The notes under the pieces are model-generated. The model searched no databases and had not been told where the DNA came from. It saw nothing but the letters and a program-made list of their open reading frames with translations. This document shows positions 1 through 64,000 of a DNA stretch of 64,000 nucleotides, piece after piece. Within the stretch, counting starts at the first letter, position 1, and every line of letters begins with the position of its first letter. The translations under genes and the position numbers were made by a program. The DNA comes from an uncultured Methanoregulaceae archaeon. GTDB taxonomy: Archaea > Halobacteriota > Methanomicrobia > Methanomicrobiales > Methanospirillaceae. The stretch spans positions 1-64,000 of the forward strand of contig OY970343.1 of the NCBI GenBank assembly GCA_963717525.1. Reading direction: 5' to 3'.

Positions 1-207
1 ACCTGTTGCTCACGGCCGGATGATTTTCCGGAAGCTTCAGCTCATGACCCGAACTTTTTTGGAAATAACACACTGTTAACTGTGAACAATTCAAAAATGA
101 AAGATGATTAGGATATGGAGTTTGTTATTTCAAAAAGCTACAACTTTTAGAGTAAATCTTATTCCTGTTAAATTCCTGTTTAAAGGCGAATTTCATAAAA
201 ATGTTAA

Positions 208-998
208 TTAAGATTTAGTTATTGAATTTGCCTCGGCATATTGAACTTGATTGTCTGGTATTAGGTATATTTCATTATTTTTTTGTTTAGAAGTATTTAA
301 ACAAGTGACGTAATAATAACCATCTCGATGCATAATTAGTAATAAGGTCTCATTTGTATTCGGTAATAGTTGTGTACTCTCATTTGTAAAACTAAATTTT
401 AATTGATGAAGGAGTGTCTCCTTTAATAAATTCCGTTCCTTCATATTCACCTAAAAACATTGAAAATAATCCACAGATGAGTAAAATTGTTACAATCATA
501 GATATTTTGTCTAACAGATGTCCCATTCCACAGGGCTTCCCAAAAAGAAACACCAATCCCAGAATATATTAGATATAACAATATCGTGCCCACCCCAAAA
601 CAAATTGAGAATATGCTAAAAAGGTTGATGATAAGTCAGATCTATCAGAGGTTATTCCCCAATATCCGATTACCAAACCAGCTGCCAGTATGGGAAAATT
701 TGAAAAAAAAGCAATACTTTTCATAAACCGTTTAGAAAGATTTTTGCTCGGCATAAGCCCCATTAAACATAGACATATTACAAGAATTACAATCAGAATA
801 GGGCCGAACCCATTAATTATGTAATAATCTAAATTCAAATTTAACAAGTTTTGTTCAATACCAATTGCTCTAAAATAGCTTTTGAAAATACGCAATAGTT
901 GAAAAATATAATCCTGCGGTTATTAGTGGAATAAATACCAAAAGGTCATCATTCGAAATAGTCTCTTTGGTAGAATGTTGACTCTCTTCATCAAGCAA
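208..998 (-). CDS. AT-rich multi-pass membrane protein, broken by several frameshifts
   Basis: ORFs 569..895 and 208..450 plus an upstream frame (LLDEESQHSTKETISNDDLLVFIPLITAGLYF) appear to form one hydrophobic protein; joining is my inference. Confidence 0.45.
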
Positions 999-1382
999 AA
1001 TAATCACTTATCGATGGATTATATCTATGGGATGAAAAAACTTTCATATCCTCTCTCGTAATTTGGTAAAATAGGGGTGGTTCGGTTTCGCATTTTCAAT
1101 TTTTTGATTAAATATGCAAACTAAGTGAAATCAACCACAAACTCAGGTTGTAAATCAGTCCCCTCTTCTTTCCATGTGGTCATGAAGTCAGAAAACCGAG
1201 ATGTTTGTAACTCTGTCCTTTGCCATTCGATTTCAGTTTCTTCAGTGTCGTCAAATATTTCTTCGGCCTCGCATTTTCTCATAATTACGGTGAGGTTTTT
1301 AGATGACCCCCACAATCTCCAATCGTTATCCCAGACACTACGTTTCCCTATGGGACTCCCTACCAGACATCCCCTAATCCGG

Positions 1383-1632
1383 GCCCAAATTGAGCCCCAA
1401 TCCCCCCTTGACCAATCAAAAAGAAGCCCGTATCGGGCTCCGTTTCAAAATAACCCCAAATCAGCCTTATTTTAGCAATCGGACGAAATAAAACGTTCAC
1501 GTATTGCGATTTTAAGGGCCAATTTAGGTCCGGTTGGGTTTTGGCCGATGATGAAAAAAGAGGCCGTTCAAAGGGCTTCTATGAGGCTCTAAAGGGCATT
1601 ATATGGGGTTCAATTTAGGCTTATTTTGGCAA
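1383..1632. repeat. Imperfect inverted repeat with internal direct repeats
   Basis: GCCCAAATTGAGCCCC (1383-1398) vs GGGGTTCAATTTAGGC (1605-1620), 14/16 complementary; AGAAGCCC/GGGCTTCT inside; CAATTTAGG and CTTATTTTRGCAA each occur twice. Confidence 0.5.
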
Positions 1633-1951
1633 AATAATGGATGTATGCTCTCGGAATTTCGACGGATGCAATCTGACGATTTTACGGGCTTGGATTTGCC
1701 GCTAAACGGAGATTTGGTCAAGGTTCTCAACGACGGGGAGTCCCTTCCGGGGGTAGTCAGACGGATTGCCAGATGAATAATGCACAAGGACTCCCCGCCT
1801 CAGGGCCCCTCCGGAGCACTGCGGGCCAGGGAGGTTTTTGTTCTGGAGTAAAAAATCATGAGTCACCCCCACGATATTCGTCAACTTTCTGAGGAACTGG
1901 CGTCGGATGCCGGAGCCCCCGGTTCTGGAAACGATATAAAAAAGTGAAAAT

Positions 1952-2008
1952 TTACGTCTTCTCCTCAAGCATCGGCTTCAGGAACTCCCCGGTGTAACTC
2001 TTCCTGGT
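1952..2008 (-). pseudogene. UvrA-like extreme C-terminal fragment
   Basis: Reads TRKSYTGEFLKPMLEEKT*, resembling the UvrA C-terminus; no upstream UvrA sequence. Confidence 0.45.
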
Positions 2009-2184
2009 ACACCAGCCTCGCCGGGTTCAACGCCGGCGCTGCTGCGATCCTCGCCGCAGGAAACCTCAACACTTCACATGAGGGGATCCCGGCAAAAAGC
2101 GTCTGGTTCATTACCCATGAGAGGGGAGATGGATGATAAGGTACAGGTACTGCATTCCCCTGCCGGGGATTGCGTGAACAGACC

Positions 2185-2838
2185 ATGCAAACAAAATGGA
2201 TCCTCCTGATGGCACTCGTGATCATCGCCGGTATCGTTGTTGTCCTCCCGCTTCTTGCCCCGGGAATAACACCTTCAGGTATCGTGCAGGACGGCCAGGC
2301 CACCGCGGGAGATGCCTTCATGCTGGTAAACCAGTCCGGGATTGCCCTCACCCTGTATGACGATGCCCTTGCTGCAAACCCGGGCGATCCCGTCCTGTTA
2401 AAAAAGAAAGCCGAGGCCCTGATAGGATCCGGGCAAACAGGGGAGGCCGAACAGATCTACCAGCAGCTGCTTTCCCAGTACCCCAATGACCCGGCAGTCC
2501 TCGTCCGGATGGGGGATTTCTCCTACTGGAACGGAGATTACACCGGGGCGATCTCCTATTACGATACGGCGCTCTCGATCCAGCCAAAGAACGCACAGAT
2601 TCTGCTGCGGGACGGGGATGCCTGCCTCATGCTCGCCGTCACGCAATACCAGGAACAGCATGCCGTCTTCCTCGATTCCTTGGACTCCTACCGGAAAGCA
2701 CTGGACGAGTATGCACAGGCGGAAAAGCTCGACCCCCGGCTCTCAGCGGTGGTCTCGGCCCGGACGCTCGCAGCTGACCAGTACGAGGCGAGCGGTGATG
2801 AGCAGAGCCTCATTGCCACGCTTCGGGCGTCTGCATAA
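2185..2838 (+). CDS. Membrane-anchored tetratricopeptide-repeat protein
   Basis: N-terminal hydrophobic helix; TPR-like repeats (GDYTGAISYYDTALSIQP). Confidence 0.85.
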   Translation: MQTKWILLMALVIIAGIVVVLPLLAPGITPSGIVQDGQATAGDAFMLVNQSGIALTLYDDALAANPGDPVLLKKKAEALIGSGQTGEAEQIYQQLLSQYPNDPAVLVRMGDFSYWNGDYTGAISYYDTALSIQPKNAQILLRDGDACLMLAVTQYQEQHAVFLDSLDSYRKALDEYAQAEKLDPRLSAVVSARTLAADQYEASGDEQSLIATLRASA

Positions 2839-2956
2839 GGGGCCGCTGCGACCTTTCCCGCCAGCGCCGTGAGCCCTGCCCGGGTACCGGAAATACCCGT
2901 CTGTGTCTGGCCGGACCGATGGCCTGATCACCCGGGACAGCCAAAGGAAAATATCC

Positions 2957-3949
2957 ATGAAAATCCTGTTCTGCGCCGAGGCTTTTCCCGAGGCACGCAC
3001 GAGGCTTGCCGCACTCCTGCCGGACGATGAGATCCTCGCCTTCCCGCCCGAAAAACTCGGCGCCCACATCGCAGAGGCTGACGTGGTCGTGCCGCTCGTG
3101 AGCCGGGTGGACGAGACCCTCATCCGGCAGGGAACGTTCGGGCTTATCCAGCAGTACGGGGTCGGGCTCGAAACCGTGGACATCGACGCAGCCACACGAA
3201 ACGGCGTCATGGTCGCACGTATCCCGAGCGAAGAGTCCGGCAACGCTGCTTCGGTCGCCGAGCATGCGATCCTTCTCATGCTCATGCTCTCCCGGCGGTG
3301 GAACCAGATCGCACAAACACGGGAACAGGGCACCAGGGTCGCGTGGGGGTCGCCGGCCGGCCAGGCGATGCTCGGGAAAACCGTCTGCATCCTCGGCCTC
3401 GGCGGGGTAGGAAGGGAACTGGCCCGCCGTCTCTCCGGCTTCAGGGTCAGGATCGTTACCGTGGACGACCATCCCGGCCGGACCGTGCCCGGGGTGGAGA
3501 TCGCCCGCTCGTATCCCCTCGAACAGCTCGCCGGGGCACTTGCGGAAGCCGATTATGTGGCACTCTGCATCAACTACACCCCGGACCGGTTCCACCTCAT
3601 CGGCGCTTCGGAGATTGCCGCAATGAAGAAAGGTGTGTTCATCGTCAACGTGGCCCGGGGAGGACTTCTCGATCCGGATGCCCTGCTTTCCGCACTCAGG
3701 GCCGGGCAGGTCGCCGGCGCCGGGCTCGACGTCTTCTGGGACGAACCCGTGGACATGGCACACCCGGTCTTTCGTGAGAACGTGATCGCTACGCCGCATA
3801 TCGCCGGAGTCACGGACGTCTCGTACGAGAGCATCGCCAAGGCGTTCGCGGAGAACATGAAGCGGTACGCTGCAGGAGAAAAGCCCCTGTACCTCGCCAA
3901 TGCGCCCGCCCGGCTGAGAGCGGCGGGATCGGGCCGGAACGCACGCTGA
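2957..3949 (+). CDS. D-isomer-specific 2-hydroxyacid dehydrogenase
   Basis: GLGGVG, VNVARG, GAGLDVF, TPHIAG motifs. Confidence 0.92.
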   Translation: MKILFCAEAFPEARTRLAALLPDDEILAFPPEKLGAHIAEADVVVPLVSRVDETLIRQGTFGLIQQYGVGLETVDIDAATRNGVMVARIPSEESGNAASVAEHAILLMLMLSRRWNQIAQTREQGTRVAWGSPAGQAMLGKTVCILGLGGVGRELARRLSGFRVRIVTVDDHPGRTVPGVEIARSYPLEQLAGALAEADYVALCINYTPDRFHLIGASEIAAMKKGVFIVNVARGGLLDPDALLSALRAGQVAGAGLDVFWDEPVDMAHPVFRENVIATPHIAGVTDVSYESIAKAFAENMKRYAAGEKPLYLANAPARLRAAGSGRNAR

Positions 3950-4073
3950 CGGCAGAACAACCCGGGTCACAGGACCGTTGAATCTCCGGCGGGGGACTGG
4001 ATGGTTCCCGGCCCGTTTTTTATCGCCACCGTGGGGAACAAATCCATATCCCTTCCCGTACCCACAGTACCGT

Positions 4074-4784
4074 ATGCCATCTCCCATGGTCGGACGGAAA
4101 TTCGGTGTCGGCGCGATCACCGCACCTGACCCTGCGAACGTGAAGGGCACCCGGGTGGTCGGGATCTCCGGATCGAGCTGGCAGGAGCCGGGAATGTCTA
4201 AGTCAGAACGCCTGCTCATCGAGGCACTCGACCGGTGCACCGCGCTCGGCTGCGAAACGAAGTTTATCCGGCTTAAAGACCTCAAAATCTACGATTGCGA
4301 GGGCAATTACTCGGAGAACGCGGAGTACTGCACCTATCCCTGCCAGTCGACGATGAAGTACGAGGACGACGAGATGGACAAGGTCTATTCGGCCATCCTT
4401 GACTGCGACGTCCTCTTCCTTGCCACCCCCATACGGTGGAACAATCACTCGGCGCTCATCCAGAAGTTTGTCGAGCGGATGAACTGTATCGAGAACCAGT
4501 ACTCGTGGTTCGGCAACCGGATGATCAAAAACAAGGTCGTAGGGCTCATCATCATCGGGCACGTGGACGGCATGCAGCACGTAGCGGGAAACCTCCTGAA
4601 TTTCTTTGCATGGCTGGGTTTCCACAGCCCCGAGGTTTCGATCGCCTCGTGGGTGGGGGAGAACAACGAGGATACCACGCGGGACTGGGAGCAGATCACC
4701 AAAAACCAGTACACGCAGGAAGACCTCACCGATATGGTGTACAGCTCTCTGCGCCTCGCCTGCAGCCTCAGACGGGAGATCTGA
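4074..4784 (+). CDS. Flavodoxin-like / NADPH-dependent FMN reductase family protein
   Basis: VVGISGS, Cys-containing CEGNYS..CTYPC segment, LATPIRW motif. Confidence 0.8.
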   Translation: MPSPMVGRKFGVGAITAPDPANVKGTRVVGISGSSWQEPGMSKSERLLIEALDRCTALGCETKFIRLKDLKIYDCEGNYSENAEYCTYPCQSTMKYEDDEMDKVYSAILDCDVLFLATPIRWNNHSALIQKFVERMNCIENQYSWFGNRMIKNKVVGLIIIGHVDGMQHVAGNLLNFFAWLGFHSPEVSIASWVGENNEDTTRDWEQITKNQYTQEDLTDMVYSSLRLACSLRREI

Positions 4785-4838
4785 CCTGACCGCCAGCAAC
4801 GCCGGGCAGCCGGGAAAAAGGGTGGGTGGATTGATCTC

Positions 4839-5623
4839 TTAAGGCGACTGAGTGACGGTTGAATTCCACTGGTGCCAGTGTGGCCGGGTCGAACTGGTCA
4901 CGGTGCCCGGATGGGTTTCAAAAAACGACTTAAGCCACGCGTTAACCGTTGCGGTGTCGTTATTCTGGAGTGCGGTCTGGACTGAGCTTACATCGACCCC
5001 CTTGTTCTGCAGGCTGGTGATAAATGACTGGAGATGCGCCTGTTGTGCTGTTGCATTGACCTTAAAACCGGCACCACTGTGCATATAGGTGGCATTGCCA
5101 AATGCCCCCGGGTGTGCTTCCCTGTACGACGTGAGCCATGAGTTCACTGTGGCCATGTCGTTATTCTGAAGCGCGGTCTGGACTGAGCTTACATCAACTC
5201 CCTTGTTCTGCAGGCTGGTGATGAATAACTGGAGATGCGCCTGTTGTGAAGTCTACGTTGACCGTAAAGCCATTGCCCCTCTGCATATGGGTGGTATTGC
5301 CAAATGTCCCCGGGTGTGCTTCAAAGTACCGATTTGAGCCACGCGTTCACTGTCGCGGTGTCGTTATTCTGGAGTGCAGTCTGTACTGTGCTTACGTCAA
5401 CTCCCTGATTCTGAAGCTGCGTGATGAACGATTCTGTCATCGCGGACCGCTGGGTACTGTTGAAGGCAAAATGGTGCCCTGTACCATGCCCGTGCACCGC
5501 GGTACTGGTGCCGGATGGCCATGATACCGCTGATGCGCTGACAGGGCTTACCCCGAGTCCGAGGATAACGAGGGCAAGAAGAAGGACTGCGATGCTCCCT
5601 GCCAGTGTTTTTGGTGTTTTCAT
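4839..5623 (-). CDS. Secreted protein with three ~60-aa tandem repeats (two frameshifts)
   Basis: Signal peptide; repeat FITxLQNxGVDVSxVQTALQNNDxATVNxWL three times; frame breaks near 5330 and 5252. Confidence 0.75.
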
Positions 5624-5851
5624 AGTGTGAGTCTCCTGTGGTTGCGTGCAGATGTGGTATGTATGGCCAACATCTTGTATAGTTTATTTTACATTTTGTA
5701 ATATAAACGTTCTGTTTCCGATAAAAAGGAAATGTTAACCGCCATACCCGGATCTTCACCGTGTTGTCTGCACACAGAGAACGGTTATGAGACGTAAAAT
5801 TTTTTGGTGCGATCACGAATGATACGGATTGAATGGAGATAAAAAGGGATA

Positions 5852-6257
5852 TCAGAGGAGTTTTGATCCGGCCGTCGCCCCGGGTTTGCATTCGAAGACA
5901 TCGGTGATCCTGACGATAAGGAGCGAGCGCGCAGGCAGGGCCGGGTTCTTCTTGTTGAGCTTTGCCTTCATCTCCTCGGTACTCCTTGCCGCTTGTCTTG
6001 ATGGTGACATGCCCCTTGATCTGGAAACACCCTTTGATCTCGGCGCCCCAGACATAGACTGCGATCTTCGGGTTGGCCCTGAGGTTTTCCAGTGTCTTGT
6101 TCATGAAATTGTCCGTGATCCAGATCGTATCATCGCTGACAAGCTCGACAACCCCTATCGGGATGACGTTGGGGGTGCCGTCCTTCGATGCGGTCGCGAC
6201 CGGGAAGATCTTCATCTTCAGGAAGGCTTCCTTCATCTCTGCGGTTAATCTGGCCAT
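5852..6257 (-). CDS. Pyridoxamine 5'-phosphate oxidase-like FMN-binding protein (frameshift near 5980)
   Basis: VATASKDGTPNV, DNFMNKTLENLRANP, FQIKG; C-terminus lies in ORF 5852..6055. Confidence 0.85.
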
Positions 6258-6385
6258 ACTGAATGCACCGATCTCTTCCTCTGCGCCCGGTTCGTATATA
6301 CCTTAGTGCGGGGAACCCGTACCGGTAGAGGGACTTGACCCGGGCGAAACGGTTTTACCCTCCTGCCGGCAAGTAACTGGATCAC

Positions 6386-7009
6386 GTGAAGATCATGACC
6401 CGCCCATTCCAGTCCTACGAGGATGCCGTCGCCTTCCACGGCCACTCCTGCCCCGGTCTTGCACTCGGTTACCGCGCCGTCAGGCACGCTCTTGTCCTCC
6501 TCCATGCAGAGCGATCCGGGGACGAGGACCTGGTTGCCATTGTGGAGAACGATGCCTGCGGGGTCGATGCTGTCCAGGCCATCGCCGGGTGTTCCGTCGG
6601 CAAAGGGAACCTGATCCTCCGGGACTTGGGCAAGCACGCGTACACGTTCATCAACCGCAGGACCGGTTCGGCGGTCCGGCTCGTCCAGCGCAGCGAACCC
6701 CTGATGGAACGCCTCGATCCGGCAGCATCGGCGCTGCGCGGGAAAGTGATGGCCGGGAAAGCCACGCCGAGCGAGATGCAGGAGTTCCACGAGAGACAGG
6801 CCGCCGTCATTGAAAAGATCCTCACGATCCCGATCGGCGACCTTTTCACCGGGAAAGAGGCGCGATCGGAAGTCCCCGAACGGGCCCGGATCTCCCCATC
6901 GGTGCCATGCACCATCTGCGGCGAGATGGTGGCCGAACACCGTGCCCGGGTTAAAAACGGTAAGATAGTCTGCATCCCCTGCGCCGGGGAATACAGCCGG
7001 GGCTGGTAA
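6386..7009 (+). CDS. fmdE: FmdE family protein with C-terminal zinc finger
   Basis: FHGHSCPGLALG, ENDACGVDA, CTICGE...CIPC. Confidence 0.9.
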   Translation: MKIMTRPFQSYEDAVAFHGHSCPGLALGYRAVRHALVLLHAERSGDEDLVAIVENDACGVDAVQAIAGCSVGKGNLILRDLGKHAYTFINRRTGSAVRLVQRSEPLMERLDPAASALRGKVMAGKATPSEMQEFHERQAAVIEKILTIPIGDLFTGKEARSEVPERARISPSVPCTICGEMVAEHRARVKNGKIVCIPCAGEYSRGW

Positions 7010-7094
7010 CGGTTTTCACCCGCTCCATAGGGCTAAATTCTGGTGCCTTTATCTGATCACCGGGTCCAGGTACTTTAGAGTAAGGAGATGCCAG

Positions 7095-7337
7095 ATGGGC
7101 GCAATGGACGGTATCCAGGGGATGGTTGCAGCATATCTTGCCTCCCCCAGCGGGCAGCAGGCCATACGTTCTTTCCTCTCGTCCCCTCAGGGAAAAGAGG
7201 TAATCGATGCATACCTTTCGAGACCTGAAGGCCAGCAGATGGCCAGGCTTCTTCTCACGCGGGCTCTGGACCGCCTCGACATTCCCGAGCCGGTGAAAGA
7301 TCAGATCCGCACGGCCCTTGCGGAGACACAGGCCTGA
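7095..7337 (+). CDS. Small hypothetical protein with internal repeats
   Basis: (Y/F)LxxPxG(Q/K) repeated three times; AGGAG upstream. Confidence 0.7.
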   Translation: MGAMDGIQGMVAAYLASPSGQQAIRSFLSSPQGKEVIDAYLSRPEGQQMARLLLTRALDRLDIPEPVKDQIRTALAETQA

Positions 7338-7465
7338 TCGGATCGTCCCTTTTTCCACTGTCTCCGGGAAGCTCCCGGTCACAGTAGTACCAATCGGCTT
7401 TTACCTCCCTGCATCACATTTTCCTCTCATATTCTGCAGTCCCGGGCACTCCCGGGCGTGTTTTT

Positions 7466-9451
7466 ATGACATCACCCGACCTCTCCCCACCCCTCCGCAA
7501 CACGTACCTGCCCGGCGAGATCACTGCCCTGTGCGATGCGGCTGTAAGCGCAGCCACCGCGGCACTCGACCGGATCGCAGCCCTGCTGCCCGGTGAACGG
7601 ACCACCGATAACACGCTGCTTGCGTTTGAAACTGCCATGGCGGATTTTTCCGACAGCACCCTGCCCCTGACCCTCATGGGCTACGTATATCCAGACCATT
7701 CTGTCGCCGCGGAGGGGTCGGCCGCGGAGGAGAAGTCAGGAAAATTTGCCATCAGCGTCTTTACCCGCCGGGACCTCCATGATGCGATACGCGAGGCAGT
7801 CCCGCGGAACCCGGCAGAAGCCCGGCTCAAAAAAGAGACCCTCCGGCAGTTCAGAAAGAACGGTCTTGACCTCGCGGACGATGGCCTTCTCCGGGTCCGG
7901 GCCTTAAAGAAGCAGATCACGCAGCTTGAGGTCAGGTTCTCGGCCAACCTCAACAACGATATGAGCGCGGTCGTTTTCTCCGCACAGGATCTCGATGGCG
8001 TTCCTGCAGAAGCACTCGCCACGTTTGCGCGGACCGGGGACGGCCTTTACCGGGTCACGACCAAGTACCCGGATTACATCCCGGTAATGCAGAACGCGAA
8101 GAACGCTGCGACCCGCAAACGGCTGTATGCTGCGTTTGTCAACCGCCAGGCAGGTCCGAATACGACACTCCTCGAAGAGGCGATACGGGTGCGGCAGGAG
8201 TGCGCCCGGGAACTGGGCTATGCGAGCTGGGCGGATTACCGTCTCGACGGCCGGATGGCAAAAGACACCACCACCGTGTGCTCCTTCCTTAACGGGCTCA
8301 AGGAACCGGTAAAGGAGAAGATCCGGTCTGACCTTACTTCGCTGCTTTCCCTCAAACAGGAACTGGAGCCGGGAGCCGACCGGGTCGAGCCCTGGGATCT
8401 TGCGGTCCTCACCGAGCAGGAGCGGAAACGGAAGTTCGCGCTTGACAACGAGGAGATCCGGAAGTACTTCCCGTTCGATCGGGTCCTGCAGGGAATGTTC
8501 GAGCTGTTCGGTCCGCTCTTCGGTGTCAGGTTCTCCGGAGTACCAAAAACCCCGGTCTGGGCACCGGGTATCCGGCTGATCCGCATTTCTGATCAGGATA
8601 ATGACCGGACGATCGCGTACCTCTATCTTGACATGTTCCCCCGGGACGGGAAGTACGGGCACATGATGATGTCGCCCCTGATCGCAGGCAGGGCAAGAGA
8701 CGGCGGGTACACGGTGCCGGTCACCGCCATCGTGGGGAACTTCCGGGCGCCCTCAGAAAATATCCCGTCGCTCCTGACCCATGATGATGTCGAGGGGCTT
8801 TTCCACGAGCTCGGCCACGCGCTCCACGGATGTCTCACCCGGGCGCCCTACGCGAGCCTTTCGGGTTCGAGTGTTGAGTGGGACTTTGTCGAGACCCCAT
8901 CACAGGCACTGGAGAACTGGGCATGGGAACCCGCGGTCCTTGATGCCATCTCCGGGCACTATGCGAACCCAATGGAAAAACTTCCGGCCCCGCTCCGCGA
9001 TCGTATCATCGCCGCACGGGACCTTGGCGCCGGGTTGCGGTACACCCGGATGCTCGTGATCTCGACCGAGGACATGGCGTTCCACACCGCTGACGGGCCG
9101 GTCGATGTAACCGCGACAGCCGACCGGATCTACCAGGAGCTCATGGGCATCCCGCCTCTTCCCGGGGGCCACGAGCCGGCGACTATCGGCCATTTCATGG
9201 GCGGGTACGATGCCGGGTATTACAGTTACCTCTGGGCGGAGGTGTACGCCCTCAACGTCTTTGCCCGGTTCAAAAAGGACGGGCTTTTCAACGCCGCAAC
9301 CGGTGCCGCATACCGGCACTGGATCCTCGGACAAGGGAACATGCAGGACGGAAAGGCGCTCCTTATCGGTTTCCTCGGAAAAGAGCCCGGTATGGACGTC
9401 TTCTACGAGCGGCTGAACATCCGCCCGCCCCATCCGGGTACACCCCTGTGA
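7466..9451 (+). CDS. M3 family (thimet oligopeptidase-like) metallopeptidase
   Basis: FHELGH zinc motif, DFVETPSQ, YDAGYYSYLWAE. Confidence 0.95.
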   Translation: MTSPDLSPPLRNTYLPGEITALCDAAVSAATAALDRIAALLPGERTTDNTLLAFETAMADFSDSTLPLTLMGYVYPDHSVAAEGSAAEEKSGKFAISVFTRRDLHDAIREAVPRNPAEARLKKETLRQFRKNGLDLADDGLLRVRALKKQITQLEVRFSANLNNDMSAVVFSAQDLDGVPAEALATFARTGDGLYRVTTKYPDYIPVMQNAKNAATRKRLYAAFVNRQAGPNTTLLEEAIRVRQECARELGYASWADYRLDGRMAKDTTTVCSFLNGLKEPVKEKIRSDLTSLLSLKQELEPGADRVEPWDLAVLTEQERKRKFALDNEEIRKYFPFDRVLQGMFELFGPLFGVRFSGVPKTPVWAPGIRLIRISDQDNDRTIAYLYLDMFPRDGKYGHMMMSPLIAGRARDGGYTVPVTAIVGNFRAPSENIPSLLTHDDVEGLFHELGHALHGCLTRAPYASLSGSSVEWDFVETPSQALENWAWEPAVLDAISGHYANPMEKLPAPLRDRIIAARDLGAGLRYTRMLVISTEDMAFHTADGPVDVTATADRIYQELMGIPPLPGGHEPATIGHFMGGYDAGYYSYLWAEVYALNVFARFKKDGLFNAATGAAYRHWILGQGNMQDGKALLIGFLGKEPGMDVFYERLNIRPPHPGTPL

Positions 9452-9454
9452 AGG

Positions 9455-12147
9455 GTGCATGTTCCTGAAGCGTTCCGCTTATCTTCCCCGCGCCCCAATC
9501 ATGTGAATGTGACGCACGAGCCGCCGGTAAAAAAGATCCTCTACTGGTGCGACCGGTGCAACGTCCCGCTGATAGGACGGACCTGCGCCTGCGGTGCGGA
9601 TGGCAGGGAGATCGAACTCCTCCAGCCGTACGACGTACGGCCGGCGCTTGCCGCGGATATGGCACTTATAAAAAACCTCATCCGCGAACGGTTCGGGAAC
9701 GTCCCGGTCCAGACGGTCCTCCTCCTCAACAAGACCGGAGGCGTGGACCGGGCAGACCTCGTGATCGCCCACGGCCACCGGTTTGGCTGGCTCTCCTTTG
9801 ACCCGGTGACGCGGAAGTACTCGTTTGATCTCTCCCCGGAGGCACTCCCGTACATTCTCAAGCACATAACAACCGGGATCCTCGACCTCGAGACCGGCAT
9901 TGAGCACGGGCAGGGGCAGGGACGGATGGGGGGCAAGAAGTTCCGGCTCAAAACTCCCCACCCTGACGGGACTGCGATCGTGAAGCTCAAAAACCGGTTC
10001 GGCACCGGGACCGTCAGGGACGGCCAGGTCCGGGTCCGGGAGCTCGCCCCGGTCGAGCCCCGCACCGGGAAGAACCCGGACTGGGCGCAGGTTGTCCAGC
10101 AGAACCGTTACCACCTGAAAAACCTCGAACGCAACGCCGTCCGCATGATCAGGCAGCATGTCCATGATCGCCCGGTGTGCAACGTCTCGTTCTCGGGAGG
10201 CAAAGACAGCACCGCGGTGCTCACCCTGGCAAAGAAAGCCGGGGTCACTGACGCGTTCTTTCTCGATACTGGTATCGAATTCCCCGAGACGGTCGCCTTT
10301 GTGAGATCACAGGGTGTTCCCGTAATAGAAAAGGCCGGGGACTTCTTTGCCGCGGCAGAGAAGGCCGGGCCCCCGGGAAAGGACAACCGGTGGTGCTGCA
10401 GACTCCTGAAACTCCGGCCGCTCAAGCTCCACCTTGCGGAGGTCGGTCCCTGTGTCACGGTGCAGGGCAACCGGTGGTACGAGTCGTGGAACCGTGCATC
10501 GCTTGAAGAGACCAGCCAGAACCCCGCAAACCCGCTCCAGCTCAACATCTCCCCGATACGGAACTGGCGGGCTCTCGAGGTTTTTCTCTACCTCTGGTGG
10601 CAGAAGGCCGAAATTAACCCACTCTATGAACGGGGTATCGAGAGGATCGGGTGTTATGTCTGCCCGTCCATGCTCGAAAGCGAGTACCGAGGATCTCCGG
10701 GCCATGCACCCGGACTATGCCCGGCGCTGGGACGCGTTCCTTTCGGCCTACGCAAAAAAGAGAGGGCTGCCCGATGCGTTCCACAGATGGGGGCTCTGGC
10801 GCTGGAAGGCGCTGCCGCCCAAGATGCGGGAGCTTTGCCGTGACCGGGGGATCCCGGTGCGGGACGATTACACCCTTCAGGCTGAACCGCCGGCAGGACG
10901 GGAAGAAACGGTTGAAATAGCAGGAGAAAGAACCATGGAACCGGATATGGCAGCACAGGAGACCGGGGGGTATGATGTCGATGCGATCCGCAGGGACTTC
11001 CCTATTCTCGCCGATATCATCTACCTTGACAATGCCGCGACCAGTTTCTCTCCCGAACCCGTCATCGCTGCGATGGTCGAGTTCGAGCACCGGTACCGGG
11101 CAAACGTGGGGCGGGGCGTCCACCGGCTCACGAGCATAGCAAGCCATCGGTACTGGCACGCCCACGAGAAGGTGGCAGAGTTCATCGGGGGGAAAAACGG
11201 TGTCACCGTTTTTACGAAAAACACTACCGAATCGGTGAACATGGTCGCCCAGGGCCTTGTCTGGAAGACCGGCGACCGGGTCATCACCACCATCCTCGAA
11301 CACCACTCAAATCTCCTCCCCTGGCGCCGGCTCGCCCGCCAGGGCGTCGCCACGGATAGTATCGGCATCAGCCCGGATTATACGCTTGACCTTGCCGCGC
11401 TGGAGCGGGCGATCACGGAATCCACCCGGCTCGTGGCCGTCACGCAGGCGTCAAACGTGCTCGGAGTGGTAACGCCCGTCAGGGAAATTGCCAGAATCTG
11501 CCACGGCCGGGGCGTGCTCCTCCTCGTTGACGGGGCGCAGGCCGTCCCGCACCTGCCGGTGGACGTAGAGGAACTCGGGTGCGATTTCTACTGTTTCTCG
11601 GGCCACAAGATGGCCGGGCCGACCGGGACCGGCGTGCTCTGGATGAAGGAGCCCTGCATAGAGCCGTTGGTGCTGGGCGGCGGCATGGTCGAGACGGTCA
11701 CTGCTGACGGGTACACGCCGGCGCAGGGTTACCAGCAGTACGAGGCGGGTACGCCCAATATCGCGGGGGGTATCGGCCTTGGCGTCGCGGTAGACTACCT
11801 CCAGGCGATCGGGATGGAACAGATCCACCGGTACGAGACAGATCTCACCAGCCGGCTGATCGAGATGCTTTCAAAGAACGACCGGGTCCGCGTGTATGCT
11901 CCCAAAGACCCGGCGCACCGGATCGGGGTCGTCTCCTTTACGGTCGATGGTTTCCACCCCCACGAAGTAGCCCAGCAGATCGACGAGGCGGCAGACATCA
12001 TGGTGACGATCCGGCCACCACTGCTGCCAGCCGCTCGTAGAAAGCCTTGGTCTTCCTGGCGGGACCGTGCGGGCCAGCCTTGCATTCTATAACACCCGGC
12101 AGGAGATTGACCTGCTCGTGGCAACGCTCGACGAGTTGACCCGGTGA
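9455..12147 (+). CDS. PAPS-reductase-family domain fused to SufS-type cysteine desulfurase (two frameshifts)
   Basis: CDRC..CAC Zn finger, SFSGGKDS PP-loop, WCC and CYVCP; then YLDNAAT, FSGHK, and RSGHHC after the shift at ~12007; shift at ~10688 joins the halves; true start may be GTG ~9503-9509. Confidence 0.85.
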
Positions 12148-12210
12148 AGGTGGAGGAAAGCACATTTTTTTGACTCTGTAATCATTATTTGTCTGCCTCC
12201 GATGACACTC

Positions 12211-12365
12211 TTGGGGGCTGCCGCCCCCGCCGCTCGGGCATCCCCCGGTTGCGATGATGATGTATTACCTATACGCATAAGTATCAGGGTTTTTTTACGT
12301 GGGTAATATGGAGGCATCGTGCTGCGCCCCGTCCCCCCCGGGGACTGGCGATGCAAGAGGGGGCA
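12211..12365. repeat. GC-rich palindromic intergenic element
   Basis: GGGGGC-TGCC-GCCCCC and GTCCCC..GGGGAC hairpins; similar style at 38331-38470 and 58866-58895. Confidence 0.4.
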
Positions 12366-12500
12366 AAAAGCCGTGAAGGAAATTTTCCACAGGTATCGCT
12401 GTTCTTACCTCCCTGCCCACGGTTTATTACACCTCCCGCCCCAGATGACTATACGAATCCGCACTGAGCAGACCCGTGCGGGAACTCCGGGTGATACCCT

Positions 12501-13300
12501 ATGGACAACCAGGTCTTCTCTGACATTTTTGCCCGGGCGAGGGAGCAGCACCCCCTCGTCCACCACATCACCAATTACGTGACCGTAAACGACTGTGCCA
12601 ACATCACCATCTGTGCCGGGGGCGCACCGGTGATGGCGGACGCCGGCGAGGAGGCAGGGGAGATGGCAGGCTTTGCCGGCGCCCTTGTCCTCAACATCGG
12701 GACGCTTAACCCCGGGATCATCGAGAGCATGATCCTCGCCGGGAGGGTGGCTAACGAGCGCAAGATCCCGATCATCCTTGACCCGGTCGGGGCAGGAGCG
12801 ACCCGTTCCGGACAGAGAGCACCCGGCGCCTTCTCGATGAACTGACCATTGCCATCATCAAGGGAAACGCCGGGGAGATAGGCGTGCTTGCGGGAGCTGA
12901 AGCGAAGGTGCGGGGTGTCGATTCAGCGGGGATCAACGGCGATCCGGTAGTCATCACCAGAACGTTTGCACGCGACACCGGGATCACGGTCGTGATGAGC
13001 GGGGCAACCGATATTGTCACGGATGGGAAACGGGTCATTCTGGTGAAGAACGGCCACCCGATGATGGGCCGGATCTCGGGGACCGGCTGCATGGCCACCT
13101 CGGTGACCGGGGTCTGCGCAGCGGTTGAGGGCGACAGGGTGATGGCAGCGGCAACTGCCCTTGCCGCGTTCGGGCTTGCCGGGGAGCGGGCAGCGGCACG
13201 AAGCCGGGGCCCCGGTTCCTTCAAGCCGGCGCTCTTCGATGCGATGGCAGCACTCACCCCAGAAGATGTTCTCGCGGGTGCACGGGTAACATCCATGTGA
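12501..13300 (+). CDS. thiM: Hydroxyethylthiazole kinase (frameshift near 12808)
   Basis: [39 protein letters not shown]. Confidence 0.93.
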
Positions 13301-13307
13301 AAAAGGT

Positions 13308-13946
13308 ATGAACCTCGATCTCAACGTTATCACAGATGAAGCGATCGCCTCCGGACGTACCCACGCGGAGATCGCCCGCCTTGCCTGCGCAGGAGGCGCC
13401 GATGCGATCCAGCTCCGGGACAAGTGCTGCGGGATGCGGGAGCTCTGCCGCACCGGCCGGGAGATCCGTGCGATCACGAAAGAGACCGGGGCGCTCTTTA
13501 TCGTGAACGACCGGCTGGACGTTGCCCTTGCCTGCGGGGCGGACGGCGTCCACCTCGGGCAGGACGACCTCCGCGTGGAGGTGGCACGGCAGCTGGCACC
13601 ACGCCCCTTCGTGATTGGCGCCTCGGTTGGAAACGTGGACGAGGCGGTTATCGCAGAAGAAGCCGGGGCAGATTACGTAGCCGTGAGCCCGGTCTTTTCC
13701 ACAGCGTCCAAGGACAATGCCGGCCCCGGCCTTGGGCTTGCAGCACTGCGGGAGATCCGGGCGGTGGTAACGATACCGGTGATTGCCATCGGGGGGGTCA
13801 GCAGGGAGAACGTGGGCGAGGTGATAAGGGCGGGTGCTGATGGAGTCGCCGTAATCTCTGCGGTGGTCGGGCAGCCGGACATCACGGCCGCCGCCCGTGA
13901 TCTCAAAGACCGGATCGCAGCCGCACAACGGGAGCGACTGCGATGA
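13308..13946 (+). CDS. thiE: Thiamine-phosphate synthase
   Basis: IQLRDK, VNDRLDVA, GVHLGQDD, AIGG; directly follows thiM. Confidence 0.95.
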   Translation: MNLDLNVITDEAIASGRTHAEIARLACAGGADAIQLRDKCCGMRELCRTGREIRAITKETGALFIVNDRLDVALACGADGVHLGQDDLRVEVARQLAPRPFVIGASVGNVDEAVIAEEAGADYVAVSPVFSTASKDNAGPGLGLAALREIRAVVTIPVIAIGGVSRENVGEVIRAGADGVAVISAVVGQPDITAAARDLKDRIAAAQRERLR

Positions 13947-14329
13947 CGTCAGGTTCGCCACGGTTCGTGCTCCACGAGCATTTCTCGCAGCACCATCATT
14001 TTGACTTCCGCCTGGAGCGTGACGGAATGCTCGCGAGCTGGGCTGTCCCCAAAGGGCTGCCGGCGACGCCCGGCGAACGCCGGCTTGCCATTCAGGTAGA
14101 GAATCATCCCCTCTCCTACAGGGACTTCGAGGGCACGATCCCGGAAGGGGAGTACGGAGCAGGCGAAGTGAAGATCGCCGATGCAGGCACATATGAGACC
14201 CTCGCATGGACCAGCGAACGCATCGAGGTCGTGCTCCACGGGAAGCAGTTCTCCGGGAAGTACGTGATCCTACGGTTTAAAAAATCCGGGGAGAAGAACT
14301 GGATAATTCTGAAGGGAAAAGAGGGATGA
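13943..14329 (+). CDS. Stand-alone LigD 3'-phosphoesterase domain
   Basis: HEH, HFDFRLE, SWAVPKG, RLAIQVENHPLSY, YGAG. Confidence 0.92.
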   Translation: MTSGSPRFVLHEHFSQHHHFDFRLERDGMLASWAVPKGLPATPGERRLAIQVENHPLSYRDFEGTIPEGEYGAGEVKIADAGTYETLAWTSERIEVVLHGKQFSGKYVILRFKKSGEKNWIILKGKEG

Positions 14330-14439
14330 TCAGCAGCACCGGGACAGGGCACGCCGCATCTTCCGGGATCCCGGTCATAACTGCAAGAATATTGGCAGTT
14401 ATCGCCGGGTCTTTTTAGTTTTCCCGTAGATAAGAACGT

Positions 14440-14922
14440 ATGAAGTACCCAACCCTTGTCATCCTCATCGTGGGTATCGCGGCTATCGTTGCGGCCGGGT
14501 GCACCGCAACCTCCCCCGCCACCCCGCAGAATGCCACTGCGTTGCCATCCGGGACGGTTTTGGTTGCGATCCGCCCCGACATCACGCATTACACCGTGTT
14601 CATGTCATCTGCCCCGGGTATTGGGCTCTCCCCCAATATCACCGGCCCGCCCCCGTCCGGGAACCTTACCTATGTATGGAAGACCGACTACGGCCATTTC
14701 CTTGGCTGGAGCACCCCGGATTACACTGTCAGGGAACTGGGCACGACCGTAACGGGCAATGTGACAAAGGTGTACTGGACGTATGACGGCACGAACACAA
14801 GCGTTTCCCGACCGCCGGTGCATATTACGCTCGATGTTATAGACCCTGCCTCCGGTGCCACGCTCGGGAATGCGGAACAGACGATCGGCTGGGATGCGAA
14901 TGGTATGGCAGTGATCGGGTAA
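14440..14922 (+). CDS. Putative lipoprotein, hypothetical
   Basis: Signal peptide ending VAAGC; N-x-S/T sequons. Confidence 0.75.
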   Translation: MKYPTLVILIVGIAAIVAAGCTATSPATPQNATALPSGTVLVAIRPDITHYTVFMSSAPGIGLSPNITGPPPSGNLTYVWKTDYGHFLGWSTPDYTVRELGTTVTGNVTKVYWTYDGTNTSVSRPPVHITLDVIDPASGATLGNAEQTIGWDANGMAVIG

Positions 14923-14947
14923 CCATTTAAAAAATACAGGCAAAAAG

Positions 14948-14963
14948 AGAAGCCGCCGGAGGG
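14948..14963 (-). repeat. Distal att site (copy of tRNA-Thr 3' end)
   Basis: Exact 16-bp match to 57599-57614; followed on the minus strand by T-rich CTTTTTGCCTGTATTTTT, like the original tRNA terminator. Confidence 0.85.
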
Positions 14964-15158
14964 CAGCCCGGTCGCTGGGTGAAATCCGCTTCATTCCAGC
15001 TTTTTTTCATGAAATCCTCCCCAAATTGGGTTAGAATCCAAATACGCGCGGTACCCTGATAAATCTTTTGAATGTCTGTACAGACATGAGGCTACGAGGA
15101 TGAAAGATCCGGTAAAAATTCCGTGCCGTTGTCGTTTTGTTAAAAACTCGCTATCTAG

Positions 15159-15356
15159 GACATTGACACCCCCGGGGCGCCGCTGGCCACCGGGATCTCG
15201 GCCTCGCTTGGGGTCTTCTCGGGAAAGATTGCGCTTTCAAGCGGCCACGCGATCGAGCTTGCAAAAGACGCTCCGGTCATTCTCGTGCGGCAGACCGCAA
15301 CTCCCGATGATATTGGCGGCATCCAATCATCTGGCGGCCTCCTCACGGTCCGGAAA
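15159..15356 (+). pseudogene. Fragment of pyruvate,phosphate dikinase / PEP-utilising mobile domain
   Basis: LATGISASLGVFSGKIAL...VILVRQTATPDDIGG..GGLLTVR; no start, stops before the TSHAA phospho-His motif. Confidence 0.7.
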
Positions 15357-15416
15357 GCGGGCCCTCAAAAAAACAGCTTTTTTTGTCCTTTTTTCTGCAA
15401 CCGGGCAGGCACCGCC

Positions 15417-17022
15417 TCAGGACCGGTCCCCGGCACGACGCCAGGCACACGGGGGTACCGTGATCCAAAAACAGGCCCCCTCGCCGGGCGTTCCGGTCTC
15501 GCGAATCGTAATCCCCGAGATCCCGAGAATCTCCCGGGCCAAGAAAAGGCCCTGCCCGGTATTTTTCCCATAGCCGGAGGCAAAGATCTGCTCCTTTTCC
15601 GCATCTGGAATCCCCGTGCCGTTGTCGGCACAGGTGAGAATGAGGGCCGTCCCCTCCAATCGGGCAGAAAAGGTGATCCGGGAGAGGGTTCTCCCGTACC
15701 GGAGGGCGTTGTCGATAAGGTTATAGAAGACCTTCTCGAGCATGGCGTCTGCGAAGACCTCGAAGCCCTCGTCAGCCATCACGGATACGGTCACCGGCCC
15801 GCAGGCCGCGGAGGCTGCGGCCCGCAACACCACGGCGTGCACGTTCTGCCACTGCGGGGCATGCACCCCGATGTTCTGGTAATCGCGGGTAAATGTGATC
15901 TGCTGCTGGATTCGGCGTGTGCTGTCCTTGATACCGGAAAGGAGGTGGCCGGTCTCTTCCGGATCGGAGAGCCGGGAGAGGGCCATGTCCTCTAGGCCGA
16001 GCAGCCCGGTGATCGTGTTGAGGATGTCGTGGCGGATGATGTTGTTTAAGAGGTTAAGTTTCCGGTTTGCAAGCCGGAGCGCATCGCTCACCCGACGCAG
16101 CTCCGCAAGCGTAAGATCGCGCTCCATCATCTCGAACGCAAACGAGAGATCGTCGGTGAGCTCCTGCAGGAGCGCCAGCTCCCGGTCGTTGAAGAAGTTG
16201 CATTCCGCCGCGTAAAACCGCATGGCCCCCACGACCGTGCTTCCGTTCCTGATGGGAAACGCGGCGGACGAGCAGTAGCCGCGCCGGGTCGCTTCCACCC
16301 GGAAGTCCTCCATCCGGGAGTCAGACGGGATGTCGTTGCAGATCAACGGCCTGCTCTCCCGGATGCAGGAGCCGGTCAGGCCCATGCCCTGCGGCACGTT
16401 ATCGGTGGTGATGGAGAGCAGGCTCAGGTACCCTGCCTCGTACCCGGAGGCAGCAACCGGCCTGACCTCCCGGGTGACAGGGTCCACAAGACCTATCCAT
16501 GCCATAAGAAACTTCCCCTCCTCAACTGCGATCCGGCAGGCCTCGTCAAGGAGTGCCTGCCGGTCCCGGATATGGATGATCGCCCGGTTGGTCCGGGAGA
16601 TCACCGAGTACAGGCGATTGAGGTGGAGGACTGTCTCCTGGGCCCGCCTCTTCTCCACGGTGCTCCGGACTGCATGGATCAGCTCGGTGAACTGGGACTT
16701 GAGGATCGCCGCCTTTCTGGAGGTAGCGGTCCGCCCCGGAGTTGAGGGCCTCCATGGCCACCTCCTCCCGCCCCCGGCCGGTGAAGATGATTAAGGGGAG
16801 CACCGGGTACCGGGCACGGACGGCCTTCAAAAATTCGATCCCGTCCATGCCCGGCATCTGGTAGTCCGAGATCACGACGTCCCAGGATGCGTCCCGGAGT
16901 TTTTTTAGGCCTTCCCCTGCCGAGGAGGCTGTATCGACCCGGATGCTGCCCGACTTTTCAAGAAAGAGCTTGCCGATTTCGAGCTGGTCGGGATCATCAT
17001 CTACGTAGAGGGCTGAGATCAT
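15417..17022 (-). CDS. REC-GAF-histidine kinase (frameshift near 16700)
   Basis: YVDDD, SDYQMPGMDG receiver; GAF; IRHDILN H-box; NLIDNA, DNGTG, GQGL. Confidence 0.9.
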
Positions 17023-17671
17023 GGGTCACGGGATCCGGGAAGCGCAGTGATGAATTCTTTCCCCTGTGTGAATTTAAGGATTATGATACGCCTGCCGTCG
17101 GCATCTCGTGTTATTCACGGGGGGCCGGCAGGAATGTGAAGGTGCCGTTGCGATGCCCTGCCGTCATGCCCGGTGAAGGTTATGAGGGGGAATACCGGTT
17201 TTCCCTTCCGGCATCAGGATCTCGAAGCGTGCTCCCTTCCCCGGTTCCCCGATCTCGCGGATCGTCGTGCCAGCTCTGTCAAGTTCTTCGGCAGGTTGTC
17301 ATTTTTCTTCGGAGTGTTAACTTTCAGAAATGCCGACAACTTGACAGAACCAATTTTCAATAGACCTGGTGTTATCAAGCAATGCTCAGGTGAAATCATG
17401 AAATTTGGGATGGCACCAAAAAATGGCCCGAAAATTGGTCCAACTTTCAGTACCTGCATACCGACGTGAACAATAAGGAGAACTGCTAATAGCACTGGAA
17501 ATCAAAAAACAATACCTGTTTGGGGTCTGAGTTTTCAGGATACAAGAATAAGATGATAACAATCGATTTTTTTAAAGTACATGGATTATAACTATATTTA
17601 ACTATTGAGTGTCTGCACAAAAATATATAAATATCAGGGGCCAGAATGATAAATGTATACGGTAATTCAGG

Positions 17672-18019
17672 ATGAAAACAGGTTACGGTTGGATTGAAAT
17701 CGATGCGGTCCGATACGACCATGACATCATCGTTCACCGGGATCGTTCAGTTGAGAAAAGATCCAAGAAAAAATCCCGGAAATATCGTGATTTCTTTAAC
17801 CACACTCCTCTCACAGATAGCGAGCTTGCATTTCTCGATAAAGAAAAGCCCGATATTGTCTATATTGGAACCGGACAATTCGGAGATCTTCCTATCACAT
17901 CGGAAGCCCTGCTGGTCTTGGCGAAGTTCAAGTCAATTATTCGGCCGACGCCGGAGATCATGAATTTTTTCTCCTCCGAATATCGTTCATTCGCAGCGAT
18001 TCTCCATGTGAAGTGCTAG
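17672..18019 (+). CDS. Mth938-like domain protein
   Basis: YGWIEID..YDHDI, PDIVYIGTGQFG, ILHVKC. Confidence 0.8.
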   Translation: MKTGYGWIEIDAVRYDHDIIVHRDRSVEKRSKKKSRKYRDFFNHTPLTDSELAFLDKEKPDIVYIGTGQFGDLPITSEALLVLAKFKSIIRPTPEIMNFFSSEYRSFAAILHVKC

Positions 18020-18223
18020 GAGTTTTTGTAAACGAAACGCACCTGAATCTTCCCGGTGCCTTGATATGGTTGAAAAAGGTTTCACAAACTCATACCAACA
18101 GTTATTTAATAGGAATAACCCAATCGGGGTTATAAATAACTCAGTGATATCGTTACTGATAAGGTAGCCGGGAACAAAAAGACCCGGACTGCTCTGGCGA
18201 ATTCATGAACAGGGAGATTTAGA

Positions 18224-18581
18224 ATGGCAAAGAAAGGTGCAGATAAAGATCTCAAAGATCTCAAGAAGAAGATCGGAAAAGTTCCGAAATTCTTTAAGGA
18301 ACTCATGGAAAAAGACCCCGAAATGTTCAAGCTCGTGATGAAGTTTGAACAACATATCTGGGACGACGGGGCGCTCTCACGAAAGACCAAAAAATTGATC
18401 GCGATTGCGATCGCCGCGGCCCTGCGCGACCAGCACGCTGTCTACGCTCAGATGGGCGGTGCAGCTGAGCTGGGCGTCACAAAAGAGGAGATCGAAGAAG
18501 CGCTCAGGGTTGCCTTCCTGCTTTCGGGCATGCCCGGCATATGTATATGGCAAAGCCCAGATGGATGAAGTGATGAAATAA
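18224..18581 (+). CDS. Carboxymuconolactone decarboxylase / AhpD-like protein (frameshift near 18535)
   Basis: GALSRKTKKLIAIAIA, GVTKEEIEEAL; no CxxC. Confidence 0.8.
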
Positions 18582-18677
18582 GACAGGGAGTTGTCCGTAA
18601 TCCGAATATACTGGACTTCAGCACTTGGTTATCATTTTTTTATCCAGTTAAAAATTACATAAAGGTTGTGTTTCACT

Positions 18678-19172
18678 ATGGATCTCTTCGTTCTCCGGCA
18701 TGGGAAGGCGGGGCAGTCTTCTGATGGTCCCGATGATAGTGCACGGGTGCTCACGACCGAGGGCAGAAGCGAGATACGGAAAGTGGCACGATGGCTGCGG
18801 TCGAGAAAAATCCGGTTTGACGTCATTGCCACGAGCCCGCTGACCCGGGCTCATCAGACAGCGGAAATTGTTGCCCGGTCGATCGACCAAAAAGACCGGC
18901 TCGAAATCTGGGATGATCTTGCGCCCGGTGGCGATCCTGATACCGTTTGCTATCATGCCGCACAGTATGGCAAAGATGCGTTGATCCTCATTATCGGACA
19001 CGAACCGGCGTTATCCCGTCTCGTCGGCCGAATTATTACTGGAGGGAGTTCGGCCTCTCTAGTCCTCGTCAAAGGAGGTCTGGCAAAAATCCGAAACTAT
19101 TCGTTCAACGAACGGCCGTCCGGTGACCTTCAATGGCTGCTCACGCCCCGGCAAATGAAGGAAAAGCGTTAG
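18678..19172 (+). CDS. sixA: Phosphohistidine phosphatase SixA
   Basis: LRHGKA, TSPLTRAHQTA, IGHEP. Confidence 0.9.
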   Translation: MDLFVLRHGKAGQSSDGPDDSARVLTTEGRSEIRKVARWLRSRKIRFDVIATSPLTRAHQTAEIVARSIDQKDRLEIWDDLAPGGDPDTVCYHAAQYGKDALILIIGHEPALSRLVGRIITGGSSASLVLVKGGLAKIRNYSFNERPSGDLQWLLTPRQMKEKR

Positions 19173-19388
19173 GGTATAGTGTAAGTTTATTCACTTCTTG
19201 GCTCATGCTCCGAGGATGCTTGCAGTTAGTAAGCCCGGCCTGTGAGCTCGCATGCTCATCTGGTGGCGTTACTGATAGGAGGGGGAATCAATTTATGTCA
19301 ATGAAAGGAAGTGCATCAACCTCTCGATAGAGAGATCAACCCTTTTTTTGTTCCCTCTCATGCTCCATTTTATCCGCGAAATCCAAAT

Positions 19389-20126
19389 TCAGGCAGAGAC
19401 AATCACGTCGATAGATCGTTCACTGTTTTTCTTCCTCGCAGCTGCCTGCTCGATCCGGGCGTAATTTCTCAGGATACCGGTCAGCGTATCGTATAATTCC
19501 TGGTTCTTAGTGAGAAACAGAAACATGACCGTGTTGTCAGCGATTATAACCGGGGCAGCACCTGTTAGCGTTAAAACATCAGCAAATTTCCTTTTCGGCT
19601 CATCCGGGGCTGGCGGCCGCCGACGCTGATAGTGCTGGTAAATCATGAGAATTGATTCGTCATCGAGTTGGTCATAAAATTTTTTCAGTTCAGAAAAAGA
19701 TAGGTGTTTTTCTGTAAAATTTTTCTCCTTGATCCCCGTATCCGGATCGATAAAAATCAATGCGGCTGTGGGAAAATTTTCGTAAATACCTCCGAAATAC
19801 TCATCGCGTTTCTGTTTTGAGAAGATCTCGCTTTTTTCGATTCGTATCCGGACTTTCTTTTTATTGATATCTGTCTTGAGTTCCTTGATGTAACTTTTCA
19901 ATTCATCGTAATAGTGGTCGACTTCTTCCGTTCTCCTGAGCCGCCTGAAACAGGCAATCAGGTCGGTGTTCCGGCAACCGGGATTTCCTTTGAAATTTGG
20001 ATCATATTTTGTCAGCATGGGAACGATAACGATACGATCGATCCTGCCTCTGAATCCTTTGACGAGGGACGTGATAAGATCGTACTTAAACAGGTCCCTG
20101 GTATCGCCAAAATATTTCGCATTCAT
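19389..20126 (-). CDS. Conserved hypothetical protein (possibly methyltransferase-like fold)
   Basis: YFGDTRDLFKY N-terminus, LIFIDPDTG, MIYQH; lower GC. Confidence 0.6.
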   Translation of the reverse strand: MNAKYFGDTRDLFKYDLITSLVKGFRGRIDRIVIVPMLTKYDPNFKGNPGCRNTDLIACFRRLRRTEEVDHYYDELKSYIKELKTDINKKKVRIRIEKSEIFSKQKRDEYFGGIYENFPTAALIFIDPDTGIKEKNFTEKHLSFSELKKFYDQLDDESILMIYQHYQRRRPPAPDEPKRKFADVLTLTGAAPVIIADNTVMFLFLTKNQELYDTLTGILRNYARIEQAAARKKNSERSIDVIVSA

Positions 20127-20491
20127 CTCTCAATCCCTACATGTGGATAGAGAACGGGAGCGTAAAAAAGGTATGGTTCCGATGCCCGTTGGGTTGTGTC
20201 TGCGGTTAATGATCCGTTTTCATTTCGGTAATATCTTCGAATCAACTGCCAACGTATGGGGCATTTCAACTGATAGAATTTTTTTCGGAAGCTAGGTTTT
20301 AAAAGCAGAACGACCACCTCATTGAATCGGCGGGAACTGGGGTTCTTCTGCGGGAAATCAAACCTCCTGCTTAACGGAGTAACCAGTGCCGAATATCGTG
20401 TAGCCGCCAAACGCGAGGGAGATGCCGCGAAGAGAAAATATATATATATTCTCTAAATTAAGTATATATTTAATCTCAAAACTCTATTCAC

Positions 20492-21208
20492 ATGGTACAA
20501 GCTGTTGAGCACTGGACGGAAACGACGCATTTTGACCTTACCGATATCGCGGCGCTTCATATGGGGCTGTCCTGCACCCAGCGTGAAATCCTCTGTCGAA
20601 ATATAATGGTACCCGACCGGTGGGGTATGCTTGACAAGATACGGCATTATATGCCCCTCTGCTCTGTCTTTGCAGGTGAGCTGACACGGGATGCAATCCG
20701 CACCGTAAAAGGTGCTCCCCGTGAGACGATCGGGCTGGAGAAACTCGGTTACGCGATGCACTTCCTGCAGGATGCAGGAAATCCATGGCATGCCCGCCCA
20801 CTCCTGCCATCGTGCCAGAAAAATCACTCCGTTTATGAAGACTATGTCGCACGGAATATGAGGACGGGATTTTGCTTCCGTCACGCACTTATGAATAGAC
20901 CAGACAAAGGGATCATTCATCCCCAGTTTACGCAGCGGATCGGAGATGGCGCTGCGCACCTTGCCCGGCAGGCAGTACAACACTTCCCGTTTCTCGATGC
21001 CTGCATCCGGACCGACCCGTCGTGGCAGGAGAGCGAAGAGGTTGCGCAAGTAACCCTCTCCCTCCTGAGCGCGTGCCTGCAGATGTGCGAAACCCAGATC
21101 CATTCATTTTCAATCCGGGCGGAATCGCAGATATTACGGCCTATTCGCTTGCCGGTCGCGGTGACTTGGACATTTCTTGGATCTGATGAACGGAGACTTA
21201 CAACATGA
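20492..21208 (+). CDS. Zinc-dependent phospholipase C / P1-nuclease superfamily protein, no signal peptide
   Basis: W-x4-H at N-terminus, PD, RHY, LGYAMHFLQD..NPWH, HSVYE zinc-ligand pattern. Confidence 0.8.
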   Translation: MVQAVEHWTETTHFDLTDIAALHMGLSCTQREILCRNIMVPDRWGMLDKIRHYMPLCSVFAGELTRDAIRTVKGAPRETIGLEKLGYAMHFLQDAGNPWHARPLLPSCQKNHSVYEDYVARNMRTGFCFRHALMNRPDKGIIHPQFTQRIGDGAAHLARQAVQHFPFLDACIRTDPSWQESEEVAQVTLSLLSACLQMCETQIHSFSIRAESQILRPIRLPVAVTWTFLGSDERRLTT

Positions 21209-21250
21209 CAATCCGGTGGGCCGGTGCGTAATTACGGATAAGGATGGTTA

Positions 21251-22339
21251 TTGATGGGATCGGTATTTGTATCACCCTTGAACTGGGGGCTGGGTCATGC
21301 GTCGCGGGATGTGCCCATCATTCGCGAGCTGCTCCATCAGAGGCATGAGGTCACCGTAGGTGCCAGCGGAAACGCGCTCGCATTCCTGAAAAAAGAGTGC
21401 CCTGAATGCAGGTTTATCCAGTTCGAGGATTACCCGATTCCCCACAATAACGGGAGGATCTTTTTACCGACTTATACGGCGTATATCCCCACTCTTATCG
21501 ATGCCTACCTTTCGGAACGTAAAAAAGCAGTGAAAATATTCTCACAAAACACATTTGATCTCATCATCAGTGATTCCCGTTCAGGTGTCTATTCAGAAAA
21601 GGTACCCTCAATCCAGATAACACACCAGCTGCATCAGAGCCTGCCGCTGATTGCGTGGCCGCTCGAACTGCTTGGGGTTTACATACAGGCTGACGCTTTT
21701 TCCAAGTTTGCCAGGATCGTAGTGCCCGATAATCCACCGGAACGGGGAGCGCTCGCGGGAAAACTCTCCCGCTCCCTTGTTCCTGCACTTCGTGAGCAGA
21801 TCTACTATTGCGGGATAGTAGCAAGTGTCAGAAAAGAGCCAGTGAAAAGGGATATCGATTACCTGATCGTCATCTCGGGGATGGAACCCCAGCGTACAGC
21901 GCTTGAAAAGATCCTCATGCGGCAGATCCCGCACCTACCGGGAAGGAAAGTAGTCCTGCTCGGAAAGCCTGCCGCCGACCAGATCAGGACACTGGAGGAT
22001 GGGACCGTGATCTACTCTTTTGTCTCCAGTGAGGAAAAATCCCTGCTCATTTCACGGGCGCGGTTTATTATCTGTCGTTCCGGGTATACCACGATGATGG
22101 ATATCGCTGAGGCGGGGCTGAAAAGCGGGCTCTTTATCCCGACACCGGGCCAATGGGAACAGGAGTATCTCTCCCGGTATTATGAGGACGAGGGGTGGTT
22201 TTTCTCCCGGAGCCAGTATGGTCTCCGGCTCTCCCGGGACATCCCCCTGGCAGCCGGTTTCTCCGGGTTTCCCGCTATGACCACAACCGAAGAGAACGTC
22301 CGCCGGCTGTACCGGAAGGTGTTATCAGAATATCTCTGA
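21251..22339 (+). CDS. GT-B glycosyltransferase (GT28-like / MJ1255-type)
   Basis: PLNWGLGHASR, DLIISD, ICRSGYTT, IPTPGQWEQ. Confidence 0.88.
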   Translation: MMGSVFVSPLNWGLGHASRDVPIIRELLHQRHEVTVGASGNALAFLKKECPECRFIQFEDYPIPHNNGRIFLPTYTAYIPTLIDAYLSERKKAVKIFSQNTFDLIISDSRSGVYSEKVPSIQITHQLHQSLPLIAWPLELLGVYIQADAFSKFARIVVPDNPPERGALAGKLSRSLVPALREQIYYCGIVASVRKEPVKRDIDYLIVISGMEPQRTALEKILMRQIPHLPGRKVVLLGKPAADQIRTLEDGTVIYSFVSSEEKSLLISRARFIICRSGYTTMMDIAEAGLKSGLFIPTPGQWEQEYLSRYYEDEGWFFSRSQYGLRLSRDIPLAAGFSGFPAMTTTEENVRRLYRKVLSEYL

Positions 22340-22355
22340 CAGGGGTGTAACAAGG

Positions 22356-22649
22356 ATGCAGACAAGTTTCCATGAAAGCAATCTTCAGGACCTGAACAGT
22401 GGAGAGCCGGTGGCTCTTGTCTCTCACACGATGGACAAACTCGCTCTTATTTGGAGCATCGGCATCGGCATCGGGTACGCGTTTCTGGTGTCATTTATCT
22501 GCTGGATCGGGTACAGGTGTTTTCTCATCTATAATGCATACCAGGCAGGAAATTTTCCGTTCATAGTTACGGAAATCAAGATGGACCTGCTTATCAGTGC
22601 CATTTATTTTGGTATTGCGATAATCCTCCGGAAAAAAGGATATATCTGA
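22356..22649 (+). CDS. Small two-helix membrane protein
   Basis: Two hydrophobic segments; 16 bp after the glycosyltransferase. Confidence 0.6.
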   Translation: MQTSFHESNLQDLNSGEPVALVSHTMDKLALIWSIGIGIGYAFLVSFICWIGYRCFLIYNAYQAGNFPFIVTEIKMDLLISAIYFGIAIILRKKGYI

Positions 22650-22975
22650 AACCAGGGAAGCGGGAAAGGTTCAGCAGTCATACGTTTCTCAACTCTCATC
22701 GGCCAATCGTCCGGTCTTTTGCATGATATTCCCGATATATAATGTTCAGGGGGGGGGGAAGTAAAAATATATATTTTTCCAACAAAACTATATAGTTAAG
22801 AGATAATATATTGGGTAGGAAGAGTGGAGCGTGTTTACTACTTCCTGGAGCGATTCCCGTGATCGGTTCATACAGAATCCACAATGAGCAGATAAAAAAA
22901 GTTGAGCAGAGCTTGAAAGCACCCTACCTGCGTCATCGAGTTGACCCTTGCATTCACGAAAATTCGGGCATAGTG

Positions 22976-23194
22976 ATGATGCAGATAAATCGACCGGAAA
23001 ATATCGCCCCTGTCCAGCGGCAAAAATCTTGTAACTATGATAGGGATCTGCGACAGGATCCCCCCAATCTGCCTCCGTCCCCATGTTCTGCAACGAGGTG
23101 TCTCCGATGCAACACCCGAATACACGAGATGGATTATCTCTATACGAAAAAGACCGGCTTATGTATTCCCTGCTGGGAAGAACAGGTGACATGA
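22976..23194 (+). CDS. Small zinc-finger protein
   Basis: CLRC...CIPC; start chosen at ATG 22976. Confidence 0.5.
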   Translation: MMQINRPENIAPVQRQKSCNYDRDLRQDPPNLPPSPCSATRCLRCNTRIHEMDYLYTKKTGLCIPCWEEQVT

Positions 23195-23195
23195 C

Positions 23196-23378
23196 ATGGC
23201 GATAAAGAAAAAGAAAACAAAAAAAGCCTCAGCACCGGAAAAATACATCTTCCCCCAATCGTCAGTTACACCGAACCGGCCATGGCTTCCCAATCGTGCC
23301 GGCGTCGGCAAATCCGTCGGGGCTCTGCTGGGCCGGGTGAAATCATATATTATACCTGGCAAAACTGCAGAAGCATGA
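23196..23378 (+). CDS. Small basic hypothetical protein
   Basis: Starts 1 bp after the upstream stop; AGGTGA upstream. Confidence 0.45.
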   Translation: MAIKKKKTKKASAPEKYIFPQSSVTPNRPWLPNRAGVGKSVGALLGRVKSYIIPGKTAEA

Positions 23379-23528
23379 CAAACTGATCCCAGATAGCAAC
23401 GCCACTAAAAGCAGAAATGTTATTCCATCCTCCATAAAGTCGGGTGATTGAAGCCGGATCCATCCCCGGGGTGCATCCCAAAAAGAGCTCCCCGACCGAC
23501 TATTTTCGATTTCCGGTAAACGGGGATT

Positions 23529-24563
23529 TTATTTCCCGGCAGGTTTCCGGTGGAGTGACTGATTTTCTTCGACGATGTAGTTGATCACGTTCTCGGAAAT
23601 ATCCGCGGCGTACTCTCCAGACCTGCGGATGCTCTCCGAGATGTAGCTGATCGAGATTGCCGCCATAGTCTCCTGCCTGAACGCCATGTTGCTGATATCG
23701 CCACAGATATGCTCCAGCGCCGAGACCGACTCGATGGTCTTGTGGGCCTCACGGATATCGGCATTGAAAAACGAGATAATACTCTTGTCAAAGATCTGCA
23801 TGGACAGGACGCTCGCCTTCTTTAACGCTGCCACGATCTTCGGGTCGAGGTCGGCATCCAGCACCGGCTGGGCATTCTCGGCAATCCGTACGGCGTGATC
23901 GCCGATTCGTTCGATGATCTTGCTGATCAGATGGTAGTACATGGCCATGCCGACCGAGACCTCCATCTTCCGGGAGAGGGAGGGGTTCTGCATGATCATG
24001 TTGGTCTGGCGGGCGATCAGCCAGTTGAGCCGGTCCGAGTCCATGTCCCGGTTGATCACGTCGGCGGCGAGGGTCTGGTTGTGCGTCTCGAGCGATGCGA
24101 TGGCATCCTCATGCATGTTCCTGACAATGACAAACATTCTCTTGATGGTGTTGTCAAACGGCATCTCGGCCGGGTTGAGGAGGTCTTTTATCAGGATGAG
24201 CGTATCGGTCTCCTCGACAACCTCCTGCCCGATGGTCATCTGGGTGAAGTCCCGGACAACGGTTCGGACAAACGGCGGAAACCGCTGCTTCGAACTGATA
24301 CGGATCGTCGTAAACCCGGTGATGTAAGTTCCGATCAGGATCCGGAAGAGAAATGAGGGGTCGGTGATATGCCCGATATCGACCTCTTTGACCCGCTGGA
24401 TTGGATCATCGGTGGTTTTTTTCGTGACGAGCAACGTGCCGTCAGGCTGTGCAATCATCCCGACGGGGTCATTCTTCTTGATTCGCAATTCCTGGACCCA
24501 GTCTTTGGGCAGCGTAACAACAAACGATGACCCCCCGGTCATCTGTACCCGGCGTATTTCCAT
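23529..24563 (-). CDS. phoU: Archaeal phosphate uptake regulator (AbrB-like DNA-binding domain plus two PhoU domains)
   Basis: RRVQMTGGSSFVVTLPKDW; ERIGDHA; RRSGEYAADISE. Confidence 0.93.
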   Translation of the reverse strand: MEIRRVQMTGGSSFVVTLPKDWVQELRIKKNDPVGMIAQPDGTLLVTKKTTDDPIQRVKEVDIGHITDPSFLFRILIGTYITGFTTIRISSKQRFPPFVRTVVRDFTQMTIGQEVVEETDTLILIKDLLNPAEMPFDNTIKRMFVIVRNMHEDAIASLETHNQTLAADVINRDMDSDRLNWLIARQTNMIMQNPSLSRKMEVSVGMAMYYHLISKIIERIGDHAVRIAENAQPVLDADLDPKIVAALKKASVLSMQIFDKSIISFFNADIREAHKTIESVSALEHICGDISNMAFRQETMAAISISYISESIRRSGEYAADISENVINYIVEENQSLHRKPAGK

Positions 24564-24724
24564 CTTGTTTTCACCTCACGAATAGAGTGATATGATAAAT
24601 ATACTTGACTCTGTTCTCTTTTTTCTTGTATATATATATGCATAGTTTATGTCGAAAAACTGTATATGAACTTGGGATAATATTCTGATTAAGTATCAAA
24701 AGCGGTGAATACACAGGAGCAGAT

Positions 24725-25225
24725 ATGAGAAGCGATACAGTGATTTTTATCTGCTCTTTCAATTCTGTCAGATCGCCCATCGCAGAAGGGTTTCTCCGGC
24801 AGAGAGAGCGGGGGCGGTATACAGTTTGTTCTGCTGGTATCGCACCAATACGGGTACGCCCCAGCGCTGTCAGGGTCATGCAGGAGATGAAGATCGATAT
24901 TTCGGGCCATATCCCTGCTTCGTTGTACCATTACCGGACCCAGGATTTCGATTACGTTGTTACGCTCTGCGATAATGTCCGCGCAGCAGCCGAAGAAGTG
25001 TTACCGGGCGGGGACAGGTTTTTTCACAGGAACTTTGTCAGCCCCCAGGAAATCGGGAAAACACCGGAGGAAACCCTCGCGGACTACCGGACATTGCGGG
25101 ATGAGATCGCGTTATGGTTGGACGAGATTTTTCCGGCAGCAACGCAAGATCCAGATAAAAACAACGGGAAAAAGAATATGGATTGCACCGCAACTCAGCA
25201 AGCGTCCGGGCAAGGACAATCTTAG
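24725..25225 (+). CDS. arsC: LMW-PTP fold arsenate reductase-like protein
   Basis: FICSFNSVRS P-loop, SAG, DYVVTLCD. Confidence 0.75.
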   Translation: MRSDTVIFICSFNSVRSPIAEGFLRQRERGRYTVCSAGIAPIRVRPSAVRVMQEMKIDISGHIPASLYHYRTQDFDYVVTLCDNVRAAAEEVLPGGDRFFHRNFVSPQEIGKTPEETLADYRTLRDEIALWLDEIFPAATQDPDKNNGKKNMDCTATQQASGQGQS

Positions 25226-25266
25226 ATGAATACTGGAATGGACGGGACCGCAGAAAGGAGACATGC

Positions 25267-25461
25267 ATGACCTATACATCGTCATCGAATATGATCGATC
25301 TGGATGGTCCGCTTATCCAGATATTTCTGGGATTTCTGCTCGCTATCATCGGATGTGTACTCATGATCAGCGCACCGGGATACTCGGAGGTATCCTATCT
25401 CCTGTTCCTAATTGCCGGTGTCTTGGTTGCCCTCTCCATGATCTTCCTTACCGGGGGCTGA
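25267..25461 (+). CDS. Small two-helix membrane protein
   Basis: Hydrophobic; AGGAG upstream. Confidence 0.55.
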   Translation: MTYTSSSNMIDLDGPLIQIFLGFLLAIIGCVLMISAPGYSEVSYLLFLIAGVLVALSMIFLTGG

Positions 25462-25591
25462 AACTGTGGTGGAATAGAGGACATAAAATAAATATATACT
25501 AATGCGTGATAACTATTTAGATTACATATGACTGGACTCCCCTTGCGATCAATTCATTCCGATCGCTGAGATCGATGCCGATGAGGAAACT

Positions 25592-26110
25592 ATGTTTCGA
25601 CTGACAGCAAAAGTGACAACAAACCCGATAAACCAAAGCGGGATAATTGCCGGTGCGATAGGTGGAGAGTCCATCGTCCTTGTGGTTCTGGTCAATACCC
25701 TTCTCCTCAGGGCATTCGCACAGGGTAATCTCCCCCCTTCGGACCCGAAGGTTATTGCGTGGAACGCCGTCTACCCTTTTCTTATTATAGCGATCTTTGA
25801 GGGGTGGGGCGTGTTTGCCGCGTGGCTCTGTACAGCCTCGATAAGAACCAGGAACGAGGCCTTCATAAGCGGATTTATTGCCGGCATCGTGATAGGGATC
25901 CTTCTCGAGGTTATGTGGGTGGCACAGCTCACAAGCCTGATCTCACACCAGGTTATCCCGTACTCCGGTATAGCTGCCGGATACGGAAACACTCTTGTTA
26001 CCATCGCGGCTCTGGTTATTTTTGTTCTTCTGGGTGGGATACTTTCCGGGTTTGGTTCATATATATTCTACCTGTTCATGTCATCACCGGAGGCCCAGGC
26101 AACGGTATAA
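25592..26110 (+). CDS. Four-helix membrane protein, hypothetical
   Basis: Four Gly-rich hydrophobic segments. Confidence 0.7.
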   Translation: MFRLTAKVTTNPINQSGIIAGAIGGESIVLVVLVNTLLLRAFAQGNLPPSDPKVIAWNAVYPFLIIAIFEGWGVFAAWLCTASIRTRNEAFISGFIAGIVIGILLEVMWVAQLTSLISHQVIPYSGIAAGYGNTLVTIAALVIFVLLGGILSGFGSYIFYLFMSSPEAQATV

Positions 26111-26395
26111 TCTGGGCCGTCATGACACGGCGGCCAAACCGACGTAGCAGCAGCATATTATCGTCGGTGCAGGACTATATAGAAATTATTTTAAGTATAT
26201 ACTACGAGTACAAACTATGTGCTTATGTCTCAAGCCCTACCGGCACAACACCAGTCATTGCCTTGATGATCAGATCCCTCCCGGAGATACTGCAATACAG
26301 GAGCAATTGCCCAAAGGATCCGATATGATGACAGATAACCAGGGTTTAACCTACAGGGCAGTCAGGAACTGTGACCTCGACCGGTTTAGTGTCAA

Positions 26396-26638
26396 GTGAT
26401 CCGGGAGCGTGATGCCCTTATGTATTGCCAGGTAGAACCGCTTGATCTGCTGCCCTCAAGGCAGAATGTCCTTCTATGCACCCTCGACCGTTTTCATTCC
26501 AACGACGGAACTTTTGGACCACTCCATCCCGATGATCTCAAAGGACTGCGCGACTGGATCCATGCAAAGCATGTTGAAGAGAGAGAGACCAGAGAAAGTT
26601 ATCTCCGGAGATATTCCGCTCCTTGGAGAGTAGGATAA
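26396..26638 (+). CDS. Hypothetical protein
   Basis: Plausible composition; start uncertain. Confidence 0.4.
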   Translation: MIRERDALMYCQVEPLDLLPSRQNVLLCTLDRFHSNDGTFGPLHPDDLKGLRDWIHAKHVEERETRESYLRRYSAPWRVG

Positions 26639-26782
26639 CCGAGGGCTTTTGAATACGCAGGCAGAACATATCCTAAAAAAGTCTGTGGGGGATTTGCGTG
26701 GTGCAAATCAATGAAACGCGTCAAGAAGACTCTTCTTCTTGATACTCTATAATTTGCACATAATCTCTATAAATATGTTTCG

Positions 26783-27691
26783 ATGACTATGGCAGCAGAA
26801 ACGGACAGTTTTGAAAAGTTTTTTGAGATGTACAAGCGTTTCTGCTACACGTTTGGCCGTTCCTTTGATCGCACCCCCAACCGCGATATTATCAAACTGA
26901 TTTACCAGGCCGATCTCGAAATGACGCCAGGAATGTTCACGTCCCTGTGGATCGTAACGACCATTCTTGTCGGCTTTGTGATGATAATGATCGCATCCAT
27001 CCTTTTCCTGCTCCCCCAAAGCCCCTTTGCGATACCCAATCCCGCACCCTTTATCCTGCTCTTCGCGCTGATCGGTTCTGCTGCGATTGCGATTGGCTTT
27101 CCTTTTTACCTGCAAAACCAGATCGAGAACAAGAAACGGGACATAGACACCCAGATTCCCTATGCCCTTGCATTCATGTCGATCCTTGCCAGTTCCGGTG
27201 CAACACCGCTGGATATTATCAGGAGGATTGCACGGGAAGAGTACGGACAGATCTCCAACGAGTTTCGCAAGGTACTGTTCAGGGTAGATGTCCTTGGAGA
27301 GGATGTGGTCACTGCGATGAACGGCCTGGTACAGAATACGCCATCTGACATGTTCCGGGATATCTGCATCGATATGACCAACATCATCTATGGTGGAGGC
27401 GGACTGAAATCCTATCTTGAGACCAAGTCAAAAGAGCTCATGGCCATCCGGCGCCAGACCTATAAGGAATTCGTGGAGTCCCTTGCCGTATTCGGCGAAG
27501 GTTACCTTGGAGGAGTGGTGATGACAATCACCCTCGCTGTGCTGGGTGTTGTTATCTCCGGTGCACTGGGCATCCAGCTGGGGCCGTTTTCCGCGCATGA
27601 TATGTTCAACTACCTGATCTACCTGCTGATCCCGCTCATCAACGTGGTATTCCTTCAGATGCTGGCTGTGAAATATTCGACAACTCCCTGA
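26783..27691 (+). CDS. Type IV pilus platform protein (T2SSF, TadB/TadC-like)
   Basis: IDTQIPYALAFMSILASSG, YGQISNEF, TPSDMFR. Confidence 0.92.
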   Translation: MTMAAETDSFEKFFEMYKRFCYTFGRSFDRTPNRDIIKLIYQADLEMTPGMFTSLWIVTTILVGFVMIMIASILFLLPQSPFAIPNPAPFILLFALIGSAAIAIGFPFYLQNQIENKKRDIDTQIPYALAFMSILASSGATPLDIIRRIAREEYGQISNEFRKVLFRVDVLGEDVVTAMNGLVQNTPSDMFRDICIDMTNIIYGGGGLKSYLETKSKELMAIRRQTYKEFVESLAVFGEGYLGGVVMTITLAVLGVVISGALGIQLGPFSAHDMFNYLIYLLIPLINVVFLQMLAVKYSTTP

Positions 27692-27697
27692 TCCGCT

Positions 27698-29065
27698 ATG
27701 CAAACACCCGCCAAGGACACCCCGGTTCATAAAAAGATGGACGAGCTCCACGAGATTATCGAGCGGATATGGATCAAGTACAACCCACCGCGGGAACTTT
27801 TCACCATTGCCATTCCGGTCGCGGTTGCACTCCTGGTTGTGCTCGCTGCATTTTTAATGGGATATACAATCCATACAACGGAAAAGCAGCAGGCTACAAC
27901 CACCAGTGCCAAAGAACAGGCGCTGCAGGCATACCTTGCGCAGGTGAATGCCGAGAACGGCAATGCCACCGGAACAGTCGCTTCCGCTATACCATCAGCA
28001 CCTGCCGCACCGACCATGGGGCTTGACGAGGTGATGGTCTTTGCCCTGATCATAGCCATCCTCCCGTACTCCATTGACATAACGCTCCAGAAACGGTCGA
28101 CCCGGAAAAAAGAGGAACTCTATACCGAGTTCCTGTTTAAGCTCTCTGAGCTGATGCGGGGGGGGCTCGATCCCATCAAGGCAGTAAAAGAACTCTCCAA
28201 GACCGATCTTGGCGTTCTCACCCCACATATCCGCGTCGCAGCGACCTCCATGACATTCGGGAAGTCGTTTGAGGAAGCGATGAAAGCGATGTCTGCTTCA
28301 CTCCATTCGGAACTGATCACGCGGTACACCATGCTCGTCGTCCAGGCCTCGTATTCAGGGGGATCGGTTGCCGATCTTATCCTCAAGGCATCCGAGGACA
28401 TGCGGAGTATCATCTCGATCGAGCGGGAGAAAGAGGGGAATCTTCACCAGTACGTAATGATCTTCTACTTTGCCCAGGCAATCATCATTTTTATCGTCTA
28501 TATTCTGACAACAAGCCTCCTCCCGTTCGTCCAGCAGCTGGGCGCCACGCAGATGTTTGGCAAAACGGATATCGGCGATATCGATTTTGCCCGGGGATTC
28601 TTCCATATGATCATCCTCAACTCCATATTCGGGGGCCTGATCATCGGGAAGATCAGCGAAGGCGAGGCGCGGTACGGGCTCAAGCACGTGGTTGTGCTCG
28701 TGGCCGTAGGTTACATTGCGTGTGCCCTCTTCATCCTTCCTCCGCCGGTCACACAGATCGGGCCAAAGGTCAATATTACGGTGGTATCTGGAGATCAACA
28801 GGAAGGAGTTCAATCTTTGCCGCTCGTAAATCCAATCGTTTTCCAACTTACAGACACTGCCGGTAATCCCGTGAATAGTACTTCTGTTACATTCAACATA
28901 GTGCCGGGAGGGTTGGTAAATCCGGTTTCAGATATCTCGAATAATAATGGCCAAGTCCAGACGAAAGTAATCTTGGGAAATGTTTCGGGAACCTACTTTA
29001 TAACAGCAACGGCAAATGGGAACTCTGCAAAGGCGACTGCGAACGCAGCATCCGGAGGAGGATAA
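27698..29065 (+). CDS. Type IV pilus platform protein (T2SSF) with C-terminal Ig-like domain
   Basis: FLFKLSELMRGG, GLIIGKISEG..GLKH; C-terminal VVSGDQQ..TDTAGNPV..TATA beta domain. Confidence 0.9.
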   Translation: MQTPAKDTPVHKKMDELHEIIERIWIKYNPPRELFTIAIPVAVALLVVLAAFLMGYTIHTTEKQQATTTSAKEQALQAYLAQVNAENGNATGTVASAIPSAPAAPTMGLDEVMVFALIIAILPYSIDITLQKRSTRKKEELYTEFLFKLSELMRGGLDPIKAVKELSKTDLGVLTPHIRVAATSMTFGKSFEEAMKAMSASLHSELITRYTMLVVQASYSGGSVADLILKASEDMRSIISIEREKEGNLHQYVMIFYFAQAIIIFIVYILTTSLLPFVQQLGATQMFGKTDIGDIDFARGFFHMIILNSIFGGLIIGKISEGEARYGLKHVVVLVAVGYIACALFILPPPVTQIGPKVNITVVSGDQQEGVQSLPLVNPIVFQLTDTAGNPVNSTSVTFNIVPGGLVNPVSDISNNNGQVQTKVILGNVSGTYFITATANGNSAKATANAASGGG

Positions 29066-29068
29066 CCC

Positions 29069-29545
29069 TTGTTAAAACAGGCATATTATATTTTGTGTCT
29101 CCTTATTGGCATACTAGTATTTGTCAGTATTGCCGGCTGCGCAACATCCCTGCACCCACAGCTGAATTCGACGATTGAGAAATCTACGGATGCATTACCA
29201 GATCCTGAAACAGGTCTCCAGGAGTGGATGACTGCGATAAATGCCAAAAATATCAATCGTTTGTATACTCTTTCGCCTGATCAGATTCGGGAGCAGGTAA
29301 CCCTGGAACAATTCACCAAAGATAATACCGAAAATTACCTTCTCCAGCCAGGATATGTTTTTATTGGTTATACTATCCTTAACAAAACCGTTAATCAGAC
29401 AACAGCAACTATCACTGCACAATTGAATTTGCAGGTGTCAGCATCCCAGAATTTGAATCAAACGAAAGTATTTCCTGTAATCTATAAGTTTTTCCTGGTT
29501 TTTGAAGAGGGAGAATGGAAAATCTGGAACATTCCTCTTTCATAA
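29069..29545 (+). CDS. Putative lipoprotein (NTF2-like)
   Basis: IAGC lipobox-like; EEGEWKI ending; 3 bp after the platform gene. Confidence 0.65.
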   Translation: MLKQAYYILCLLIGILVFVSIAGCATSLHPQLNSTIEKSTDALPDPETGLQEWMTAINAKNINRLYTLSPDQIREQVTLEQFTKDNTENYLLQPGYVFIGYTILNKTVNQTTATITAQLNLQVSASQNLNQTKVFPVIYKFFLVFEEGEWKIWNIPLS

Positions 29546-29602
29546 TCATTTATAGGTTATTGTACTGTAAAGGATAGTCGGAAAAACCACTAATCCTCAG
29601 AA

Positions 29603-30154
29603 TCAGACACCCTGCACAAAATGATGGCAGTTCGGGCAGACCCAGCCGACTGGTATCATCTCCCCGTTTTGTGCAGCAGAAAATGTCTGGATCATGGGGG
29701 TTTTGCACGGGCAGATCGGCCTGTTTGCGGCTGCCTGCTGTTCCATGAATGAGTCGAGCTTGCGTTTCTTGTACAGGGCACTCTCTATGCCGGCAAAAAG
29801 TTCCCGGGTGTTTATCGGCTTGACGAGATACCCACTCGCCTCGGTCTGGACCACGCGCCGGATTGTCTCATCATCGCTGAACGCGGTGAGGAAAATGATC
29901 GGCGTTTCGTACAGTCCTTTGATCTTGTAAGCGGCCTCAATCCCATCCATCTCTCCCTGGAGATGGATGTCCATGAGAATGACGTCCGGATACTGCTCTC
30001 CGGTAAGAGTGAGAGCCTCTTCGCCGCTCATAGCTATACCGACCACAACATACCCGATTCGCCTGAGTGTCTCCTCAAGGGTCATGGCAACAAGCCCTTC
30101 ATCTTCTACGATAAGGATCCTTTTTTCAGCAGGGTTTGCAGGATTTTTCATCAT
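29603..30154 (-). CDS. Response regulator receiver with C-terminal zinc ribbon
   Basis: IVEDE, ILMDI, FLTA, YLVKP; CPCK...CPNC. Confidence 0.88.
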   Translation of the reverse strand: MMKNPANPAEKRILIVEDEGLVAMTLEETLRRIGYVVVGIAMSGEEALTLTGEQYPDVILMDIHLQGEMDGIEAAYKIKGLYETPIIFLTAFSDDETIRRVVQTEASGYLVKPINTRELFAGIESALYKKRKLDSFMEQQAAANRPICPCKTPMIQTFSAAQNGEMIPVGWVCPNCHHFVQGV

Positions 30155-30244
30155 GGTTTTCGCTAGTATTATTTCGGCAGGAGACTATATTTAGTTGTCT
30201 TTAATATAGAGAGAAGACACAATATATTTATTCGAGGGGGCAAG

Positions 30245-31663
30245 ATGAGCGATCCGATCCCCACCTGTTTCCCGCTGGAGGGCGAGGTCAACCCGTTCGT
30301 GCAGATCCCCGAGGATCCCGGGCTTATGCGCGTTCTGATCCTTATCATAGCCGCCGCTACGATAGTTGTCGCTGCCCTCAGTCTGGCATATGGGATCGGG
30401 GATCTTTACCAGTACCTCTTTCTGCTGCCGATTGTGATAACGGCCTATTTCTTTCCCCGGTACGGGATCGCCACTTCTGCAGTCATGGGGCTCACGCTGG
30501 TTCTGCTCAATGTCGTCTTTTTAGGGGACAACCTGCATGTGCTCTCGCTTGCGTGCTTCACATTCGCAGTGTTTCTGGGAATTGGGGGGATCGTCACGAT
30601 GCTCTCGGAGAACATCTCCGGACTGAAAAAAAGGTACCAGGACATCTTTGCAATGTCCGAGGCGGGAATGATCATCTTTGACCGGGATACCGGCCACATT
30701 ACCGAGGCAAATCCCAGTTTCCTTAAACCATTGGGCTATGCCTCAACCCGATGTGGGATCCCCGCTTTCTGCAATCTTTTTGAACGCCCGGAGCAGTACC
30801 ACGAGCTGATCCGTGAGGTTATTGCAGGAGGAAGAGTTACCGACAGGAAATGCCTTCTGAAAGCATCGTCAGGGACCCTGCGGCAGTTCCAGATTTCAGC
30901 GTGTACGTTCTTCGGCCCGTTTATTCTCTGCACGTTCACGGACATCACCGAGCGTATACAGTACGAGGATACCCTGCGGCAGTCGCTGGCAGAAAAAGAG
31001 ATCCTGCTCAAGGAAGTGCACCACCGGGTTAAGAACAACATGCAGGTGATCATGAGCCTTCTCGAGCTGAATGCGCTTAAGGCAGAAAATGAGCGTGAAC
31101 GCTTCCAGTATGCCGAGATGCAGGGGAGGGTCATGACCATGGCCCTGATTCATGAGAAACTCTACCAGTCCCCGATCGCCGGTTCGATTAACGCTCAGGA
31201 GTATTTTTCAGATCTTTTAAAAAATATTGTTTCTGCTTCTGCGACGCCGGACGTACAATGTGTTGTCAAGGCATCGGGAATCTTTCTTGATATTGACCAG
31301 GCTATTCCCTGCGGGCTCATTATCAATGAGCTTGCAACCAATTCACTGAAATACGCATTCCGGGAAACAGCCGGGTCAGAGCTCCACCTGATTCTTGGAG
31401 CTGGCGGCGACGACGTTTGCACACTGGTATTTTTCGATAATGGTTCCGGCCTCCCCCTGTCGTACAAGATTGCCGATTCAGAAACCCTGGGGATCAGGCT
31501 GATCCATATGCTGGTGCGACAGCTTAAAGGGGAGATCATTATGACAAATCACGATGGCACTCACGTTCGCATACAATTCCCTCTCAACAACCGTGACCGT
31601 GAATTGCACTCCGTTGCCTGTGCCCAGATCGCAGAACAGACCACCATTTCCCGATGGGCGTGA
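30245..31663 (+). CDS. Membrane PAS histidine kinase (HisKA_2 type)
   Basis: TM helices, PAS, KEVHHRVKNNMQ, NELATNSLKYAF, DNGSG. Confidence 0.92.
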   Translation: MSDPIPTCFPLEGEVNPFVQIPEDPGLMRVLILIIAAATIVVAALSLAYGIGDLYQYLFLLPIVITAYFFPRYGIATSAVMGLTLVLLNVVFLGDNLHVLSLACFTFAVFLGIGGIVTMLSENISGLKKRYQDIFAMSEAGMIIFDRDTGHITEANPSFLKPLGYASTRCGIPAFCNLFERPEQYHELIREVIAGGRVTDRKCLLKASSGTLRQFQISACTFFGPFILCTFTDITERIQYEDTLRQSLAEKEILLKEVHHRVKNNMQVIMSLLELNALKAENERERFQYAEMQGRVMTMALIHEKLYQSPIAGSINAQEYFSDLLKNIVSASATPDVQCVVKASGIFLDIDQAIPCGLIINELATNSLKYAFRETAGSELHLILGAGGDDVCTLVFFDNGSGLPLSYKIADSETLGIRLIHMLVRQLKGEIIMTNHDGTHVRIQFPLNNRDRELHSVACAQIAEQTTISRWA

Positions 31664-31844
31664 TCATCCGGGATATCTAGGAATGATCCCTGACGTGTTA
31701 CTGAGGAGGCTTTGGCACTTTCACCAGCAATGACGCCATTCCTTCATACCAGAATTCTCCCCCATCCGGGGTTACAACCGGTTCAACTAAATATTACTAT
31801 AGAGTCTAAATAAGAAATGATGATATGATCTCAAAAAAATAGTA

Positions 31845-33641
31845 ATGCTCCCAGGTTTACCGATGAAAGTCCGCACACGTTCCCGCTTGATTCTTGCTGC
31901 AATGGCTTTTGTTTTTTTGATCGTCCTCAGTTTCATCACCCAGTTTATCATCCTCGATTCATTTCGGACAATAGAAAAACAGCAGATGACTGCAAACGTT
32001 GAGAGGGTACTTTCAAATCTCAATAATCAGGAAACGTCAGTTGCCGCCACATGCAGGGACTGGGCCGGCCGTGACGATACGTATGCTTTTGCAGGAGAGT
32101 CCGGTTCTCCGGGGGCTTCCGGCACCTTCAATCAGCCGCGTTTGCTGGGAACCCTTGACATCGATTACCTGCTCATCTACGATACCTCGGGAGACATGAT
32201 ATTTTCCCAAGGGGCCCTGAACGCAGACGGAATTCCGGAAGTTGTCCCGGCTCAGCTTGAGGAGATCATCAGCAACAGCATTATTCCGCCGGGTATGCCC
32301 ACCGGGGTATCAGGGCGTCATGGGGTATCGTTTCTCAATGGTGAGCCGGTCATTCTTGCCGGTTACTCTATCCGGGGAAGCAATCAATCGGCACCTTCGC
32401 GGGGCACCTTGGTGATGGTCCGGGCTCTGAACAGCCATAGGATTGGAGATATGGAAAGCGTTCTCCAGATTCCGGATTTTGCCCTGGTGCCAGCTTCACC
32501 GGTTACAGGTATCGATGGATACAGTGACACAGACATACAAAAAATGAGAAAAGGCGAGATCATAAGCGAACCGGTCAACAGCAGCCAGATGGGAGGTACG
32601 GCAATGATCACCGGCATTGAAGACAAGCCGACCTTCCTGATGCTCCAGGTGTTCACTGATCGTACGGTGTATACCGATGTACAAACGTCGATCCTGATCG
32701 TTGCGGCTTCGATTGTCCTCTTAAGTGCCGTTTTTATCATCGCGGTGCAGTTTTTATTGCAGCGATTTGTCCTCGGGCCACTCAGTGCCCTTGATGAGGA
32801 TATAAAAACCATCGGTGAGTCCGGGGATCTTTCCCGCCGCATCCCTGAAAAAGGGGACGAGGAGATCATATCCGTTACCCGCGCCTTAAACCAGATGCTC
32901 GCAGATCTTGAAGAAAAAAGGGCTGAACTCTTTGCCGCCCGCAGCGAACTTGCCAAGCGTAATCTGGACCTTGAGGAATTTAACCGGAAAGCAAACCTGT
33001 ATCTGGATATTTATCTTGATGTGATCACGTACGAGATACTGAATGCCATGATGGGCCTGAGAGGGTATGCGGAGTATCTCAAGGACACGGCTCGTGAAAA
33101 TGAAAAAAAATTCCTCAAAAAGATCATCGATCTGGCCCAGAAAAGCAGCAACGTGATCCGCAATATCGAGACGATCAGCCGCATTTACAAGATGCAACCC
33201 GGTGTTGTTGCCATCAATCTCGAAGAAATCGTAAAAAAAGAGATGGCTGCCCGCCAAAACGTTCATATCACACTTGAAGGATGCGACCGCATGGTACGTG
33301 CCAATGATATGCTCGGTGTCGTCTTTGATAACCTGTTTTCAAATAGTCTCAAGTTTGGCGGATCTGGAGTATCTATTAACGTCTCTGCCAGGGACGTTGG
33401 GGAAGGGACGCTTGAAATATCGGTCGCCGACAACGGGCCCGGGATCTCCGATGAGATGAAGCCGGGGGTCTTCGACCGGTTCGCCAAGGACACCAAAACC
33501 CGAAGCAGTTATGGCCTTGGGCTCCATATCGTCAAAATGCTGGTGGAAGGATATGGGGGAAAAGTATGGGCTGAAGATCGGATACCGGGAGATTCGTCAT
33601 CCGGCGTTGTGATACGCTTCACGCTGCGGCTGGCTGAATGA
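31845..33641 (+). CDS. CHASE4-HAMP sensor kinase-like protein with degenerate H-box
   Basis: DWAGRDDTY, HAMP, NLFSNS, DNGPG, GLGL; H-box reads ITYEILN. Confidence 0.85.
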   Translation: MLPGLPMKVRTRSRLILAAMAFVFLIVLSFITQFIILDSFRTIEKQQMTANVERVLSNLNNQETSVAATCRDWAGRDDTYAFAGESGSPGASGTFNQPRLLGTLDIDYLLIYDTSGDMIFSQGALNADGIPEVVPAQLEEIISNSIIPPGMPTGVSGRHGVSFLNGEPVILAGYSIRGSNQSAPSRGTLVMVRALNSHRIGDMESVLQIPDFALVPASPVTGIDGYSDTDIQKMRKGEIISEPVNSSQMGGTAMITGIEDKPTFLMLQVFTDRTVYTDVQTSILIVAASIVLLSAVFIIAVQFLLQRFVLGPLSALDEDIKTIGESGDLSRRIPEKGDEEIISVTRALNQMLADLEEKRAELFAARSELAKRNLDLEEFNRKANLYLDIYLDVITYEILNAMMGLRGYAEYLKDTARENEKKFLKKIIDLAQKSSNVIRNIETISRIYKMQPGVVAINLEEIVKKEMAARQNVHITLEGCDRMVRANDMLGVVFDNLFSNSLKFGGSGVSINVSARDVGEGTLEISVADNGPGISDEMKPGVFDRFAKDTKTRSSYGLGLHIVKMLVEGYGGKVWAEDRIPGDSSSGVVIRFTLRLAE

Positions 33642-33700
33642 CGGCGGTGTTGTTTTCATATTTTCCCGGTACCTCTGTTGTTGATGAAAAAGGGATAACT

Positions 33701-34315
33701 TTATCCATGCCGCTCACGGGTATCGATCAGGAACCCCTCATCACCGATCGTGAAAGGCAGCATCTTTTCAGAAAGTAGGGTTCCCCGCATCTTGGGAATA
33801 TTGAGATAACGCTTGAGCTTGTCTCCCTCGGGAACGGTGGTGACCTGAATGACCCCGTCTGCCATCGCATGTAAAAGCGCCTCGTGCCGTTCGGGGAGAA
33901 CACCGCGATCCACAAGCAGGAGGAAAACGCGGCCGTTTTTTGCTGCAGTTATGATGCGGGAGATCCCCTCGCGGAGATCGGAGAGCGGTGTATCGAGGAA
34001 ATAGAGAGAAAACTGGTCAACGATCACCAGATCCCCGTTACCATGGAGGGTGAGAAGATCGAGGAGCGCTCCCGGGGTTGTCCCGTGTATCTCTTCAATA
34101 TGAAATCCCTTTGCGGGTAAAATTCTCAGGAGTTTCATCTCACTGCGGATATCGTCTGAGGGCCGGGGCGTGAGGTAGGAGACGTCCTTTCCGTCAGCTG
34201 CCGTTTCAGCGGCAATATACTGGGCATATACAGATTTGACAAGCCCCGTACCTTCTTCAATCAGGATCACGCTCTTTTCCGGAAAATTATCCATGCCATG
34301 AACGGGTGCCATCAC
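33701..34315 (-). CDS. Degenerate RecA/KaiC-superfamily (RAD55/ArlH-like) protein
   Basis: VILIEEGTGLVKS, VIVDQFS, MADGVI, IPKMRG, PFTI. Confidence 0.75.
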   Translation of the reverse strand: MMAPVHGMDNFPEKSVILIEEGTGLVKSVYAQYIAAETAADGKDVSYLTPRPSDDIRSEMKLLRILPAKGFHIEEIHGTTPGALLDLLTLHGNGDLVIVDQFSLYFLDTPLSDLREGISRIITAAKNGRVFLLLVDRGVLPERHEALLHAMADGVIQVTTVPEGDKLKRYLNIPKMRGTLLSEKMLPFTIGDEGFLIDTRERHG

Positions 34316-34508
34316 CTATCGTTTGCTTGTTCCCTCTCATAAGTGCTTTCCAGCCCGGTGTTGGAATTCCTATAAATCGGGTCCGCAGAAAAAAGTTTTA
34401 CCCAGGCAAACAAAAAAATTTCCCCTTAATCCCTTATGATACCCCCCAAGTGCCCTTAAAATCATTTATTTTTTACAGAAAGATTATATAATAAATTTAC
34501 CAAATATA

Positions 34509-35015
34509 GTGTATCCCCCACAGAGATCCACTCCGAACAGGGCGAGTATTTGTAATGCAACCATCATGCAGAAGACCATCCCAGCCCTTTTCAGGCGCAT
34601 CTATGATACGCCGGCATGCGTTGCCATTATCCCGTCATTTGCGGTAATTATCGATTATGCCCTCACCTTTTTTCTCGCGGGAAATACCGGAATGATCCTT
34701 CAGTGGGAGGCAAGCCCTCTCGTACGGTTTGCCGTGGCGCATAACAGTATGGCGATCTATCTACTGGCCATCGTTGTATTCTACTATGTCGCTGCGTACG
34801 CGGTCCTCCACATCCTTCGGCCCACCGCCTATTACCGGTATGGCGTAGGACTGGTGTTACTGGTGAGCCTGACACATGTACTTGGAGGTCTGTCATGGCA
34901 GTTCAAAACTGCAGGGTATTCCAACAGTATTGTGGCCCTCTCATTTCTCTCCATTATTATTGCGATCTGCCTGTTTGGATATACCATCTTCCGGCAGGTT
35001 CATTCCTCAACATGA
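34509..35015 (+). CDS. Membrane protein (DUF5658-like)
   Basis: IDYALTF...WEASPLV; four TM helices. Confidence 0.6.
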   Translation: MYPPQRSTPNRASICNATIMQKTIPALFRRIYDTPACVAIIPSFAVIIDYALTFFLAGNTGMILQWEASPLVRFAVAHNSMAIYLLAIVVFYYVAAYAVLHILRPTAYYRYGVGLVLLVSLTHVLGGLSWQFKTAGYSNSIVALSFLSIIIAICLFGYTIFRQVHSST

Positions 35016-35194
35016 ATCTCCACTACGATTAACTGGGCAGAATCCGACATATTGTAATCTCTATATAAATCAGATATGGCTATATTTTAAATTCAAAAAG
35101 AATATATCCTGCTCAGGACAGAATACTTCGTGGGCAGATAGTGCGGGCAATGTTAGGGAGACGGACTCATACTGAGAAGGAAGTGAAATAACCC

Positions 35195-35404
35195 GTGAGC
35201 AGAACACGAACAAACCCGGAAAGAATCAATCATACAATCATTCCCGCCGCTGCCTGTCTCACGCTCCTTACAGCAGGAAGCCTGTCGATTTACGGGAACT
35301 TCGATCTCATTCTCCCGTTTATTATATCTATCATTACCGTTTGCATCCTTTATCTGGTTATCATGATGGTTTGTCACGCAAAAGACGCTATTATAACATC
35401 ATAA
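35195..35404 (+). CDS. Small membrane protein
   Basis: Two hydrophobic segments. Confidence 0.45.
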   Translation: MSRTRTNPERINHTIIPAAACLTLLTAGSLSIYGNFDLILPFIISIITVCILYLVIMMVCHAKDAIITS

Positions 35405-35580
35405 ATTCCGTTTTTGTGTTCTCTGAATATTCCATCTGTTTTTCTGTAGAGAGTGATTCGACATTTCAGGGCAAATTCGTCATTATCTGAAGACAAATAA
35501 TAAAATGCCGATACAAAGACCATCCCTGTATTTACACAAATTATAGTATTGGTTTCGAGGAGGGGAGGTTCAGGCAGTCA

Positions 35581-35985
35581 TCATCCGTGCGCAATGATAA
35601 GCAGTTTGTCCGAATACATGAGCCAGAAGAGGTTCACCGTGAACGCAAGCATGTAAGGGATGCAGGCGACCTGGACAATCCGCGTGCCTAGTCCCGGGTA
35701 GTTGCGTTCCATGACATTTGCAACAAGGATGGTAAAAAGGGCAAACATCAGTTTAACGCCGAGATGGAGGAAGGGCTGGTGCACGATATAGGCCATGAAA
35801 GGATTTGCTTCTGTTGCCGCTCCTGCCCCCGCACCTTTCCAGAGAAGGAGAGTGGTGGAGAGTACGTCAAAGATGACAAGGAATGTTAAAAAGATCATCC
35901 ACTGGCTGTCTATAGTAATGTCATCCGGAAATACCGTTTGGATAACGGATTGAATGCTAGTGGGCCGGGTTTTGCACTGCATCAC
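35581..35985 (-). CDS. DUF5658-like membrane protein
   Basis: FDVLSTT...EANPFMA...VK pattern. Confidence 0.7.
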   Translation of the reverse strand: MMQCKTRPTSIQSVIQTVFPDDITIDSQWMIFLTFLVIFDVLSTTLLLWKGAGAGAATEANPFMAYIVHQPFLHLGVKLMFALFTILVANVMERNYPGLGTRIVQVACIPYMLAFTVNLFWLMYSDKLLIIAHG

Positions 35986-36177
35986 AGGATGAATACTCCG
36001 GACAACAACTCGTTATCTGCATATCTCCCCTTCTCCTATAAATAGATAGTTCCCTTTCCTCAATAAAAATAAAAAATCATTATTCCATATCTTTTTAATA
36101 TAGAGATTGTATCTTAAGTATAGATACCGGTACACGAACAGACCGTATCTTTCCTCTCCCCCCCAGGTCGTGCGGCT

Positions 36178-36861
36178 GTGAACCTGATAATCCTGAAATA
36201 CGGCATCCTTATCGGGGCTCTCCTTGCAACTACGCTGTATGTTTCCCCTGCTTTAAACCCGCTGTCCACTCCGTCAGGAGATCAGAACAGCACCGAAATC
36301 GATGCGCAGTCGATCTTTGCGTTCGGTTCGCAGGTGTTTTATAAGGAGGTTTCAAAGCCCGGGAACGAGTATATGCAGACCAGCGTGCAGGGCTATTCGA
36401 AAAATCTGGTCCCGTCAGATGCTGACAACCAGGCCTACGCCTCATCCTGGCAGGCCGGGGTTGCTGACTTTGTAGCGGGTTACAACCAATGTACTTCCGC
36501 CCTCTTTGATCTTGCCTCAGTGCCATCGATGCAGACTGCGAAGGAGAAAATGGCGGTATGCGATGAGTTTGCGAACGGTGAGAGCGAGATGACCCGGGGA
36601 CGGGGAGAGTTCGCTTTAGCAAAGGGCAGTGCGTCGCCGGCGACAGACTCGGGGTTTACCATCGCCATGGTGCTGGAACAGGTCGATGAGATCATCCAGA
36701 GCTCGGATGACGCGGACACAGCCTGTATGAGGGCGGTTCTCGCCGATCATAACCATGATTCAGCGGGATTTTCAGCGAGCCTCAAAGATGCACAGAGTGC
36801 GGTGCAGGACATGCAGCACGTGTATCCCGAGCTGAAAGTGCTGAGCAGTGATTTTACCTGA
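36178..36861 (+). CDS. Exported helical hypothetical protein
   Basis: N-terminal hydrophobic signal; long clean ORF. Confidence 0.7.
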   Translation: MNLIILKYGILIGALLATTLYVSPALNPLSTPSGDQNSTEIDAQSIFAFGSQVFYKEVSKPGNEYMQTSVQGYSKNLVPSDADNQAYASSWQAGVADFVAGYNQCTSALFDLASVPSMQTAKEKMAVCDEFANGESEMTRGRGEFALAKGSASPATDSGFTIAMVLEQVDEIIQSSDDADTACMRAVLADHNHDSAGFSASLKDAQSAVQDMQHVYPELKVLSSDFT

Positions 36862-36864
36862 GTT

Positions 36865-37284
36865 ATGGACCCTAAAGGAGATGCAACAGATGAAAATGAA
36901 GAGAAATGCCAGACACCACAACACCCCAGACCTGAAAGAACAGGTGATATGCGTATGAAATTACCCGATCCCAGAAGAATGCTTATTGACGACCGGCCGA
37001 TAAGCGATGAAGAGTTCAGGACCCAGAACCTTGTATACGTGATCTCAGCGGCAGTGATGATGATCGCAGGACCGCTTTTTATCTATCACGGGTTCAATCT
37101 CCTCCCATGGCCGTATACGGCAAAGTGGGGGGCACTTTCAATCGCCATCGGGTTCTTTGTCCTCATCTTCGGGTTCAGCCTTTGGCAGGATCGTCAGGTG
37201 CAGATCCTCCAGCGGATGTACACGAGAGATGCCGCAGAGATGAAGCAGATTCTCAGGGAACTGAAAGGTGAAGGAAAACAATAA
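36865..37284 (+). CDS. Two-helix membrane protein
   Basis: Two TM segments; start uncertain. Confidence 0.65.
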   Translation: MDPKGDATDENEEKCQTPQHPRPERTGDMRMKLPDPRRMLIDDRPISDEEFRTQNLVYVISAAVMMIAGPLFIYHGFNLLPWPYTAKWGALSIAIGFFVLIFGFSLWQDRQVQILQRMYTRDAAEMKQILRELKGEGKQ

Positions 37285-37447
37285 GGAGGCTGGATATGCA
37301 GGTGCCGTCTTGCTTCGCCCGGGGCACTCCGGGGAAAGGAGTACTCATGGATAACGTCTGGCATATCCGGATACTACCGGGGATGGACCGTTACCGTTTT
37401 GTGATCACCCCCATGTTTCCGGTACCGGGAAAAAACTGGGGTGCAAC

Positions 37448-38260
37448 ATGCTGACCATCCTTTCCTGGAACGTCAATGGTCTCAGGGGGTGTTATGACCG
37501 GAAACATTTCCTGCCTGTCTTCAGGCACAACCCGGAGATCGTCTGCGTGCAGGAGACCAAAGCCCCGGAGGAGAAGCTCCCGGAGAAGGTGCGGAACCTG
37601 TATGGGTACCATACCTATTTTTCTGCGGTGCCGGCAGGGAGCACCACCGGGGTCGGGCTCTTTACCAGGCACCAGCCGCTTTCGGTACACTACGGTTTTG
37701 GCAACCCGGTTTTTGACAATAAGGGGCGGGTTCTTGTTGCCGATTATGGCAGGTTTGTGCTGCTCAATATCTCTTTCCCGCTTGGGATCAAGCCGATGGG
37801 AAACCTCGACAACAAGCTGAAATTTTACGATGCGTTTCTCCTGTACGTAAGGTCGCTCTGCGAAGAGGGCCGGGCGGTGATCATCTGTGGAGATTTCAAC
37901 GTGGCGCATACTGACCGGGATCTCTACAACCCACCCAAAAAGCCGGTCCGGCAGGTTGGTATCTCCCCGGAAGAGCGTGGCAAGATCGACCAGTTGGTCG
38001 GTCTGGGATTTACCGATACGTTCCGGATCTTTCACGAGGACGCCGGCCACTACACCCGGTGGCCGTTCCAGAACAACTCCCGTGAACGGAACTTCGGCTG
38101 GCGCATCGATTACTGTTTCGTCAGCAACGCGCTGCAGCCGTACGTGTCCGATGCGGCAATCCTGCCGGCAATAATGGGATCAGATCACTGCCCGGTGATG
38201 CTGGAGCTAAACCTGCCGGATACCGAGACATCCCCGCAACCAACGAAAGCATTGTCCTGA
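37448..38260 (+). CDS. xth: Exodeoxyribonuclease III family protein
   Basis: WNVNG, QETK, GDFNVAH, WRIDY, SDHCP. Confidence 0.92.
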   Translation: MLTILSWNVNGLRGCYDRKHFLPVFRHNPEIVCVQETKAPEEKLPEKVRNLYGYHTYFSAVPAGSTTGVGLFTRHQPLSVHYGFGNPVFDNKGRVLVADYGRFVLLNISFPLGIKPMGNLDNKLKFYDAFLLYVRSLCEEGRAVIICGDFNVAHTDRDLYNPPKKPVRQVGISPEERGKIDQLVGLGFTDTFRIFHEDAGHYTRWPFQNNSRERNFGWRIDYCFVSNALQPYVSDAAILPAIMGSDHCPVMLELNLPDTETSPQPTKALS

Positions 38261-38330
38261 TGCGGGACCAGGCAAGAGAGCCAATGAATAAATGACGCAC
38301 ATTAAGGCCGGCACACCAGAACCTCAGGGA

Positions 38331-38470
38331 AAGGGGGGGAGGGGGGTGTCTCCCACCCCCCTCCTCTTCTTTTTTTCAAGTGGGGGGTACCCTCCCCCTC
38401 ATATGCCGGATCAACAGGGGGTCACCCCCCTCCCCCCCCTGCCGGCCTGCATGGGGGATCATCCCCATGA
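38331..38470. repeat. Cluster of four G/C-run hairpins
   Basis: Perfect 11-bp stem GGAGGGGGGTG/CACCCCCCTCC (38338-38364) plus T-run; GGGGGTCACCCCC; CATGGGGGATCATCCCCATG. Confidence 0.65.
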
Positions 38471-38719
38471 CTTAAAGGAGGGACCCGAAAGCATCAGCTC
38501 TATCTGAGTGGTGGGCCTTGGGCCTCACGCGTCTGGAGGTATCGTAATACCAGTCACCGGGCCGGACAATCCAGCCCGGATGAGTATGATTAAAAATTAT
38601 CACTGTCCGCGATAACTCCATGGAATATTTCATAATAGGGAATATAGCTGATGAGGTGATTGCCAATAGAGTTTTTGAGATAATTCAATATAACAATGAA
38701 ACCAATATATACCTGAGTC

Positions 38720-39085
38720 TTGGATGTACCACCTATGGAAAAGTTGCGAACTTCGGAAATAATGTCGTTCTCCTTTGACAGGGCATATCAAGTCCTGAAG
38801 GAAAAGGGCCCTGCACGGGTTATTTCAGGCACCGGTGCTGAATACACGATCGAAGCATCTGCCATGACCAAAGGTAAGCTCCCCGCTGTACCTGTTATCC
38901 GGGTACAACCCAGGAGCGGGTTCAAGTATATCCGCTATACTTACATCCATGCGGATTGCTGGGGAAATGACGTGACGTGCCAAGGCAGCCGGGTCGAAGA
39001 CATATACCGGGGTAAAGACAACATCTACCGCTGGCTCGAAGAGAATACCCGGGACAATCCCGATACTGTTCCGAAAAAGAGATAA
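38720..39085 (+). CDS. Hypothetical protein
   Basis: ORF after an AT-rich promoter-like region. Confidence 0.6.
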   Translation: MDVPPMEKLRTSEIMSFSFDRAYQVLKEKGPARVISGTGAEYTIEASAMTKGKLPAVPVIRVQPRSGFKYIRYTYIHADCWGNDVTCQGSRVEDIYRGKDNIYRWLEENTRDNPDTVPKKR

Positions 39086-39237
39086 TCCTTTTCATAATTC
39101 CATTGCAAAAAGTTCAGTTCTCCCGGTTTTTCCAAAAAAAGCTCGTGAACATGTCTGAACCGGGGATATCAGTGAGACTGGGGTAACATGAAGACGGATG
39201 AAATGCACACACGAAGAATCCCTGTGAGGGAGCGAAC

Positions 39238-39495
39238 ATGACACATCTGCCGAATCGCATGACTGACGCGGCCTATGAAAAAGCCCTCCGGGAGGCAGGA
39301 AAAGAGGTGTCCGTTTTCAAAGCTGAGCTTCTTCGTGCACAATCCGCGTGGGACAACACCTCTGCCAGAAAATGCGGGGTCCGGGGATACCTCGCAACCT
39401 GGCTGCAGCTCCGGAAATCTGCATGGCAGCTGCGAAAGAAACAAGCCCATCTCAATTTCCTCCTTGAGTTCAAACGGGAGCGGAATAAGGACTGA
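39238..39495 (+). CDS. Small basic hypothetical protein
   Basis: GAGGGAG upstream; helical composition. Confidence 0.5.
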   Translation: MTHLPNRMTDAAYEKALREAGKEVSVFKAELLRAQSAWDNTSARKCGVRGYLATWLQLRKSAWQLRKKQAHLNFLLEFKRERNKD

Positions 39496-39670
39496 ACCTG
39501 GCAGCCTGAACTGTTCCATACATCCAGACTGGAAGACAAACGCAGCCCCCTCCTTCCCGGAACCGGCAAACCACAATGACCACCACACTACTGATAAAAA
39601 CCTTCTCCGGTCTGGAACGCAGCAGTTCCCTACCAAGCCGGGACAAAGATCGACGGAGACCAGTGCGTCC

Positions 39671-39740
39671 CTATACCCTATTGCGATCACTATATTGAAA
39701 AGCCTTATATCTATATCAAAAACGCTAAAAATATATAGTC
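39671..39740 (+). promoter_or_regulatory. pstS promoter with phased CTATA repeats and TATA-like element
   Basis: CTATA at 39671, 39690 and 39711; AAAATATATAG at ~39728-39738. Confidence 0.55.
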
Positions 39741-39866
39741 CTGGGTCGATACTCTGATTGGTGAATTGACATCTGTGGGGGATGAATGAACTTCACCGCA
39801 AGAACTCCGTGGCAAATCCATTAGTCTCTACAAATTTTTCAAAAATCCCATCCACGAACACCAAAG

Positions 39867-41015
39867 GTGAAAACAGCAATGTACGCAAACATGAAACGCA
39901 TGAACAATGAGATGGCAGTCTCACCGATTGTTGCGACGCTCGTCCTTATCGTCGTCGCCGTCATCGGTGCAGTTGCCGTAGGTACCATTATGGGTACCTT
40001 CTCAACCCAAGTATCGAAACAGGCATCCGCTTCTCAGGCCGCATCTGCATCATCAACTGAGATTCTCATCGCCGGCTCGACCACGCTCCTCCCGGCTGAG
40101 CTTAACCTCCAGACCGACTACCAGAAGGCCAACCCCGGCTACCAGCTGAACGTCCAGGGTGGCGGCTCGGGCGCCGGTGTGGCATCAGTAGCAGAGGGAA
40201 TCTCTGACATCGGTGCAGCATCCTCGGCAAGCACGATTACAGGCGCTCAGACGGCAAACCCGAACAACCCTGCCTACCAGAACCTCTACTACACCATGAT
40301 CGGTGGCCGTGGCGTCGTCTTCATTCAGGATGCAAGCATGATAGCAGACCCGAGTAATGTTGTTAGCACTGCAGACCTGAACGCTGCATACCTCGATGCA
40401 AGCGGCAACGGCGGCAAGACCACTGCTGTAACTACTAACCTCACCCACATCGGCACGACAATGGAACAGCGCGAAGCAGGTTCCGGCACGATGTCAACCG
40501 CATTCGGCTGGATTGGCGGCAGCGCAAAGGGTAACACATCCACCGGTTACAACAACCTTCCGACCCAGAACGGAAACGCAGCAATGCTCGCAGCAGTCCA
40601 GGCAGGAACCTCGACTGCCCCGGTCATCGGCTTCGTTGACGCAGGCTATGCATTCACCGGCTCAGTGACCAGCAACGTCACCGCATCGGGTATCTCGGTT
40701 ATGGGCGTTGTAGATGGAACTCAGACAGCAGCATATGTTCCGACCCACGCCAACATCAAGGCAGCACTCAAGGACTGGGTCAAGGGCAACTCTCAGGGAA
40801 CCAACTACCCCCAGAAGCTCACCGGCGGTCTCTACTGGATCACCGCGGGAACTGTACCCACCCAGTCGGTCAACGGTATTATCACAGCCCCAGGTACCAG
40901 CGCAGCCAGCTCAGTTGTTACCAACCTGATCACCTTCGCCCAGTCCCCGGGTGAGGCAACCGCGTTCAACAACGCCGGCATGTACTCGCTCTACGACTTT
41001 GCACCGACCAGCTAA
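39867..41015 (+). CDS. pstS: Phosphate-binding protein PstS with N-terminal type IV pilin (class III) signal
   Basis: NNEMA|VSPIVATLVLIVVAVIGAVAV; IAGSTT, GGGSGAG, DIGAAS, REAGSGT; precedes pstC-pstA; start may be ATG 39879 or 39891. Confidence 0.9.
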   Translation: MKTAMYANMKRMNNEMAVSPIVATLVLIVVAVIGAVAVGTIMGTFSTQVSKQASASQAASASSTEILIAGSTTLLPAELNLQTDYQKANPGYQLNVQGGGSGAGVASVAEGISDIGAASSASTITGAQTANPNNPAYQNLYYTMIGGRGVVFIQDASMIADPSNVVSTADLNAAYLDASGNGGKTTAVTTNLTHIGTTMEQREAGSGTMSTAFGWIGGSAKGNTSTGYNNLPTQNGNAAMLAAVQAGTSTAPVIGFVDAGYAFTGSVTSNVTASGISVMGVVDGTQTAAYVPTHANIKAALKDWVKGNSQGTNYPQKLTGGLYWITAGTVPTQSVNGIITAPGTSAASSVVTNLITFAQSPGEATAFNNAGMYSLYDFAPTS

Positions 41016-41034
41016 GCTAACAACTCAAACCACA

Positions 41035-41048
41035 TTTTTTTCTTTTTT
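41035..41048 (+). terminator. T-rich archaeal terminator between pstS and pstC
   Basis: TTTTTTTCTTTTTT right after the pstS stop. Confidence 0.6.
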
Positions 41049-41051
41049 ACA

Positions 41052-41972
41052 ATGAACGAAAAGACCGATCTCCACGAAGTACTCTTTCTTTCCTGTGCCG
41101 TGGTGACCGCGTTAAGTGTCATCGTAATCATCGGGTACATTATTTACGCTGCCTCGCCGGTTCTCGAGCGCGAGGGGCTCGGTTTTATCTTCGGATCGAC
41201 GTGGGACTATACATCTCACCAGTTTGGTATCTGGTCGTTTATCGTCGCAACTCTGATGGTAACCGTCGCCACTATTGTACTCGCTGTCCCGCTGGGCCTT
41301 GCAACCGCACTCTTTCTCTCGGAATGGGCCCCGCCGTGGCTCGACCAAGTGCTCAGTACGCTCATCGAACTGCTGGTGGGAATACCGTCTGTCGTATACG
41401 GTATCTTCGGCTTTTTTGTCCTGCGGAGTTATTTCAATGATTTCATCAACCCGTTCATAGGAAATACACTTGGTTTCATTCCCCTCTTCAGGTATGACAA
41501 TAACAACGGGATAGGCTTCCCGCTGGCAGCCACTGTCCTTGCCATCATGATCCTGCCGACCATCGTCGCCCTCTCGCGGGAGGCGATGCGCGGGGTGCCC
41601 GTGGAGCTGCGTGAAGGGTCGGCTGCGCTTGGATCGACGCAGTGGGAGACCATCCGGCACCTTGTTCTTCCGGCATCCCTCTCCGGGATCATCACCGGCC
41701 TGATCCTGGGCATCATGCGTGCGATGGGAGAGACCATGGCAGTCGCGATGCTTGTAGGTAATGTGGGCGCCACCCCGGCATCGTTTTTCAATCTGGGTGA
41801 ACCGATGACCGCCAAAATTCTCCTGGATATCGGATATTATATCGTAGAGCCCGAAGGCCGGAGCGCGCTCTTTGCCATCGGTGCTGTCCTTATGGTCATG
41901 GAGATAGGGTTTGTGATCGCGATCCATATCATCAGTGACCGGCTGAAAAAACGAATGGAAGGCGCCACGTGA
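41052..41972 (+). CDS. pstC: Phosphate ABC permease PstC
   Basis: ELLVGIPSVVYG, LAIMILPT, REGSAALG, RAMGETMAV. Confidence 0.95.
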   Translation: MNEKTDLHEVLFLSCAVVTALSVIVIIGYIIYAASPVLEREGLGFIFGSTWDYTSHQFGIWSFIVATLMVTVATIVLAVPLGLATALFLSEWAPPWLDQVLSTLIELLVGIPSVVYGIFGFFVLRSYFNDFINPFIGNTLGFIPLFRYDNNNGIGFPLAATVLAIMILPTIVALSREAMRGVPVELREGSAALGSTQWETIRHLVLPASLSGIITGLILGIMRAMGETMAVAMLVGNVGATPASFFNLGEPMTAKILLDIGYYIVEPEGRSALFAIGAVLMVMEIGFVIAIHIISDRLKKRMEGAT

Positions 41973-44640
41973 ACCTCCGGAATCTCAAAGGGACAATCAT
42001 GATGGCAATCTGCGGAGCTGCCGCGCTCTTTGCCGCAGCCATGCTTCTCTATATCCTCGTGGTTATCTTCCTGAAAGGAGTGGCATCCCTGAACCCGCAT
42101 TTCATCCTGTTCTCTGAGATCAATACCGGGTTGGGGCTCGGGACCGGGGTCGGGAACGCCATTGCCGGCACTATTCTTCTCGCGGTCATATCCACTATCC
42201 TTGCAATCCCCTTGGGAGTGGGGACTGCAATCTATCTCAGGAAATATGCTTCCGACAACCAGTTAACCCGGTTCCTGCGGCTGATGATCGAGGTTCTCTC
42301 AGGCACCCCTTCGATCGTACTGGGGATTTTCGGCGTCGCCGTCCTTGTTATCTATCTCAAGCCCATTACCGGGGGAGAATCCCTCATCGCAGGAGCCATT
42401 GCACTTGGCGTCCTGATCATCCCGGTGATCGAACGCTCAACAGAGGAGGCACTTTCGCGCGTGCCCTGCGAACTGGAAGAGGGCAGCTATGCACTCGGCG
42501 CAACCAAATGGCTAACAGTCCGGAATATCGTCATTCCTTATGCCCTTTCGGGTATCATCGTCGGGGCCATCCTTGGATTCGGCAGGGCTGCGGAAGAATC
42601 GGCCGTCGTTCTCCTGACCGCGGGATATTCCCAGTACATGCCGCAATTCAGGATCGCAGTCAACCCGAACTTTTTACTCGGGATTAAGATATATCCGCTC
42701 AATGATCTCGTCGGATCACTACCGGTATTCCTGTACACATCCTATGAAAATTCCAATGTCTTTCCCGTATCCTCCATTTTTGCTGCCGGCTTTATCCTCA
42801 TCGTCATCGTATTGTTCATCAATCTCTCGGCAAAGGCCATCCTTTTCTATGCCACAGCAAAGACACATGGGCATCAAGGTGACCTTCTGTCTTCGTTTTG
42901 CGGATCTATTTCAGACCGGTTCCTCGGGAAACAACCCAAAGCATTACCTTCATATTCCGATGTAATAGATCCTGCACCCCCGGATGAAAAAAACACGAAA
43001 AAAGAAGATCCTGTTAGTGCCTCAATGCCTCCTCAAATTCGCCCGGTAGACCTTTCGTGGATAGACACAGATCCGTTAATTGATGAACCATCTTCGGGGG
43101 AGACAGAAACTCCCGAGCCCGCCCCACCTGCTGCCGAACCCCCAAAACCAGCCCCCAGGCCAACAAGAATAACGATCCGCTCGGTTGGGACCGGCATTGT
43201 ACGGCTCATTAACGCAATCCGCGAAAAAGTTCGCATGGTGGTACATGACAACCTGCAAAAGAAAACACCTGTAGATGCAGCTAAGGTTCGTGGCACTGCG
43301 GATCGTGCTGGATCTCTTCGGAAGACACAGTCGTTCAGTCCCTGGATGATAATAGGCCCAGTCCGCTCCTTCCTTCTTACGTTTGCCCCATTCGCACTGG
43401 TCGCAGTAATCCTGCTGGTTCTCACCATCATGCTGCCCCCCCTCTCACCAGTTGGATCGAATGGGCCGGCCTGCTGACCGTTCCCATCATGGCCCTCATC
43501 CTGTGTTTGATCGGGACGGTAAGTGCCCTTTTTCTGGTGCGGAACAGTACGCTCTTCCTGCTTCGGCACCAGAAGGGCCGAATGGGGAACCGGCGTGCCG
43601 AATTCGCCGGGATCGCGGTGGGATTCTGCATGGTTCTTATCGGGGCATTCATCTTTTCCGCCCATATCTTTTCACCCGTTCCATCACTCCAGTCCCCGGG
43701 TTCAGAAGCACCCGCAGAAAATGGAATATTCAGTTACTTCACACCGTCAGGAAACGGTGGGATATCTGCAATCATGTCATTGATACAGGACAACAGCCTG
43801 TTAGGCTTCCTCCACGGATCAGGATCTGCAGCCGCCAACTCCACAGCCTCATCCAACCGGGGCGCACAACTGGCAGCGTTTCTGGCTTCAGAAGAAACAC
43901 CGGCCGAAGTAACCCCCCAGAGCACCCTGGCAGCACTCCAGCCCTCTCCTGCTCCGTCTTCCTCTGCCCAAGCCATCTCCTCAGTCCCTCCCTCCGTTCC
44001 GGTCAAAAACGCACTCGATCTCGGCGAGTCCTATTGGTACGGCGATAACAGCCGCCCATGCCTTGCCACCGTCTACAATGTAACCGTCCTCCCGTTCTAT
44101 TTCTACTGGGATATGGACTGGAACCGGTTCGTTCAGGTAACACCGGTTTCGAGCGGCGACACGTTCCTTGTTGTTTTCATCCGCATCGAAGACACCGGAA
44201 ATATGAGTGCCATCGTGCCGCCGGCAACCAGTTTTGTCGTCACCTATAACGGCCAAACCTATTCCAATGAGCCGTATTTCGATCAGTCAGTCCTTGACCC
44301 GGACGAAATTACTTATTATACCGCAAATTTCAACGCCCTGCCCTACCAGTGGATCCGGGAGATCGGGCAGCAGAAGCGGGATTATGCCTTCCTGACCGGC
44401 TACAATGTCTTCGGGCAGAACCAGACCGTGATCTCTAACTATACCAACAGCGCAAACGCCCCCCCGACACCGCCCGATACGAATGGCCAGGGGTATTTCA
44501 TCAAGCCCGGGCGCAGCAACGCCATCGACGGCTACCTTATCTACGAAGTCCCCGATGCTGTTGCAGCGGATCTCCGGGACACGTATGTCCAGGTCTCCTT
44601 CAACAGTTTCAGCGCGACGCAATGGAGGCTGGGAAAATGA
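41969..44640 (+). CDS. pstA: Phosphate ABC permease PstA with long C-terminal extension (one frameshift at ~43463)
   Basis: LSGTPSIVLG, EEGSYALGA, GRAAEESA; one extra G in AATGGGCCGGC joins ORFs 41969..43477 and 43489..44640. Confidence 0.8.
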
Positions 44641-44936
44641 GAATGCCGGGCTTTCTTATAAAAAGTTCACTGGTCCGCTGAAATGAGCTGGTGGCATCGA
44701 AATTGTGGATATGATGCAGCCTCTTGGACGAACCACCCGATGTAGAAACATAGAACTCTATATTCTCAATTCAAAAGATATATTTTAACCAGAAGCGTAA
44801 TCATTTGACAAATACCGGATTTTCAAAAACTGCATATGAGATCATGGGGGTTAACGTATGGCACATTGGGAACAGTATTTCACGCAAGGGATGGTTCCGA
44901 TTCCATGCGGGATGGTCTGTTTTTGAGGATCCACCA

Positions 44937-46984
44937 ATGAAAATAAAAATTCCCTTCGACAGGAAAAGGATCCGCTTACCCCGTATCAAAAAACAGGCCC
45001 GTATCCCTCTTGTTATCGGAGCGATTATCATCCTCTTCGCACTCGGTACGTATTTCCATCTCCTGCCGAGTATCGGGAGTCTTGCGCACCTGTTCGAACC
45101 CAAGGTTACCACAGATCCGCTTCAGTCCCTGGGAGATGCAGCTACGCCTCTCAGCGCAGACCTTGCAAAACCCCTTATCGCTGACTTTCTGGCTTCTCCC
45201 GGGTACCAGTCCGATCCGCTCTCCGTGCAGTTCTTCGATATGAGCCGGGTACTCCGGGGACATGGCACTGGGATTTTGGCGACAACGTAACTTCGGATCT
45301 CCAGAATCCGGTTCATGAGTACGCGGGCCCGGACATATATAATGCCACCCTGACCGTAAGCCGGGGAGATGGCACCCAAAAAACAATAACCGCATATGAT
45401 GTGCTGGATACCCGGCAGGCCGCTGAATCTCAGATGCTGGTCGATACCATCCGCACCGGAAGCATAAAAAAAGGTTCGTTTTTATCCTTTGTATCGACAG
45501 CCAGCAACTCTTCTGTGACCGTGAACGGTGCCCGGGTGCAGTTGCCGGCAGGATCGCTGGTGAAGATCCGTGCCAATGCGGACACCACCGGGACCCTCTC
45601 CCTGCGCGGCAGCAACATTCTGGGCTGTAGTCTTGCCGATGCTACCCTCTTTATGAACGGCACACAGGCTGCCCGGGGCATTTTTTCCGACTGCTTCATC
45701 CCGTCAGTACAGAGTTATCATGCAAACCTCACTTTTGCTATCGAGCCCACCTACGGGGAGGTCCGGGAGATCTTGGTAAACGGCAACGAAGTCCTTGCCG
45801 GGCCACAGAATTCCTACATCGTCGTTTCTGAGGATTCGCAAAATCCCGGAAAGGATCTGACAGTTGTTGCAGTCCCCGGATACTATGAGGGGAGTGCGTC
45901 CCGTTACTCCATATCGCCCGCATTGATCGCCAGTTTCGTCACTGCTTCTTCCTTAGAAGGCAGCGCCCCCCTCAATGTCTCGTTTCTGGATCGCTCGGCC
46001 GGCTCACCGGATTCATGGTTATGGGATTTCGGGGATGGCACCAGTTCCCAGGAACAGAATCCTACACACCTTTATGGCTCCCCGGGATCCTACGATGTCT
46101 CTCTGACCGTGAAAAACGAGGACCAGACCGATAGCACCGCACTCCAGAACGCGGTAATTGTCACGCCTCCCCGGGTCGTCGCTAACTTTACTGCTAGTCC
46201 GCTCACCGGCCCGGAGCCCCTCACCGTCAGGTTTACCGATCAATCCACCGGGTTCCCGACATCGTGGAACTGGACCTTCCAGGAAACCTCGTGGAATATG
46301 ACCTTCTATAACACCGGCAGCACTATTTATGACACCTCTACAAACCAGAATCCTACAGAAACCTTCACAGATCCTGGCACCTATGACGTCTGGTTGACGG
46401 TCAACAACGTCTACGGCAGCAGCGACATAATCAGGCCAGGGTATGTCGTCGTTACTTCACCCTACAATATTTCGACCGATGATATCCTTGTCAAGACCGG
46501 AAAACCCGGCTATATCGAACAGGATTCAAGCGTCCAGTTTATCGTGAGCAACACACCGGCGGCCATCACCATCAACGGGACCTACTATGATCTGCCGAAA
46601 GGTGCGGTTGTACGGATCGTAGCCGGGAGCGACCAGCAAGGCGATATCACCATCGACAGCAACCGGATCCTCAAATTTGCCTTCCCGGACATGGCAGTCT
46701 ACATGAACGGTAATCTCCTTGCCGGTGGGAGGATCGACAGCATCTATATCCCGTACATGATGCAGTTCCAGACCGGCCTGACCTATTATTTCTCGCCCAA
46801 TTCGGCCCAGACATATGAGGCCATCAATGGGCAGCAGTACCTTTCCGATTTGGACAATGCCTGGATCCGTATCTACGACCTAGGTATAAACAAACAGGGA
46901 ACACTCTCCCTGATTTCAGGCAAAAACACAACCTATATCGAAGGGGCCGATAACCAGACGGTTCAGGACTGGATTCTCCAGTGA
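44937..46984 (+). CDS. Membrane-anchored surface protein with three PKD domains (frameshifts ~45250-45380)
   Basis: N-terminal TM; WDFGD / QNP.H / YxVxLTV PKD motifs. Confidence 0.82.
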
Positions 46985-47214
46985 GATGGATCCGCCTAAG
47001 ACTATGCTAGGAAAGTTCTGTCAGCAATGTCGGGCTTTCGCAAAGAGTGGTGTGAACGCAGCCACATTTTTCGATCGAATATACATCCGATCCCTGCATA
47101 CGCTTTTGGATGAATTTATCAGAAACAAACGTTTGAACCGGAACTGTGCGATGCACGTGATACCGTACAGGAAAACCTTCCATGAAACCGGAATTTAAAA
47201 AAATGTAATAAAAA

Positions 47215-47853
47215 TCACTGGCGCTGCTGCAGGAGATGCGCCATTGCCGTAATATTTGAGAGCGCGTCATCCCCATCTTCAAGAGAGGATAATCCCAAGG
47301 CCTTCGCATCCATGGCGGCAGTGCGCAGCGAGTCATCCCGGAAATCCGGATCATCTACGGACAGATATCCGGTGAGATCCCGGTTATAATCAACGAAGTG
47401 CTGTTGTGCGTTGCTCATATCGATGGAATAGATTTTCATCTCCTGTGCCAGCAGGCCGGTGAGCTGGAGGGAGTCCGGATCATTCCCGAACGTAAGGGAT
47501 GAGGTGGCGGATGAAAACGTATCGGTTGCAGATCCCAGTACGGCACTAGCAGCACCCCATTGGCCGATTGCCTGCTGGTCAGCTGCCACATCTCGCCGCA
47601 GTGCAACTGGATCGGAAGAGGGGGCGGCAGTGTCGCGGTTATAAGCATCAACGGTATTTCCGATTTGGGTGAGAGCGGAACTGACCTGGCTGTAATAGGT
47701 ACCCTGCTGATCTGCCCAGGAATTATAGTCCTGGATGACTACTGTTGTATTATGGGTATCACTCATCCGGGGAGTGGTACACCCGGCGGCTAACAGTGTG
47801 CACCCGACCAGAAAAAGGAGCAGGAAAAACCCACTGGATCGTTCCATCATCAC
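47215..47853 (-). CDS. Putative helical lipoprotein
   Basis: LLAAGC signal. Confidence 0.7.
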   Translation of the reverse strand: MMMERSSGFFLLLFLVGCTLLAAGCTTPRMSDTHNTTVVIQDYNSWADQQGTYYSQVSSALTQIGNTVDAYNRDTAAPSSDPVALRRDVAADQQAIGQWGAASAVLGSATDTFSSATSSLTFGNDPDSLQLTGLLAQEMKIYSIDMSNAQQHFVDYNRDLTGYLSVDDPDFRDDSLRTAAMDAKALGLSSLEDGDDALSNITAMAHLLQQRQ

Positions 47854-47987
47854 TAACTATAGGGATGGCTTTTTCTTCAATCTTTCGTCTATTTTTAAAA
47901 TTTATTTCTTACTCGCAAAGACCATACCCATAAATAATGATAATCGATAATAGAATAATTTAAGACTATAGTAAATCAAATAAAAAT

Positions 47988-49319
47988 ATGTATAAACTGG
48001 GAACGGTTATCTGTCTCTTCGTCGTTATGCTGGTCTGGGCATGCGGCTGTACTTCCGTTCCCGCGTCAGGTACCGCACAGGCGGGACCGTCTGTGGCGAC
48101 ACCCACGCTGCCGGCGATGTATGTTGCCGGGGAAACGACACTCACGGCAGGGAGTGCCACGATCACATCGACGCCGATACCGGCGAACGCAACAGCCGCA
48201 AATATCGTTGGCGCACAAGTGAACACAACCCTCACGGAAGTTACGATAGCCTGCACGGGGCAAACCTGTACCAGCGGCACAACCAATAGTACCATATCCG
48301 GTTCCAGCACTACCACGGTGAGTGCCCCGGTGAGCGCCATTGCCGCCAACGTGACCATGGCATATGTCAAACAAAACCCGGACGTTGCAATCCAGTTTAC
48401 CGACTCCTCTTCAAACACCCCTCCGTATTCATGGATGTGGAGCTGGCGGCCGGCGGCAAACCTGACCTACGAGAGTGACCCGAGCATCGTTCTCGTCTTT
48501 AACCAGTATGGGAACTACATGGTAACCCGGAGTGTTTCAAACAGCGTGGGAACCTCAAGTTCATCAACAAATGTCTCCGTCTGTCCCCTTGTAGCCTCCT
48601 TTACCACAAACCAGACCACCGGCCCGGTACCACTCTCCGTCAGGTTCACCGACACTTCGACCGATCAGCCCGTCTCTTGGCTCTGGAACTTCGGCGATGG
48701 GAGTGCCTCGACCTTACAGAACCCGGTGCATACGTTTACCGTATCGGGTACGTTTACCGTGAGACTTGATGCAACAAACAGCCTGGGCTCCTGCTGGAAT
48801 ACGACCGGGATCTCGGTATCATCACTGGCAGCATCTTTTACCCAGAATCAGACTACCGGCCTTGTCCCGCTCGCTGTCCAGTTCACCGACACTTCGACCG
48901 ATCAGCCCGTCTCCTGGCTCTGGAACTTCGGTGATGGGAGTGCCTCGACCTTACAGAACCCGGTGCACACATATACGACTGCAGGTGTATACCTGGTCAA
49001 CCTCAGCGCATCCAACGGGTATGACGGCATGATGAGTGCGCAGCCAGTAAAGATCACGATCTGGTCCCTTCCCACCGCTTCTTTCACAGCAAGCCCGGTA
49101 ACCGGGATGCCGGGAACCTCCGTGCTTTTCAGTGACCAGAGCACCGGCTTTCCCTCCCCAGCATTCTGGTATTGGGACTTTGGCGACGGGTACACCAGCA
49201 GCCAGCAGAATCCCTCGCACCAGTATGTTAATGCCGGGACATACAATGTCAGCCATTCAGCAACAAATGCGCAGGGCATCACGTGGCTGAACAAGACCGC
49301 TTACATCACCATATCATGA
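47988..49319 (+). CDS. Exported protein with four PKD domains
   Basis: Signal ending ACGC; repeated W(N/D)FGDG..QNPxH; near-identical duplication at ~48645-48730 and ~48882-48967. Confidence 0.9.
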   Translation: MYKLGTVICLFVVMLVWACGCTSVPASGTAQAGPSVATPTLPAMYVAGETTLTAGSATITSTPIPANATAANIVGAQVNTTLTEVTIACTGQTCTSGTTNSTISGSSTTTVSAPVSAIAANVTMAYVKQNPDVAIQFTDSSSNTPPYSWMWSWRPAANLTYESDPSIVLVFNQYGNYMVTRSVSNSVGTSSSSTNVSVCPLVASFTTNQTTGPVPLSVRFTDTSTDQPVSWLWNFGDGSASTLQNPVHTFTVSGTFTVRLDATNSLGSCWNTTGISVSSLAASFTQNQTTGLVPLAVQFTDTSTDQPVSWLWNFGDGSASTLQNPVHTYTTAGVYLVNLSASNGYDGMMSAQPVKITIWSLPTASFTASPVTGMPGTSVLFSDQSTGFPSPAFWYWDFGDGYTSSQQNPSHQYVNAGTYNVSHSATNAQGITWLNKTAYITIS

Positions 49320-51490
49320 CACCCAAACCCTTGTCAGGCCGGCTTTCATCATTGTTCAGCACCGGAGGAGAGCCAGACGCTTCCCGACCGGACACTGATG
49401 CAGATGATACGCTATCCTCTGACGGCGTGCAAAAAGAAGATCACGGAACCGACGAACCTGACCTTGGAGACAAAGGGATTGGCCGCCAGCCGGAAAACCG
49501 GCGACCCGGTTCACGGATACAGAAGTTTTTCCTGTACTTCATTGAACCGGAACTGAAGCCGGAACAGCTACCTGATGTCTCCCGTACACAGGTAAAGAAA
49601 CCACGGGAAAAAAAGCCTTCCGTTCCTGTCAAAGAGAGGATCAGGGAACAGCTGGCCTCCCTGAGAAAATTGGGCCTGAAAATATCCCTCTATTTCATAG
49701 AACCCGTTGAAGAGGAGACAACGGGCATACAGGCCGAAGAGGTGCAGGCACTTCCGGAAACTGCAGCTGAAACCCTCCCTTCCATACCGGATCAGGCCAA
49801 CCTTGCGCTGTCTGTTACCGATGTGGTTCAGGCACCTGACAAACAGGTTCCCCCTCCCTCATTCATGCAGAGAATCCGGTCACTTTTGGCGTCCCCGGAA
49901 CAGAAGGAGATCCAGACGCTCGATTTCGATCCGGGTGTCCTTGACACCCCCTCCCTTGAAGGATCGCTGCGCGATGTCAATATCACCTACCTGATCGATC
50001 CCCCTTACCAATACGTCCATATCGAGTACAACAAAAAAGAGGGGTCTTTGATATATGATGTAGTCGAGCCGCAGCTCTCCGAGGATGAGAAGGTCGCTCT
50101 CGATATTATCGAGCGGGCCTTTGAGAAACTGGTGAGCACCAACCTCGAAATTATTGAAGGTGATCGGCGGACTGAATACCTCCGGGAACGGTTCTACTCA
50201 CTGGTCAACATCTTCGGGCTCAAACTCTCGGAACACCAGAAAGAGAGGATGTTTTTTACCCTCAAAAGGCAGTATCTCGGCTACAGCCGCATCGACACCC
50301 TGATGAAGGACAAGTATATCGAGGATATCAGCTGCAACGGTTCGGATATCTTCCTGTACGTCCAGCACCGTATCTATGGCTCAATCCGTACCAATGTGAA
50401 ATTCGGGGAGGTCGAGCTCAACAACTTCGTCCTGAAGCTGGCACAAGTCGGCGGCAGGCATATCTCGCTCCTCCAGCCCATCCGTGACGTTTCGCTGCCG
50501 GACGGGAGCCGGGGGAACCTGACCCTCGGCGGAGAGGTAACCAGAAAAGGATCGACATTTACCATCCGTAAATTCCGTGCAAACCCCATCTCGCCCATCG
50601 AAATGATGGACTACCACTCTGTCGATGCGATGGAGCTTGCATACCTATGGATCCTGATGGAATACAAGCGCTCGATCCTCGTCTCAGGGGGGACGGCGAC
50701 CGGGAAGACCACGTTTTTAAACGTGTTGTGCAGTTTCATTCCTCCCGAGTACAAGATCGTCTCCATCGAGGACACAGCAGAACTTAACCTAATGCACCCT
50801 AACTGGATTCAGTCCATCACCCGGGCCGGGTTCGGTAGTACCAGCGGTGGAGAGTCTGTATCTGGGTTGAGTGGTGTGTCGGCAAAAACCCCCGGGGATA
50901 TCTCGCTCTACGACCTGCTCGTCGCGGCACTGCGACAGCGCCCCGAGTTCATCATCGTAGGGGAGGTGCGGGGGAGCGAAGCGTTTACGCTCTTCCAGGC
51001 AATTGCCGTAGGGCATGCGGCTCTTGGGACTATCCACGCCGGTTCCATGGACGAGCTTCTCGCCCGCGTGGAGTCTAACCCTATGAATGTCCCACGAAGC
51101 CTCTTCTCCAACCTCGATGTGGTGATCTTTCCCATGCATATCAAGAAAGGGGAGCGGAGCATGCGGCGTTTGTCAAATATCATCGAGATGCTGGAACTCG
51201 ACCGGGATTCAGGAGATCTTATCACGAATACGGCTTTCAAATGGCTCCCTGATGTCGATGAGTTCCAGTTCCAGGGCCGGAGTTTCCTCTTTGACAAGAT
51301 CCGGGACACCCACGGGGTAAGTAAAGATCTCCTCAACCAGGAGCTCAAAGACCGGACAGCATTCCTGCGTGGCCTGCAGAAAGCAGGGATCCGGGAGTAT
51401 AATGCGGTGACTGAACAGATCCGGGCATATTACCGGGATAAACCGGCTGTGATGAAGCAGGTCGAGGGTTCATCGGAAATTGTAGGGTAG
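49316..51490 (+). CDS. Type II/IV secretion (pilus assembly) ATPase, ArlI/TadA-like
   Basis: GGTATGKT Walker A, SIEDTAEL, IIVGEVRG, GH...TIHA; ATGA overlap with the PKD gene. Confidence 0.95.
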   Translation: MTPKPLSGRLSSLFSTGGEPDASRPDTDADDTLSSDGVQKEDHGTDEPDLGDKGIGRQPENRRPGSRIQKFFLYFIEPELKPEQLPDVSRTQVKKPREKKPSVPVKERIREQLASLRKLGLKISLYFIEPVEEETTGIQAEEVQALPETAAETLPSIPDQANLALSVTDVVQAPDKQVPPPSFMQRIRSLLASPEQKEIQTLDFDPGVLDTPSLEGSLRDVNITYLIDPPYQYVHIEYNKKEGSLIYDVVEPQLSEDEKVALDIIERAFEKLVSTNLEIIEGDRRTEYLRERFYSLVNIFGLKLSEHQKERMFFTLKRQYLGYSRIDTLMKDKYIEDISCNGSDIFLYVQHRIYGSIRTNVKFGEVELNNFVLKLAQVGGRHISLLQPIRDVSLPDGSRGNLTLGGEVTRKGSTFTIRKFRANPISPIEMMDYHSVDAMELAYLWILMEYKRSILVSGGTATGKTTFLNVLCSFIPPEYKIVSIEDTAELNLMHPNWIQSITRAGFGSTSGGESVSGLSGVSAKTPGDISLYDLLVAALRQRPEFIIVGEVRGSEAFTLFQAIAVGHAALGTIHAGSMDELLARVESNPMNVPRSLFSNLDVVIFPMHIKKGERSMRRLSNIIEMLELDRDSGDLITNTAFKWLPDVDEFQFQGRSFLFDKIRDTHGVSKDLLNQELKDRTAFLRGLQKAGIREYNAVTEQIRAYYRDKPAVMKQVEGSSEIVG

Positions 51491-51644
51491 TGCCCTTTTT
51501 TGGGACTCGTTTTCAATTTTTTCTCGCCTTGCTGAAAGAACGGTTCATGCTCTCAAAAAGGAGAGAAGAAGTTTTGCCCTTCTTTTCCCGTGTGGCTTGA
51601 CCGATACGCAACAGGTGCAATCCCTTATGTACGATCTTAATTAA

Positions 51645-52809
51645 TTAGGAGGTATTCGCAACCGCCAGCTCGATGGGAGATAATTGCCCTGAGACGATCT
51701 TAATCGTGCCGTTACCGCTCATGACCTCTACACTGTCGTTTCCATTGGGATCTGTCATTCCCTCATACTTACTCAGAGTCAAATCCCCGAACTGGTTGTA
51801 CTCCACGATATAGTTCACGGATAAGTTGGATACGCCAATACCGTGAATATCTTTGATGGTGACATTCACCCACCCCGGTACAACAGGAACGGCATACAAA
51901 TTGGCCGGGGGAAAACTGCGGATCGGCTGGAATACTGATATAATTTGATGTTGCCATCATACCTGTGTTGTCGGTGACCGTGAGGTTCACGCAGAACGGC
52001 CCTATACTTGGAGGGTTATACCGGGTAACTTTCCCTGTTGAATAATTTGCGGGGTTTGTAAGGGTGCCGCCACAGTTACCTCCTGCAGGAGACGCATCCA
52101 CGATGCTCCAGTTCCATAGATTAATGGTGTTATCCGAGGTGGATTGCGAACCATCCAGTACCAGCACATCGCGTTGCAATTCTCCGAGATTTTCTGTAGC
52201 GATACTGGACTGGATAACAGGGTTAGGGGATTTATAGGTTTGTTCGAAGAAGTTATTGAGTGATGTCATGATCATGATCTTGATCTGAGCATTGGTGCCG
52301 ATGAACAATGGGGAATTTGGAAAGCCATTGGTAAAATTGATCTGAATTTCCTGACTCTGGGTTCCGGGGATGTCCAGGTTGAAGGTACCCAGAGAGGATT
52401 GGTTATACGTTTGTTGTTGCGGTTGGCCATTGAGTGTTGCATTGATCACGGTAATATTACTGACATATTGGGCGTTGCTTGATCCGGAGCTTGATACGGC
52501 AATGGCGACAATATCAACATCGTCAGTATTCAGGTTCACCAGGTGAAGAGTAACCGAACTCCAGTTTCCCGAATTTGTAATGTTATACGGGGTCTGGTTC
52601 CAGACGGTAGGATCGTTTTGGAAACTCACGCTGGAGAACTGGACACTCTCGGCTTTTACCGCCGCGAGATGTGATTGCTGAGTCATCTCGGCTTTCTGCA
52701 TCTGCGAGACCATGAGAGCAAGGGCGGCAGCGGCAGTCACTGTGATCAGGATCAGGAGGAGGGTCCCGATGATAACAGAAACACCCTGATCATTGTGCGG
52801 CCGGGTCAT
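51645..52809 (-). CDS. Large type IV pilin with PKD-like and Ig-like domains (frameshift ~51905)
   Basis: NDQG|VSVIIGTLLLILITVTAAAAL; LDGSQS..WNW..LTVTDN; frame break in a C-run. Confidence 0.85.
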
Positions 52810-53277
52810 GGAATATCACCGGAATATTCGTCATCCTCGGATAAATTACTTGCCTATTTTTTATATATCTGACTATACTATATGTCTATATCTCTATATT
52901 TATTCTAAAGGGCGTCAACGCTTTGTTTATGACATAGGCTGGAACAACACTGCAGGTCTTCTTGTAGGAATTCTGTATTATTATGATTCGTACTTCTAGG
53001 AAATTCCTGAAATTGACATAAGTCAAGCGCCAAAATTATTTGATATGCAATATAACGATCCCACTGATAATACCTCTCTAACTTGGGAATATAATCTTCC
53101 TAGATAGCATGATAGTTCGGATATGCTTTTGCGATTACGGCTGATGGCGAATTTTTCATTTCGGAGGAATTTGTATATCAACCGCAGACGCAACAGAACC
53201 GCAATTTTTCATATATCTTTTTTTGTAAAGCGAGCACAGAAACCCATCCAAAAGAGAGAGTTGTTTCGTGATGAAGA

Positions 53278-53700
53278 TCATTTTGGCTTGCACGTTGTAT
53301 GATGCGATGTGCTGAACGCTTCTTTCAATATTGGGTAAATCTCCGTCTTCCAGTTAGATTGGTTGGAGGAAAAATACATGGGCCTTCCGCAGGCAGGACA
53401 AGGAACATTGAACCGTCTTTCAGTTGCCAATACTTTGTTTAGTTCTTCAAGCTCGTGTATTTTTTTTACCAGTGCAGATGTTTCCCGATTGGGATCCATC
53501 ATGTCGTGAACAAAATGAGTCATCCACGTTGAAAGAGGTATGTCGGAAGCCTTTATGATCGCGTCCAGCTTTTCCTTATCTCCTTTTTTCAGTCTGAATG
53601 TAATTGAAGGATTATTCATACGATATTTTTTTTGCGACGGGAACTCCTTTCCTTTCATAATCAGGCTCCGGAAATCAGACAACCGATCTGTATCCAGCAA
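53278..53700 (-). CDS. Ribbon-helix-helix-like DNA-binding protein with zinc finger
   Basis: SITFRLKKGDKEKLDAI..LSTWM; CPACG...HTTC; start probably MKGKEF. Confidence 0.65.
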   Translation of the reverse strand: MLDTDRLSDFRSLIMKGKEFPSQKKYRMNNPSITFRLKKGDKEKLDAIIKASDIPLSTWMTHFVHDMMDPNRETSALVKKIHELEELNKVLATERRFNVPCPACGRPMYFSSNQSNWKTEIYPILKEAFSTSHHTTCKPK

Positions 53701-53795
53701 TCTATACAGAAATCATTACGACAGTCGACAGGACAATCTGTATGGCAATCTGTATGGCAATCTGAATGGAAATCGATATATGACAATCTGCACCC
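53684..53795. repeat. 12-bp-period tandem array, consensus CAATCTGTATGG
   Basis: Units at 53734, 53746, 53758; degenerate copies at 53684, 53698, 53710, 53722, 53770, 53784. Confidence 0.8.
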
Positions 53796-54029
53796 GGACA
53801 GCGCGTATTTGGAGCGCTCACTGATGACACAGGTATAGACCTGAAGTACTTCGGTAATGACCACTGTTGTCCGTAGTGCTCCTATGGTCAAAATTGCACG
53901 AGAAAGACTCGGATCTCTACGTCCGGATATGGTCCTGAACCGTTCTATACGAATACTATGCAATACCAGATTTCGGATTTTTTCTTCTAACATTGTCAAA
54001 CCACTTTCAATGGGTAAAAGAGGAATATT

Positions 54030-54578
54030 CTACGGTCCCTCACTGGTCTGGTCTGTTTGACTTGCACGGCGAGGAGTACGCCTTCCTGACAGAGTACATG
54101 ATTTTCCCCCCTTTTCCACCGTGGTATCCCTTTTGATCGGGGTATCCTGGTTTTCTGCCGATGGGTCAGCGACGGAACATCGTGGATCATTACATTTCTT
54201 TAGACGACGGAACCGTTCCTTCGTATCTTTAAGGTCAGACGGTTCCTTTTGGACGACAGGAATTTCGTCACCCCTTAGATTAGGGTTACCAGTGGAGTCA
54301 AGGACTTTAAAGAAATCCTGTCCGTCGATTTGTACCCTGCGTACGTTCACCGTTTCGTACTCCCCGTGTACGTCATCGCTGGAACCATCAGAAGACGGCT
54401 TTACTGTCTCTGGCATTGAGTGAACAGGTTGGGTTGTATTTGGGGATGCTTCCGAATCCGCTCCCTTTTCCGGAGAACCTGACTTCGGGATTATCTGACA
54501 GCTCAACATGGTTGGATCTTTCGGGTCCAACGGTTTACACCGAAGTGAAATTTCCTTGTTGTCTTGGTTTTCATCCAT
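54030..54578 (-). CDS. Hypothetical protein
   Basis: GAGGT upstream; low-complexity charged. Confidence 0.6.
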   Translation of the reverse strand: MDENQDNKEISLRCKPLDPKDPTMLSCQIIPKSGSPEKGADSEASPNTTQPVHSMPETVKPSSDGSSDDVHGEYETVNVRRVQIDGQDFFKVLDSTGNPNLRGDEIPVVQKEPSDLKDTKERFRRLKKCNDPRCSVADPSAENQDTPIKRDTTVEKGGKSCTLSGRRTPRRASQTDQTSEGP

Positions 54579-54590
54579 GATGCTTACCTC

Positions 54591-55010
54591 TTATGGAGCT
54601 GGGGGGAGTGTGGATTCGGGTGTCGTCATTAGATACTGATCAGAAATTCTCCAGCGTACAGGCCAATGCTTGTCAAGCTTCACGAGGACACCGTCGGCGC
54701 GCAGTTTCGCAAACGCTTTCGGATCGATATGGCATTCCTCAAGAGCCTGCCGGAAATAAAATTCCGAACTACCGAATCGTTGTTTAAGTGCCGCAAGTGT
54801 CTCCCTGGACAAAAATGCGAATCCACGTAGCGCTGTTGACATATCTACTTGCCCCCAGCTCGCTTCGATGACTTTCTGCCGGCGGCAGAAGGGGGTGTGG
54901 TTTCGATAAGGTCCCACCGGCCGTCGCGGATGTATTGCTCCGCGATCATGCGGTGTATTTCGGGAAGGTGTGCCATTTGTTCCCGGCTTACTTTCCTTCG
55001 CGGAATGCAC
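54591..55010 (-). CDS. Small hypothetical protein, possible winged helix
   Basis: C-terminal half FAKLRADGVLVK..WRI resembles wHTH; true start likely near MSTALRG. Confidence 0.5.
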   Translation of the reverse strand: MHSAKESKPGTNGTPSRNTPHDRGAIHPRRPVGPYRNHTPFCRRQKVIEASWGQVDMSTALRGFAFLSRETLAALKQRFGSSEFYFRQALEECHIDPKAFAKLRADGVLVKLDKHWPVRWRISDQYLMTTPESTLPPAP

Positions 55011-55162
55011 TTACCCAATACAATACACCGGAAGACAATCGTTGTGTATAATTTAAAGGCTGTTCTGGTCGCTATTTGACCAATGCGTTCGTTATAGCGG
55101 TTTTATCTAAACAGAACAGTGAAAACCTGTATTGTGTACTAAACAGGTTTAAATAAAATCTG

Positions 55163-56482
55163 TTGGCTACGTATCATTTGACTGAGCAGATTGGATCTGG
55201 AGATGTTCGTATGACAAAGGATGGAACTAATGCCCCCTCTTGTAACACCAATGCAAAGCAAATTGGGTCTGAAAGGGCACGCGCGCCGACCGAAACGCCC
55301 CAAAAGGATTATTTTGAAGTTTATATTGAGATCATCACCACCCTTCTGAAGAATGAAGTACGTTCCGAAACTGAAATTGCCGACGATTGTGGTTATGCAA
55401 AAGAGGGTAAGGACAAATGTGCACACGTTCATCGCCAAATTAACAAACTCGTTTCGAAGTGGAATTACATTGAGTACAGTGACGGGCCACGACCGGGGTA
55501 TCGGATCCGACGGGATCTTGAAACAATCTGCCATATTTACGATGATAAACACTATGAATCGATCCGCCCGGATTTTCAGGAGTCCCCCTGGTTAACGGAT
55601 CTCATCAATGGGATATACCTGCCGGAGTACCGGGGTGATGGCGAATTTCTTGAAGACCTGAAAAAGATGCTGAAAACATCCCGGTGGATGTTTGAATGGT
55701 ATCTCCGGAATACTACGCATGCTCATCACACCGCAACCCTTGGCGAGATCCTGGGGCCTTCCATCCCCGTGGAAAAGACGCCGGGCATCAACGAGCCCCT
55801 CCTTGAATGGCTGACGAGAAAATGTGTATTCTACGACCAGTTTATTTCCTGCATGTGGTTAGAGTATGACGGAGCGTTGAAGTCAAAGACCCTCCCGGAA
55901 GAGACTCTTCGGATCTTCGATGAGATGAAGCAGAAGTCGGCACAGGGTAAACTCAAGGCAATAAATTACATCCTGTCGTTTGCGATCACGCAGAATCTTG
56001 CACAGTGCGCCGATGTCATAAGGGATAACGATGGTCAGGTCCCCCTGTTCTTCGAAGATCTCGTGAAAAATTTCAATAAAATTGCCGAGCATATGAGCTC
56101 GGACAATATAGATCAGGAGTCTCTTATGATGGCGGCAAAGGAAATGGGCGACCTCTATAATAGAATAAGTAAGTCGTTAGGTGACAGCTCACCCCTTAAT
56201 TCGGTATCAGGAGTGATCAAAGGTATCGGGCCGAAGTCGAAAATTATCATGGAACAATCTGTAAAAGGGAGTGAGAAAAAATTAGGTGCCGGCAACAAGT
56301 TTCTGGCGGGCGAGACCCATAATCATCTTGTATTCCGGCAACTTCTCGATATCCCGTCTCAGCCGCTCCACGCTCAACCGTGCCTCTTCGGTCAACGGCT
56401 CTCCGCAGGTCGAGCAGAACTCGAAGGTCGGCGGATTGACGGTGTTGCAGTTGGCGCACTGCCGGATCTCCATGGCGACTGA
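55163..56482 (+). CDS. Hypothetical protein with N-terminal winged-helix domain
   Basis: SETEIAD..VHRQINKLVSKWNYIE; 3' end uncertain because it overlaps the integrase. Confidence 0.6.
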   Translation: MATYHLTEQIGSGDVRMTKDGTNAPSCNTNAKQIGSERARAPTETPQKDYFEVYIEIITTLLKNEVRSETEIADDCGYAKEGKDKCAHVHRQINKLVSKWNYIEYSDGPRPGYRIRRDLETICHIYDDKHYESIRPDFQESPWLTDLINGIYLPEYRGDGEFLEDLKKMLKTSRWMFEWYLRNTTHAHHTATLGEILGPSIPVEKTPGINEPLLEWLTRKCVFYDQFISCMWLEYDGALKSKTLPEETLRIFDEMKQKSAQGKLKAINYILSFAITQNLAQCADVIRDNDGQVPLFFEDLVKNFNKIAEHMSSDNIDQESLMMAAKEMGDLYNRISKSLGDSSPLNSVSGVIKGIGPKSKIIMEQSVKGSEKKLGAGNKFLAGETHNHLVFRQLLDIPSQPLHAQPCLFGQRLSAGRAELEGRRIDGVAVGALPDLHGD

Positions 56483-57505
56483 TCGCTTCTCCTCCGATCG
56501 CCGGATACCGTGTTTTTCGAGAACCTCGTTATCAGTGTCGTTGTCGACCAGATGGAGGTAGCTTGAGAACATCAGGGTATCGAGGTTGCCCCACATCGTC
56601 TTCTTGACGATCGACTCGCTGTATCCCTGCCGGATCATGGCGGTGACGCGGCTGTGCCGGAACAGGTGCGGCGTGACTTTTTTCCGGATACCCGCCCGGC
56701 GAGCTATCTTCTTGAGTTGCACGGCGATGGCAGCATACTGGACCGGCAGCCGCCGGTTGGATACGAAGACCAAGGCGTCAGGCGTGACCTGGAATGGAAA
56801 ATCGTTCTTCCACTGTATGAGGTACTGGGTTGCCGACACGAGCCGGATGTACCGCGGGGCCCCGGTCTTCTCGTCGACGTTGATGACTGTGCCGTAATCG
56901 TCGAATTTTACCTGCGCCCAAGTCAGCTGGCCTAACTCCTGGACCCTGAAACCTCCTTCATATAACGTCGAAATAATCGCCCTGTCCCGGGACGTCTGGC
57001 ACGCGTCGATCATGGCCCGGACCTCGTCTTCTGTCAGCATCTGGCCGGCGGTCTTGGTCATCCGGTCCGCTTTGGGAGCCCTAATCCCCTCAATCTTGTC
57101 GGCCGGCACGGACGAATATCCGTTCGCCCTAAGCCAGCGGAAGAACCGCTTGAGCAGGGTCAGGTGGTCTTTCAGGGTGTTCTGTTTATAGGGTATCCCC
57201 ATATCGCCGTGCCGCGCCTCCCGCAGAGCCTCGATCCCCCGATAGAGGTCGGCCACGGTGTCTGTTCGGAACGGCCCGATGTACTGCCGCCACGACACCA
57301 GGATATAGGTGAGTTTGTTGGCCCGCGAGACCCCGATGCCACCGGTAACCTTGATCTCCGCAATAAAGTCCCGGATCAACCGGGCATCATCGGCGGTGAG
57401 CTGGCCGGCCTGGAGGGCATTATCGATCGAATGCTCGGCATATACACTCTTCGCGTTATGAAACGGCCGTGCGTGCCGGTTAGGTGCCTGTTGAGTGCGT
57501 ATCAT
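56282..57505 (-). CDS. Tyrosine recombinase/integrase with C-terminal zinc ribbon
   Basis: RDRA..GFRVQEL, EKTG, HLFRHSR, MWG, SYLHL; CANC..CSTC. Confidence 0.95.
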   Translation of the reverse strand: MIRTQQAPNRHARPFHNAKSVYAEHSIDNALQAGQLTADDARLIRDFIAEIKVTGGIGVSRANKLTYILVSWRQYIGPFRTDTVADLYRGIEALREARHGDMGIPYKQNTLKDHLTLLKRFFRWLRANGYSSVPADKIEGIRAPKADRMTKTAGQMLTEDEVRAMIDACQTSRDRAIISTLYEGGFRVQELGQLTWAQVKFDDYGTVINVDEKTGAPRYIRLVSATQYLIQWKNDFPFQVTPDALVFVSNRRLPVQYAAIAVQLKKIARRAGIRKKVTPHLFRHSRVTAMIRQGYSESIVKKTMWGNLDTLMFSSYLHLVDNDTDNEVLEKHGIRRSEEKRSVAMEIRQCANCNTVNPPTFEFCSTCGEPLTEEARLSVERLRRDIEKLPEYKMIMGLARQKLVAGT

Positions 57506-57601
57506 TGTCCCGGCACTTCGGTTACCGAAGTTAGGGAAAAACTTATCCTGAGAACCTGCCTGAGAAACGAATTTTGCAGGGAATTCAACCTGCGCGATAG
57601 A

Positions 57602-57673
57602 AGCCGCCGGAGGGACTTGAACCCTCGACCTGCTGATTACGAATCAGCCGCTATGCCGCTAAGCCACGGCGGC
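57602..57673 (-). tRNA. tRNA-Thr(CGT)
   Basis: GCCGCCG/CGGCGGC acceptor stem; GCTGA-TTCGTAA-TCAGC anticodon arm; GAGGG-TTCAAGT-CCCTC T arm; CCA not encoded. Confidence 0.97.
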
Positions 57674-57738
57674 GCACTGCCTCACAATATCGACCTGTGC
57701 GCTAATAAAATCTGTGCTTGGCCGGATAATGTCAGAAT

Positions 57739-58035
57739 CTAAGAATACCCGCGGAGTGTCGTTACGCTGTCGGGGGCATGGGGCTCTTTTGCCGGCGAGA
57801 TCGTCCCGAACTTCCCTTCGTAGTCGGCAACGGTCTTCTGGAGCACGGCGAGCAGGTTCTTTGCATGCGCCGGCGTGATGGAGACGATCGCCTTTGCCCG
57901 CGCCTGGTTGACCTGCGGGAGCTGGTGGAGGAAGACAAACGTGAATTCGTCATCCTTGTATGCAATCTGGATCATGTTGCTGTATACGGGATCCAGCGTT
58001 GGGGGGATATTGACGGATATTTCCTGTCCGGTCAT
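57739..58035 (-). CDS. DUF3467-like protein
   Basis: VYSN, EFTFVF, TPAHAK, YEGKFG. Confidence 0.8.
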   Translation of the reverse strand: MTGQEISVNIPPTLDPVYSNMIQIAYKDDEFTFVFLHQLPQVNQARAKAIVSITPAHAKNLLAVLQKTVADYEGKFGTISPAKEPHAPDSVTTLRGYS

Positions 58036-58114
58036 ACTGATCCGTTAGCCGTTTCTGGTATGAATAGTTGGTCACCCGCCTTGTGCACGAACCCGTTGTT
58101 TCCCATAAGTATAT

Positions 58115-58825
58115 GTGGCTGTTTTTCCTCGATTCTTTAGAGGAATTATTCTGGCGGATCAGGAGAGGCATGTCACGATCTCTGACCTGGTGCGGGTGCA
58201 TGCCTGCCCGGTCCGGTTTTACTACGAGAAAAACGAACCGGTCACCGAATCGGACCGGTACGCAATCTGCAAGCAGCTCTCGTACCATCTTGGCCATCCC
58301 CTTGAAGCCGATGCCATCTGGGACGAGGTTCTCGCTGTCCGCCCGAAAACCGACCCGGCACTCAGGGAATTCCTGGACACGTGCATTGCTTCCTGCAACA
58401 AACCCGGGTGGACACCGGCGGCCCAGACCGACGTAACGGTGGTCTCGAAAAAACACGGGATCGCGGGCATGATCGACCGGGTGGCGGAGGACGGGACGTT
58501 CTCTATCGTGAGGGCGGCCGGTGCGATGCCTTTTGGCACCTACGCGGCAGACCGGCTCCGGATCGCGGGCATCGCGTTCTGCCTCGAAGAGATGACCGGA
58601 AAGGAGGTGGAAGGAGGCCACGTGGAGTATATCCCCGATGGCATATCCCGGTACCACGCGGTCCAGCCCCGGGACCGGCGCCAGCTCCTCGCGACGCTCC
58701 ACAGGCTCCGGGCTATTCACCGGGGCGAGGCGCCCTCACACCCGCTCAACGCCCCCTGCAACCGGTGCACGTATAAAGTGCGGTGCGAGGAGAGCGGCGG
58801 ACACCGGCTGAGCGAGCTGCTGTGA
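58115..58825 (+). CDS. Solo Cas4/Dna2-like PD-(D/E)xK domain protein
   Basis: ACPVRFYY, GMIDR, C-terminal CNRC..C Fe-S pattern; no other cas genes. Confidence 0.75.
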   Translation: MAVFPRFFRGIILADQERHVTISDLVRVHACPVRFYYEKNEPVTESDRYAICKQLSYHLGHPLEADAIWDEVLAVRPKTDPALREFLDTCIASCNKPGWTPAAQTDVTVVSKKHGIAGMIDRVAEDGTFSIVRAAGAMPFGTYAADRLRIAGIAFCLEEMTGKEVEGGHVEYIPDGISRYHAVQPRDRRQLLATLHRLRAIHRGEAPSHPLNAPCNRCTYKVRCEESGGHRLSELL

Positions 58826-59023
58826 GAGGGGCACACCTTTGTTGCCCGGACATAAGGGTAGGTAAAAGGGGATCACCCCCATCCCCATTACCGCTCTGGA
58901 GGTTACGCGCCGGCATCAAAATGCATGAACCAATCCCCTTCAAGAAGGGTTTTGAATCCCCGACACAAACGTACTACGCAATCTCTCCGCACGACCGCAC
59001 CGGTCTTCCGGATCCCGGCAGGA

Positions 59024-60023
59024 ATGAACATGACCCTCGCGAAAGGCTGTACTCTCTGTTACCAGGGCGCAAAGATGGTGCTCTTTGTTACGGGACGCTG
59101 CCGCCGCTCCTGCTGGTACTGCCCGCTTTCGAGCGAGCGGAAAGGAAAGGACGTGGTCTTTGCAAACGAGCGCCGGATCGAGGCCCCGGAAGAGGCAGTT
59201 TCTCTCGCTGAACGCATGAGCGCACTCGGGACCGGCATCACCGGTGGCGAACCGCTTCTCTGTATCGACCGGGTGAATGAATACAGTAAAGCCCTCAAGG
59301 ATCATTTCGGGAAAGAGCACCATATCCACCTCTACACGGCGCAGGCCCCGACAAAACCCGAGCTGGAACAGCTCGCCGGCCTTGTAGACGAGATCCGGCT
59401 TCACCCTCCCCGCGAGTGCTGGGATCATATCACTGATACGGACTATATTGCCTCTGCAAAAAATGCCAAGGAGATGGGCTTTGACATTGGCATCGAGGTC
59501 CCGGCCCTTCCCGGCCTTGAACTGCTCATCCCTGCCCTCCCGTACCTGGATTTCCTCAATATCAACGAGCTCGAATGGGGCGAGACCAACGCCGGTGAGA
59601 TGCGGGAGCGCGGCCACGAACTGGCCGACGGGGTACACAACGCTGTCAGCGGGGCCCGCGACTGGGCGGACGAACTTCTTAATCACGGCAAGGTCCACTG
59701 GTGCGCCTCGTCGTTCAAGGACTCGGTGCAGCTCCGGGAGCGCCTGAAGCGCATCGCGGAGAACACCGCCCGGCCCTTCGATGAGGTGACCGATGACGGG
59801 ACCATCGTCTACGGCGTGCTGGATCTCCATCCCGGCACCCGGGATGCTGTCGTCGCCCGGTGCAGGACATTTCTCACCGAGGATGAGTTCTCTGACTGCG
59901 GTGACCGGGTCGAGACCGCATGGTGGCTGCTCGAAGAAGTACAGGGACAGGATCCCCGGGAAAAAATCGGTGGTCGAGCGCTACCCCGATGGCGGCATGG
60001 TTGTCGAGGTGACGCCGCTGTGA
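59024..60023 (+). CDS. Radical SAM protein (frameshift ~59940)
   Basis: CRRSCWYC, TGGEP; true C-terminus VVERYPDGGMVVEVTPL in ORF 59793..60023. Confidence 0.88.
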
Positions 60024-60787
60024 ATGTCCGCGGGCTTCTTGAACCGCTCTACGAGCGGTATCTCCTGATGCAGTGCCCGCAGATCCCTGTGCACATCGCC
60101 ATTATCCAGGACGGCAACCGGCGGTTTGCAAAAGAGACGGGCATCAAGACCGCGGACGGGCACCGGGCCGGGGCGGACAAGACCGAGGAGATGCTGGACT
60201 GGGCCCACGACCTGGGCATACGGTACATCACCATTTATTCGTTCTCTACGGAAAATTTCAACCGTACTGAAGAGGAAATCCGGGAGCTCTTCCGGCTTTT
60301 CAAGGAGAAATTCATCCGCACCATCTCCGATGAACGGGTGCACCGGTACCGGATCCGCATCCAGATGGTCGGCGACCGGTCGCTTCTTCCCGAAGATCTG
60401 CGGATAGCCATCGAGGCCGCTGAGGAGGCGACGAAGAATTACGACGGGTTCACCCTGAGTGTTGCGCTCGCATACGGGGGGAGAAACGAGATCGTCCTTG
60501 CCGCCCGGGAGATCGTTACCGCCGTCCGCGAGGGAACGATCGCTCCGGAGTCCATCGACCTCCAGATGGTTGAATCCCATCTCCATGAAGGAAAGGAGAT
60601 CCCGCCGGTCGATCTCATCATCCGGACCGGGAACCAGTACCGCACCTCCAACTTCCTGCCCTGGCTGGCAAACGGACATGAATCCGCGGTCTACTTCTGT
60701 GCCCCGTACTGGCCTCTCTTCCGGAAGATCGACCTGCTCCGTGCCATACGGATTTACGACCAGCGGCTGAGTGCCAGAACTCGTTAA
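60020..60787 (+). CDS. uppS: cis-Prenyltransferase, catalytic subunit
   Basis: HIAIIQDGNRR, FSTENFNR, AYGGR, IRTG..RTSNFLPW. Confidence 0.93.
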   Translation: MNVRGLLEPLYERYLLMQCPQIPVHIAIIQDGNRRFAKETGIKTADGHRAGADKTEEMLDWAHDLGIRYITIYSFSTENFNRTEEEIRELFRLFKEKFIRTISDERVHRYRIRIQMVGDRSLLPEDLRIAIEAAEEATKNYDGFTLSVALAYGGRNEIVLAAREIVTAVREGTIAPESIDLQMVESHLHEGKEIPPVDLIIRTGNQYRTSNFLPWLANGHESAVYFCAPYWPLFRKIDLLRAIRIYDQRLSARTR

Positions 60788-60825
60788 ACCGGCCCTCACG
60801 CTCAAGCAGTTCTGCGTTCAGTTTC

Positions 60826-61530
60826 GTGTACGATATTTCCCGGAACATACCAGAGGGAATAGGTGAACGTATGGGTGCGGGTAAGACTGCAGGACCCGGC
60901 TGGCAGCAGGTGCCGGTTCTGCTACGGTCCGATATCGTGACAGCAGCAGAGAAAAAACAACTGGATCTGAGCGAAGAATGCAACCGGGCGCTTGCAAAGC
61001 GACTGGAGATAGACTACCGGCCGCTCCAGAAGAGCCCCTCCCCGGGAACCCCGCGGGTGATCGTCGCGACGGATACCGCACCGGCCAGATGTACGGCCCC
61101 GGCAGCGCCGCCGGTCATCAATGCCGAGGATCCCACGGTGCCGGCGAAAGTTCTCAGGGAGAAAAAAGAGAGGAAATCCCCGGGAGTGGCAAAACCGCAG
61201 GAACCGACCCCATCGCGCCCGGCAATCCCCGTCCCTTCTACGGCAGCAGCAGCTGCGAAACCTTCGTCAAAGACCCGGGCAAAGGGCAGGAAAGGGGATG
61301 CCATACAGCGGTTCGTGAGCACCCGGATCGTCCGGGAGGCCGAAGAGAGTCCTGACGCTATCGTCGCAAAAGACGAACTCTACCAACGGTTTGAACGCTG
61401 GTGCCGGGACCAGGATTACGATACTATCCCGGAACGGCGCGTGTTTTCTGTGGCCCTCAAGAACAAGTACGCCTTTGCCGAGAGGACCGTGGGTGGGACC
61501 GCGAGCTGGGTCAGTATCCGGATAAAATAG
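60826..61530 (+). CDS. Hypothetical DNA-binding protein (RHH-like N-terminus, winged-helix C-terminus)
   Basis: LDLSEECNRAL; Pro-rich linker; KDELYQRFERWC..FSVALK. Confidence 0.6.
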   Translation: MYDISRNIPEGIGERMGAGKTAGPGWQQVPVLLRSDIVTAAEKKQLDLSEECNRALAKRLEIDYRPLQKSPSPGTPRVIVATDTAPARCTAPAAPPVINAEDPTVPAKVLREKKERKSPGVAKPQEPTPSRPAIPVPSTAAAAAKPSSKTRAKGRKGDAIQRFVSTRIVREAEESPDAIVAKDELYQRFERWCRDQDYDTIPERRVFSVALKNKYAFAERTVGGTASWVSIRIK

Positions 61531-61534
61531 TTTT

Positions 61535-62200
61535 TTACTTCCCGAACCGGCGTATCCGGGACTGGTAGTCACGCAGTACCCTCAGGAAGTCCACGCGCCG
61601 GAAATACTTCCAGTTGATATCGGAGAAGAAGAGTTCCGAGTAGACCGACTGCCAGATCAGGAAATCAGTCAGGTGGTCGCCGCCGGTCTTGACCACGATG
61701 TCCGGGTCGTACCGGAAGGTCAGGCAGGATTCGAGTGTTTTCTCATCGATCTCCGATGGCGGGATACCGTTCTCTGCCAGCCTGCGGATGCAGTCCGTGA
61801 TCTCCTCCCGCCCGCTTTTCCCTATGGCGACTACGACCTCGAGACCGGTACCCGAGATCTCCCTCGTGGTGCCGTGGTGCAGCACGAGCCGGGCAACCGA
61901 TGAGATCTTTTTTATTTCCGGGAGGGCATGGGCGAGCTCGTCCGGGGAGAGCTGAGTGATGTGGAACGTCAGGCCTTGGATGGCGGATGGTGTCTGTGCA
62001 GCTGCCTGCGTGGGCCGGTGTGCAAGGATTGTATTTAACCCGGTGCACCATCCGGTCACCTCGAGACACTTTCCCGGTTCAGCGGCCAGGTCAGCACTGC
62101 TGATCATGAAACAGATATGCCGGGGGAGGTCCTGTATCTGCGAGAGAAGCATCCGCTCGTAGAGCCAGTAGAACATCTGACCTAATCGTAGGGCAGCCAA
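61535..62200 (-). CDS. cis-Prenyltransferase-like (Nus1/NgBR-type) subunit
   Basis: PDIVVKTG, DFLIWQSVYSEL, C-terminal RRFGK; lacks DGNRR. Confidence 0.85.
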   Translation of the reverse strand: MAALRLGQMFYWLYERMLLSQIQDLPRHICFMISSADLAAEPGKCLEVTGWCTGLNTILAHRPTQAAAQTPSAIQGLTFHITQLSPDELAHALPEIKKISSVARLVLHHGTTREISGTGLEVVVAIGKSGREEITDCIRRLAENGIPPSEIDEKTLESCLTFRYDPDIVVKTGGDHLTDFLIWQSVYSELFFSDINWKYFRRVDFLRVLRDYQSRIRRFGK

Positions 62201-62321
62201 GGTTATGAGGATTTACTCTGCCATTCCGGTTTACCCGGGATGTGCGTTCCGCTCTTCAGCTGCGGGGCCGGCGTCCGGCAAAAGCACTTATAAACCTTCT
62301 TGTGAAATGATCAGACAACAG

Positions 62322-63029
62322 ATGTACTCCTATAAGACTGGTATCCCCCAGATCGATCAGGCGACCGGGGGTTTTGATGCGGGGACGAACCTCCTGATTC
62401 TGGCACCGTCTCTCAGCTATGCAGAAGCACTCGCGTACAGCCTGATACGCCCTCTGCCCGGGGAGTATGCTATCATGTTATCCACAAACGAGCGTGCCTC
62501 GGAGGTGATCGACCAGTTCAAGTCCGCCGGGGCCGACAAGCAATTCGTCGGCGTGATCGACGCGATCACCAAAAGTTCGACGCCGGCAGTCTCCGACACC
62601 GAGCGGTTCATGTTTGTCACGAACCCCACCGACCTGACCGGGATCGGCATCAAATTCTCCCACATGGTCGAGATGATTTTTGACGGGACATTCTCCGGGA
62701 AAGAGACCGGGCTTTTCCCGCCCCCGATCCGGTTCTGCATCAACTCGGTCTCGACCCTTCTTATGTACCGCAAGCTTGAGGTGCTGTACCAGTTCCTCCA
62801 CGTGATGACGGCAAAACTCAAGAAGGTCGAGGGCTTTGGGGTCTACATTCTCAACTGCGAGGCATTTGACGAGAAGACGGTTTCTTTAATCAAGCAGCTT
62901 ATGACGATCGTGATAGAAGTCAAGGTCGAACGATCGGACAACTACTTCCGGGTGATGGGGATCCGTGGGGTAAACGCGGACTGGCACAAGTTCACGATCA
63001 GCAAGGGACAGGTGGTACTGGCATTATGA
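62322..63029 (+). CDS. RAD55/KaiC-like protein, degenerate P-loop
   Basis: TGIPQIDQATGG, PTDLTGIGI, SVSTLLMY. Confidence 0.8.
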   Translation: MYSYKTGIPQIDQATGGFDAGTNLLILAPSLSYAEALAYSLIRPLPGEYAIMLSTNERASEVIDQFKSAGADKQFVGVIDAITKSSTPAVSDTERFMFVTNPTDLTGIGIKFSHMVEMIFDGTFSGKETGLFPPPIRFCINSVSTLLMYRKLEVLYQFLHVMTAKLKKVEGFGVYILNCEAFDEKTVSLIKQLMTIVIEVKVERSDNYFRVMGIRGVNADWHKFTISKGQVVLAL

Positions 63030-64000
63030 TTTCGACCGGGATGTTTGGGATCGACGATATGTTGGGTGGAGGGATACCTGATGGCAGCCGGGTTCTCTAT
63101 AGCCTTGAGCCCGGGGTTGACGGGCAGCTCTTCATGATCTCGACACTGTACGCGGCGCTCGAAAAAAGGCAGTCGTGCCTTGTGATCATCCCGCATACGA
63201 CCGTCGATGCATTTATGCATGACGTCGGTCATCTCCGGGGAAAAACCATTCGGGCAAAGGAGCATAAGATCGCCTTCCTGGACAGTGTTGACCGCGAACG
63301 GATACAGCGCAGCGCTGTCTCCGGCAAAGCGGCGGAACGGGAATGGCGGGCCCGGATTCAAAAACTCTGCACCGAAAACAAGGTGGAGGTCATCTTCGGG
63401 TATTTCGATATTATCTACGAGGATTTCGGCCTGGAAAAAGGACTTTCGCTGCTTTCCGGATCCTGCCCCCCCGACGCCACCATCATTATCGAGCACCTGA
63501 ACTTCGGAGGAGATAAACTTCTTGAGTCGCTTGCAGTCAGGAAATCCTTTGACCTTATCCTCGCGATCAAGTCCTCGTTCAGGCCCCTGCCGCACTTCAA
63601 TTACTTCACCATCCTGTACACATCGTGGTCGAACCAGCTTCGCCGTTCGGTACCCTTCCTTGTGAGGAGCGGCCGCATCGTTCCCTACATTCCCAAGATC
63701 GTGGTGACAGGTCCGCCGGAATCCGGGAAGTCCCGGTTTGTGGCAAGTGCCACGGAGCTGGGGATGTCTGTCGACAGGACCGGCCTTGACGGCGACGTGA
63801 CGACGGTTGCCATGGACTTCGGGTGGCTGCACTGGCAGGATTTCGACATCACGCTCTACGGTACTCCCGGGCAGCCCCGGTTCGACCCGATGCTGCCGGT
63901 CATCTTGAATAATGCGATGGGTGTTGTATTACTGGTGGATGCCACGAACCACGATCAACTCGCCCGGGGCCGACACCTCTATAAACTCATCACCCGGATG
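63026..64000 (+). CDS. KaiC-like domain fused to small GTPase domain (runs off the window)
   Basis: STGMFGIDDMLGGG; KIVVTGPPESGKS, TTVAMDFG, GTPGQPRF; translated by hand, not in the ORF track. Confidence 0.85.
   Translation, partial: MISTGMFGIDDMLGGGIPDGSRVLYSLEPGVDGQLFMISTLYAALEKRQSCLVIIPHTTVDAFMHDVGHLRGKTIRAKEHKIAFLDSVDRERIQRSAVSGKAAEREWRARIQKLCTENKVEVIFGYFDIIYEDFGLEKGLSLLSGSCPPDATIIIEHLNFGGDKLLESLAVRKSFDLILAIKSSFRPLPHFNYFTILYTSWSNQLRRSVPFLVRSGRIVPYIPKIVVTGPPESGKSRFVASATELGMSVDRTGLDGDVTTVAMDFGWLHWQDFDITLYGTPGQPRFDPMLPVILNNAMGVVLLVDATNHDQLARGRHLYKLITRM

Follow-up and report, generated by a model that had tools for sequence, protein, structure and literature searches.

A Zn-phospholipase C-fold protein and a glycosyltransferase form the core of a candidate lipid-remodelling cassette in Methanoregulaceae

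In the DNA of a peat-soil methanogen, three co-oriented genes encode a protein with the fold of Zn-phospholipases C (the PLC-fold protein), a glycosyltransferase (GT), and a small membrane protein, and these genes are best explained as the core of an accessory module that appears restricted to Methanoregulaceae and that includes an EamA gene in its fuller form. We assign a probability of roughly 45% to the reading that this phosphate-linked module strips isoprenoid membrane lipids of their phospho head groups and then glycosylates the product, in analogy to the bacterial PlcP-Agt pathway. Working on the inner membrane face, the PLC-fold enzyme would cleave archaetidyl lipids at the glycerol-O-P bond, or archaetidic acid at its monoester, yielding a phospho-head group or Pi and a lipid alcohol, which may be archaeol or caldarchaeol. 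The two-helix partner would hold the GT at the membrane, and the GT would use a nucleotide sugar to glycosylate the lipid alcohol. The module would be tied to the phosphate-stress system (AbrB-PhoU/pst), and its physiological role would therefore be the sparing or recovery of phosphorus. If this is true, cells could replace membrane lipids that carry phosphate with sugar lipids; the literature searched names no archaeal genes for such a step.

All three genes are located on the plus strand of the window, i.e., the whole stretch of 64,000 nucleotides that was analysed. The gene for the PLC-fold protein (20492-21208, an ORF of 238 aa) is followed by the GT gene (21251-22339), which encodes 362 aa from a TTG or 361 aa from an ATG at 21254, the latter being the more likely start since homologues start likewise. 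The third gene (22356-22649) encodes a 97-aa protein with two predicted hydrophobic helices that are separated by a G-N-F/Y motif. Intergenic gaps amount to 42-45 bp between the PLC and GT genes and 16 bp between the GT and 97-aa genes, and the ORFs agree with the arrangement given by an earlier sequence-only reading, in which the GT gene starts 42 bp after the PLC gene and a small membrane gene follows. Upstream, an AT-rich, conserved cassette promoter (20428-20491, plus strand) contains two GTATATAT-type boxes with a spacing of 22 bp as well as a AACTCTATT element immediately 5' of the ATG of the PLC gene. No Shine-Dalgarno site is visible in the sequence upstream of this gene, and the cassette mRNA is therefore probably leaderless or nearly so, while Shine-Dalgarno-like sequences precede the GT start (GGATGG) and the 97-aa gene (GGGGTG). 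The approximately 62 nt before the PLC gene are kept in all 7 genomes first compared, with unrelated sequence farther upstream, and the promoter element recurs in another 4 genomes as well as in those metagenome loci that were inspected. We consider the three genes to be an operon-like unit, as judged from this arrangement.

The same gene set was identified in 6 of 6 further genomes, and the trio is kept in 18 of 19 non-redundant lineages whose downstream flank spans 2.4 kb or more; since these lineages are related to one another, the counts overstate their independence. A linkage of phosphoesterase, GT, and membrane genes beyond chance is supported by this conservation. In 6 of the 18 linked lineages, an EamA gene on the opposite strand lies between the PLC and GT genes, and an EamA/DMT transporter gene is found in 7 of the 19 lineages overall; one lineage (L063/L128) harbors the PLC and EamA genes and no GT gene. 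A 320-aa ORF between the PLC and GT genes in another lineage (L036) was rejected as an antisense frame of the real EamA gene. Among the genome and metagenome contigs scanned, the PLC-fold family was found in Methanoregulaceae only. The cassette is present in 7 of the 49 genus genomes searched, including the source genome, which identifies it as accessory.

The gene convergent with the cassette (23529-24563, minus strand) lies tail to tail with it, 879 bp from where the small gene ends and 1189 bp from where the GT gene ends, so that the earlier description of a distance of just over 1 kb was fair. It encodes an AbrB/SpoVT-PhoU fusion protein (PF01895, 79 bits; PF04014, 40.4 bits), is not co-transcribed with the cassette, and shares 97% identity with another copy located divergently from a canonical pstSCAB-phoU operon. 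Its product is a candidate phosphate-responsive regulator of the PhoU type, linked to pst via this copy. A conserved linkage to phoU/pst, which the sequence-only reading had named as a check, was found in part: a PhoU-domain gene is present in the flank of 10 of the 19 lineages, in three arrangements of which two adjoin pstS or pstSCA, but is absent from the flank in the other 9. In lineage L115, the order is pstA-pstC-pstS, AbrB-phoU, PLC, and in L111 phoU is convergent with the cassette while standing divergent to pstS. As the source genome contains three PhoU-domain genes in 2.29 Mb, we estimate that about 1% of randomly chosen loci would have one within 5 kb.

Furthermore, the phoU promoter region (24564-24690, minus strand), which is homologous to the promoter of the pst-linked phoU copy, has TATATATA, AAGTATAT..TTTATC, and ACTCTATTC elements in common with the cassette promoter. 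In an unbiased ranking of 2169 upstream regions for likeness to the cassette promoter, it took ranks 5-8 (tied), a moderately high but not an outstanding position. A full-length 64-nt promoter profile, searched over the genome with nhmmer, returned only the cassette as significant and did not recover the phoU promoter, and a regular expression for the shared elements, which gave three hits, had been written after both promoters were seen and is therefore not an unbiased test. No phosphate-related genes were found behind the other genomic ACTCTATTC sites, and inspection by eye revealed no common motif in the upstream regions of pstS-like, SixA, LMW-phosphatase, and other neighbours. The resemblance of the two promoters is weak to moderate, and the cassette may be regulated by Pi.

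The GT family was found in Methanoregulaceae, with Methanothrix and Methanolinea also among the source names. A second GT copy is encoded in all 7 cassette-carrying genomes; that of the source genome (G000, 958592-959674) is 46% identical to the cassette GT, which is a specialised paralogue. In a tree of 58 GT sequences, the 9 PLC-linked GTs form one clade (support 100/100), and its sister clade (99/96) consists of 2 GTs, each with a co-oriented gene in front for a PHP-domain phosphoesterase that is non-homologous to the PLC-fold protein. Homologous EamA transporters are retained in the two versions, with 49% identity between them. This represents a non-orthologous displacement between the PLC-fold enzyme and the PHP phosphoesterase in sister GT clades; both the Zn-PLC fold and the PHP fold carry three-metal sites. 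Among 49 other GT-family loci, a small two-helix membrane gene lies immediately 3' of the GT gene in 37, indicating that the 97-residue protein is a conserved downstream partner of the family, and in 18 loci, from more distant relatives, a divergent UbiA-type prenyltransferase is encoded upstream. The presence of a PHP phosphoesterase before the sister GTs, together with the pairing with membrane-protein and UbiA genes, supports a coupled lipid chemistry of dephosphorylation followed by glycosylation. The UbiA neighbours were rejected as canonical DGGGP synthases, as they score 49-53 bits against the corresponding models (cut-offs 269-296), and the lipid of the GT family may therefore not be archaeol. 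By eye, the promoters of the PHP-GT and UbiA-GT loci and of the second GT copy bear no likeness to the cassette promoter.

These UbiA neighbours also fit a different, in our view unlikely, explanation, namely a constitutive biosynthetic module in which phosphate status plays no special part. Here, the PLC-fold protein, or the PHP phosphoesterase in the sister clade, would dephosphorylate a new prenyl-lipid phosphate (either archaetidic acid/DGGGP or what a UbiA-type paralogue makes), and the GT would then make a specialised glycolipid or a glycosylated isoprenoid. That two different folds fill the phosphoesterase slot and that 9 of the 19 lineages lack a PhoU neighbour are consistent with this. 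A 2022 review, which speaks for the preferred reading as well, has the phosphate head group 'likely eliminated' when archaea make glycolipids, with no enzyme named in the excerpt (PMC9385802). However, the adjacency to pst/phoU recurs in three arrangements, and the cassette is accessory. It is also additional to the second GT copy in 7 of 7 carriers, which fits a conditional function better than a core one.

The PLC-fold protein itself matched no family in Pfam and NCBIfam at E ≤ 0.1 and remained below the curated thresholds of PF00882 and PF02265; its assignment to the Zn-PLC/P1 family was, however, borne out by structure prediction and conservation. The AlphaFold model (pLDDT 78.5, pTM 0.81; 1 of 5 AF2 models confident) reaches Z 18.6-20.0 against Zn-PLCs (190-198 residues aligned, rmsd 2.5-3.1, identity 12-17%) and Z 14.2-15.7 against S1/P1 nucleases, with the next fold at Z 5.3; Foldseek returned a probability of 1.00 and TM values of 0.55-0.64. 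Among 20 aligned homologues, W8, H13, D42, H52, H90, D94, H100, H112, and E116 are invariant, and the ligand residues stay so across PLC-fold sequences down to 57% identity. They correspond to the nine residues (Trp, 5 His, 2 Asp, and Glu/Asp) that we take to hold three metal ions in the Zn-PLC/S1-P1 superfamily, all nine positions of which appear to be present, H90 to E116 being placed by alignment and the N-terminal four by pattern rather than residue by residue. The H90-E116 block aligns weakly with the ligand blocks of alpha-toxin and Bacillus cereus PLC (E 0.015-0.07 in a PDB-sequence profile search). In addition, the closest ESM Atlas clusters bear PF00882, and scanning 34 distant relatives revealed sub-threshold matches to PF00882 in 4 and, weakly, to PF02265 in 1. 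The last metal ligand is a Glu in PLC and an Asp in P1 nuclease, and in the PLC-fold protein it is a Glu (E116). By Z score, the model matches Zn-PLCs better than S1/P1 nucleases.

The N-terminus of the PLC-fold protein has no hydrophobic stretch, no signal peptide, and no recognisable pro-peptide cleavage site, in line with the earlier statement that a signal peptide is lacking, and this supports a predicted cytoplasmic localization. The secreted Zn-PLCs (B. cereus PC-PLC, 1ah7; Listeria PlcB, 8cqm; the N-domain of clostridial alpha-toxin) share its fold and metal-ligand pattern. In contrast to them, the cassette protein is archaeal, predicted to be cytoplasmic in the absence of a signal peptide, encoded in a putative operon with a GT, and devoid of a C-terminal membrane-binding domain, having only a short conserved hydrophobic tail at its C-terminus (residues about 215-236).

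The S1/P1 nucleases (1ak0, 5fba, plant bifunctional nucleases, SmNuc1) have the same superfamily fold, and the short Trp-to-His spacing at the N-terminus of the cassette protein is also a feature of P1 nuclease. It is nonetheless improbable that the PLC-fold protein is a P1-type nucleic-acid or nucleotide phosphodiesterase or a 3'-nucleotidase, e.g., for scavenging phosphate from RNA, with its proximity to the GT reflecting co-regulation or history. While a pho linkage would also suit such an enzyme, as would the weak PF02265 match of one distant relative, both the structural scores and the aligned ligand block are nearer to PLCs, and the last ligand is not the Asp of the nucleases. The known S1/P1 nucleases are secreted and glycosylated. 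An unrestrained single-strand nuclease would be hazardous in the cytoplasm. Moreover, the conservation of the trio and the second phosphoesterase type before the sister GTs argue for a pathway shared with the GT.

The naming of the second protein as a GT-B glycosyltransferase was confirmed by its model (pLDDT 88.2), which aligns with GT1 UDP-glycosyltransferases at Z 22-25 and with MurG at Z 20.3 (291-338 residues), and with MGD1 and PimA at Z 16.7 and 17.5, respectively; sterol and steroid glucosyltransferases are also among its structural neighbours. The model is consistent with a GT1/GT28-like GT-B fold with two Rossmann-like domains and a C-terminal nucleotide-sugar site, and the predicted structure is nearest to GT1 enzymes whose acceptors are soluble or small and lipophilic, with known glycolipid synthases farther away. 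At the sequence level, sub-threshold matches to PF13528 and PF04101 were found, and many close homologues bear PF13528. The likeness to the MJ1255/VC2487 family (TIGR00661) and PF13528 is distant: membership in TIGR00661 was rejected at about 28.6-30.1 bits against a cut-off of 195.9, and another gene of the source genome suits this model better (138 bits). A complex prediction for the GT and the PLC-fold protein, run without controls (score 0.00), speaks neither for nor against an interaction. The conversion of phospholipids to glycolipids, as envisaged by the sequence-only reading, is partly supported by the fold, the cytoplasmic location, the tight linkage, and the partial phoU/pst linkage, while the nearness of the GT to GT1, the internal position of Trp8 as encoded, the 9 lineages with no PhoU gene in the flank, and the UbiA neighbours that are not canonical DGGGP synthases speak against it.

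The structural neighbourhood of MurG invites the further explanation of a cell-envelope glycan module, which we likewise regard as improbable. The GT would act, like MurG, on a polyprenyl-phosphate-linked sugar or glycan, the phosphoesterase would trim or release a phosphodiester-linked group, and EamA, encoded in 7 of the 19 lineages, would move a sugar or a nucleotide-sugar derivative. The UbiA paralogues weakly match decaprenyl-phosphate phosphoribosyltransferase models (27-34 bits), but all of these matches are far below the cut-offs. Furthermore, genes for an oligosaccharyltransferase, a flippase, or additional GTs are missing from the cassette, and a linkage to pst/phoU would be unexpected for such a module.

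In characterised members of the superfamily, Trp is the first mature residue, and its free alpha-amino group binds metal. As encoded, Trp8 of the PLC-fold protein is internal, behind a variable leader of 6-10 residues, and the structural alignments start by pairing residue 9 of the model with chain residue 2 of alpha-toxin and P1. The free alpha-amino ligand would therefore exist only if the leader were removed. In distant cytoplasmic relatives (P0033), the Trp is missing altogether; the two most distant ones (P0033 and P0034) were absent from the genome and metagenome contigs scanned, where either scan returned the Methanoregulaceae family only. That the PLC-fold protein is, because its N-terminal Trp ligand is not free, a metal- or lipid-binding accessory or regulatory subunit rather than a hydrolase would agree with the internal Trp8, its loss in these relatives, and the missing match to curated models, but is very improbable given that eight side-chain ligands and the Trp are invariant to 57% identity, which is typical of an active metal centre, and that a PHP hydrolase takes the slot in the sister clade.

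Returning to head-group removal followed by glycosylation as the preferred reading, the cassette would work like PlcP-Agt without belonging to it. PlcP is a calcineurin-like metallophosphoesterase and Agt a GT4 enzyme, whereas the cassette phosphoesterase has a modelled all-helical Zn-PLC/P1 fold, with no Pfam match to a metallophosphoesterase family, and the cassette GT is GT1/GT28-like. Furthermore, the cassette would act on ether isoprenoids with glycerol-1-phosphate, AbrB-PhoU would take the place of PhoB as regulator, and a two-helix membrane protein and EamA join as extra partners. What the systems have in common is an intracellular phosphoesterase gene adjoining a GT gene, both linked to phosphate stress (here by the gene neighbourhood in 10 of the 19 lineages), and the proposed chemistry of head-group removal and subsequent glycosylation of the lipid alcohol; the adjacency and co-orientation typical of PlcP-Agt are seen here as well, with the 42-45 bp gap and PLC-GT linkage in 18 of 19 lineages. 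PlcP-Agt lipid renovation has been described in the bacteria Sinorhizobium meliloti, SAR11, Phaeobacter, and Pseudomonas (PMC4796936, PMC8231724, PMC8528852; Zavaleta-Pastor 2010, as cited in PMC4302986). No archaeal counterpart was found in the literature searched.

Morii and colleagues (cited in PMC9385802) are said to have described, in 2007, archaeol:UDP-glucose glucosyltransferase activities in Methanothermobacter, i.e., the same step as that proposed for the cassette GT, in which a sugar is placed onto a dephosphorylated diether lipid; the literature searched contains no gene assignment for this activity. Searches on MJ1255/PF13528, monoglucosylarchaeol, archaeal glycolipid synthases, and Methanoregula lipids returned nothing on the GT family, and archaeal lipid glycosylation has been called 'not well understood' (PMC4244643). 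Neither this review nor that of 2022 (PMC9385802) assigns genes to the glycosylation of archaeal membrane lipids or to the preceding loss of the phosphate head group. The statement of the sequence-only reading that archaea raise their glycolipid content under phosphorus limitation could not be confirmed: the available part of a nutrient study on M. thermautotrophicus reports lipid salt forms under K/P limitation, and it cites a Thermococcus study in which phosphorus accumulated in polar lipids under phosphorus limitation.

A bolder version of the preferred reading, which we consider doubtful, would make the cassette the first genetically defined archaeal system for converting phospholipids to glycolipids under phosphate stress, controlled by AbrB-PhoU and built at least twice by recruiting Zn-PLC-fold and PHP-fold phosphoesterases to one EamA/GT-B/two-helix core, with the PLC-fold enzyme providing the missing head-group-removing activity on glycerol-1-phosphate ether lipids. 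In any case, the cassette offers three to four concrete candidate genes for the removal of archaeal lipid head groups and for lipid glycosylation. This would bear on the repeated origin of a pathway logic of phosphoesterase plus GT from unrelated folds, on the use of glycolipid-to-phospholipid ratios of archaeal intact polar lipids as environmental proxies, and on how methanogens of bog and soil habitats cope with scarce phosphorus. No RNA run is listed among those containing this stretch. Apart from runs flagged as a possible source of it, the DNA runs that contain it come from bog and soil metagenomes.

The close association of a PLC-fold gene with a glycosyltransferase (GT) gene near phoU had been taken, in the sequence-only reading, for a candidate phospholipid-to-glycolipid remodelling operon. 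The underlying observation is confirmed, and its interpretation is partly supported and has been strengthened by new comparative evidence. The window represents the first 64 kb of a 2.29-Mb, single-contig genome, and close homologues of the cassette proteins are labelled 'Methanoregula sp.' in their sources. Three tightly spaced ORFs on the + strand make up the cassette: the PLC-fold gene (20492-21208, 238 aa), the GT gene (21251-22339, 362 aa from a TTG, or 361 aa from an alternative ATG at 21254, a length that matches the homologues), and a small membrane-protein gene (22356-22649, 97 aa, two hydrophobic helices). An AT-rich block without a Shine-Dalgarno site lies upstream of the PLC-fold gene, GGATGG precedes the GT and GGGGTG precedes the 97-aa gene; such predicted start signals are common in operons in which the first gene is leaderless and the others are internal. 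A gene with AbrB/SpoVT and PhoU domains (23529-24563, - strand) lies tail to tail with the cassette.

No family in Pfam or NCBIfam matched the PLC-fold protein at E <= 0.1. A word-indexed search returned 32 homologues (58-100% identity), all of them unnamed or 'hypothetical' and, wherever the source states an organism, from Methanoregula. The family is small: a profile of 20 sequences, scanned in full with HMMER against 1.84 billion cluster representatives, matched 59 proteins at E <= 0.001, 4 of them at E <= 1e-30. Invariant in the alignment are W8, H13, D42, H52, H90, D94, H100, H112, and E116, a set that corresponds to the ligands of the three metals in Zn-phospholipases C and P1 nuclease. 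The block from H90 to E116 was matched, weakly (E 0.015-0.07, profile against PDB sequences), to the equivalent block of alpha-toxin and B. cereus PLC. AlphaFold predicts an all-helical protein (pLDDT 78.5, pTM 0.81; only 1 of 5 models confident). Foldseek ranked Listeria PlcB, B. cereus PLC, and alpha-toxin N-domains first, with S1/P1 nucleases after them, and VIA-align gave Z scores of 18.6-20.0 against PLCs (190-198 residues, rmsd 2.5-3.1) compared to 14.2-15.7 against nucleases and 5.3 for the next fold. Furthermore, the closest ESM Atlas clusters bear PF00882. The ligand pattern and these comparisons confirm the earlier assignment to the Zn-PLC/P1 family, and the Z scores, the Foldseek order, and the ESM Atlas clusters place the modeled protein on the PLC side of this superfamily.

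As had also been stated from the sequence, a signal peptide is absent. Two features are unusual. The invariant Trp, which is missing from two distant cytoplasmic relatives, is residue 8 and is preceded by a variable leader of 6-10 residues. The C-terminal ~25 residues form a strongly conserved hydrophobic/aromatic tail of low model confidence, a possible element for membrane interface or partner binding. Among the more distant relatives are proteins of ~320 aa with a signal-like segment at the N-terminus and ~100 additional residues, which look like exported forms. The longer relatives P0036-P0046 and P0064 show this layout, with the additional region ahead of the Trp, and one of them is fused to PKD and CBM96 domains. 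Genome matches with open frames of these lengths occur in several families of the order, and such proteins may be exported methanogen phospholipases or nucleases.

The GT, a GT-B enzyme with a confident model (pLDDT 88.2), has GT1 UDP-glycosyltransferases, including sterol and steroid glucosyltransferases, as structural neighbours (Z 22-25), compared to Z scores of 20.3 for MurG, 17.5 for PimA, and 16.7 for MGD1. Its score of 30.1 bits, where the cut-off is 195.9, rules out membership in the MJ1255 family. With 4041 matches among 8000 candidates scored, the GT family is large; within the order it was found in 54 of 301 genomes, almost all of them from one family (50 of 120). All 7 PLC-carrying genomes hold at least 2 GT matches, a linked one (79-100% identity) and another (46-53%). 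Since a small two-helix gene directly follows the GT in 37 of the 49 GT loci without a linked PLC gene, the 97-aa protein is best assigned to the GT; such partner proteins comprise 72-100 aa, with a G-N-F/Y motif between the helices.

Of the 49 genomes from the genus, 7, including that of the window, carry strong PLC-fold orthologues (E about 1e-134 or lower), compared to none of the 252 other genomes of the order searched, where the weaker matches were long forms. A genome scan added 4 loci and a metagenome scan 26, every one from this same Methanoregulaceae family. The 37 loci formed 26 clusters at >=95% PLC identity, and the 19 clusters with at least 2.4 kb of downstream sequence were used for counting. 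In 18 of these 19 lineages, the GT and the 97-aa gene accompany the PLC gene, the exception (L063/L128) having the PLC gene and an EamA transporter gene only. An opposite-strand EamA (DMT) gene directly follows the PLC gene in 7 lineages; these include the PLC lineages that diverge most, which makes EamA a probable ancestral component of the module. A split GT (locus L059) and a split PLC (locus L067) may be assembly errors; the cluster mates of L059 have an intact GT. A promoter of ~62 nt directly before the PLC ATG is kept in all the loci examined, relocated cassettes among them, but the sequence farther upstream is unrelated, which indicates that the cassette travels together with its promoter. 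Upstream flanks vary in almost every genome; in the window, a 245-aa ORF (19389-20126, - strand, no significant family match) and an overlapping 95-aa ORF (20123-20410, - strand) are divergent from the cassette and kept only in the closest metagenome locus, L124.

Two genomes from another genus (L049, L103) have, upstream of the GT and on its strand, a PHP-domain phosphoesterase of 234 aa (PF02811 and PF13263). In a maximum likelihood tree of 58 GTs, from which the split GT of L059 was left out, the 9 PLC-linked GTs form one clade (support 100/100), with the 2 PHP-linked GTs as its sister (99/96). The EamA proteins of the two versions are 49% identical and encoded on opposite sides of the phosphoesterase. 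We read this as two unrelated metal phosphoesterases having been separately recruited, or displaced, onto one EamA/GT/small-protein core, and this exchange is the strongest argument that phosphoester hydrolysis would be coupled to the GT. Among members of the other large clade of the tree, the GT has a divergent prenyltransferase of the UbiA family as its neighbour in 18 of 49 loci, which points to an isoprenoid lipid, not necessarily archaeol, as acceptor for the GT family. These UbiA neighbours are paralogues that score far under the cut-offs of the DGGGP-synthase models. In these 18 loci (L053, L054, L055, and 15 others), the UbiA paralogue of ~285 aa is head to head with the pair of GT and small membrane protein, which looks like an unstudied Methanoregulaceae module for a glycosylated prenyl lipid.

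With respect to phosphate, the AbrB-PhoU protein of the window is 97% identical to a second copy (230457-231488 of the same genome), which diverges from a canonical pstS-pstC-pstA-pstB-phoU operon; ~125 nt of promoter are common to both. The proposed linkage to phoU/pst was found in part: 10 of the 19 lineages have a PhoU-domain gene within the flank and 9 lack such a neighbour, and the window phoU is convergent. The lineages are akin, so that these counts are not independent. Three arrangements occur, namely a convergent AbrB-PhoU gene downstream, as in the window (in L111, phoU itself is divergent from pstS); pstA-pstC-pstS on one strand, followed by AbrB-phoU, PLC, EamA, GT, and the small gene (L113/L115); and P-II and classical PhoU genes that lie downstream of the cassette and converge on it (L112, L120/L121). 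One inversion could interconvert the first two. With 3 PhoU-domain genes in the 2.29-Mb genome, we estimate chance adjacency at ~1% per locus. The cassette and phoU promoters have in common an TATATATA element, a AAGTATAT..TTTATC box, and, close to the presumed start, the 9-mer ACTCTATTC. Among all 2169 upstream regions of the genome, however, the phoU promoter ranks only 5-8 (tied, z ~3.5) against the cassette promoter, and it was not recovered by a full-length cassette-promoter profile over the genome, and we regard the likeness as a weak hint. The window further encodes SixA, an LMW phosphatase/ArsC-like protein, and a second pstS-like/pstC/pstA set (39.9-43.5 kb).

Lipid remodelling is the best-supported reading, although the unit comprises 3-4 genes and its phosphate link consists of the pst/phoU neighbourhood in about half of the lineages, not of co-transcription. 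The PLC-fold enzyme would hydrolyse the glycerol-O-P bond of ether phospholipids, and the resulting lipid alcohol would be glycosylated at the membrane. We infer this mechanism from the fold and the conserved gene linkage, from the displacement by a PHP enzyme, from the membrane partner together with the UbiA link, and from the analogy to PlcP-Agt, the bacterial pair for lipid renovation under P starvation, which differs from the cassette in both phosphoesterase fold and GT family. Its chief rival, a constitutive biosynthetic role, would fit the 9 lineages without a PhoU neighbour but not the recurrent pst/phoU adjacency. Less likely are a nuclease, given the lower Z scores against nucleases; a role in envelope glycans; and a non-catalytic PLC-fold protein, in view of the invariant residues. 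We propose the cassette as a functional analogue of lipid renovation, derived from a divergent cytoplasmic Zn-PLC-fold branch. A 2014 review (PMC4244643) lists archaeal lipid glycosylation among steps 'not well understood', a 2022 review (PMC9385802) regards the phosphate head group as 'likely eliminated' in glycolipids without naming an enzyme, and a 2025 co-culture study (PMC12777485) suggests, from up-regulation, two annotated M. maripaludis glycosyltransferases. No archaeal phospholipase C or lipid-renovation genes were found in the literature searched, which takes in only a minority of subscription journals.

Several further features surround the cassette. The window AbrB-PhoU copy (23529-24690 with its promoter) adjoins the LMW phosphatase/ArsC-like gene as well as the cassette. 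Between cassette and phoU lie, on the + strand, a 127-aa ORF (22811-23194) with a C-terminal zinc-ribbon-like CxxC...CxxC and no family match, and a Lys-rich 60-aa ORF (23196-23378). The former is kept in 10 other loci, all of the convergent-phoU arrangement (48-91% identity, higher on the + frame), and 22767-22805, upstream of it, ranks first among non-self matches to the profile of the cassette promoter (E 2.3, not significant). The composite TATA-box/CTCTATTC pattern has a third match in the genome (25470-25500, - strand), antisense to a small membrane-protein ORF (25183-25461) at its 3' end; only a 14-codon frame lies behind this match, which may be an antisense or small-RNA promoter. A P-II (GlnB-like) gene adjoins the cassette in 3 lineages (L060 5351-5689, L112 8218-8559, and L120 7111-7458, all - strand), twice with a classical PhoU gene. 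The atypical phosphate-transporter-like set (39867-44640, + strand) encodes a binding protein with weak likeness to PstS (42.7 bits, cut-off 206.6), PstC, a PstA of 502 aa that is long at its C-terminus by an extension, and, in the expected place of pstB, a 383-aa ORF without a family match. Type IV pilus/archaellum-like genes, encoding two T2SSF-domain membrane proteins, a PilB-like ATPase, a pilin-like protein, and PKD-domain proteins, flank the phosphate-related region at 26783-29065 and 49283-52809.

Follow-up and report, generated by a model that had tools for sequence, protein, structure and literature searches.

Can a nutrient-binding protein be a pilin? This question is raised by a stretch of DNA of 64,000 nucleotides from an uncultured Methanoregulaceae archaeon (hereafter, the window), in which genes for a type IV pilus assembly ATPase, two TadC platform proteins, and a second pilin are interleaved with pstS, pstC, and pstA, and in which PstS itself carries a class III signal peptide. 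An initial annotation of the window proposed a machine dedicated to a PstS filament. We found the genes that it listed (TadC1, TadC2, the ATPase, the second pilin, the PKD proteins, the lipobox proteins, and pstSCA) all in their places; three core genes, encoding a KaiC/ArlH-like protein, a small membrane protein, and PhoU (positions in Table 1), had been omitted.

The module is carried by an integrated element

PstS, PstC, PstA, the ATPase, the two TadC proteins, and the second pilin all lie on a 42.7-kb element integrated at a tRNA-Thr gene, bordered on the left by an att-like repeat and carrying a tyrosine integrase. The empty site is represented by genome G226 (locus L148), where the sequence of window positions 13513-14922 directly adjoins the tRNA.

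As given in the window, frameshifts seem to interrupt pstA, the first PKD gene, and the second pilin. These three breaks are assembly errors. Four of four read-based assemblies, two of them from runs that this DNA may itself derive from, carried 4, 1, and 2 additional bases at 43463, 45246, and 51906, respectively; this check excluded two weak joints in run X11, whose sides spanned 20-30 letters. With the frames mended, the PstA fusion is 891 aa long, the PKD protein 682 aa, and the pilin 388 aa. Real pseudogenes at these positions were ruled out because the frames were restored in all four assemblies.

Table 1. Features of the element and of the phosphate module in the window.
Feature	Position	Strand	Basis, occurrence, and remarks
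Left att-like repeat, left border of the 42.7-kb element	14948..14963	+	16 bp identical to the tRNA-Thr(CGT) 3' end
AbrB-PhoU phosphate regulator, core-associated	23529..24563	-	97% identical to the host copy adjoining canonical pstS; 35/57 regions
LMW phosphatase/ArsC-like protein	24725..25225	+	Promoter is a copy of the divergent pstS/phoU promoter of the host
TadC1 platform protein, core, clade marker	26783..27691	+	PF00482 above cut-off
TadC2 platform protein with C-terminal Ig-like extension, core	27698..29065	+	PF00482 above cut-off; 56/57 regions
Lipobox protein 1, accessory	29069..29545	+	Lipobox read from sequence; 16/57 regions
Response regulator and two histidine kinases, accessory	29603..33641	.	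Close relatives only
KaiC/ArlH-like protein, core, probably adaptor	33701..34312	-	52/57 regions
Small 4-TM membrane protein, core	34566..35015	+	arCOG09548 by position; 45/57 regions
Promoter with repeated CTATAT/ATATAG sites	39690..39738	+	Candidate phosphate-response box and TATA box
Predicted 5' leader hairpin GGTGAA...TTCACC	39760..39797	+	At the putative transcription start
Pilin-PstS, proposed major subunit	39879..41015	+	Pilin helix near-invariant (~residues 14-45), preceded by class III signal peptide and joined through a linker to the phosphate-binding domain
U-tract in the pstS-pstC gap, may act as a partial terminator	41036..41049	+	Sequence; putative function
PstC permease	41052..41972	+	TIGR02138 276.8 bits, cut-off 196.45; retains EAA loop and R-A-M-G-E-T-M phosphate site
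PstA fusion (891 aa) with additional TM helices and an extracellular domain	41969..44640	+	TIGR00974 246.8 bits, cut-off 193.45; length allows for the error at 43463
Multi-PKD surface protein 1, 682 aa, accessory	44937..46984	+	Assembly error at 45246
Lipobox protein 2, accessory	47215..47850	-	Lipobox read from sequence
Multi-PKD surface protein 2, accessory	47988..49319	+	Stop overlaps ATPase start
Core assembly ATPase for type IV filaments, module clade	49316..51490	+	PF00437 and PF23989 above cut-off; Walker A motif
Second class III pilin, 388 aa, core, proposed minor pilin	51645..52809	-	TIGR02537 above cut-off; arCOG09549 by position; assembly error at 51906
Three ATATAG/CTATAT sites upstream of the second pilin	52878..52899	-
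Tyrosine integrase of the element	56282..57505	-	PF00589
tRNA-Thr(CGT), integration target	57602..57673	-

PstS joins a near-invariant pilin helix to a phosphate-binding domain

Genome-wide scans with PF07790 and TIGR02537 found two class III N termini in the window, those of PstS and the second pilin, in agreement with the initial annotation. The match of PstS is weak (E 0.03 with PF07790 and 0.004 with TIGR02537), its TIGR02537 score of 18.7 bits lying just under the cut-off of 20. The strict FlaFind rule demands Lys or Arg at -2 of the cleavage site, where the window PstS has Met. The residue at -1 was Ala or Gly in 43/43 pilin-PstS sequences, and 114/114 sequences had no Cys within 45 residues past the site.

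Conservation was concentrated in the helix. Across the 43 sequences, mean identity was 82% in the pilin helix, as compared to 40% in the binding domain and 62% in the ATPase. In matched genomes, pilin-PstS (n=16) again showed a conserved helix (86%) and a variable domain (44%), while lipoprotein PstS (n=17) displayed the reverse pattern, with 36% in the signal and 62% in the domain. The domain nevertheless keeps its phosphate-site motifs, as the GSTT-like motif and R...SGT were each found in 41/43 sequences. All top Foldseek matches of the predicted structure (pLDDT 88) were PstS proteins; the model comprises helix, linker, and binding domain, with no pilin globular domain. The window protein is 27% identical to the host's canonical PstS and scored far below the cut-off of TIGR02136 (42.7 vs 206.6).

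In expression-type codon bias, the pilin-PstS gene ranked 11th among 1,763 ORFs, level with genes of methanogenesis and the S-layer, while the machine genes lay at or below the median. Its bias exceeded that of the machine genes in 36/42 genomes and that of canonical PstS in 21/24. Codon bias and the U-tract behind pstS are no proof of a polymer, however, because canonical binding proteins are abundant too.

The module ATPases form one clade, and the module has a conserved core

The module ATPases formed one clade (45 rows, SH-aLRT 98) distinct from the four other T4P ATPases of the host in a quick tree with those four as the sole outgroup; the syntenic ATPase of M. acetivorans is tabulated as Clade_2. 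The Ig-like C terminus of TadC2 gave a weak Big_1 match (E 3e-6, below cut-off). The KaiC/ArlH-like protein has a degenerate Walker A motif in 49/49 copies listed. This dead-site protein, the membrane protein, and PhoU add to the core, whereas the PKD proteins and lipoproteins are lineage extras: only 14-18 of 57 regions carry them, and the earlier suggestion that they belong to the assembly kit is not supported.

The second pilin was modeled as a long helix followed by three beta-sandwich domains, and its codon bias is ordinary, which is consistent with the minor-subunit role proposed for it earlier. In Foldseek, it gave generic FN3/Ig-like matches only, with TM-scores of ~0.3 or less. At least nine further Pilin_N genes score above cut-off in the host.

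The absence of a prepilin peptidase, archaellin, and ArlF/G from the island was confirmed. The genome's sole Peptidase_A24 match, split into two ORFs in this assembly, lies outside the window at 233.9 kb. The host would thus supply the peptidase here, as had been proposed, but this does not hold in general, as M. acetivorans, G707, and G569 encode a class III peptidase within the locus. Among the 42 window ORFs scanned, there was no match to archaellin or ArlF/G families, and the host archaellum genes are found at about 730-737 kb. The archaellum models stayed below cut-off (ArlI, 373.7 vs 550; ArlJ, 76 vs 550; ArlH, 36.5 vs 215), which, together with the lack of an archaellin match and the dead Walker A motif, argues against an archaellum. 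With a VirB11/PilB-type assembly ATPase, TadC proteins, a class III subunit, and a signal peptidase available, the locus would instead class as a T4F system.

PstS and the machine occur together across archaea

TadC1 orthologues at E<=1e-35 were carried by 36/401 Methanomicrobiales (order sample) and by 29/401 genomes of a phylum sample. Within the order, 30/30 pilin-PstS genomes had TadC1 and 30/36 TadC1 carriers had pilin-PstS, counts that are not independent, as the genomes are related. A machine that usually occurs without pilin-PstS would have spoken against the proposed pairing. The exceptions were six of 36; five of these are incomplete or run off a contig end, and in the sixth the ATPase and pstCA have been lost as well. 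The ATPase and pstSCA were lost together in G029. Furthermore, the additional TadC1 loci of the phylum sample had a class III binding protein in 21/21 cases, with pstCA alongside in 19. These data support a machine dedicated to pilin-PstS.

Eleven weak PstS matches, four of them in G002, G008, G097, and G107, were excluded from the pilin-PstS count. The other seven are TM-anchored proteins without the pilin motif and lie next to histidine kinases. In two genomes with a class III-like PstS, G452 (96% complete, 100 contigs) and G556 (87%, 220 contigs), no module-type ATPase was found.

In metagenomes, an ATPase or TadC gene was present in 27/35 class III PstS loci of at least 5 kb, and PstC/A in 5. 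Loci with Thermoplasmata and Nitrososphaerales relatives contained PstS and the machine without PstCA. The linkage spans several families and lineages bearing those two names, with differing gene orders. The order in Methanosarcinaceae, M. acetivorans included, is pstS-pstC-pstA-ATPase-tadC-tadC. Table rows for M. acetivorans and Methanolobus psychrophilus give the same order with KaiC-like, pilin, and phoU genes, and the pstA and ATPase genes of M. acetivorans overlap there (PMC4858521).

The permease lacks its own PstB and appears to be exchanged with PstS

Module PstC and PstA retain the EAA loops and the Arg/Glu phosphate site, which in PstA has the form of a conserved RAAEESA variant. The PstA fusion was seen in the window's genus only; its C-terminal domain matched nothing in Pfam, and the Atlas offered only DUF5027/DUF4352 as leads, under 0.9. 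The cluster has no pstB, and in none of the regions examined does a pstB separate pstA from the gene that follows. A pstB lies elsewhere in 53/56 genomes, with no match in G167, G226, and G380, and most carriers have two pstC and one pstB. In G229, G283, and G288, an extra pstB-phoU pair adjoins the module. The host keeps a canonical pstSCAB-phoU operon at 226-231.5 kb.

The PstS domain and PstC share one tree, and TadC1 and the ATPase another; the two pairs rejected each other's groupings in AU tests on 15 genomes, for which the clades were picked after pairwise identities had been seen. Within the genus, PstC and the ATPase showed no co-evolution (rho 0.03). Thus, PstS and PstC appear to have been swapped as a cassette independently of the machine.

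Module and canonical pst promoters share a repeated box

CTATAT, a motif first chosen from two promoters of the window itself, occurred 123 times in 48 module promoters (15.6 expected) and 65 times in 19 canonical pstS promoters (16.4 expected), while unrelated flanking genes were themselves 2.2-fold over shuffles. The host's own canonical pstS promoter has degenerate copies only. The repeat is common to both kinds of promoter and is a candidate phosphate-response box. For M. mazei, the available part of the report describes induction of canonical pst only (10.1101/689885). The LMW phosphatase/ArsC-like gene is also tabulated in the M. acetivorans locus (PMC4858521).

The GGTGAA...TTCACC stem of the pstS leader was present in 26/46 leaders, and the leader had no Rfam match. 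In a whole-leader fold, the 3' arm of the hairpin could pair with the ribosome site.

The module resembles, but differs from, known systems

Sulfolobus binding proteins with pilin-type signals have been known for two decades. As far as the available text of the sources goes, the closest known system is the sugar bindosome of Saccharolobus/Sulfolobus solfataricus (BasE, BasF, and BasABC, with GlcS, AraS, and TreS; PMC3047682, PMC2910488), whose products are described as 400-600 kDa complexes tied to the S-layer, seemingly with no classical filament (PMC3047682). Like Bas, the module has an ABC binding protein that bears a class III signal peptide. Unlike Bas, its predicted ligand is phosphate rather than sugars, there is one binding protein per machine at the same locus, and it has two TadC genes instead of one BasF and one 388-aa pilin instead of the three small pilins BasABC. 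It also has its own PstC/PstA, lacks PstB, is mobile, and falls far under the cut-offs of the BasE (NF053672, 194.5 bits vs 1000) and BasF (NF053673, 30 vs 1300) models.

By content and order, the module is the same locus as the euryarchaeal clade 2 T4P locus with pilin arCOG09549, tabulated for M. acetivorans, M. psychrophilus, M. petrolearius, and M. boonei (PMC4858521). Makarova, Koonin and Albers (2016) flag PstS of M. acetivorans as FlaFind-positive in their table, yet do not count it as a T4P protein; "phosphate" is absent from the main text, so that the machine was catalogued there without the link to PstS being drawn (PMC4858521). More recently, Sivabalasarma and Albers (2026) proposed that T4F machines gain a scavenging function through class III binding proteins and that archaeal bindosomes are widespread, adding that tying binding proteins to particular T4F loci still needs validation; neither "phosphate" nor "PstS" occurs in the main text of that survey, whose figures or supplements may list the domain (PMC13705601).

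As compared to canonical PstSCAB-PhoU (PMC12976172, as far as its available text covers it), the module shares the fold and ligand motifs of PstS, PstC/PstA scores that exceed the family cut-offs, coupling loops, and the phosphate site, but has a pilin helix in place of a lipoprotein signal and no pstB, and the host retains the canonical system too. A looser analogy may be drawn with the PstS/DING appendages of Pseudomonas aeruginosa (Hxc type II secretion; PMC2242829), described as low-phosphate surface structures rich in phosphate-binding protein and linked to a T4F-superfamily machine. There, PstS is secreted cargo; here, it is fused to a pilin helix and could be a filament subunit. In the literature searched, which took in few subscription papers, we found no description of a pilin-PstS system, and neither the available text of PMC7554672 and PMC11619418 nor a term search of the bioRxiv version of the 2026 survey yielded relevant content.

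What our analysis adds is the cassette exchange, the promoter box, the codon signal, the integration site, and corrected gene models. The locus pairs binding protein, machine, permease, and regulator one to one, and the recurrence of this gene set across many archaea points to an undescribed surface device for scarce phosphate. As M. acetivorans is genetically tractable, whether a nutrient-binding protein can be a pilin is directly testable. A filament, if found, would be a new means by which methanogens, ANME, and soil archaea capture nutrients where phosphorus is scarce, and the candidate CTATAT box offers a handle on the little-studied archaeal phosphate regulon.

A phosphate-scavenging filament and its alternatives

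We propose that the module builds a phosphate-scavenging type IV filament with PstS itself as the main subunit, a reading to which we give a probability of roughly one-half. Under phosphate limitation, pilin-PstS would be made in very large amounts and, to judge from its class III motif, cleaved by the host prepilin peptidase. The module's ATPase and two TadC proteins would then polymerise it through the invariant N-terminal helix, with the three-domain pilin in a minor or priming role and the dead-site KaiC-like protein acting as adaptor. Surface binding domains would capture phosphate, which methanogens may hand over to the matched PstC/PstA, borrowing PstB from the canonical pst operon. In lineages whose module lacks PstCA, the canonical transporter would take it. 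Counting against this reading, Bas, the one precedent that has been studied, seems to form no classical filament (PMC3047682).

More tentatively, the module could represent an ancient archaeal pilus class. Its product would be a long, possibly dynamic filament displaying hundreds of PstS domains that collect phosphate beyond the S-layer for a matched permease. The class would be controlled through CTATAT, spread by integrative elements, and diversify by exchange of pstSCA cassettes while the pilin helix stays invariant; this machine may also be turned to other oxyanions (G540).

The same dedicated machine and phosphate role might instead yield a short pseudopilus or an S-layer-associated cluster, a "phosphate bindosome," placing PstS in or just across the envelope. 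We consider this possible but rather unlikely. It fits co-occurrence and conservation equally well, has the Bas complexes as a precedent (PMC3047682), and suits a PstS subunit without a pilin globular domain, whose 40-kDa two-lobed binding domain would dock on PstC/PstA more easily near the membrane. Against it, extreme helix conservation and high codon bias are what is expected of a bulk polymer subunit, small BasABC-type pilins for a separate scaffold are missing, and the module persists without its own PstCA in other lineages.

That the product is a phosphate-regulated adhesion or sensing pilus, in which PstS binds phosphate-bearing minerals or cell surfaces while PstCA and PhoU report occupancy with little import, seems improbable. 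Coupling loops and phosphate-site residues show the conservation seen in functioning transporters, extra pstB-phoU genes stand beside the module in three genomes, and the PKD genes are not core. Such a role would nevertheless accommodate the missing pstB and tightly linked PhoU, the fast-evolving exposed domain, the PKD/Ig surface proteins of the window's genus, the RAAEESA variant of PstA, the histidine kinases adjoining a sister family of binding domains, and the PstS-rich adhesive appendages described for Pseudomonas (PMC2242829).

It is very improbable that pilus and pst genes merely travel together on a phosphate-regulated island, with the class III helix as a membrane anchor and the machine using ordinary PilA pilins from elsewhere. 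The host does have other Pilin_N genes to offer, ATPase/TadC modules can share pilin sets and take pilins in trans (PMC4858521), class III binding proteins are reported from genomes without a T4F locus (PMC13705601), and we noted the two possible orphans above. However, the linkage holds across lineages with differing gene orders, the ATPase and pstSCA were lost jointly in G029, and a helix that only anchors would not be expected to show twice the conservation of its attached domain.

Finally, the contiguity of pstS-pstC-pstA-ATPase, the pstA/ATPase overlap in M. acetivorans, and the two pstC per pstB in most carriers could suggest that the pilus ATPase, at the usual pstB position, energises PstC/PstA directly or via filament cycling, but this is scarcely credible given the intact EAA coupling loops, a PstC/ATPase rho of 0.03 within the genus, machines that occur without PstCA, and the pstB available in 53/56 genomes.

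A mobile element carrying a pilin-PstS module

The module is real, conserved and mobile. All genes named in the initial annotation were found in the window by sequence and family searches. The host genome is a single contig of 2.29 Mb (87% complete), of which the window forms the first 64 kb. In the window, G+C content drops from ~60% to ~50% between 17 and 56 kb. Because the DNA equivalent to window 13513-14922 directly abuts tRNA-Thr(CGT) in the relative G226, the intervening 42.7 kb must have been inserted as an element. In G226 itself the module is found at another site, beside a different integrase. The nearest named relatives by PstS protein are Methanoregulaceae MAGs (72-89% identity) with identical gene order. 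pstB is absent from the element. Elsewhere in the host lie a canonical pstSCAB-phoU locus with a lipoprotein PstS (226-231.5 kb), a single prepilin peptidase gene (233.9 kb), four further type IV pilus ATPases and at least nine further pilin genes that pass the cut-off.

Coordinates of features in the window
Feature	Position	Remark
16-bp copy of tRNA-Thr(CGT) 3' end	14948-14963	
SixA-like phosphatase, 238-aa protein, glycosyltransferase-like protein, exonuclease III	18678-19172, 20492-22339, 37487-38260	
TadC1	26783-27691	
TadC2	27698-29065	
G/C-rich repeat element	38320-38450	
pstS leader hairpin	39760-39797	
Pilin-PstS	39879-41015	
Extra part of PstA	43489-44640	
Assembly ATPase	49316-51490	
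Tyrosine integrase	56282-57505	adjoins tRNA-Thr(CGT)

Three genes seem broken in the window: pstA (with the ORF after it), the gene for PKD protein 1 and that for the second pilin. All four read-based assemblies, of which two runs are possibly the source of the window DNA and the other two are not marked so, have 4, 1 and 2 more bases at 43463, 45246 and 51906, respectively. With the additional bases, PstA is a fusion of 891 aa, the PKD protein has 682 aa and the pilin 388 aa, in agreement with relatives. The sole prepilin peptidase gene of the host (L006:951-2140; genome positions ~232,950-234,140) is also split into two ORFs, probably by a further indel error. PstA in this genus is fused to extra transmembrane helices and an extracellular domain, for which there were only weak DUF5027/DUF4352-like Atlas leads. 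TadC2 bears a C-terminal Ig-like extension (weak Big_1 match), which is unusual in a platform protein and far longer in G405.

In close relatives, the module is accompanied by genes for a SixA-like phosphatase, a 238-aa protein, a glycosyltransferase-like protein and exonuclease III, which may be additional phosphate-starvation genes. At the G/C-rich element, contigs of the read assemblies have loose ends, and similar text within other host ORFs suggests a small dispersed repeat.

Pilin-like features of the binding protein

According to sequence and model, pilin-PstS is composed of a short basic leader, an A/VSP site, a 30-residue hydrophobic helix, a low-confidence linker and the binding domain, which has pLDDT mostly >90 and whose top structural matches are all PstS. 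It shares only 27% identity with the host canonical PstS. Protein search found 372 relatives, and phosphate-ligand motifs are present in 41 of 43 copies. The helix columns are ~95% invariant among 116 aligned relatives; mean identity across 43 genome copies was 82% for the helix, 62% for the ATPase, 58% for TadC1, 55% for PstC and 40% for the binding domain. In a control on matched genomes, lipoprotein PstS showed 36% identity in the signal and 62% in the domain (n = 17), as compared to 86% and 44% for pilin-PstS (n = 16). Pilins conserve their helix above the surrounding enzymes. The same pattern in pilin-PstS is pilin-like and not expected for a plain anchor.

In codon bias toward six seed genes, pilin-PstS ranks 11th of 1,763 ORFs, alongside methanogenesis, S-layer-like and ATP synthase genes; the machine genes lie at 53-82% of this ranking and canonical PstS at 10.7%. 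By a simpler codon index, pilin-PstS exceeds the machine genes in 36/42 genomes and canonical PstS in 21/24. This bias suggests bulk synthesis but is no proof of a polymer. A second class III PstS paralogue occurs in L183 (G541), L270 (G668) and L126 (G569), either in the locus or alone beside phoU.

The assembly machine co-occurs with pilin-PstS

The initial annotation proposed a dedicated machine for a PstS filament, and the distribution of the machine genes (ATPase, TadC1 and TadC2) supports dedication to pilin-PstS. PstS matches at E<=1e-15 were found in 41 of 401 Methanomicrobiales genomes, of which 30 are of the pilin type (of these, one is truncated at the 5' end by a contig boundary, another is partial and two are frameshifted); 11 weak matches were left out of this count, and the 7 inspected are transmembrane-anchored and lack the pilin motif. 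TadC1 orthologues were present in 36 genomes of the same sample, including all 30 with pilin-PstS. Three of the remaining six (G086, G325, G380) are fragmented or incomplete genomes, and in G250 and G061 the module ATPase is present and the contig ends immediately upstream. The last one, G029 (99% complete; L081-L082), has a decaying module, from which the ATPase and pstSCA are jointly gone and in which the second pilin is truncated; it retains tadC1, tadC2 and the KaiC-like and 4-TM genes. In the phylum sample, TadC1 was found in 29/401 genomes; each of the 21 not already counted encodes a class III binding protein at the locus, and pstC/pstA adjoin it in 19. The gene order of family f7 is pstS-pstC-pstA-ATPase-tadC-tadC, followed by KaiC-like (opposite strand) and pilin genes, usually with phoU. 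In a quick tree with long branches and a thin outgroup, 45 module ATPases clustered apart from the four others of the host (SH-aLRT 98). The reverse search gave an N-terminal match in 27 genomes; two of these, G452 and G556, both fragmented, have a class III-like PstS and no detectable module-type ATPase, which counts against a dedicated machine.

Together, we consider it likely (probability about 0.8) that pilin-PstS has this machine to itself and that the machine functions in phosphate acquisition, either through a PstS filament, the best explanation, or through its first rival, a short pseudopilus or S-layer-associated phosphate bindosome. That the machine assembles a PstS filament is about an even bet, and that it assembles a long one is somewhat less likely.

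Core genes, accessory genes and probable cassette exchange

Across 57 fetched genome regions, some cut by contig ends, we counted TadC1 in 57, TadC2 in 56, KaiC-like in 52, ATPase in 50, second pilin in 47, 4-TM in 45 and PhoU in 35, as well as PKD1 in 18, PKD2 in 16 and the lipoproteins in 16 and 14. The PKD proteins and lipoproteins, previously assigned to the pilus kit, are thus extras, mainly of this genus. The Walker A motif was not intact in any of the 49 listed KaiC-like copies. The model of the second pilin (G167 orthologue) shows a 46-residue helix and three beta-sandwich domains, with only generic Ig/FN3 structural matches.

Module PstC and PstA score above family cut-offs. Their EAA coupling loops are intact, and so is the Arg-x-x-x-Glu site for phosphate known from E. 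coli (PMC12976172). In most carriers pstC is present twice and pstB once (pstB match anywhere in 53/56 genomes); thus, the module permease most likely borrows PstB.

Within the genus (12 genomes), pairwise identities of the binding domain correlate with those of PstC (rho 0.77) but not with those of TadC1 or the ATPase (0.02). TadC1 and the ATPase correlate with each other (rho 0.86) despite the position of pstSCA between them. Among 15 genomes, a five-genome clade in the PstS-domain and PstC trees (support 100) was rejected by the TadC1 and ATPase data; conversely, a six-genome clade of the TadC1/ATPase trees was rejected by the PstS-domain and PstC data (p<1e-9 in each of the four AU tests, with groups picked after inspection of the pairwise identities). 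The simplest reading is that pstSCA is exchanged as a cassette. The invariant helix would let the machine accept any PstS, whereas each binding domain would have to fit its permease.

A candidate phosphate-response box and the pstS leader

Triple clusters of CTATAT (either strand, within 80 bases), a motif chosen from the promoters of the two pilin genes, occur at only two sites in the genome, upstream of these same genes. It is the most enriched hexamer in 48 module pstS promoters (123 versus 15.6 in shuffles) and is also enriched in 19 canonical pstS promoters (65 versus 16.4), at the second pilin (60 versus 16.5), at TadC1 (34 versus 8.9) and at unrelated flanking genes (94 versus 42.9); at the canonical pstS promoter of this genus it is weak. 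CTATAT is a candidate phosphate-response box. The island phoU is 97% identical to the host phoU and bears a copy of the host divergent promoter.

A predicted leader hairpin starts at the inferred pstS transcript start, and its GGTGA stem is found in 26/46 leaders. The fold comprises a GA-rich bulge as well as an inner stem. Its 3' arm shows complementarity to the ribosome-binding site, which lies 70 bases further downstream, so the hairpin could serve as a stability element or act as a switch of translation.

In many Methanomicrobiales (L269, L271-L276; also L268, L101), genes for histidine kinases and response regulators adjoin a sister family of the binding domain that carries a plain transmembrane anchor. 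This family may act as the extracellular phosphate sensor of a two-component system.

Relation to known systems

By gene content and order, the machine corresponds to a locus with pilin arCOG09549 that a 2016 catalogue (PMC4858521) assigned to clade 2 and listed for four cultured methanogens; these are possibly among the sampled genomes and were not added to our counts. Its M. acetivorans rows comprise pstS (FlaFind yes), pstC, pstA, ATPase, two tadC, KaiC-like, pilin, surface protein, peptidase, phosphatase and phoU, and its main text makes no mention of phosphate. A 2026 survey (PMC13705601) proposes widespread archaeal bindosomes and calls for links to specific loci; its main text names no phosphate system. 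The Sulfolobus bindosome, which itself perhaps forms no classical filament (PMC3047682), is a functional precedent, although tests for BasE, BasF and BasABC were negative for the present module. We found no description of a pilin-PstS system in the literature searched. The module would be a new form of bindosome-like system.

The module outside methanogens

Searching cluster representatives with a profile yielded 274 proteins (E<=1e-30), and 88 of the 134 newly listed ones carry the class III motif. A metagenome scan with 12 distant queries returned 80 loci, 65 of them with class III PstS, toward which the search patterns are biased. Cluster names pointed to Thermoplasmata (three loci), Nitrososphaerales (one) and ANME-2c (one). 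Class III PstS loci of at least 5 kb (n = 35) contained the ATPase or TadC in 27 cases and PstC/A in only 5; the machine was also present in four of five long loci in which the N-terminal motif was missed. Therefore, the conserved core consists of pilin-PstS, the ATPase, two TadC, the second pilin, KaiC-like and PhoU, with the private PstC/PstA as a methanogen-side addition. As read from sequence, the machine in L125 (G540) accompanies a class III binding protein that has other residues in place of the phosphate motifs; apparent Mo/W ABC transporter genes lie nearby, and this machine is possibly re-targeted to another oxyanion.

What the first reader, a model, noticed from the sequence alone, without database searches (positions are those of the whole stretch)
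39867..41015. PstS built as a type IV pilin: candidate phosphate-binding pilus ('phosphate bindosome')
Seen: the protein starts with an archaeal prepilin motif (NNEMA|VSPIVATLVLIVVAV, predicted cleavage between 39917 and 39918) rather than a lipobox, followed by a PstS domain with GSTT, GSG and RxxxSGT motifs. It heads pstC-pstA, has a long leader and a T-run before pstC, which would give excess PstS. Established: class III signal peptides allow assembly into type IV filaments, and Sulfolobales sugar-binding proteins use this in the bindosome. Inference: PstS is displayed or polymerised on a filament beyond the S-layer to capture phosphate, using the pilus genes on the same island. I cannot tell from sequence alone whether this has been described.
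Basis: partly seen in the sequence, partly recalled or inferred. Interest (0 to 1): 0.92.

Follow-up and report, generated by a model that had tools for sequence, protein, structure and literature searches.

The report
Pilin-headed phosphate-binding protein, own pilus machine
A methanogen makes a second phosphate-binding protein whose front end looks like a pilus subunit and whose gene lies inside a conserved pilus-assembly gene cluster, which suggests the cell mounts its phosphate trap on a pilus-like surface structure.

Summary
ORF 39879-41015 (true start is ATG 39879, not GTG 39867) encodes a PstS-fold protein with all phosphate-site motifs. Its N-terminus is of the archaeal pilin/archaellin type, with predicted cleavage A|VSP at 39917|39918. 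It heads pstC-pstA. There is no pstB in the cluster.

The same genome has a canonical lipobox pstSCAB-phoU 190 kb away.

The key result is conserved synteny. In other Methanomicrobiales the gene lies in one cluster: TadC-TadC-KaiC-pstS(pilin)-pstC-pstA-FlaI-like ATPase-pilin. The ATPase often overlaps the pstA stop codon, in pstB's usual place.

Among 201 genomes of the order, the ATPase's orthologue group (14 genomes) and the pilin-headed PstS (13 genomes) coincide in 12.

The pilin head is about 88% identical across relatives whose binding domains are about 36% identical, and I found it only on PstS-type proteins.

Best reading: a phosphate "bindosome". Assembly into a filament is inferred, not shown.

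In print I found the general idea (class III binding proteins on type IV filament machines, 2026) and the locus in a 2016 supplementary table, but no discussion of it.

This scan has already reported the same arrangement on at least eight other stretches of DNA.

The parts
23529..24563 (-). PhoU-domain regulator with an AbrB/MazE-type DNA-binding N-terminus. It is a recent duplicate of the regulator beside the canonical pst operon.
   Evidence: Pfam PhoU 79 bits and MazE_antitoxin 40 bits. 96.8% aa identity to G000:C1:230457-231491.
24564..24681 (.). Duplicated copy of the canonical pstS / phoU-abrB divergent intergenic (promoter) region. Here it lies upstream of the LMWPc-TadC genes.
   Evidence: The 1160-bp, 93% identical DNA duplication covers the gene plus about 120 bp upstream. 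Sequences were inspected.
24725..25225 (+). Low-molecular-weight phosphatase (LMWPc/Wzb-like), a conserved member of the locus.
   Evidence: Pfam LMWPc 57 bits. Found beside the cluster in L045 and L046. Wzb is listed in the M. acetivorans locus.
26783..27691 (+). TadC/FlaJ-like platform protein 1.
   Evidence: Pfam T2SSF 58 bits. 59-87% identical orthologues lie in the related clusters.
27698..29065 (+). TadC/FlaJ-like platform protein 2 with a C-terminal Ig-like domain.
   Evidence: Pfam T2SSF 52 bits; Big_1 27.5 bits, below its cut-off. Orthologues.
29069..29545 (+). Small lipobox-type protein of unknown role that follows TadC2 in some relatives.
   Evidence: Sequence. tblastn hits in L030, L036, L041 and L045. 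Only weak NTF2-like Pfam hits.
33701..34315 (-). KaiC/ArlH-like ATPase, a conserved member of the locus.
   Evidence: Pfam KaiC ATPase 40 bits. Orthologues sit next to TadC2 in the related loci.
39659..39797 (+). Conserved upstream block (TATA-like A/T boxes and a GGTGAA...TTCACC inverted repeat). Candidate promoter and leader of pilin-pstS.
   Evidence: Near-invariant in 5 related genomes. No Rfam family matches it.
39879..41015 (+). Pilin-headed PstS. Class III-type signal 39879-39917, predicted cleavage 39917|39918, hydrophobic head 39918-40004, Ser/Ala/Gln linker, PstS domain from about 40059.
41035..41048 (+). T-run between pstS and pstC. Candidate partial terminator (archaeal oligo-T signal).
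   Evidence: A T-run of at least 6 stands at the same place in 15 of 15 related loci.
41052..41972 (+). pstC permease.
   Evidence: TIGR02138 276.8 bits against a cut-off of 196. EAA coupling loop conserved against the canonical PstC.
41969..43477 (+). pstA permease with an extra C-terminal region of about 200 aa (disordered linker plus one more hydrophobic helix).
   Evidence: TIGR00974 246.8 bits against a cut-off of 193. Sequence. The extension is seen only in close relatives L029 and L040.
43489..44640 (+). Membrane-anchored protein of unknown family, inserted between pstA and the ATPase gene in the Methanoregula-type clusters.
   Evidence: No Pfam or NCBIfam match. Orthologues in L029, L030, L036, L040 and L045.
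44805..46984 (+). PKD-domain surface protein. It reads as two ORFs (44805-45290 and 45401-46984) with an apparent frameshift.
   Evidence: Pfam PKD. Frame break read. A continuous gene is suggested in relatives.
47988..49319 (+). Second PKD-domain surface lipoprotein.
   Evidence: Pfam PKD_4 153 bits. Lipobox.
49283..51490 (+). FlaI/PilB-type secretion ATPase dedicated to this locus, with a charged N-terminal extension of about 200 aa.
   Evidence: Pfam T2SSE 109 bits and PilB3_C 35 bits. Orthologues at 63% identity or more occur only in 13 other genomes of the 201-genome sample; all other matches are 44% or less.
51769..52809 (-). [quoted passage not shown] Its C-terminus looks frame-shifted in this assembly.
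   Evidence: TIGR02537 26.3 bits against a cut-off of 20. Model has helix 8-53 followed by beta domains. Best geometric match is an archaellum subunit, 9eq7_L, TM 0.66. Alignment A2.

Best explanation
This is a phosphate 'bindosome' locus.

The gene encodes a PstS-family phosphate-binding protein made as a prepilin. A short charged leader is removed by the genome's A24 prepilin peptidase at A|VSP. The near-invariant hydrophobic head is then handled by a dedicated type IV pilus-like machine encoded around it: two TadC platform proteins, a FlaI/PilB-type ATPase and a KaiC-like ATPase. Together with the locus's own large pilin, this would place the PstS domain, on a flexible linker of about 20 residues, in a pilus-like or pseudopilus-like surface assembly.

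There it captures phosphate and hands it to the cluster's own PstC-PstA permease. That permease has intact coupling loops but no PstB of its own, so it is presumably energised by the single PstB of the canonical operon.

Expression is probably phosphate-controlled (PhoU-AbrB regulator, duplicated pst promoter region). A T-run after pstS could give an excess of pstS message.

Shown here: the fold, the binding motifs, the pilin-type head, the gene linkage and the co-occurrence.

Inferred: cleavage, assembly into a filament, ligand, PstB sharing and regulation.
For: (1) PstS identity. Family profile against the PDB hits PstS structures at E 2e-24. Foldseek ranks 1-40 are all phosphate-binding proteins. 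The site motifs are invariant or nearly so in 59 sequences and present in the window's protein.

(2) Pilin-type head. The six best PDB matches of the N-terminal 62 aa are archaeal filament subunits, and three chains start at the residue aligned to V14. TIGR02537 matches 59 of 59 family members at E<=1. The residue before VSP is A in 112 of 113, and position -3 is D/E in 106 of 113.

(3) Head under far stronger constraint than the domain. Mean pairwise identity is 88% for residues 13-42 against 36% for residues 61-378 (18 sequences, 153 pairs). It is 93-100% against 26-71% in the 10 loci found by whole-protein search.

(4) Head specific to PstS. Among the top 120 of 292 proteins sharing it, 114 carry PF12849, 6 have no Pfam on record, and none carries another fold.

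(5) Synteny. 10 of 11 loci from the order sample have TadC and/or the ATPase within 10 kb; the 11th is a 6.2-kb contig. 13 of 14 named loci do too. The two sets overlap.

(6) Co-occurrence in 201 genomes. Pilin-PstS is in 13, the ATPase orthologue (63% identity or more; next best 44% or less) is in 14, and both are in 12. The two ATPase-only cases lie at contig ends, and the one PstS-only case is on a 6.2-kb contig.

(7) ATPase placement. Its ORF start overlaps the pstA end in 6 of 12 loci examined. By published coordinates it overlaps by 8 nt in M. acetivorans.

(8) Links to phosphate. A PhoU-AbrB regulator is in the locus, with a 1160-bp, 93% identical duplication that includes the canonical pstS promoter region. 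pstB-phoU-LMWPc are co-oriented with the pilus genes in L045 and L046.

(9) Peptidase. An A24 peptidase gene is present. Its apparent frameshift is an assembly indel: 4 of 4 runs' contigs carry one more base there.

(10) The locus pilin has a classic long pilin helix.
Against: No experiment or expression data exist: no RNA run holds the stretch.

Curated pilin models are below threshold on this protein (Pilin_N 16.7 against 25.2; TIGR02537 12 against 20).

Position -2 is uncharged in most members (M in 72 of 113). In the 2016 table only 1 of 4 Pst rows beside pilus loci is marked FlaFind-positive.

The AlphaFold model shows only a 24-residue helix (16-39, pLDDT 51-71) and then a disordered linker. 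There is no long pilin helix packed on the globular domain, so a plain membrane tether fits the model equally well.

No small major pilin is encoded in the core cluster.

The window's PstS scores far below the PstS equivalog cut-offs (42.7 against 206.6), so the ligand could differ. Two Methanocellaceae paralogues have lost the site motifs.

One relative (G167, 97% complete) showed no PstB at E<=1e-70.
Confidence: 0.6

Rival explanations
1. Tether only. The head is just a membrane anchor, cleaved or not, for a second high-affinity PstS. The neighbouring pilus machine builds an adhesion pilus from the large pilin under phosphate starvation, and PstS is not part of any filament. The genes are neighbours because they share a regulon.
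For: The model shows a short helix plus a flexible linker, which fits a tether. The locus pilin alone has full pilin architecture. Phosphate regulators lie in the locus.
Against: Simple anchors are not expected to stay 88% identical while the domain drifts to 36%. The head resembles filament subunits down to the VSP start. PstS co-occurs with one ATPase lineage in 12 of 13 genomes. In Methanocellaceae locus L050 the pilin-headed gene sits directly before ATPase-TadC-TadC-pilin, without pstCA.
Confidence: 0.2
2. Ordinary Sec signal peptide. The N-terminus is cleaved by signal peptidase I after the Ala-Ser-Ala stretch, which releases a soluble PstS under the S-layer.
For: A K/R n-region, a hydrophobic core and A-x-A-like sites follow each other. 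The 2016 table marks some orthologues 'SIGNAL'.
Against: The hydrophobic stretch is about 29 residues long and near-invariant. It matches pilin/archaellin N-terminal models and solved filaments. It is linked to pilus machinery.
Confidence: 0.05
3. Not an uptake device. The PstS-PstCA set without PstB acts as a phosphate sensor that controls pilus assembly. Alternatively, the PstS head domain is an adhesin for phosphate-bearing surfaces or another oxyanion.
For: No pstB lies in the cluster. KaiC-like ATPase, LMW phosphatase and PhoU regulator are conserved neighbours. PstS equivalog scores are low. Some paralogues have lost the phosphate motifs.
Against: PstC and PstA score above equivalog cut-offs and keep the EAA loops that dock an ABC ATPase. 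A PstB scoring over the family cut-off exists elsewhere in 8 of 10 related genomes and in this one; a ninth genome has a partial copy at a contig end. The phosphate-site motifs are intact here.
Confidence: 0.1
4. The pilus ATPase has replaced PstB and itself energises PstCA.
For: It occupies pstB's position and overlaps the pstA stop codon in 6 of 12 loci examined.
Against: It is a FlaI/VirB11-type hexameric ATPase, not an ABC nucleotide-binding domain. TadC platform partners are always present. The PstCA coupling loops look canonical.
Confidence: 0.03

Closest known systems
Bindosome of Saccharolobus/Sulfolobus solfataricus (BasEF ATPase and platform, BasABC pilin-like proteins; sugar-binding proteins GlcS, AraS, TreS), as summarised in PMC13705601 (passages read).
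   Same: [quoted passage not shown] The binding-protein gene sits with its permease genes.
   Different: The ligand class is phosphate, not sugars. The machine is of the euryarchaeal FlaI/PilB3-like kind, not BasE/BasF (NCBIfam BasE 194 bits against 1000; BasF 30 against 1300). Here the machine and the transporter genes form ONE cluster serving one binding protein, whereas in Sulfolobus one separate Bas locus serves several proteins. There is no BasABC-like trio, only one large pilin. There is no ABC ATPase gene in the cluster.
Widespread class III binding proteins that 'functionalise' archaeal type IV filament machines: hypothesis of PLoS Genet 2026, PMC13705601 (abstract, section 18 and passages read; supplements searched, 6 of 7 files).
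   Same: The general idea is the same, and this protein would fall in their class.
   Different: That paper states such proteins often co-localise with ABC transporters rather than filament clusters, and that the link to a specific filament locus needs validation. A reviewer noted the link was unclear. The words phosphate, PstS, PBP and PF12849 do not occur in the main text, the preprint or the 6 readable supplements. S9 Fig could not be seen.
Canonical PstSCAB-PhoU phosphate importer (this genome: G000:C1:225937-230394).
   Same: PstS fold and site motifs; PstC and PstA above equivalog cut-offs; EAA loops.
   Different: A pilin head instead of a lipobox. No pstB or phoU follows pstA; a pilus ATPase gene follows in compact relatives. 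Only 27/39/44% identity to the canonical PstS/C/A.
Euryarchaeal 'clade 2 / system 2' type IV pili (for example the Haloferax volcanii PilB3-PilC3 adhesion pili); Makarova et al. 2016, PMC4858521 (passages and supplementary Table S4 read).
   Same: Two TadC genes, a FlaI-like ATPase with a PilB3_C domain, and a KaiC/RAD55-like ATPase neighbour. The M. acetivorans counterpart's pilin (arCOG09549) is labelled clade_2 in Table S4.
   Different: pstS-pstC-pstA are embedded in the operon. The table lists these genes, but the main text never mentions phosphate, ABC or transporter.
PstS-rich surface appendages of Pseudomonas aeruginosa, which depend on the Hxc type II secretion system (PMC2242829, abstract read).
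   Same: PstS appears on cell-surface appendages, is induced by phosphate limitation, and depends on a machine of the type IV filament superfamily.
   Different: It is bacterial. PstS there is a secreted substrate without a pilin head, and its reported role is adhesion. The analogy is functional only.

Membership tests
PstS (phosphate ABC transporter substrate-binding protein) | Type II periplasmic binding-protein fold closest to solved PstS structures. | tested here: met
   Model pLDDT 89. Foldseek ranks 1-40 are all phosphate-binding proteins, E down to 1.4e-15. Profile against the PDB gives E 2e-24.
PstS (phosphate ABC transporter substrate-binding protein) | Phosphate-site motifs (G-S-T, G-G-S, D-I-G, R-x3-S-G-T). 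The mapping onto E. coli site residues is recalled, not computed here. | tested here: met
   Invariant or at least 90% conserved in 59 sequences. All are present in the window's protein.
PstS (phosphate ABC transporter substrate-binding protein) | Score over the curated NCBIfam cut-off (TIGR02136 or TIGR00975). | tested here: not met
   42.7 bits against 206.6, and 29.4 against 205. Pfam PBP_like_2 is just over its cut-off, 30.5 against 27. So this is a divergent subfamily.
PstS (phosphate ABC transporter substrate-binding protein) | Encoded with pstC, pstA and pstB. | tested here: inconclusive
   pstC and pstA are adjacent and above cut-offs. pstB is absent from the cluster; the only pstB over cut-off lies at 226600-227340.
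PstS (phosphate ABC transporter substrate-binding protein) | Binds orthophosphate. | not testable with these tools
   Needs a binding assay.
Archaeal type IV pilin / class III signal peptide protein | Pilin/archaellin N-terminal domain model at its curated cut-off. | tested here: not met
   Pilin_N 16.7 bits against 25.2. TIGR02537 12 bits against 20 for this protein, although 59 of 59 family members match at E<=1, best 1.6e-7.
Archaeal type IV pilin / class III signal peptide protein | Short charged leader, small residue at -1, then a hydrophobic stretch of about 20 or more residues aligned with mature N-termini of solved filaments. | tested here: met
   Position -1 is A in 112 of 113, and K/R lies upstream in 109 of 115. 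Solved chains 8rey_M, 3j1r_A and 5kyh_A start at the residue aligned to V14.
Archaeal type IV pilin / class III signal peptide protein | Charged residue at -2 (FlaFind-type rule, recalled). | tested here: not met
   Position -2 is M here and in 72 of 113 relatives. The charge sits at -3, which is D/E in 106 of 113.
Archaeal type IV pilin / class III signal peptide protein | Prepilin peptidase present, and cleavage by it. | tested here: inconclusive
   One A24 peptidase gene is present. It is intact once the assembly's missing base is allowed for: 4 of 4 runs carry it. Cleavage itself is not testable here.
Archaeal type IV pilin / class III signal peptide protein | Assembles into a filament. 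| not testable with these tools
   Needs microscopy or biochemistry.
Sulfolobales bindosome assembly system (Bas) | BasE and BasF orthologues. | tested here: not met
   NCBIfam bindosome_BasE 194 bits against 1000, and BasF 30 against 1300. The ATPase scores higher with the FlaI model, 374 against 550. It works like a bindosome but is not a Bas member.

The most novel reading that the evidence does not exclude
PstC-PstA, the two TadC platform proteins and the FlaI-type ATPase form one membrane supercomplex. In it a short, dynamic PstS pseudopilus is extended through the S-layer and drawn back onto its own permease. Phosphate capture would then be an active 'fishing' cycle driven by the pilus ATPase, whose gene has taken pstB's place in the operon, with PstB borrowed in trans only for the translocation step.
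Probability: 0.12. Interest if true: 0.9.

Novelty: new variant of a known kind. Interest (0 to 1): 0.72.

Why it matters
The bindosome idea has rested on sugar-binding proteins of one crenarchaeal order. Its recent extension to other archaea lacks a demonstrated link between a given binding protein and a given filament machine.

Here the link is written into the operon. One binding protein of known ligand class, its own permease and its own assembly machine are inherited together across several methanogen families.

By the published 2016 table, the same layout exists in the genetically tractable Methanosarcina acetivorans. It also occurs in a cultured Methanoculleus. The hypothesis is therefore directly testable.

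It would also assign a function to one of the many archaeal type IV pilus loci of unknown role. It may further explain how methanogens of phosphate-poor peat and soil scavenge phosphate through an S-layer.

Tried and rejected
1. Co-folding of the mature PstS (14-378) with the locus pilin (10-300): 'no answer', score 0.00, controls not run. This is no evidence either way.

2. Expression: no RNA holder was listed for 39600-43500, so nothing can be said on transcription, the leader or the effect of the T-run.

3. Rfam on 38000-41100: nothing near a gathering score and nothing in the leader.

4. Shared operator between the pilin-pstS upstream region and the canonical pstS promoter: no shared word of 9 nt or more.

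5. Island borders: no direct repeat involving the tRNA-Thr was found at seed 14. The cluster's order is shared with a same-genus genome (L036), so I dropped the idea that the pst-pilus cluster is part of the integrase element.

6. Foldseek on the locus pilin gave mostly generic tandem Ig-like hits with TM of about 0.2. Only 9eq7_L (archaellum) fits well.

7. Literature: six full-text searches found no paper that discusses a pilin-headed PstS.

8. My own scan notes by place and by sequence returned nothing for this genome.

9. The genome-wide regex for the exact head found it only once in this genome. Class III export is therefore not the general route for binding proteins here.
Full report
WHAT IS THERE

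Its listed GTG start (39867) lies inside an AGGTGA ribosome-binding site. The ATG at 39879 is the start used by homologues, giving a protein of 378 aa. I number residues from that Met.

Residues 1-13 form a short leader with K/R that ends in E-M-A. Residues 14-42 (V-S-P-I-V-A-T-L...) are hydrophobic. Residues 43-60 are a Ser/Ala/Gln-rich linker. Residues 61-378 are a binding-protein domain.

Names on the closest database proteins (89% identity) say Methanoregula sp..

THE BINDING DOMAIN IS PstS-LIKE, BUT DIVERGENT

Pfam PBP_like_2 is just over its cut-off, at 30.5 bits against 27. The NCBIfam PstS models are far below theirs, at 42.7 against 206.6.

A profile of 59 family members (alignment A1) matches 32 distinct PDB sequences at E<=1e-3. 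Thirty-one of them are phosphate or related ABC binding proteins, best E 2.3e-24.

The AlphaFold model has pLDDT 89 and pTM 0.81. Its domain is modelled at pLDDT above 92. The Foldseek hits listed from rank 1 to rank 40 are all phosphate-binding proteins, and molybdate binders start at rank 41.

The G-S-T, G-G-S, D-I-G and R-x3-S-G-T motifs are invariant or at least 90% conserved in the 59 sequences, and they are intact in the window. That these are the phosphate-contact residues of E. coli PstS is recalled knowledge, not computed here.

THE HEAD IS OF THE ARCHAEAL PILIN/ARCHAELLIN TYPE

The 62 N-terminal residues have as their six best PDB matches only archaeal filament subunits: 8fk7 'Flagellin' E 0.0019, 8fj5 'Pilin_N domain-containing protein' 0.0072, 8rey 0.071, 3j1r, 9myg and 5kyh. 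Three of these chains begin at the residue aligned to V14.

The E-values are individually weak, and curated models fail on this protein alone: Pilin_N scores 16.7 against 25.2 and TIGR02537 scores 12 against 20. However, TIGR02537 matches 59 of 59 family members at E<=1, with a best value of 1.6e-7.

Of the 120 best homologues listed, 115 carry the head. The other 5 are truncated or start later. Among those with enough upstream residues, position -1 is A in 112 of 113, position -3 is D/E in 106 of 113, and position -2 is usually M (72 of 113), that is, not charged.

THE HEAD IS UNDER MUCH STRONGER CONSTRAINT THAN THE DOMAIN, AND BELONGS TO PstS ALONE

In 18 sequences taken from loci, mean pairwise identity is 88% for residues 13-42 and 36% for residues 61-378, over 153 pairs. 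In the 10 loci found by whole-protein search, which is not biased towards the head, identity to the window is 93-100% for the head against 26-71% for the domain. The other 7 sequences came from a scan that used head patterns and are biased.

A search with the 62 N-terminal residues for longer proteins gave 292 hits. Of the 120 listed, 114 carry PF12849, 6 have no Pfam on record, and none has another fold.

In this genome a regular expression for the head finds it once. The other hits are ordinary small pilins with a different head.

THE GENOME HAS A SECOND, CANONICAL SYSTEM

PF12849 finds two genes in the genome. The other one heads a classical pstS-pstC-pstA-pstB-phoU operon at G000:C1:225937-230394, and its PstS has a lipobox, L-V-A-G-C.

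This is the only PstB over the family cut-off.

The window's PstS, PstC and PstA are 27%, 39% and 44% identical to the canonical ones. The EAA loops that dock an ABC ATPase are conserved in both permeases.

GENE CONTEXT: THE MAIN RESULT

The window also holds the following genes:
- two TadC-like genes (26783-29065);
- a KaiC-like ATPase (33701-34315, minus strand);
- a FlaI/PilB-type ATPase (49283-51490);
- a large pilin-like gene (51769-52809, minus strand);
- a PhoU-AbrB regulator (23529-24563, minus strand);
- a low-molecular-weight phosphatase.

I searched 201 genomes of the order with the PstS and fetched 11 loci. tblastn with the window's proteins shows one recurring cluster: TadC1-TadC2-KaiC(opposite strand)-pstS(pilin)-pstC-pstA-ATPase-pilin(opposite strand). 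It is compact in L032, L033, L034, L035, L037 and L038.

Ten of the 11 loci have TadC and/or the ATPase within 10 kb. The 11th is a 6.2-kb contig with the gene at its end.

The window and its same-genus relatives carry insertions in this cluster: response regulator and kinases, an exonuclease, an unknown membrane protein and two PKD proteins.

A second, named set of 14 loci (found through head patterns) shows pilus core genes in 13. It includes Methanoculleus palmolei DSM 4273 and Methanolinea, Methanocellaceae and other MAGs. Three of these 14 have the contig length and layout of loci already counted, so the two sets must not be added together.

In one Methanocellaceae locus (L050) the pilin-headed gene stands directly before ATPase-TadC-TadC-pilin, without pstCA.

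CO-OCCURRENCE

In the same 201 genomes, the ATPase has orthologues at 63-85% identity in 13 other genomes. Every other match is 44% or less.

The pilin-headed PstS (match including the head) is in 12 other genomes. Both are present in 11 of these, plus the window's genome.

The two ATPase-only genomes have the gene at a contig end. The one PstS-only genome has it at the end of a 6.2-kb contig.

The holders lie in five of the six families sampled. Only 3 of 15 other genomes of the genus have it, so it is an accessory, patchily distributed module. Relatives are not independent, so I give no statistic.

In a 401-genome sample of the phylum, at least 26 genomes in seven families have a match that includes the head. 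This was counted among the 150 matches listed; 175 weaker ones were not shown.

THE PILUS ATPase SITS WHERE pstB WOULD

In 6 of 12 loci examined, the ATPase ORF's first start codon overlaps the end of pstA by 8 to 59 nt. The other 6 have gaps of 31-390 nt.

No PstB is found inside the clusters. The exceptions are L045 and L046, where a canonical pstB-phoU-LMWPc run adjoins the pilus genes and is co-oriented with them.

Of 10 related genomes, 8 have one PstB over the cut-off and one has a partial copy at a contig end, always outside the cluster. One genome (G167, 97% complete) has none at E<=1e-70.

LINKS TO PHOSPHATE CONTROL

The PhoU-AbrB gene in the window is 96.8% identical in protein to the one beside the canonical operon.

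The duplicated DNA is 1160 bp long and 93% identical. It includes about 120 bp that in the canonical locus form the whole divergent pstS promoter region. In the window, these bases lie upstream of LMWPc-TadC1-TadC2.

That this brings the platform genes under Pho control is inference.

T-RUN AND LEADER

T7-C-T6 lies at 41035-41048, between the pstS stop codon and the pstC start. A run of at least 6 T lies in the same place in 15 of 15 related loci.

Oligo-T acts as a terminator signal in archaea (established knowledge). Partial termination giving excess pstS message is therefore plausible but untested.

Upstream, roughly 39659-39797 is near-invariant in 5 related genomes and holds A/T-rich TATA-like boxes and an inverted repeat. 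Without a mapped 5' end the leader length is unknown.

THE OTHER PARTS

The locus pilin has a class III motif (D-Q-G|V-S-V) and matches TIGR02537 over its cut-off, at 26.3 against 20. Its head is conserved across 10 loci.

It is modelled with a 46-residue N-terminal helix followed by beta-sandwich domains. Its best geometric match is a Halobacterium archaellum subunit, 9eq7_L, with TM 0.66. It therefore has full pilin architecture.

The PstS, by contrast, has only the short hydrophobic helix and a flexible linker.

The prepilin peptidase gene (G000:C1:232950-234139) looks split in this assembly. Contigs of 4 of 4 sequencing runs carry one extra base at about 233889-233891, where the two frames meet. 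The gene is therefore intact in the population and the assembly has an indel error.

WHAT IS IN PRINT

A 2026 paper (PMC13705601; abstract, section 18 and passages read) reports 4397 candidate class III binding proteins in archaea and proposes that they functionalise type IV filament machines. It says they often sit with ABC transporters rather than filament clusters, and that the link to a specific locus needs validation.

Neither it, nor its preprint, nor 6 of its 7 supplementary files contain phosphate, PstS, PBP or PF12849. One file and the figures could not be read.

Makarova et al. 2016 (PMC4858521) list pstS-pstC-pstA next to FlaI-TadC-TadC-RAD55/KaiC-pilin(arCOG09549)-...-prepilin peptidase-Wzb-PhoU in Methanosarcina acetivorans, in supplementary Table S4. 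The PstS there is marked FlaFind-positive. They list Pst genes beside pilus loci in three more methanogens. The main text has no occurrence of phosphate, ABC, transporter or PhoU.

Six full-text searches found no discussion of a pilin-headed PstS.

A functional analogue exists in Pseudomonas aeruginosa: PstS-rich appendages that are induced by phosphate limitation and depend on the Hxc type II secretion system (PMC2242829, abstract).

This scan's own notes record the same arrangement at least eight times in other genomes. I reached the reading before seeing them. They are not independent evidence.

VERDICT

The thing works like a bindosome but is not a member of the Bas family. I class it as a new variant of a known kind.

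Noticed in passing
G000:C1:232950-234139 (outside the window; locus L054): The only A24 prepilin peptidase gene reads as two ORFs in this assembly. Contigs of 4 of 4 public runs have one more base at about 233889-233891, so this is an assembly indel, not a pseudogene. Other frame breaks in this genome may be of the same kind, which may partly explain the 87% completeness figure for a single 2.29-Mb contig.
   Followed up: yes
window 44805-46984 and 51769-51900: Two more apparent frameshifts. The PKD protein is split into ORFs 44805-45290 and 45401-46984. The locus pilin loses alignment with its 9 relatives after about residue 305 and lacks their last Ig-like domain.
   Followed up: partly
window 41969-43477 and 43489-44640: In the Methanoregula-type clusters PstA carries a C-terminal extension of about 200 aa (proline- and acid-rich linker plus an extra hydrophobic helix). 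It is followed by a conserved 383-aa membrane-anchored protein with no family match. Both are absent from the compact clusters of other families.
   Followed up: partly
window 23522-24681 and G000:C1:230339-231495: A recent 1160-bp duplication (93% identical) of the PhoU-AbrB regulator gene with its upstream region. One copy lies at each of the two pst loci.
   Followed up: yes
window 56282-57673: A tyrosine integrase gene (56282-57505, minus strand) lies next to tRNA-Thr(CGT) (57602-57673, minus strand). Low-GC DNA (0.43-0.48) at 52-56 kb suggests a small integrated element beside the pilus cluster. No attachment repeat was found.
   Followed up: partly
window 38328-38444: A long hairpin-forming stretch draws many sub-threshold matches to unrelated microRNA models in Rfam (best 30 bits against a gathering score of 83-99). 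It is probably just a strong inverted repeat in the spacer before the pstS upstream region.
   Followed up: no
L048 and L050 (one Methanocellaceae MAG contig), L052: One genome holds at least three pilin-headed PstS paralogues near pilus genes. Two have lost the phosphate-site motifs and one is 692 aa long, so the head may have been reused for other ligands.
   Followed up: partly
L044 and L053: The head pattern also occurs on a contig labelled Nitrososphaerales (with PhoU-AbrB, ATPase, two TadC and KaiC around it). It also occurs on a 164-kb contig labelled as a bacterial candidate division (no pilus genes within 10 kb). These reflect transfer or mis-binning.
   Followed up: no
window 48574-48976: Two tandem 166-nt repeats (83% identical) inside the second PKD gene, corresponding to repeated PKD domains.
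   Followed up: no
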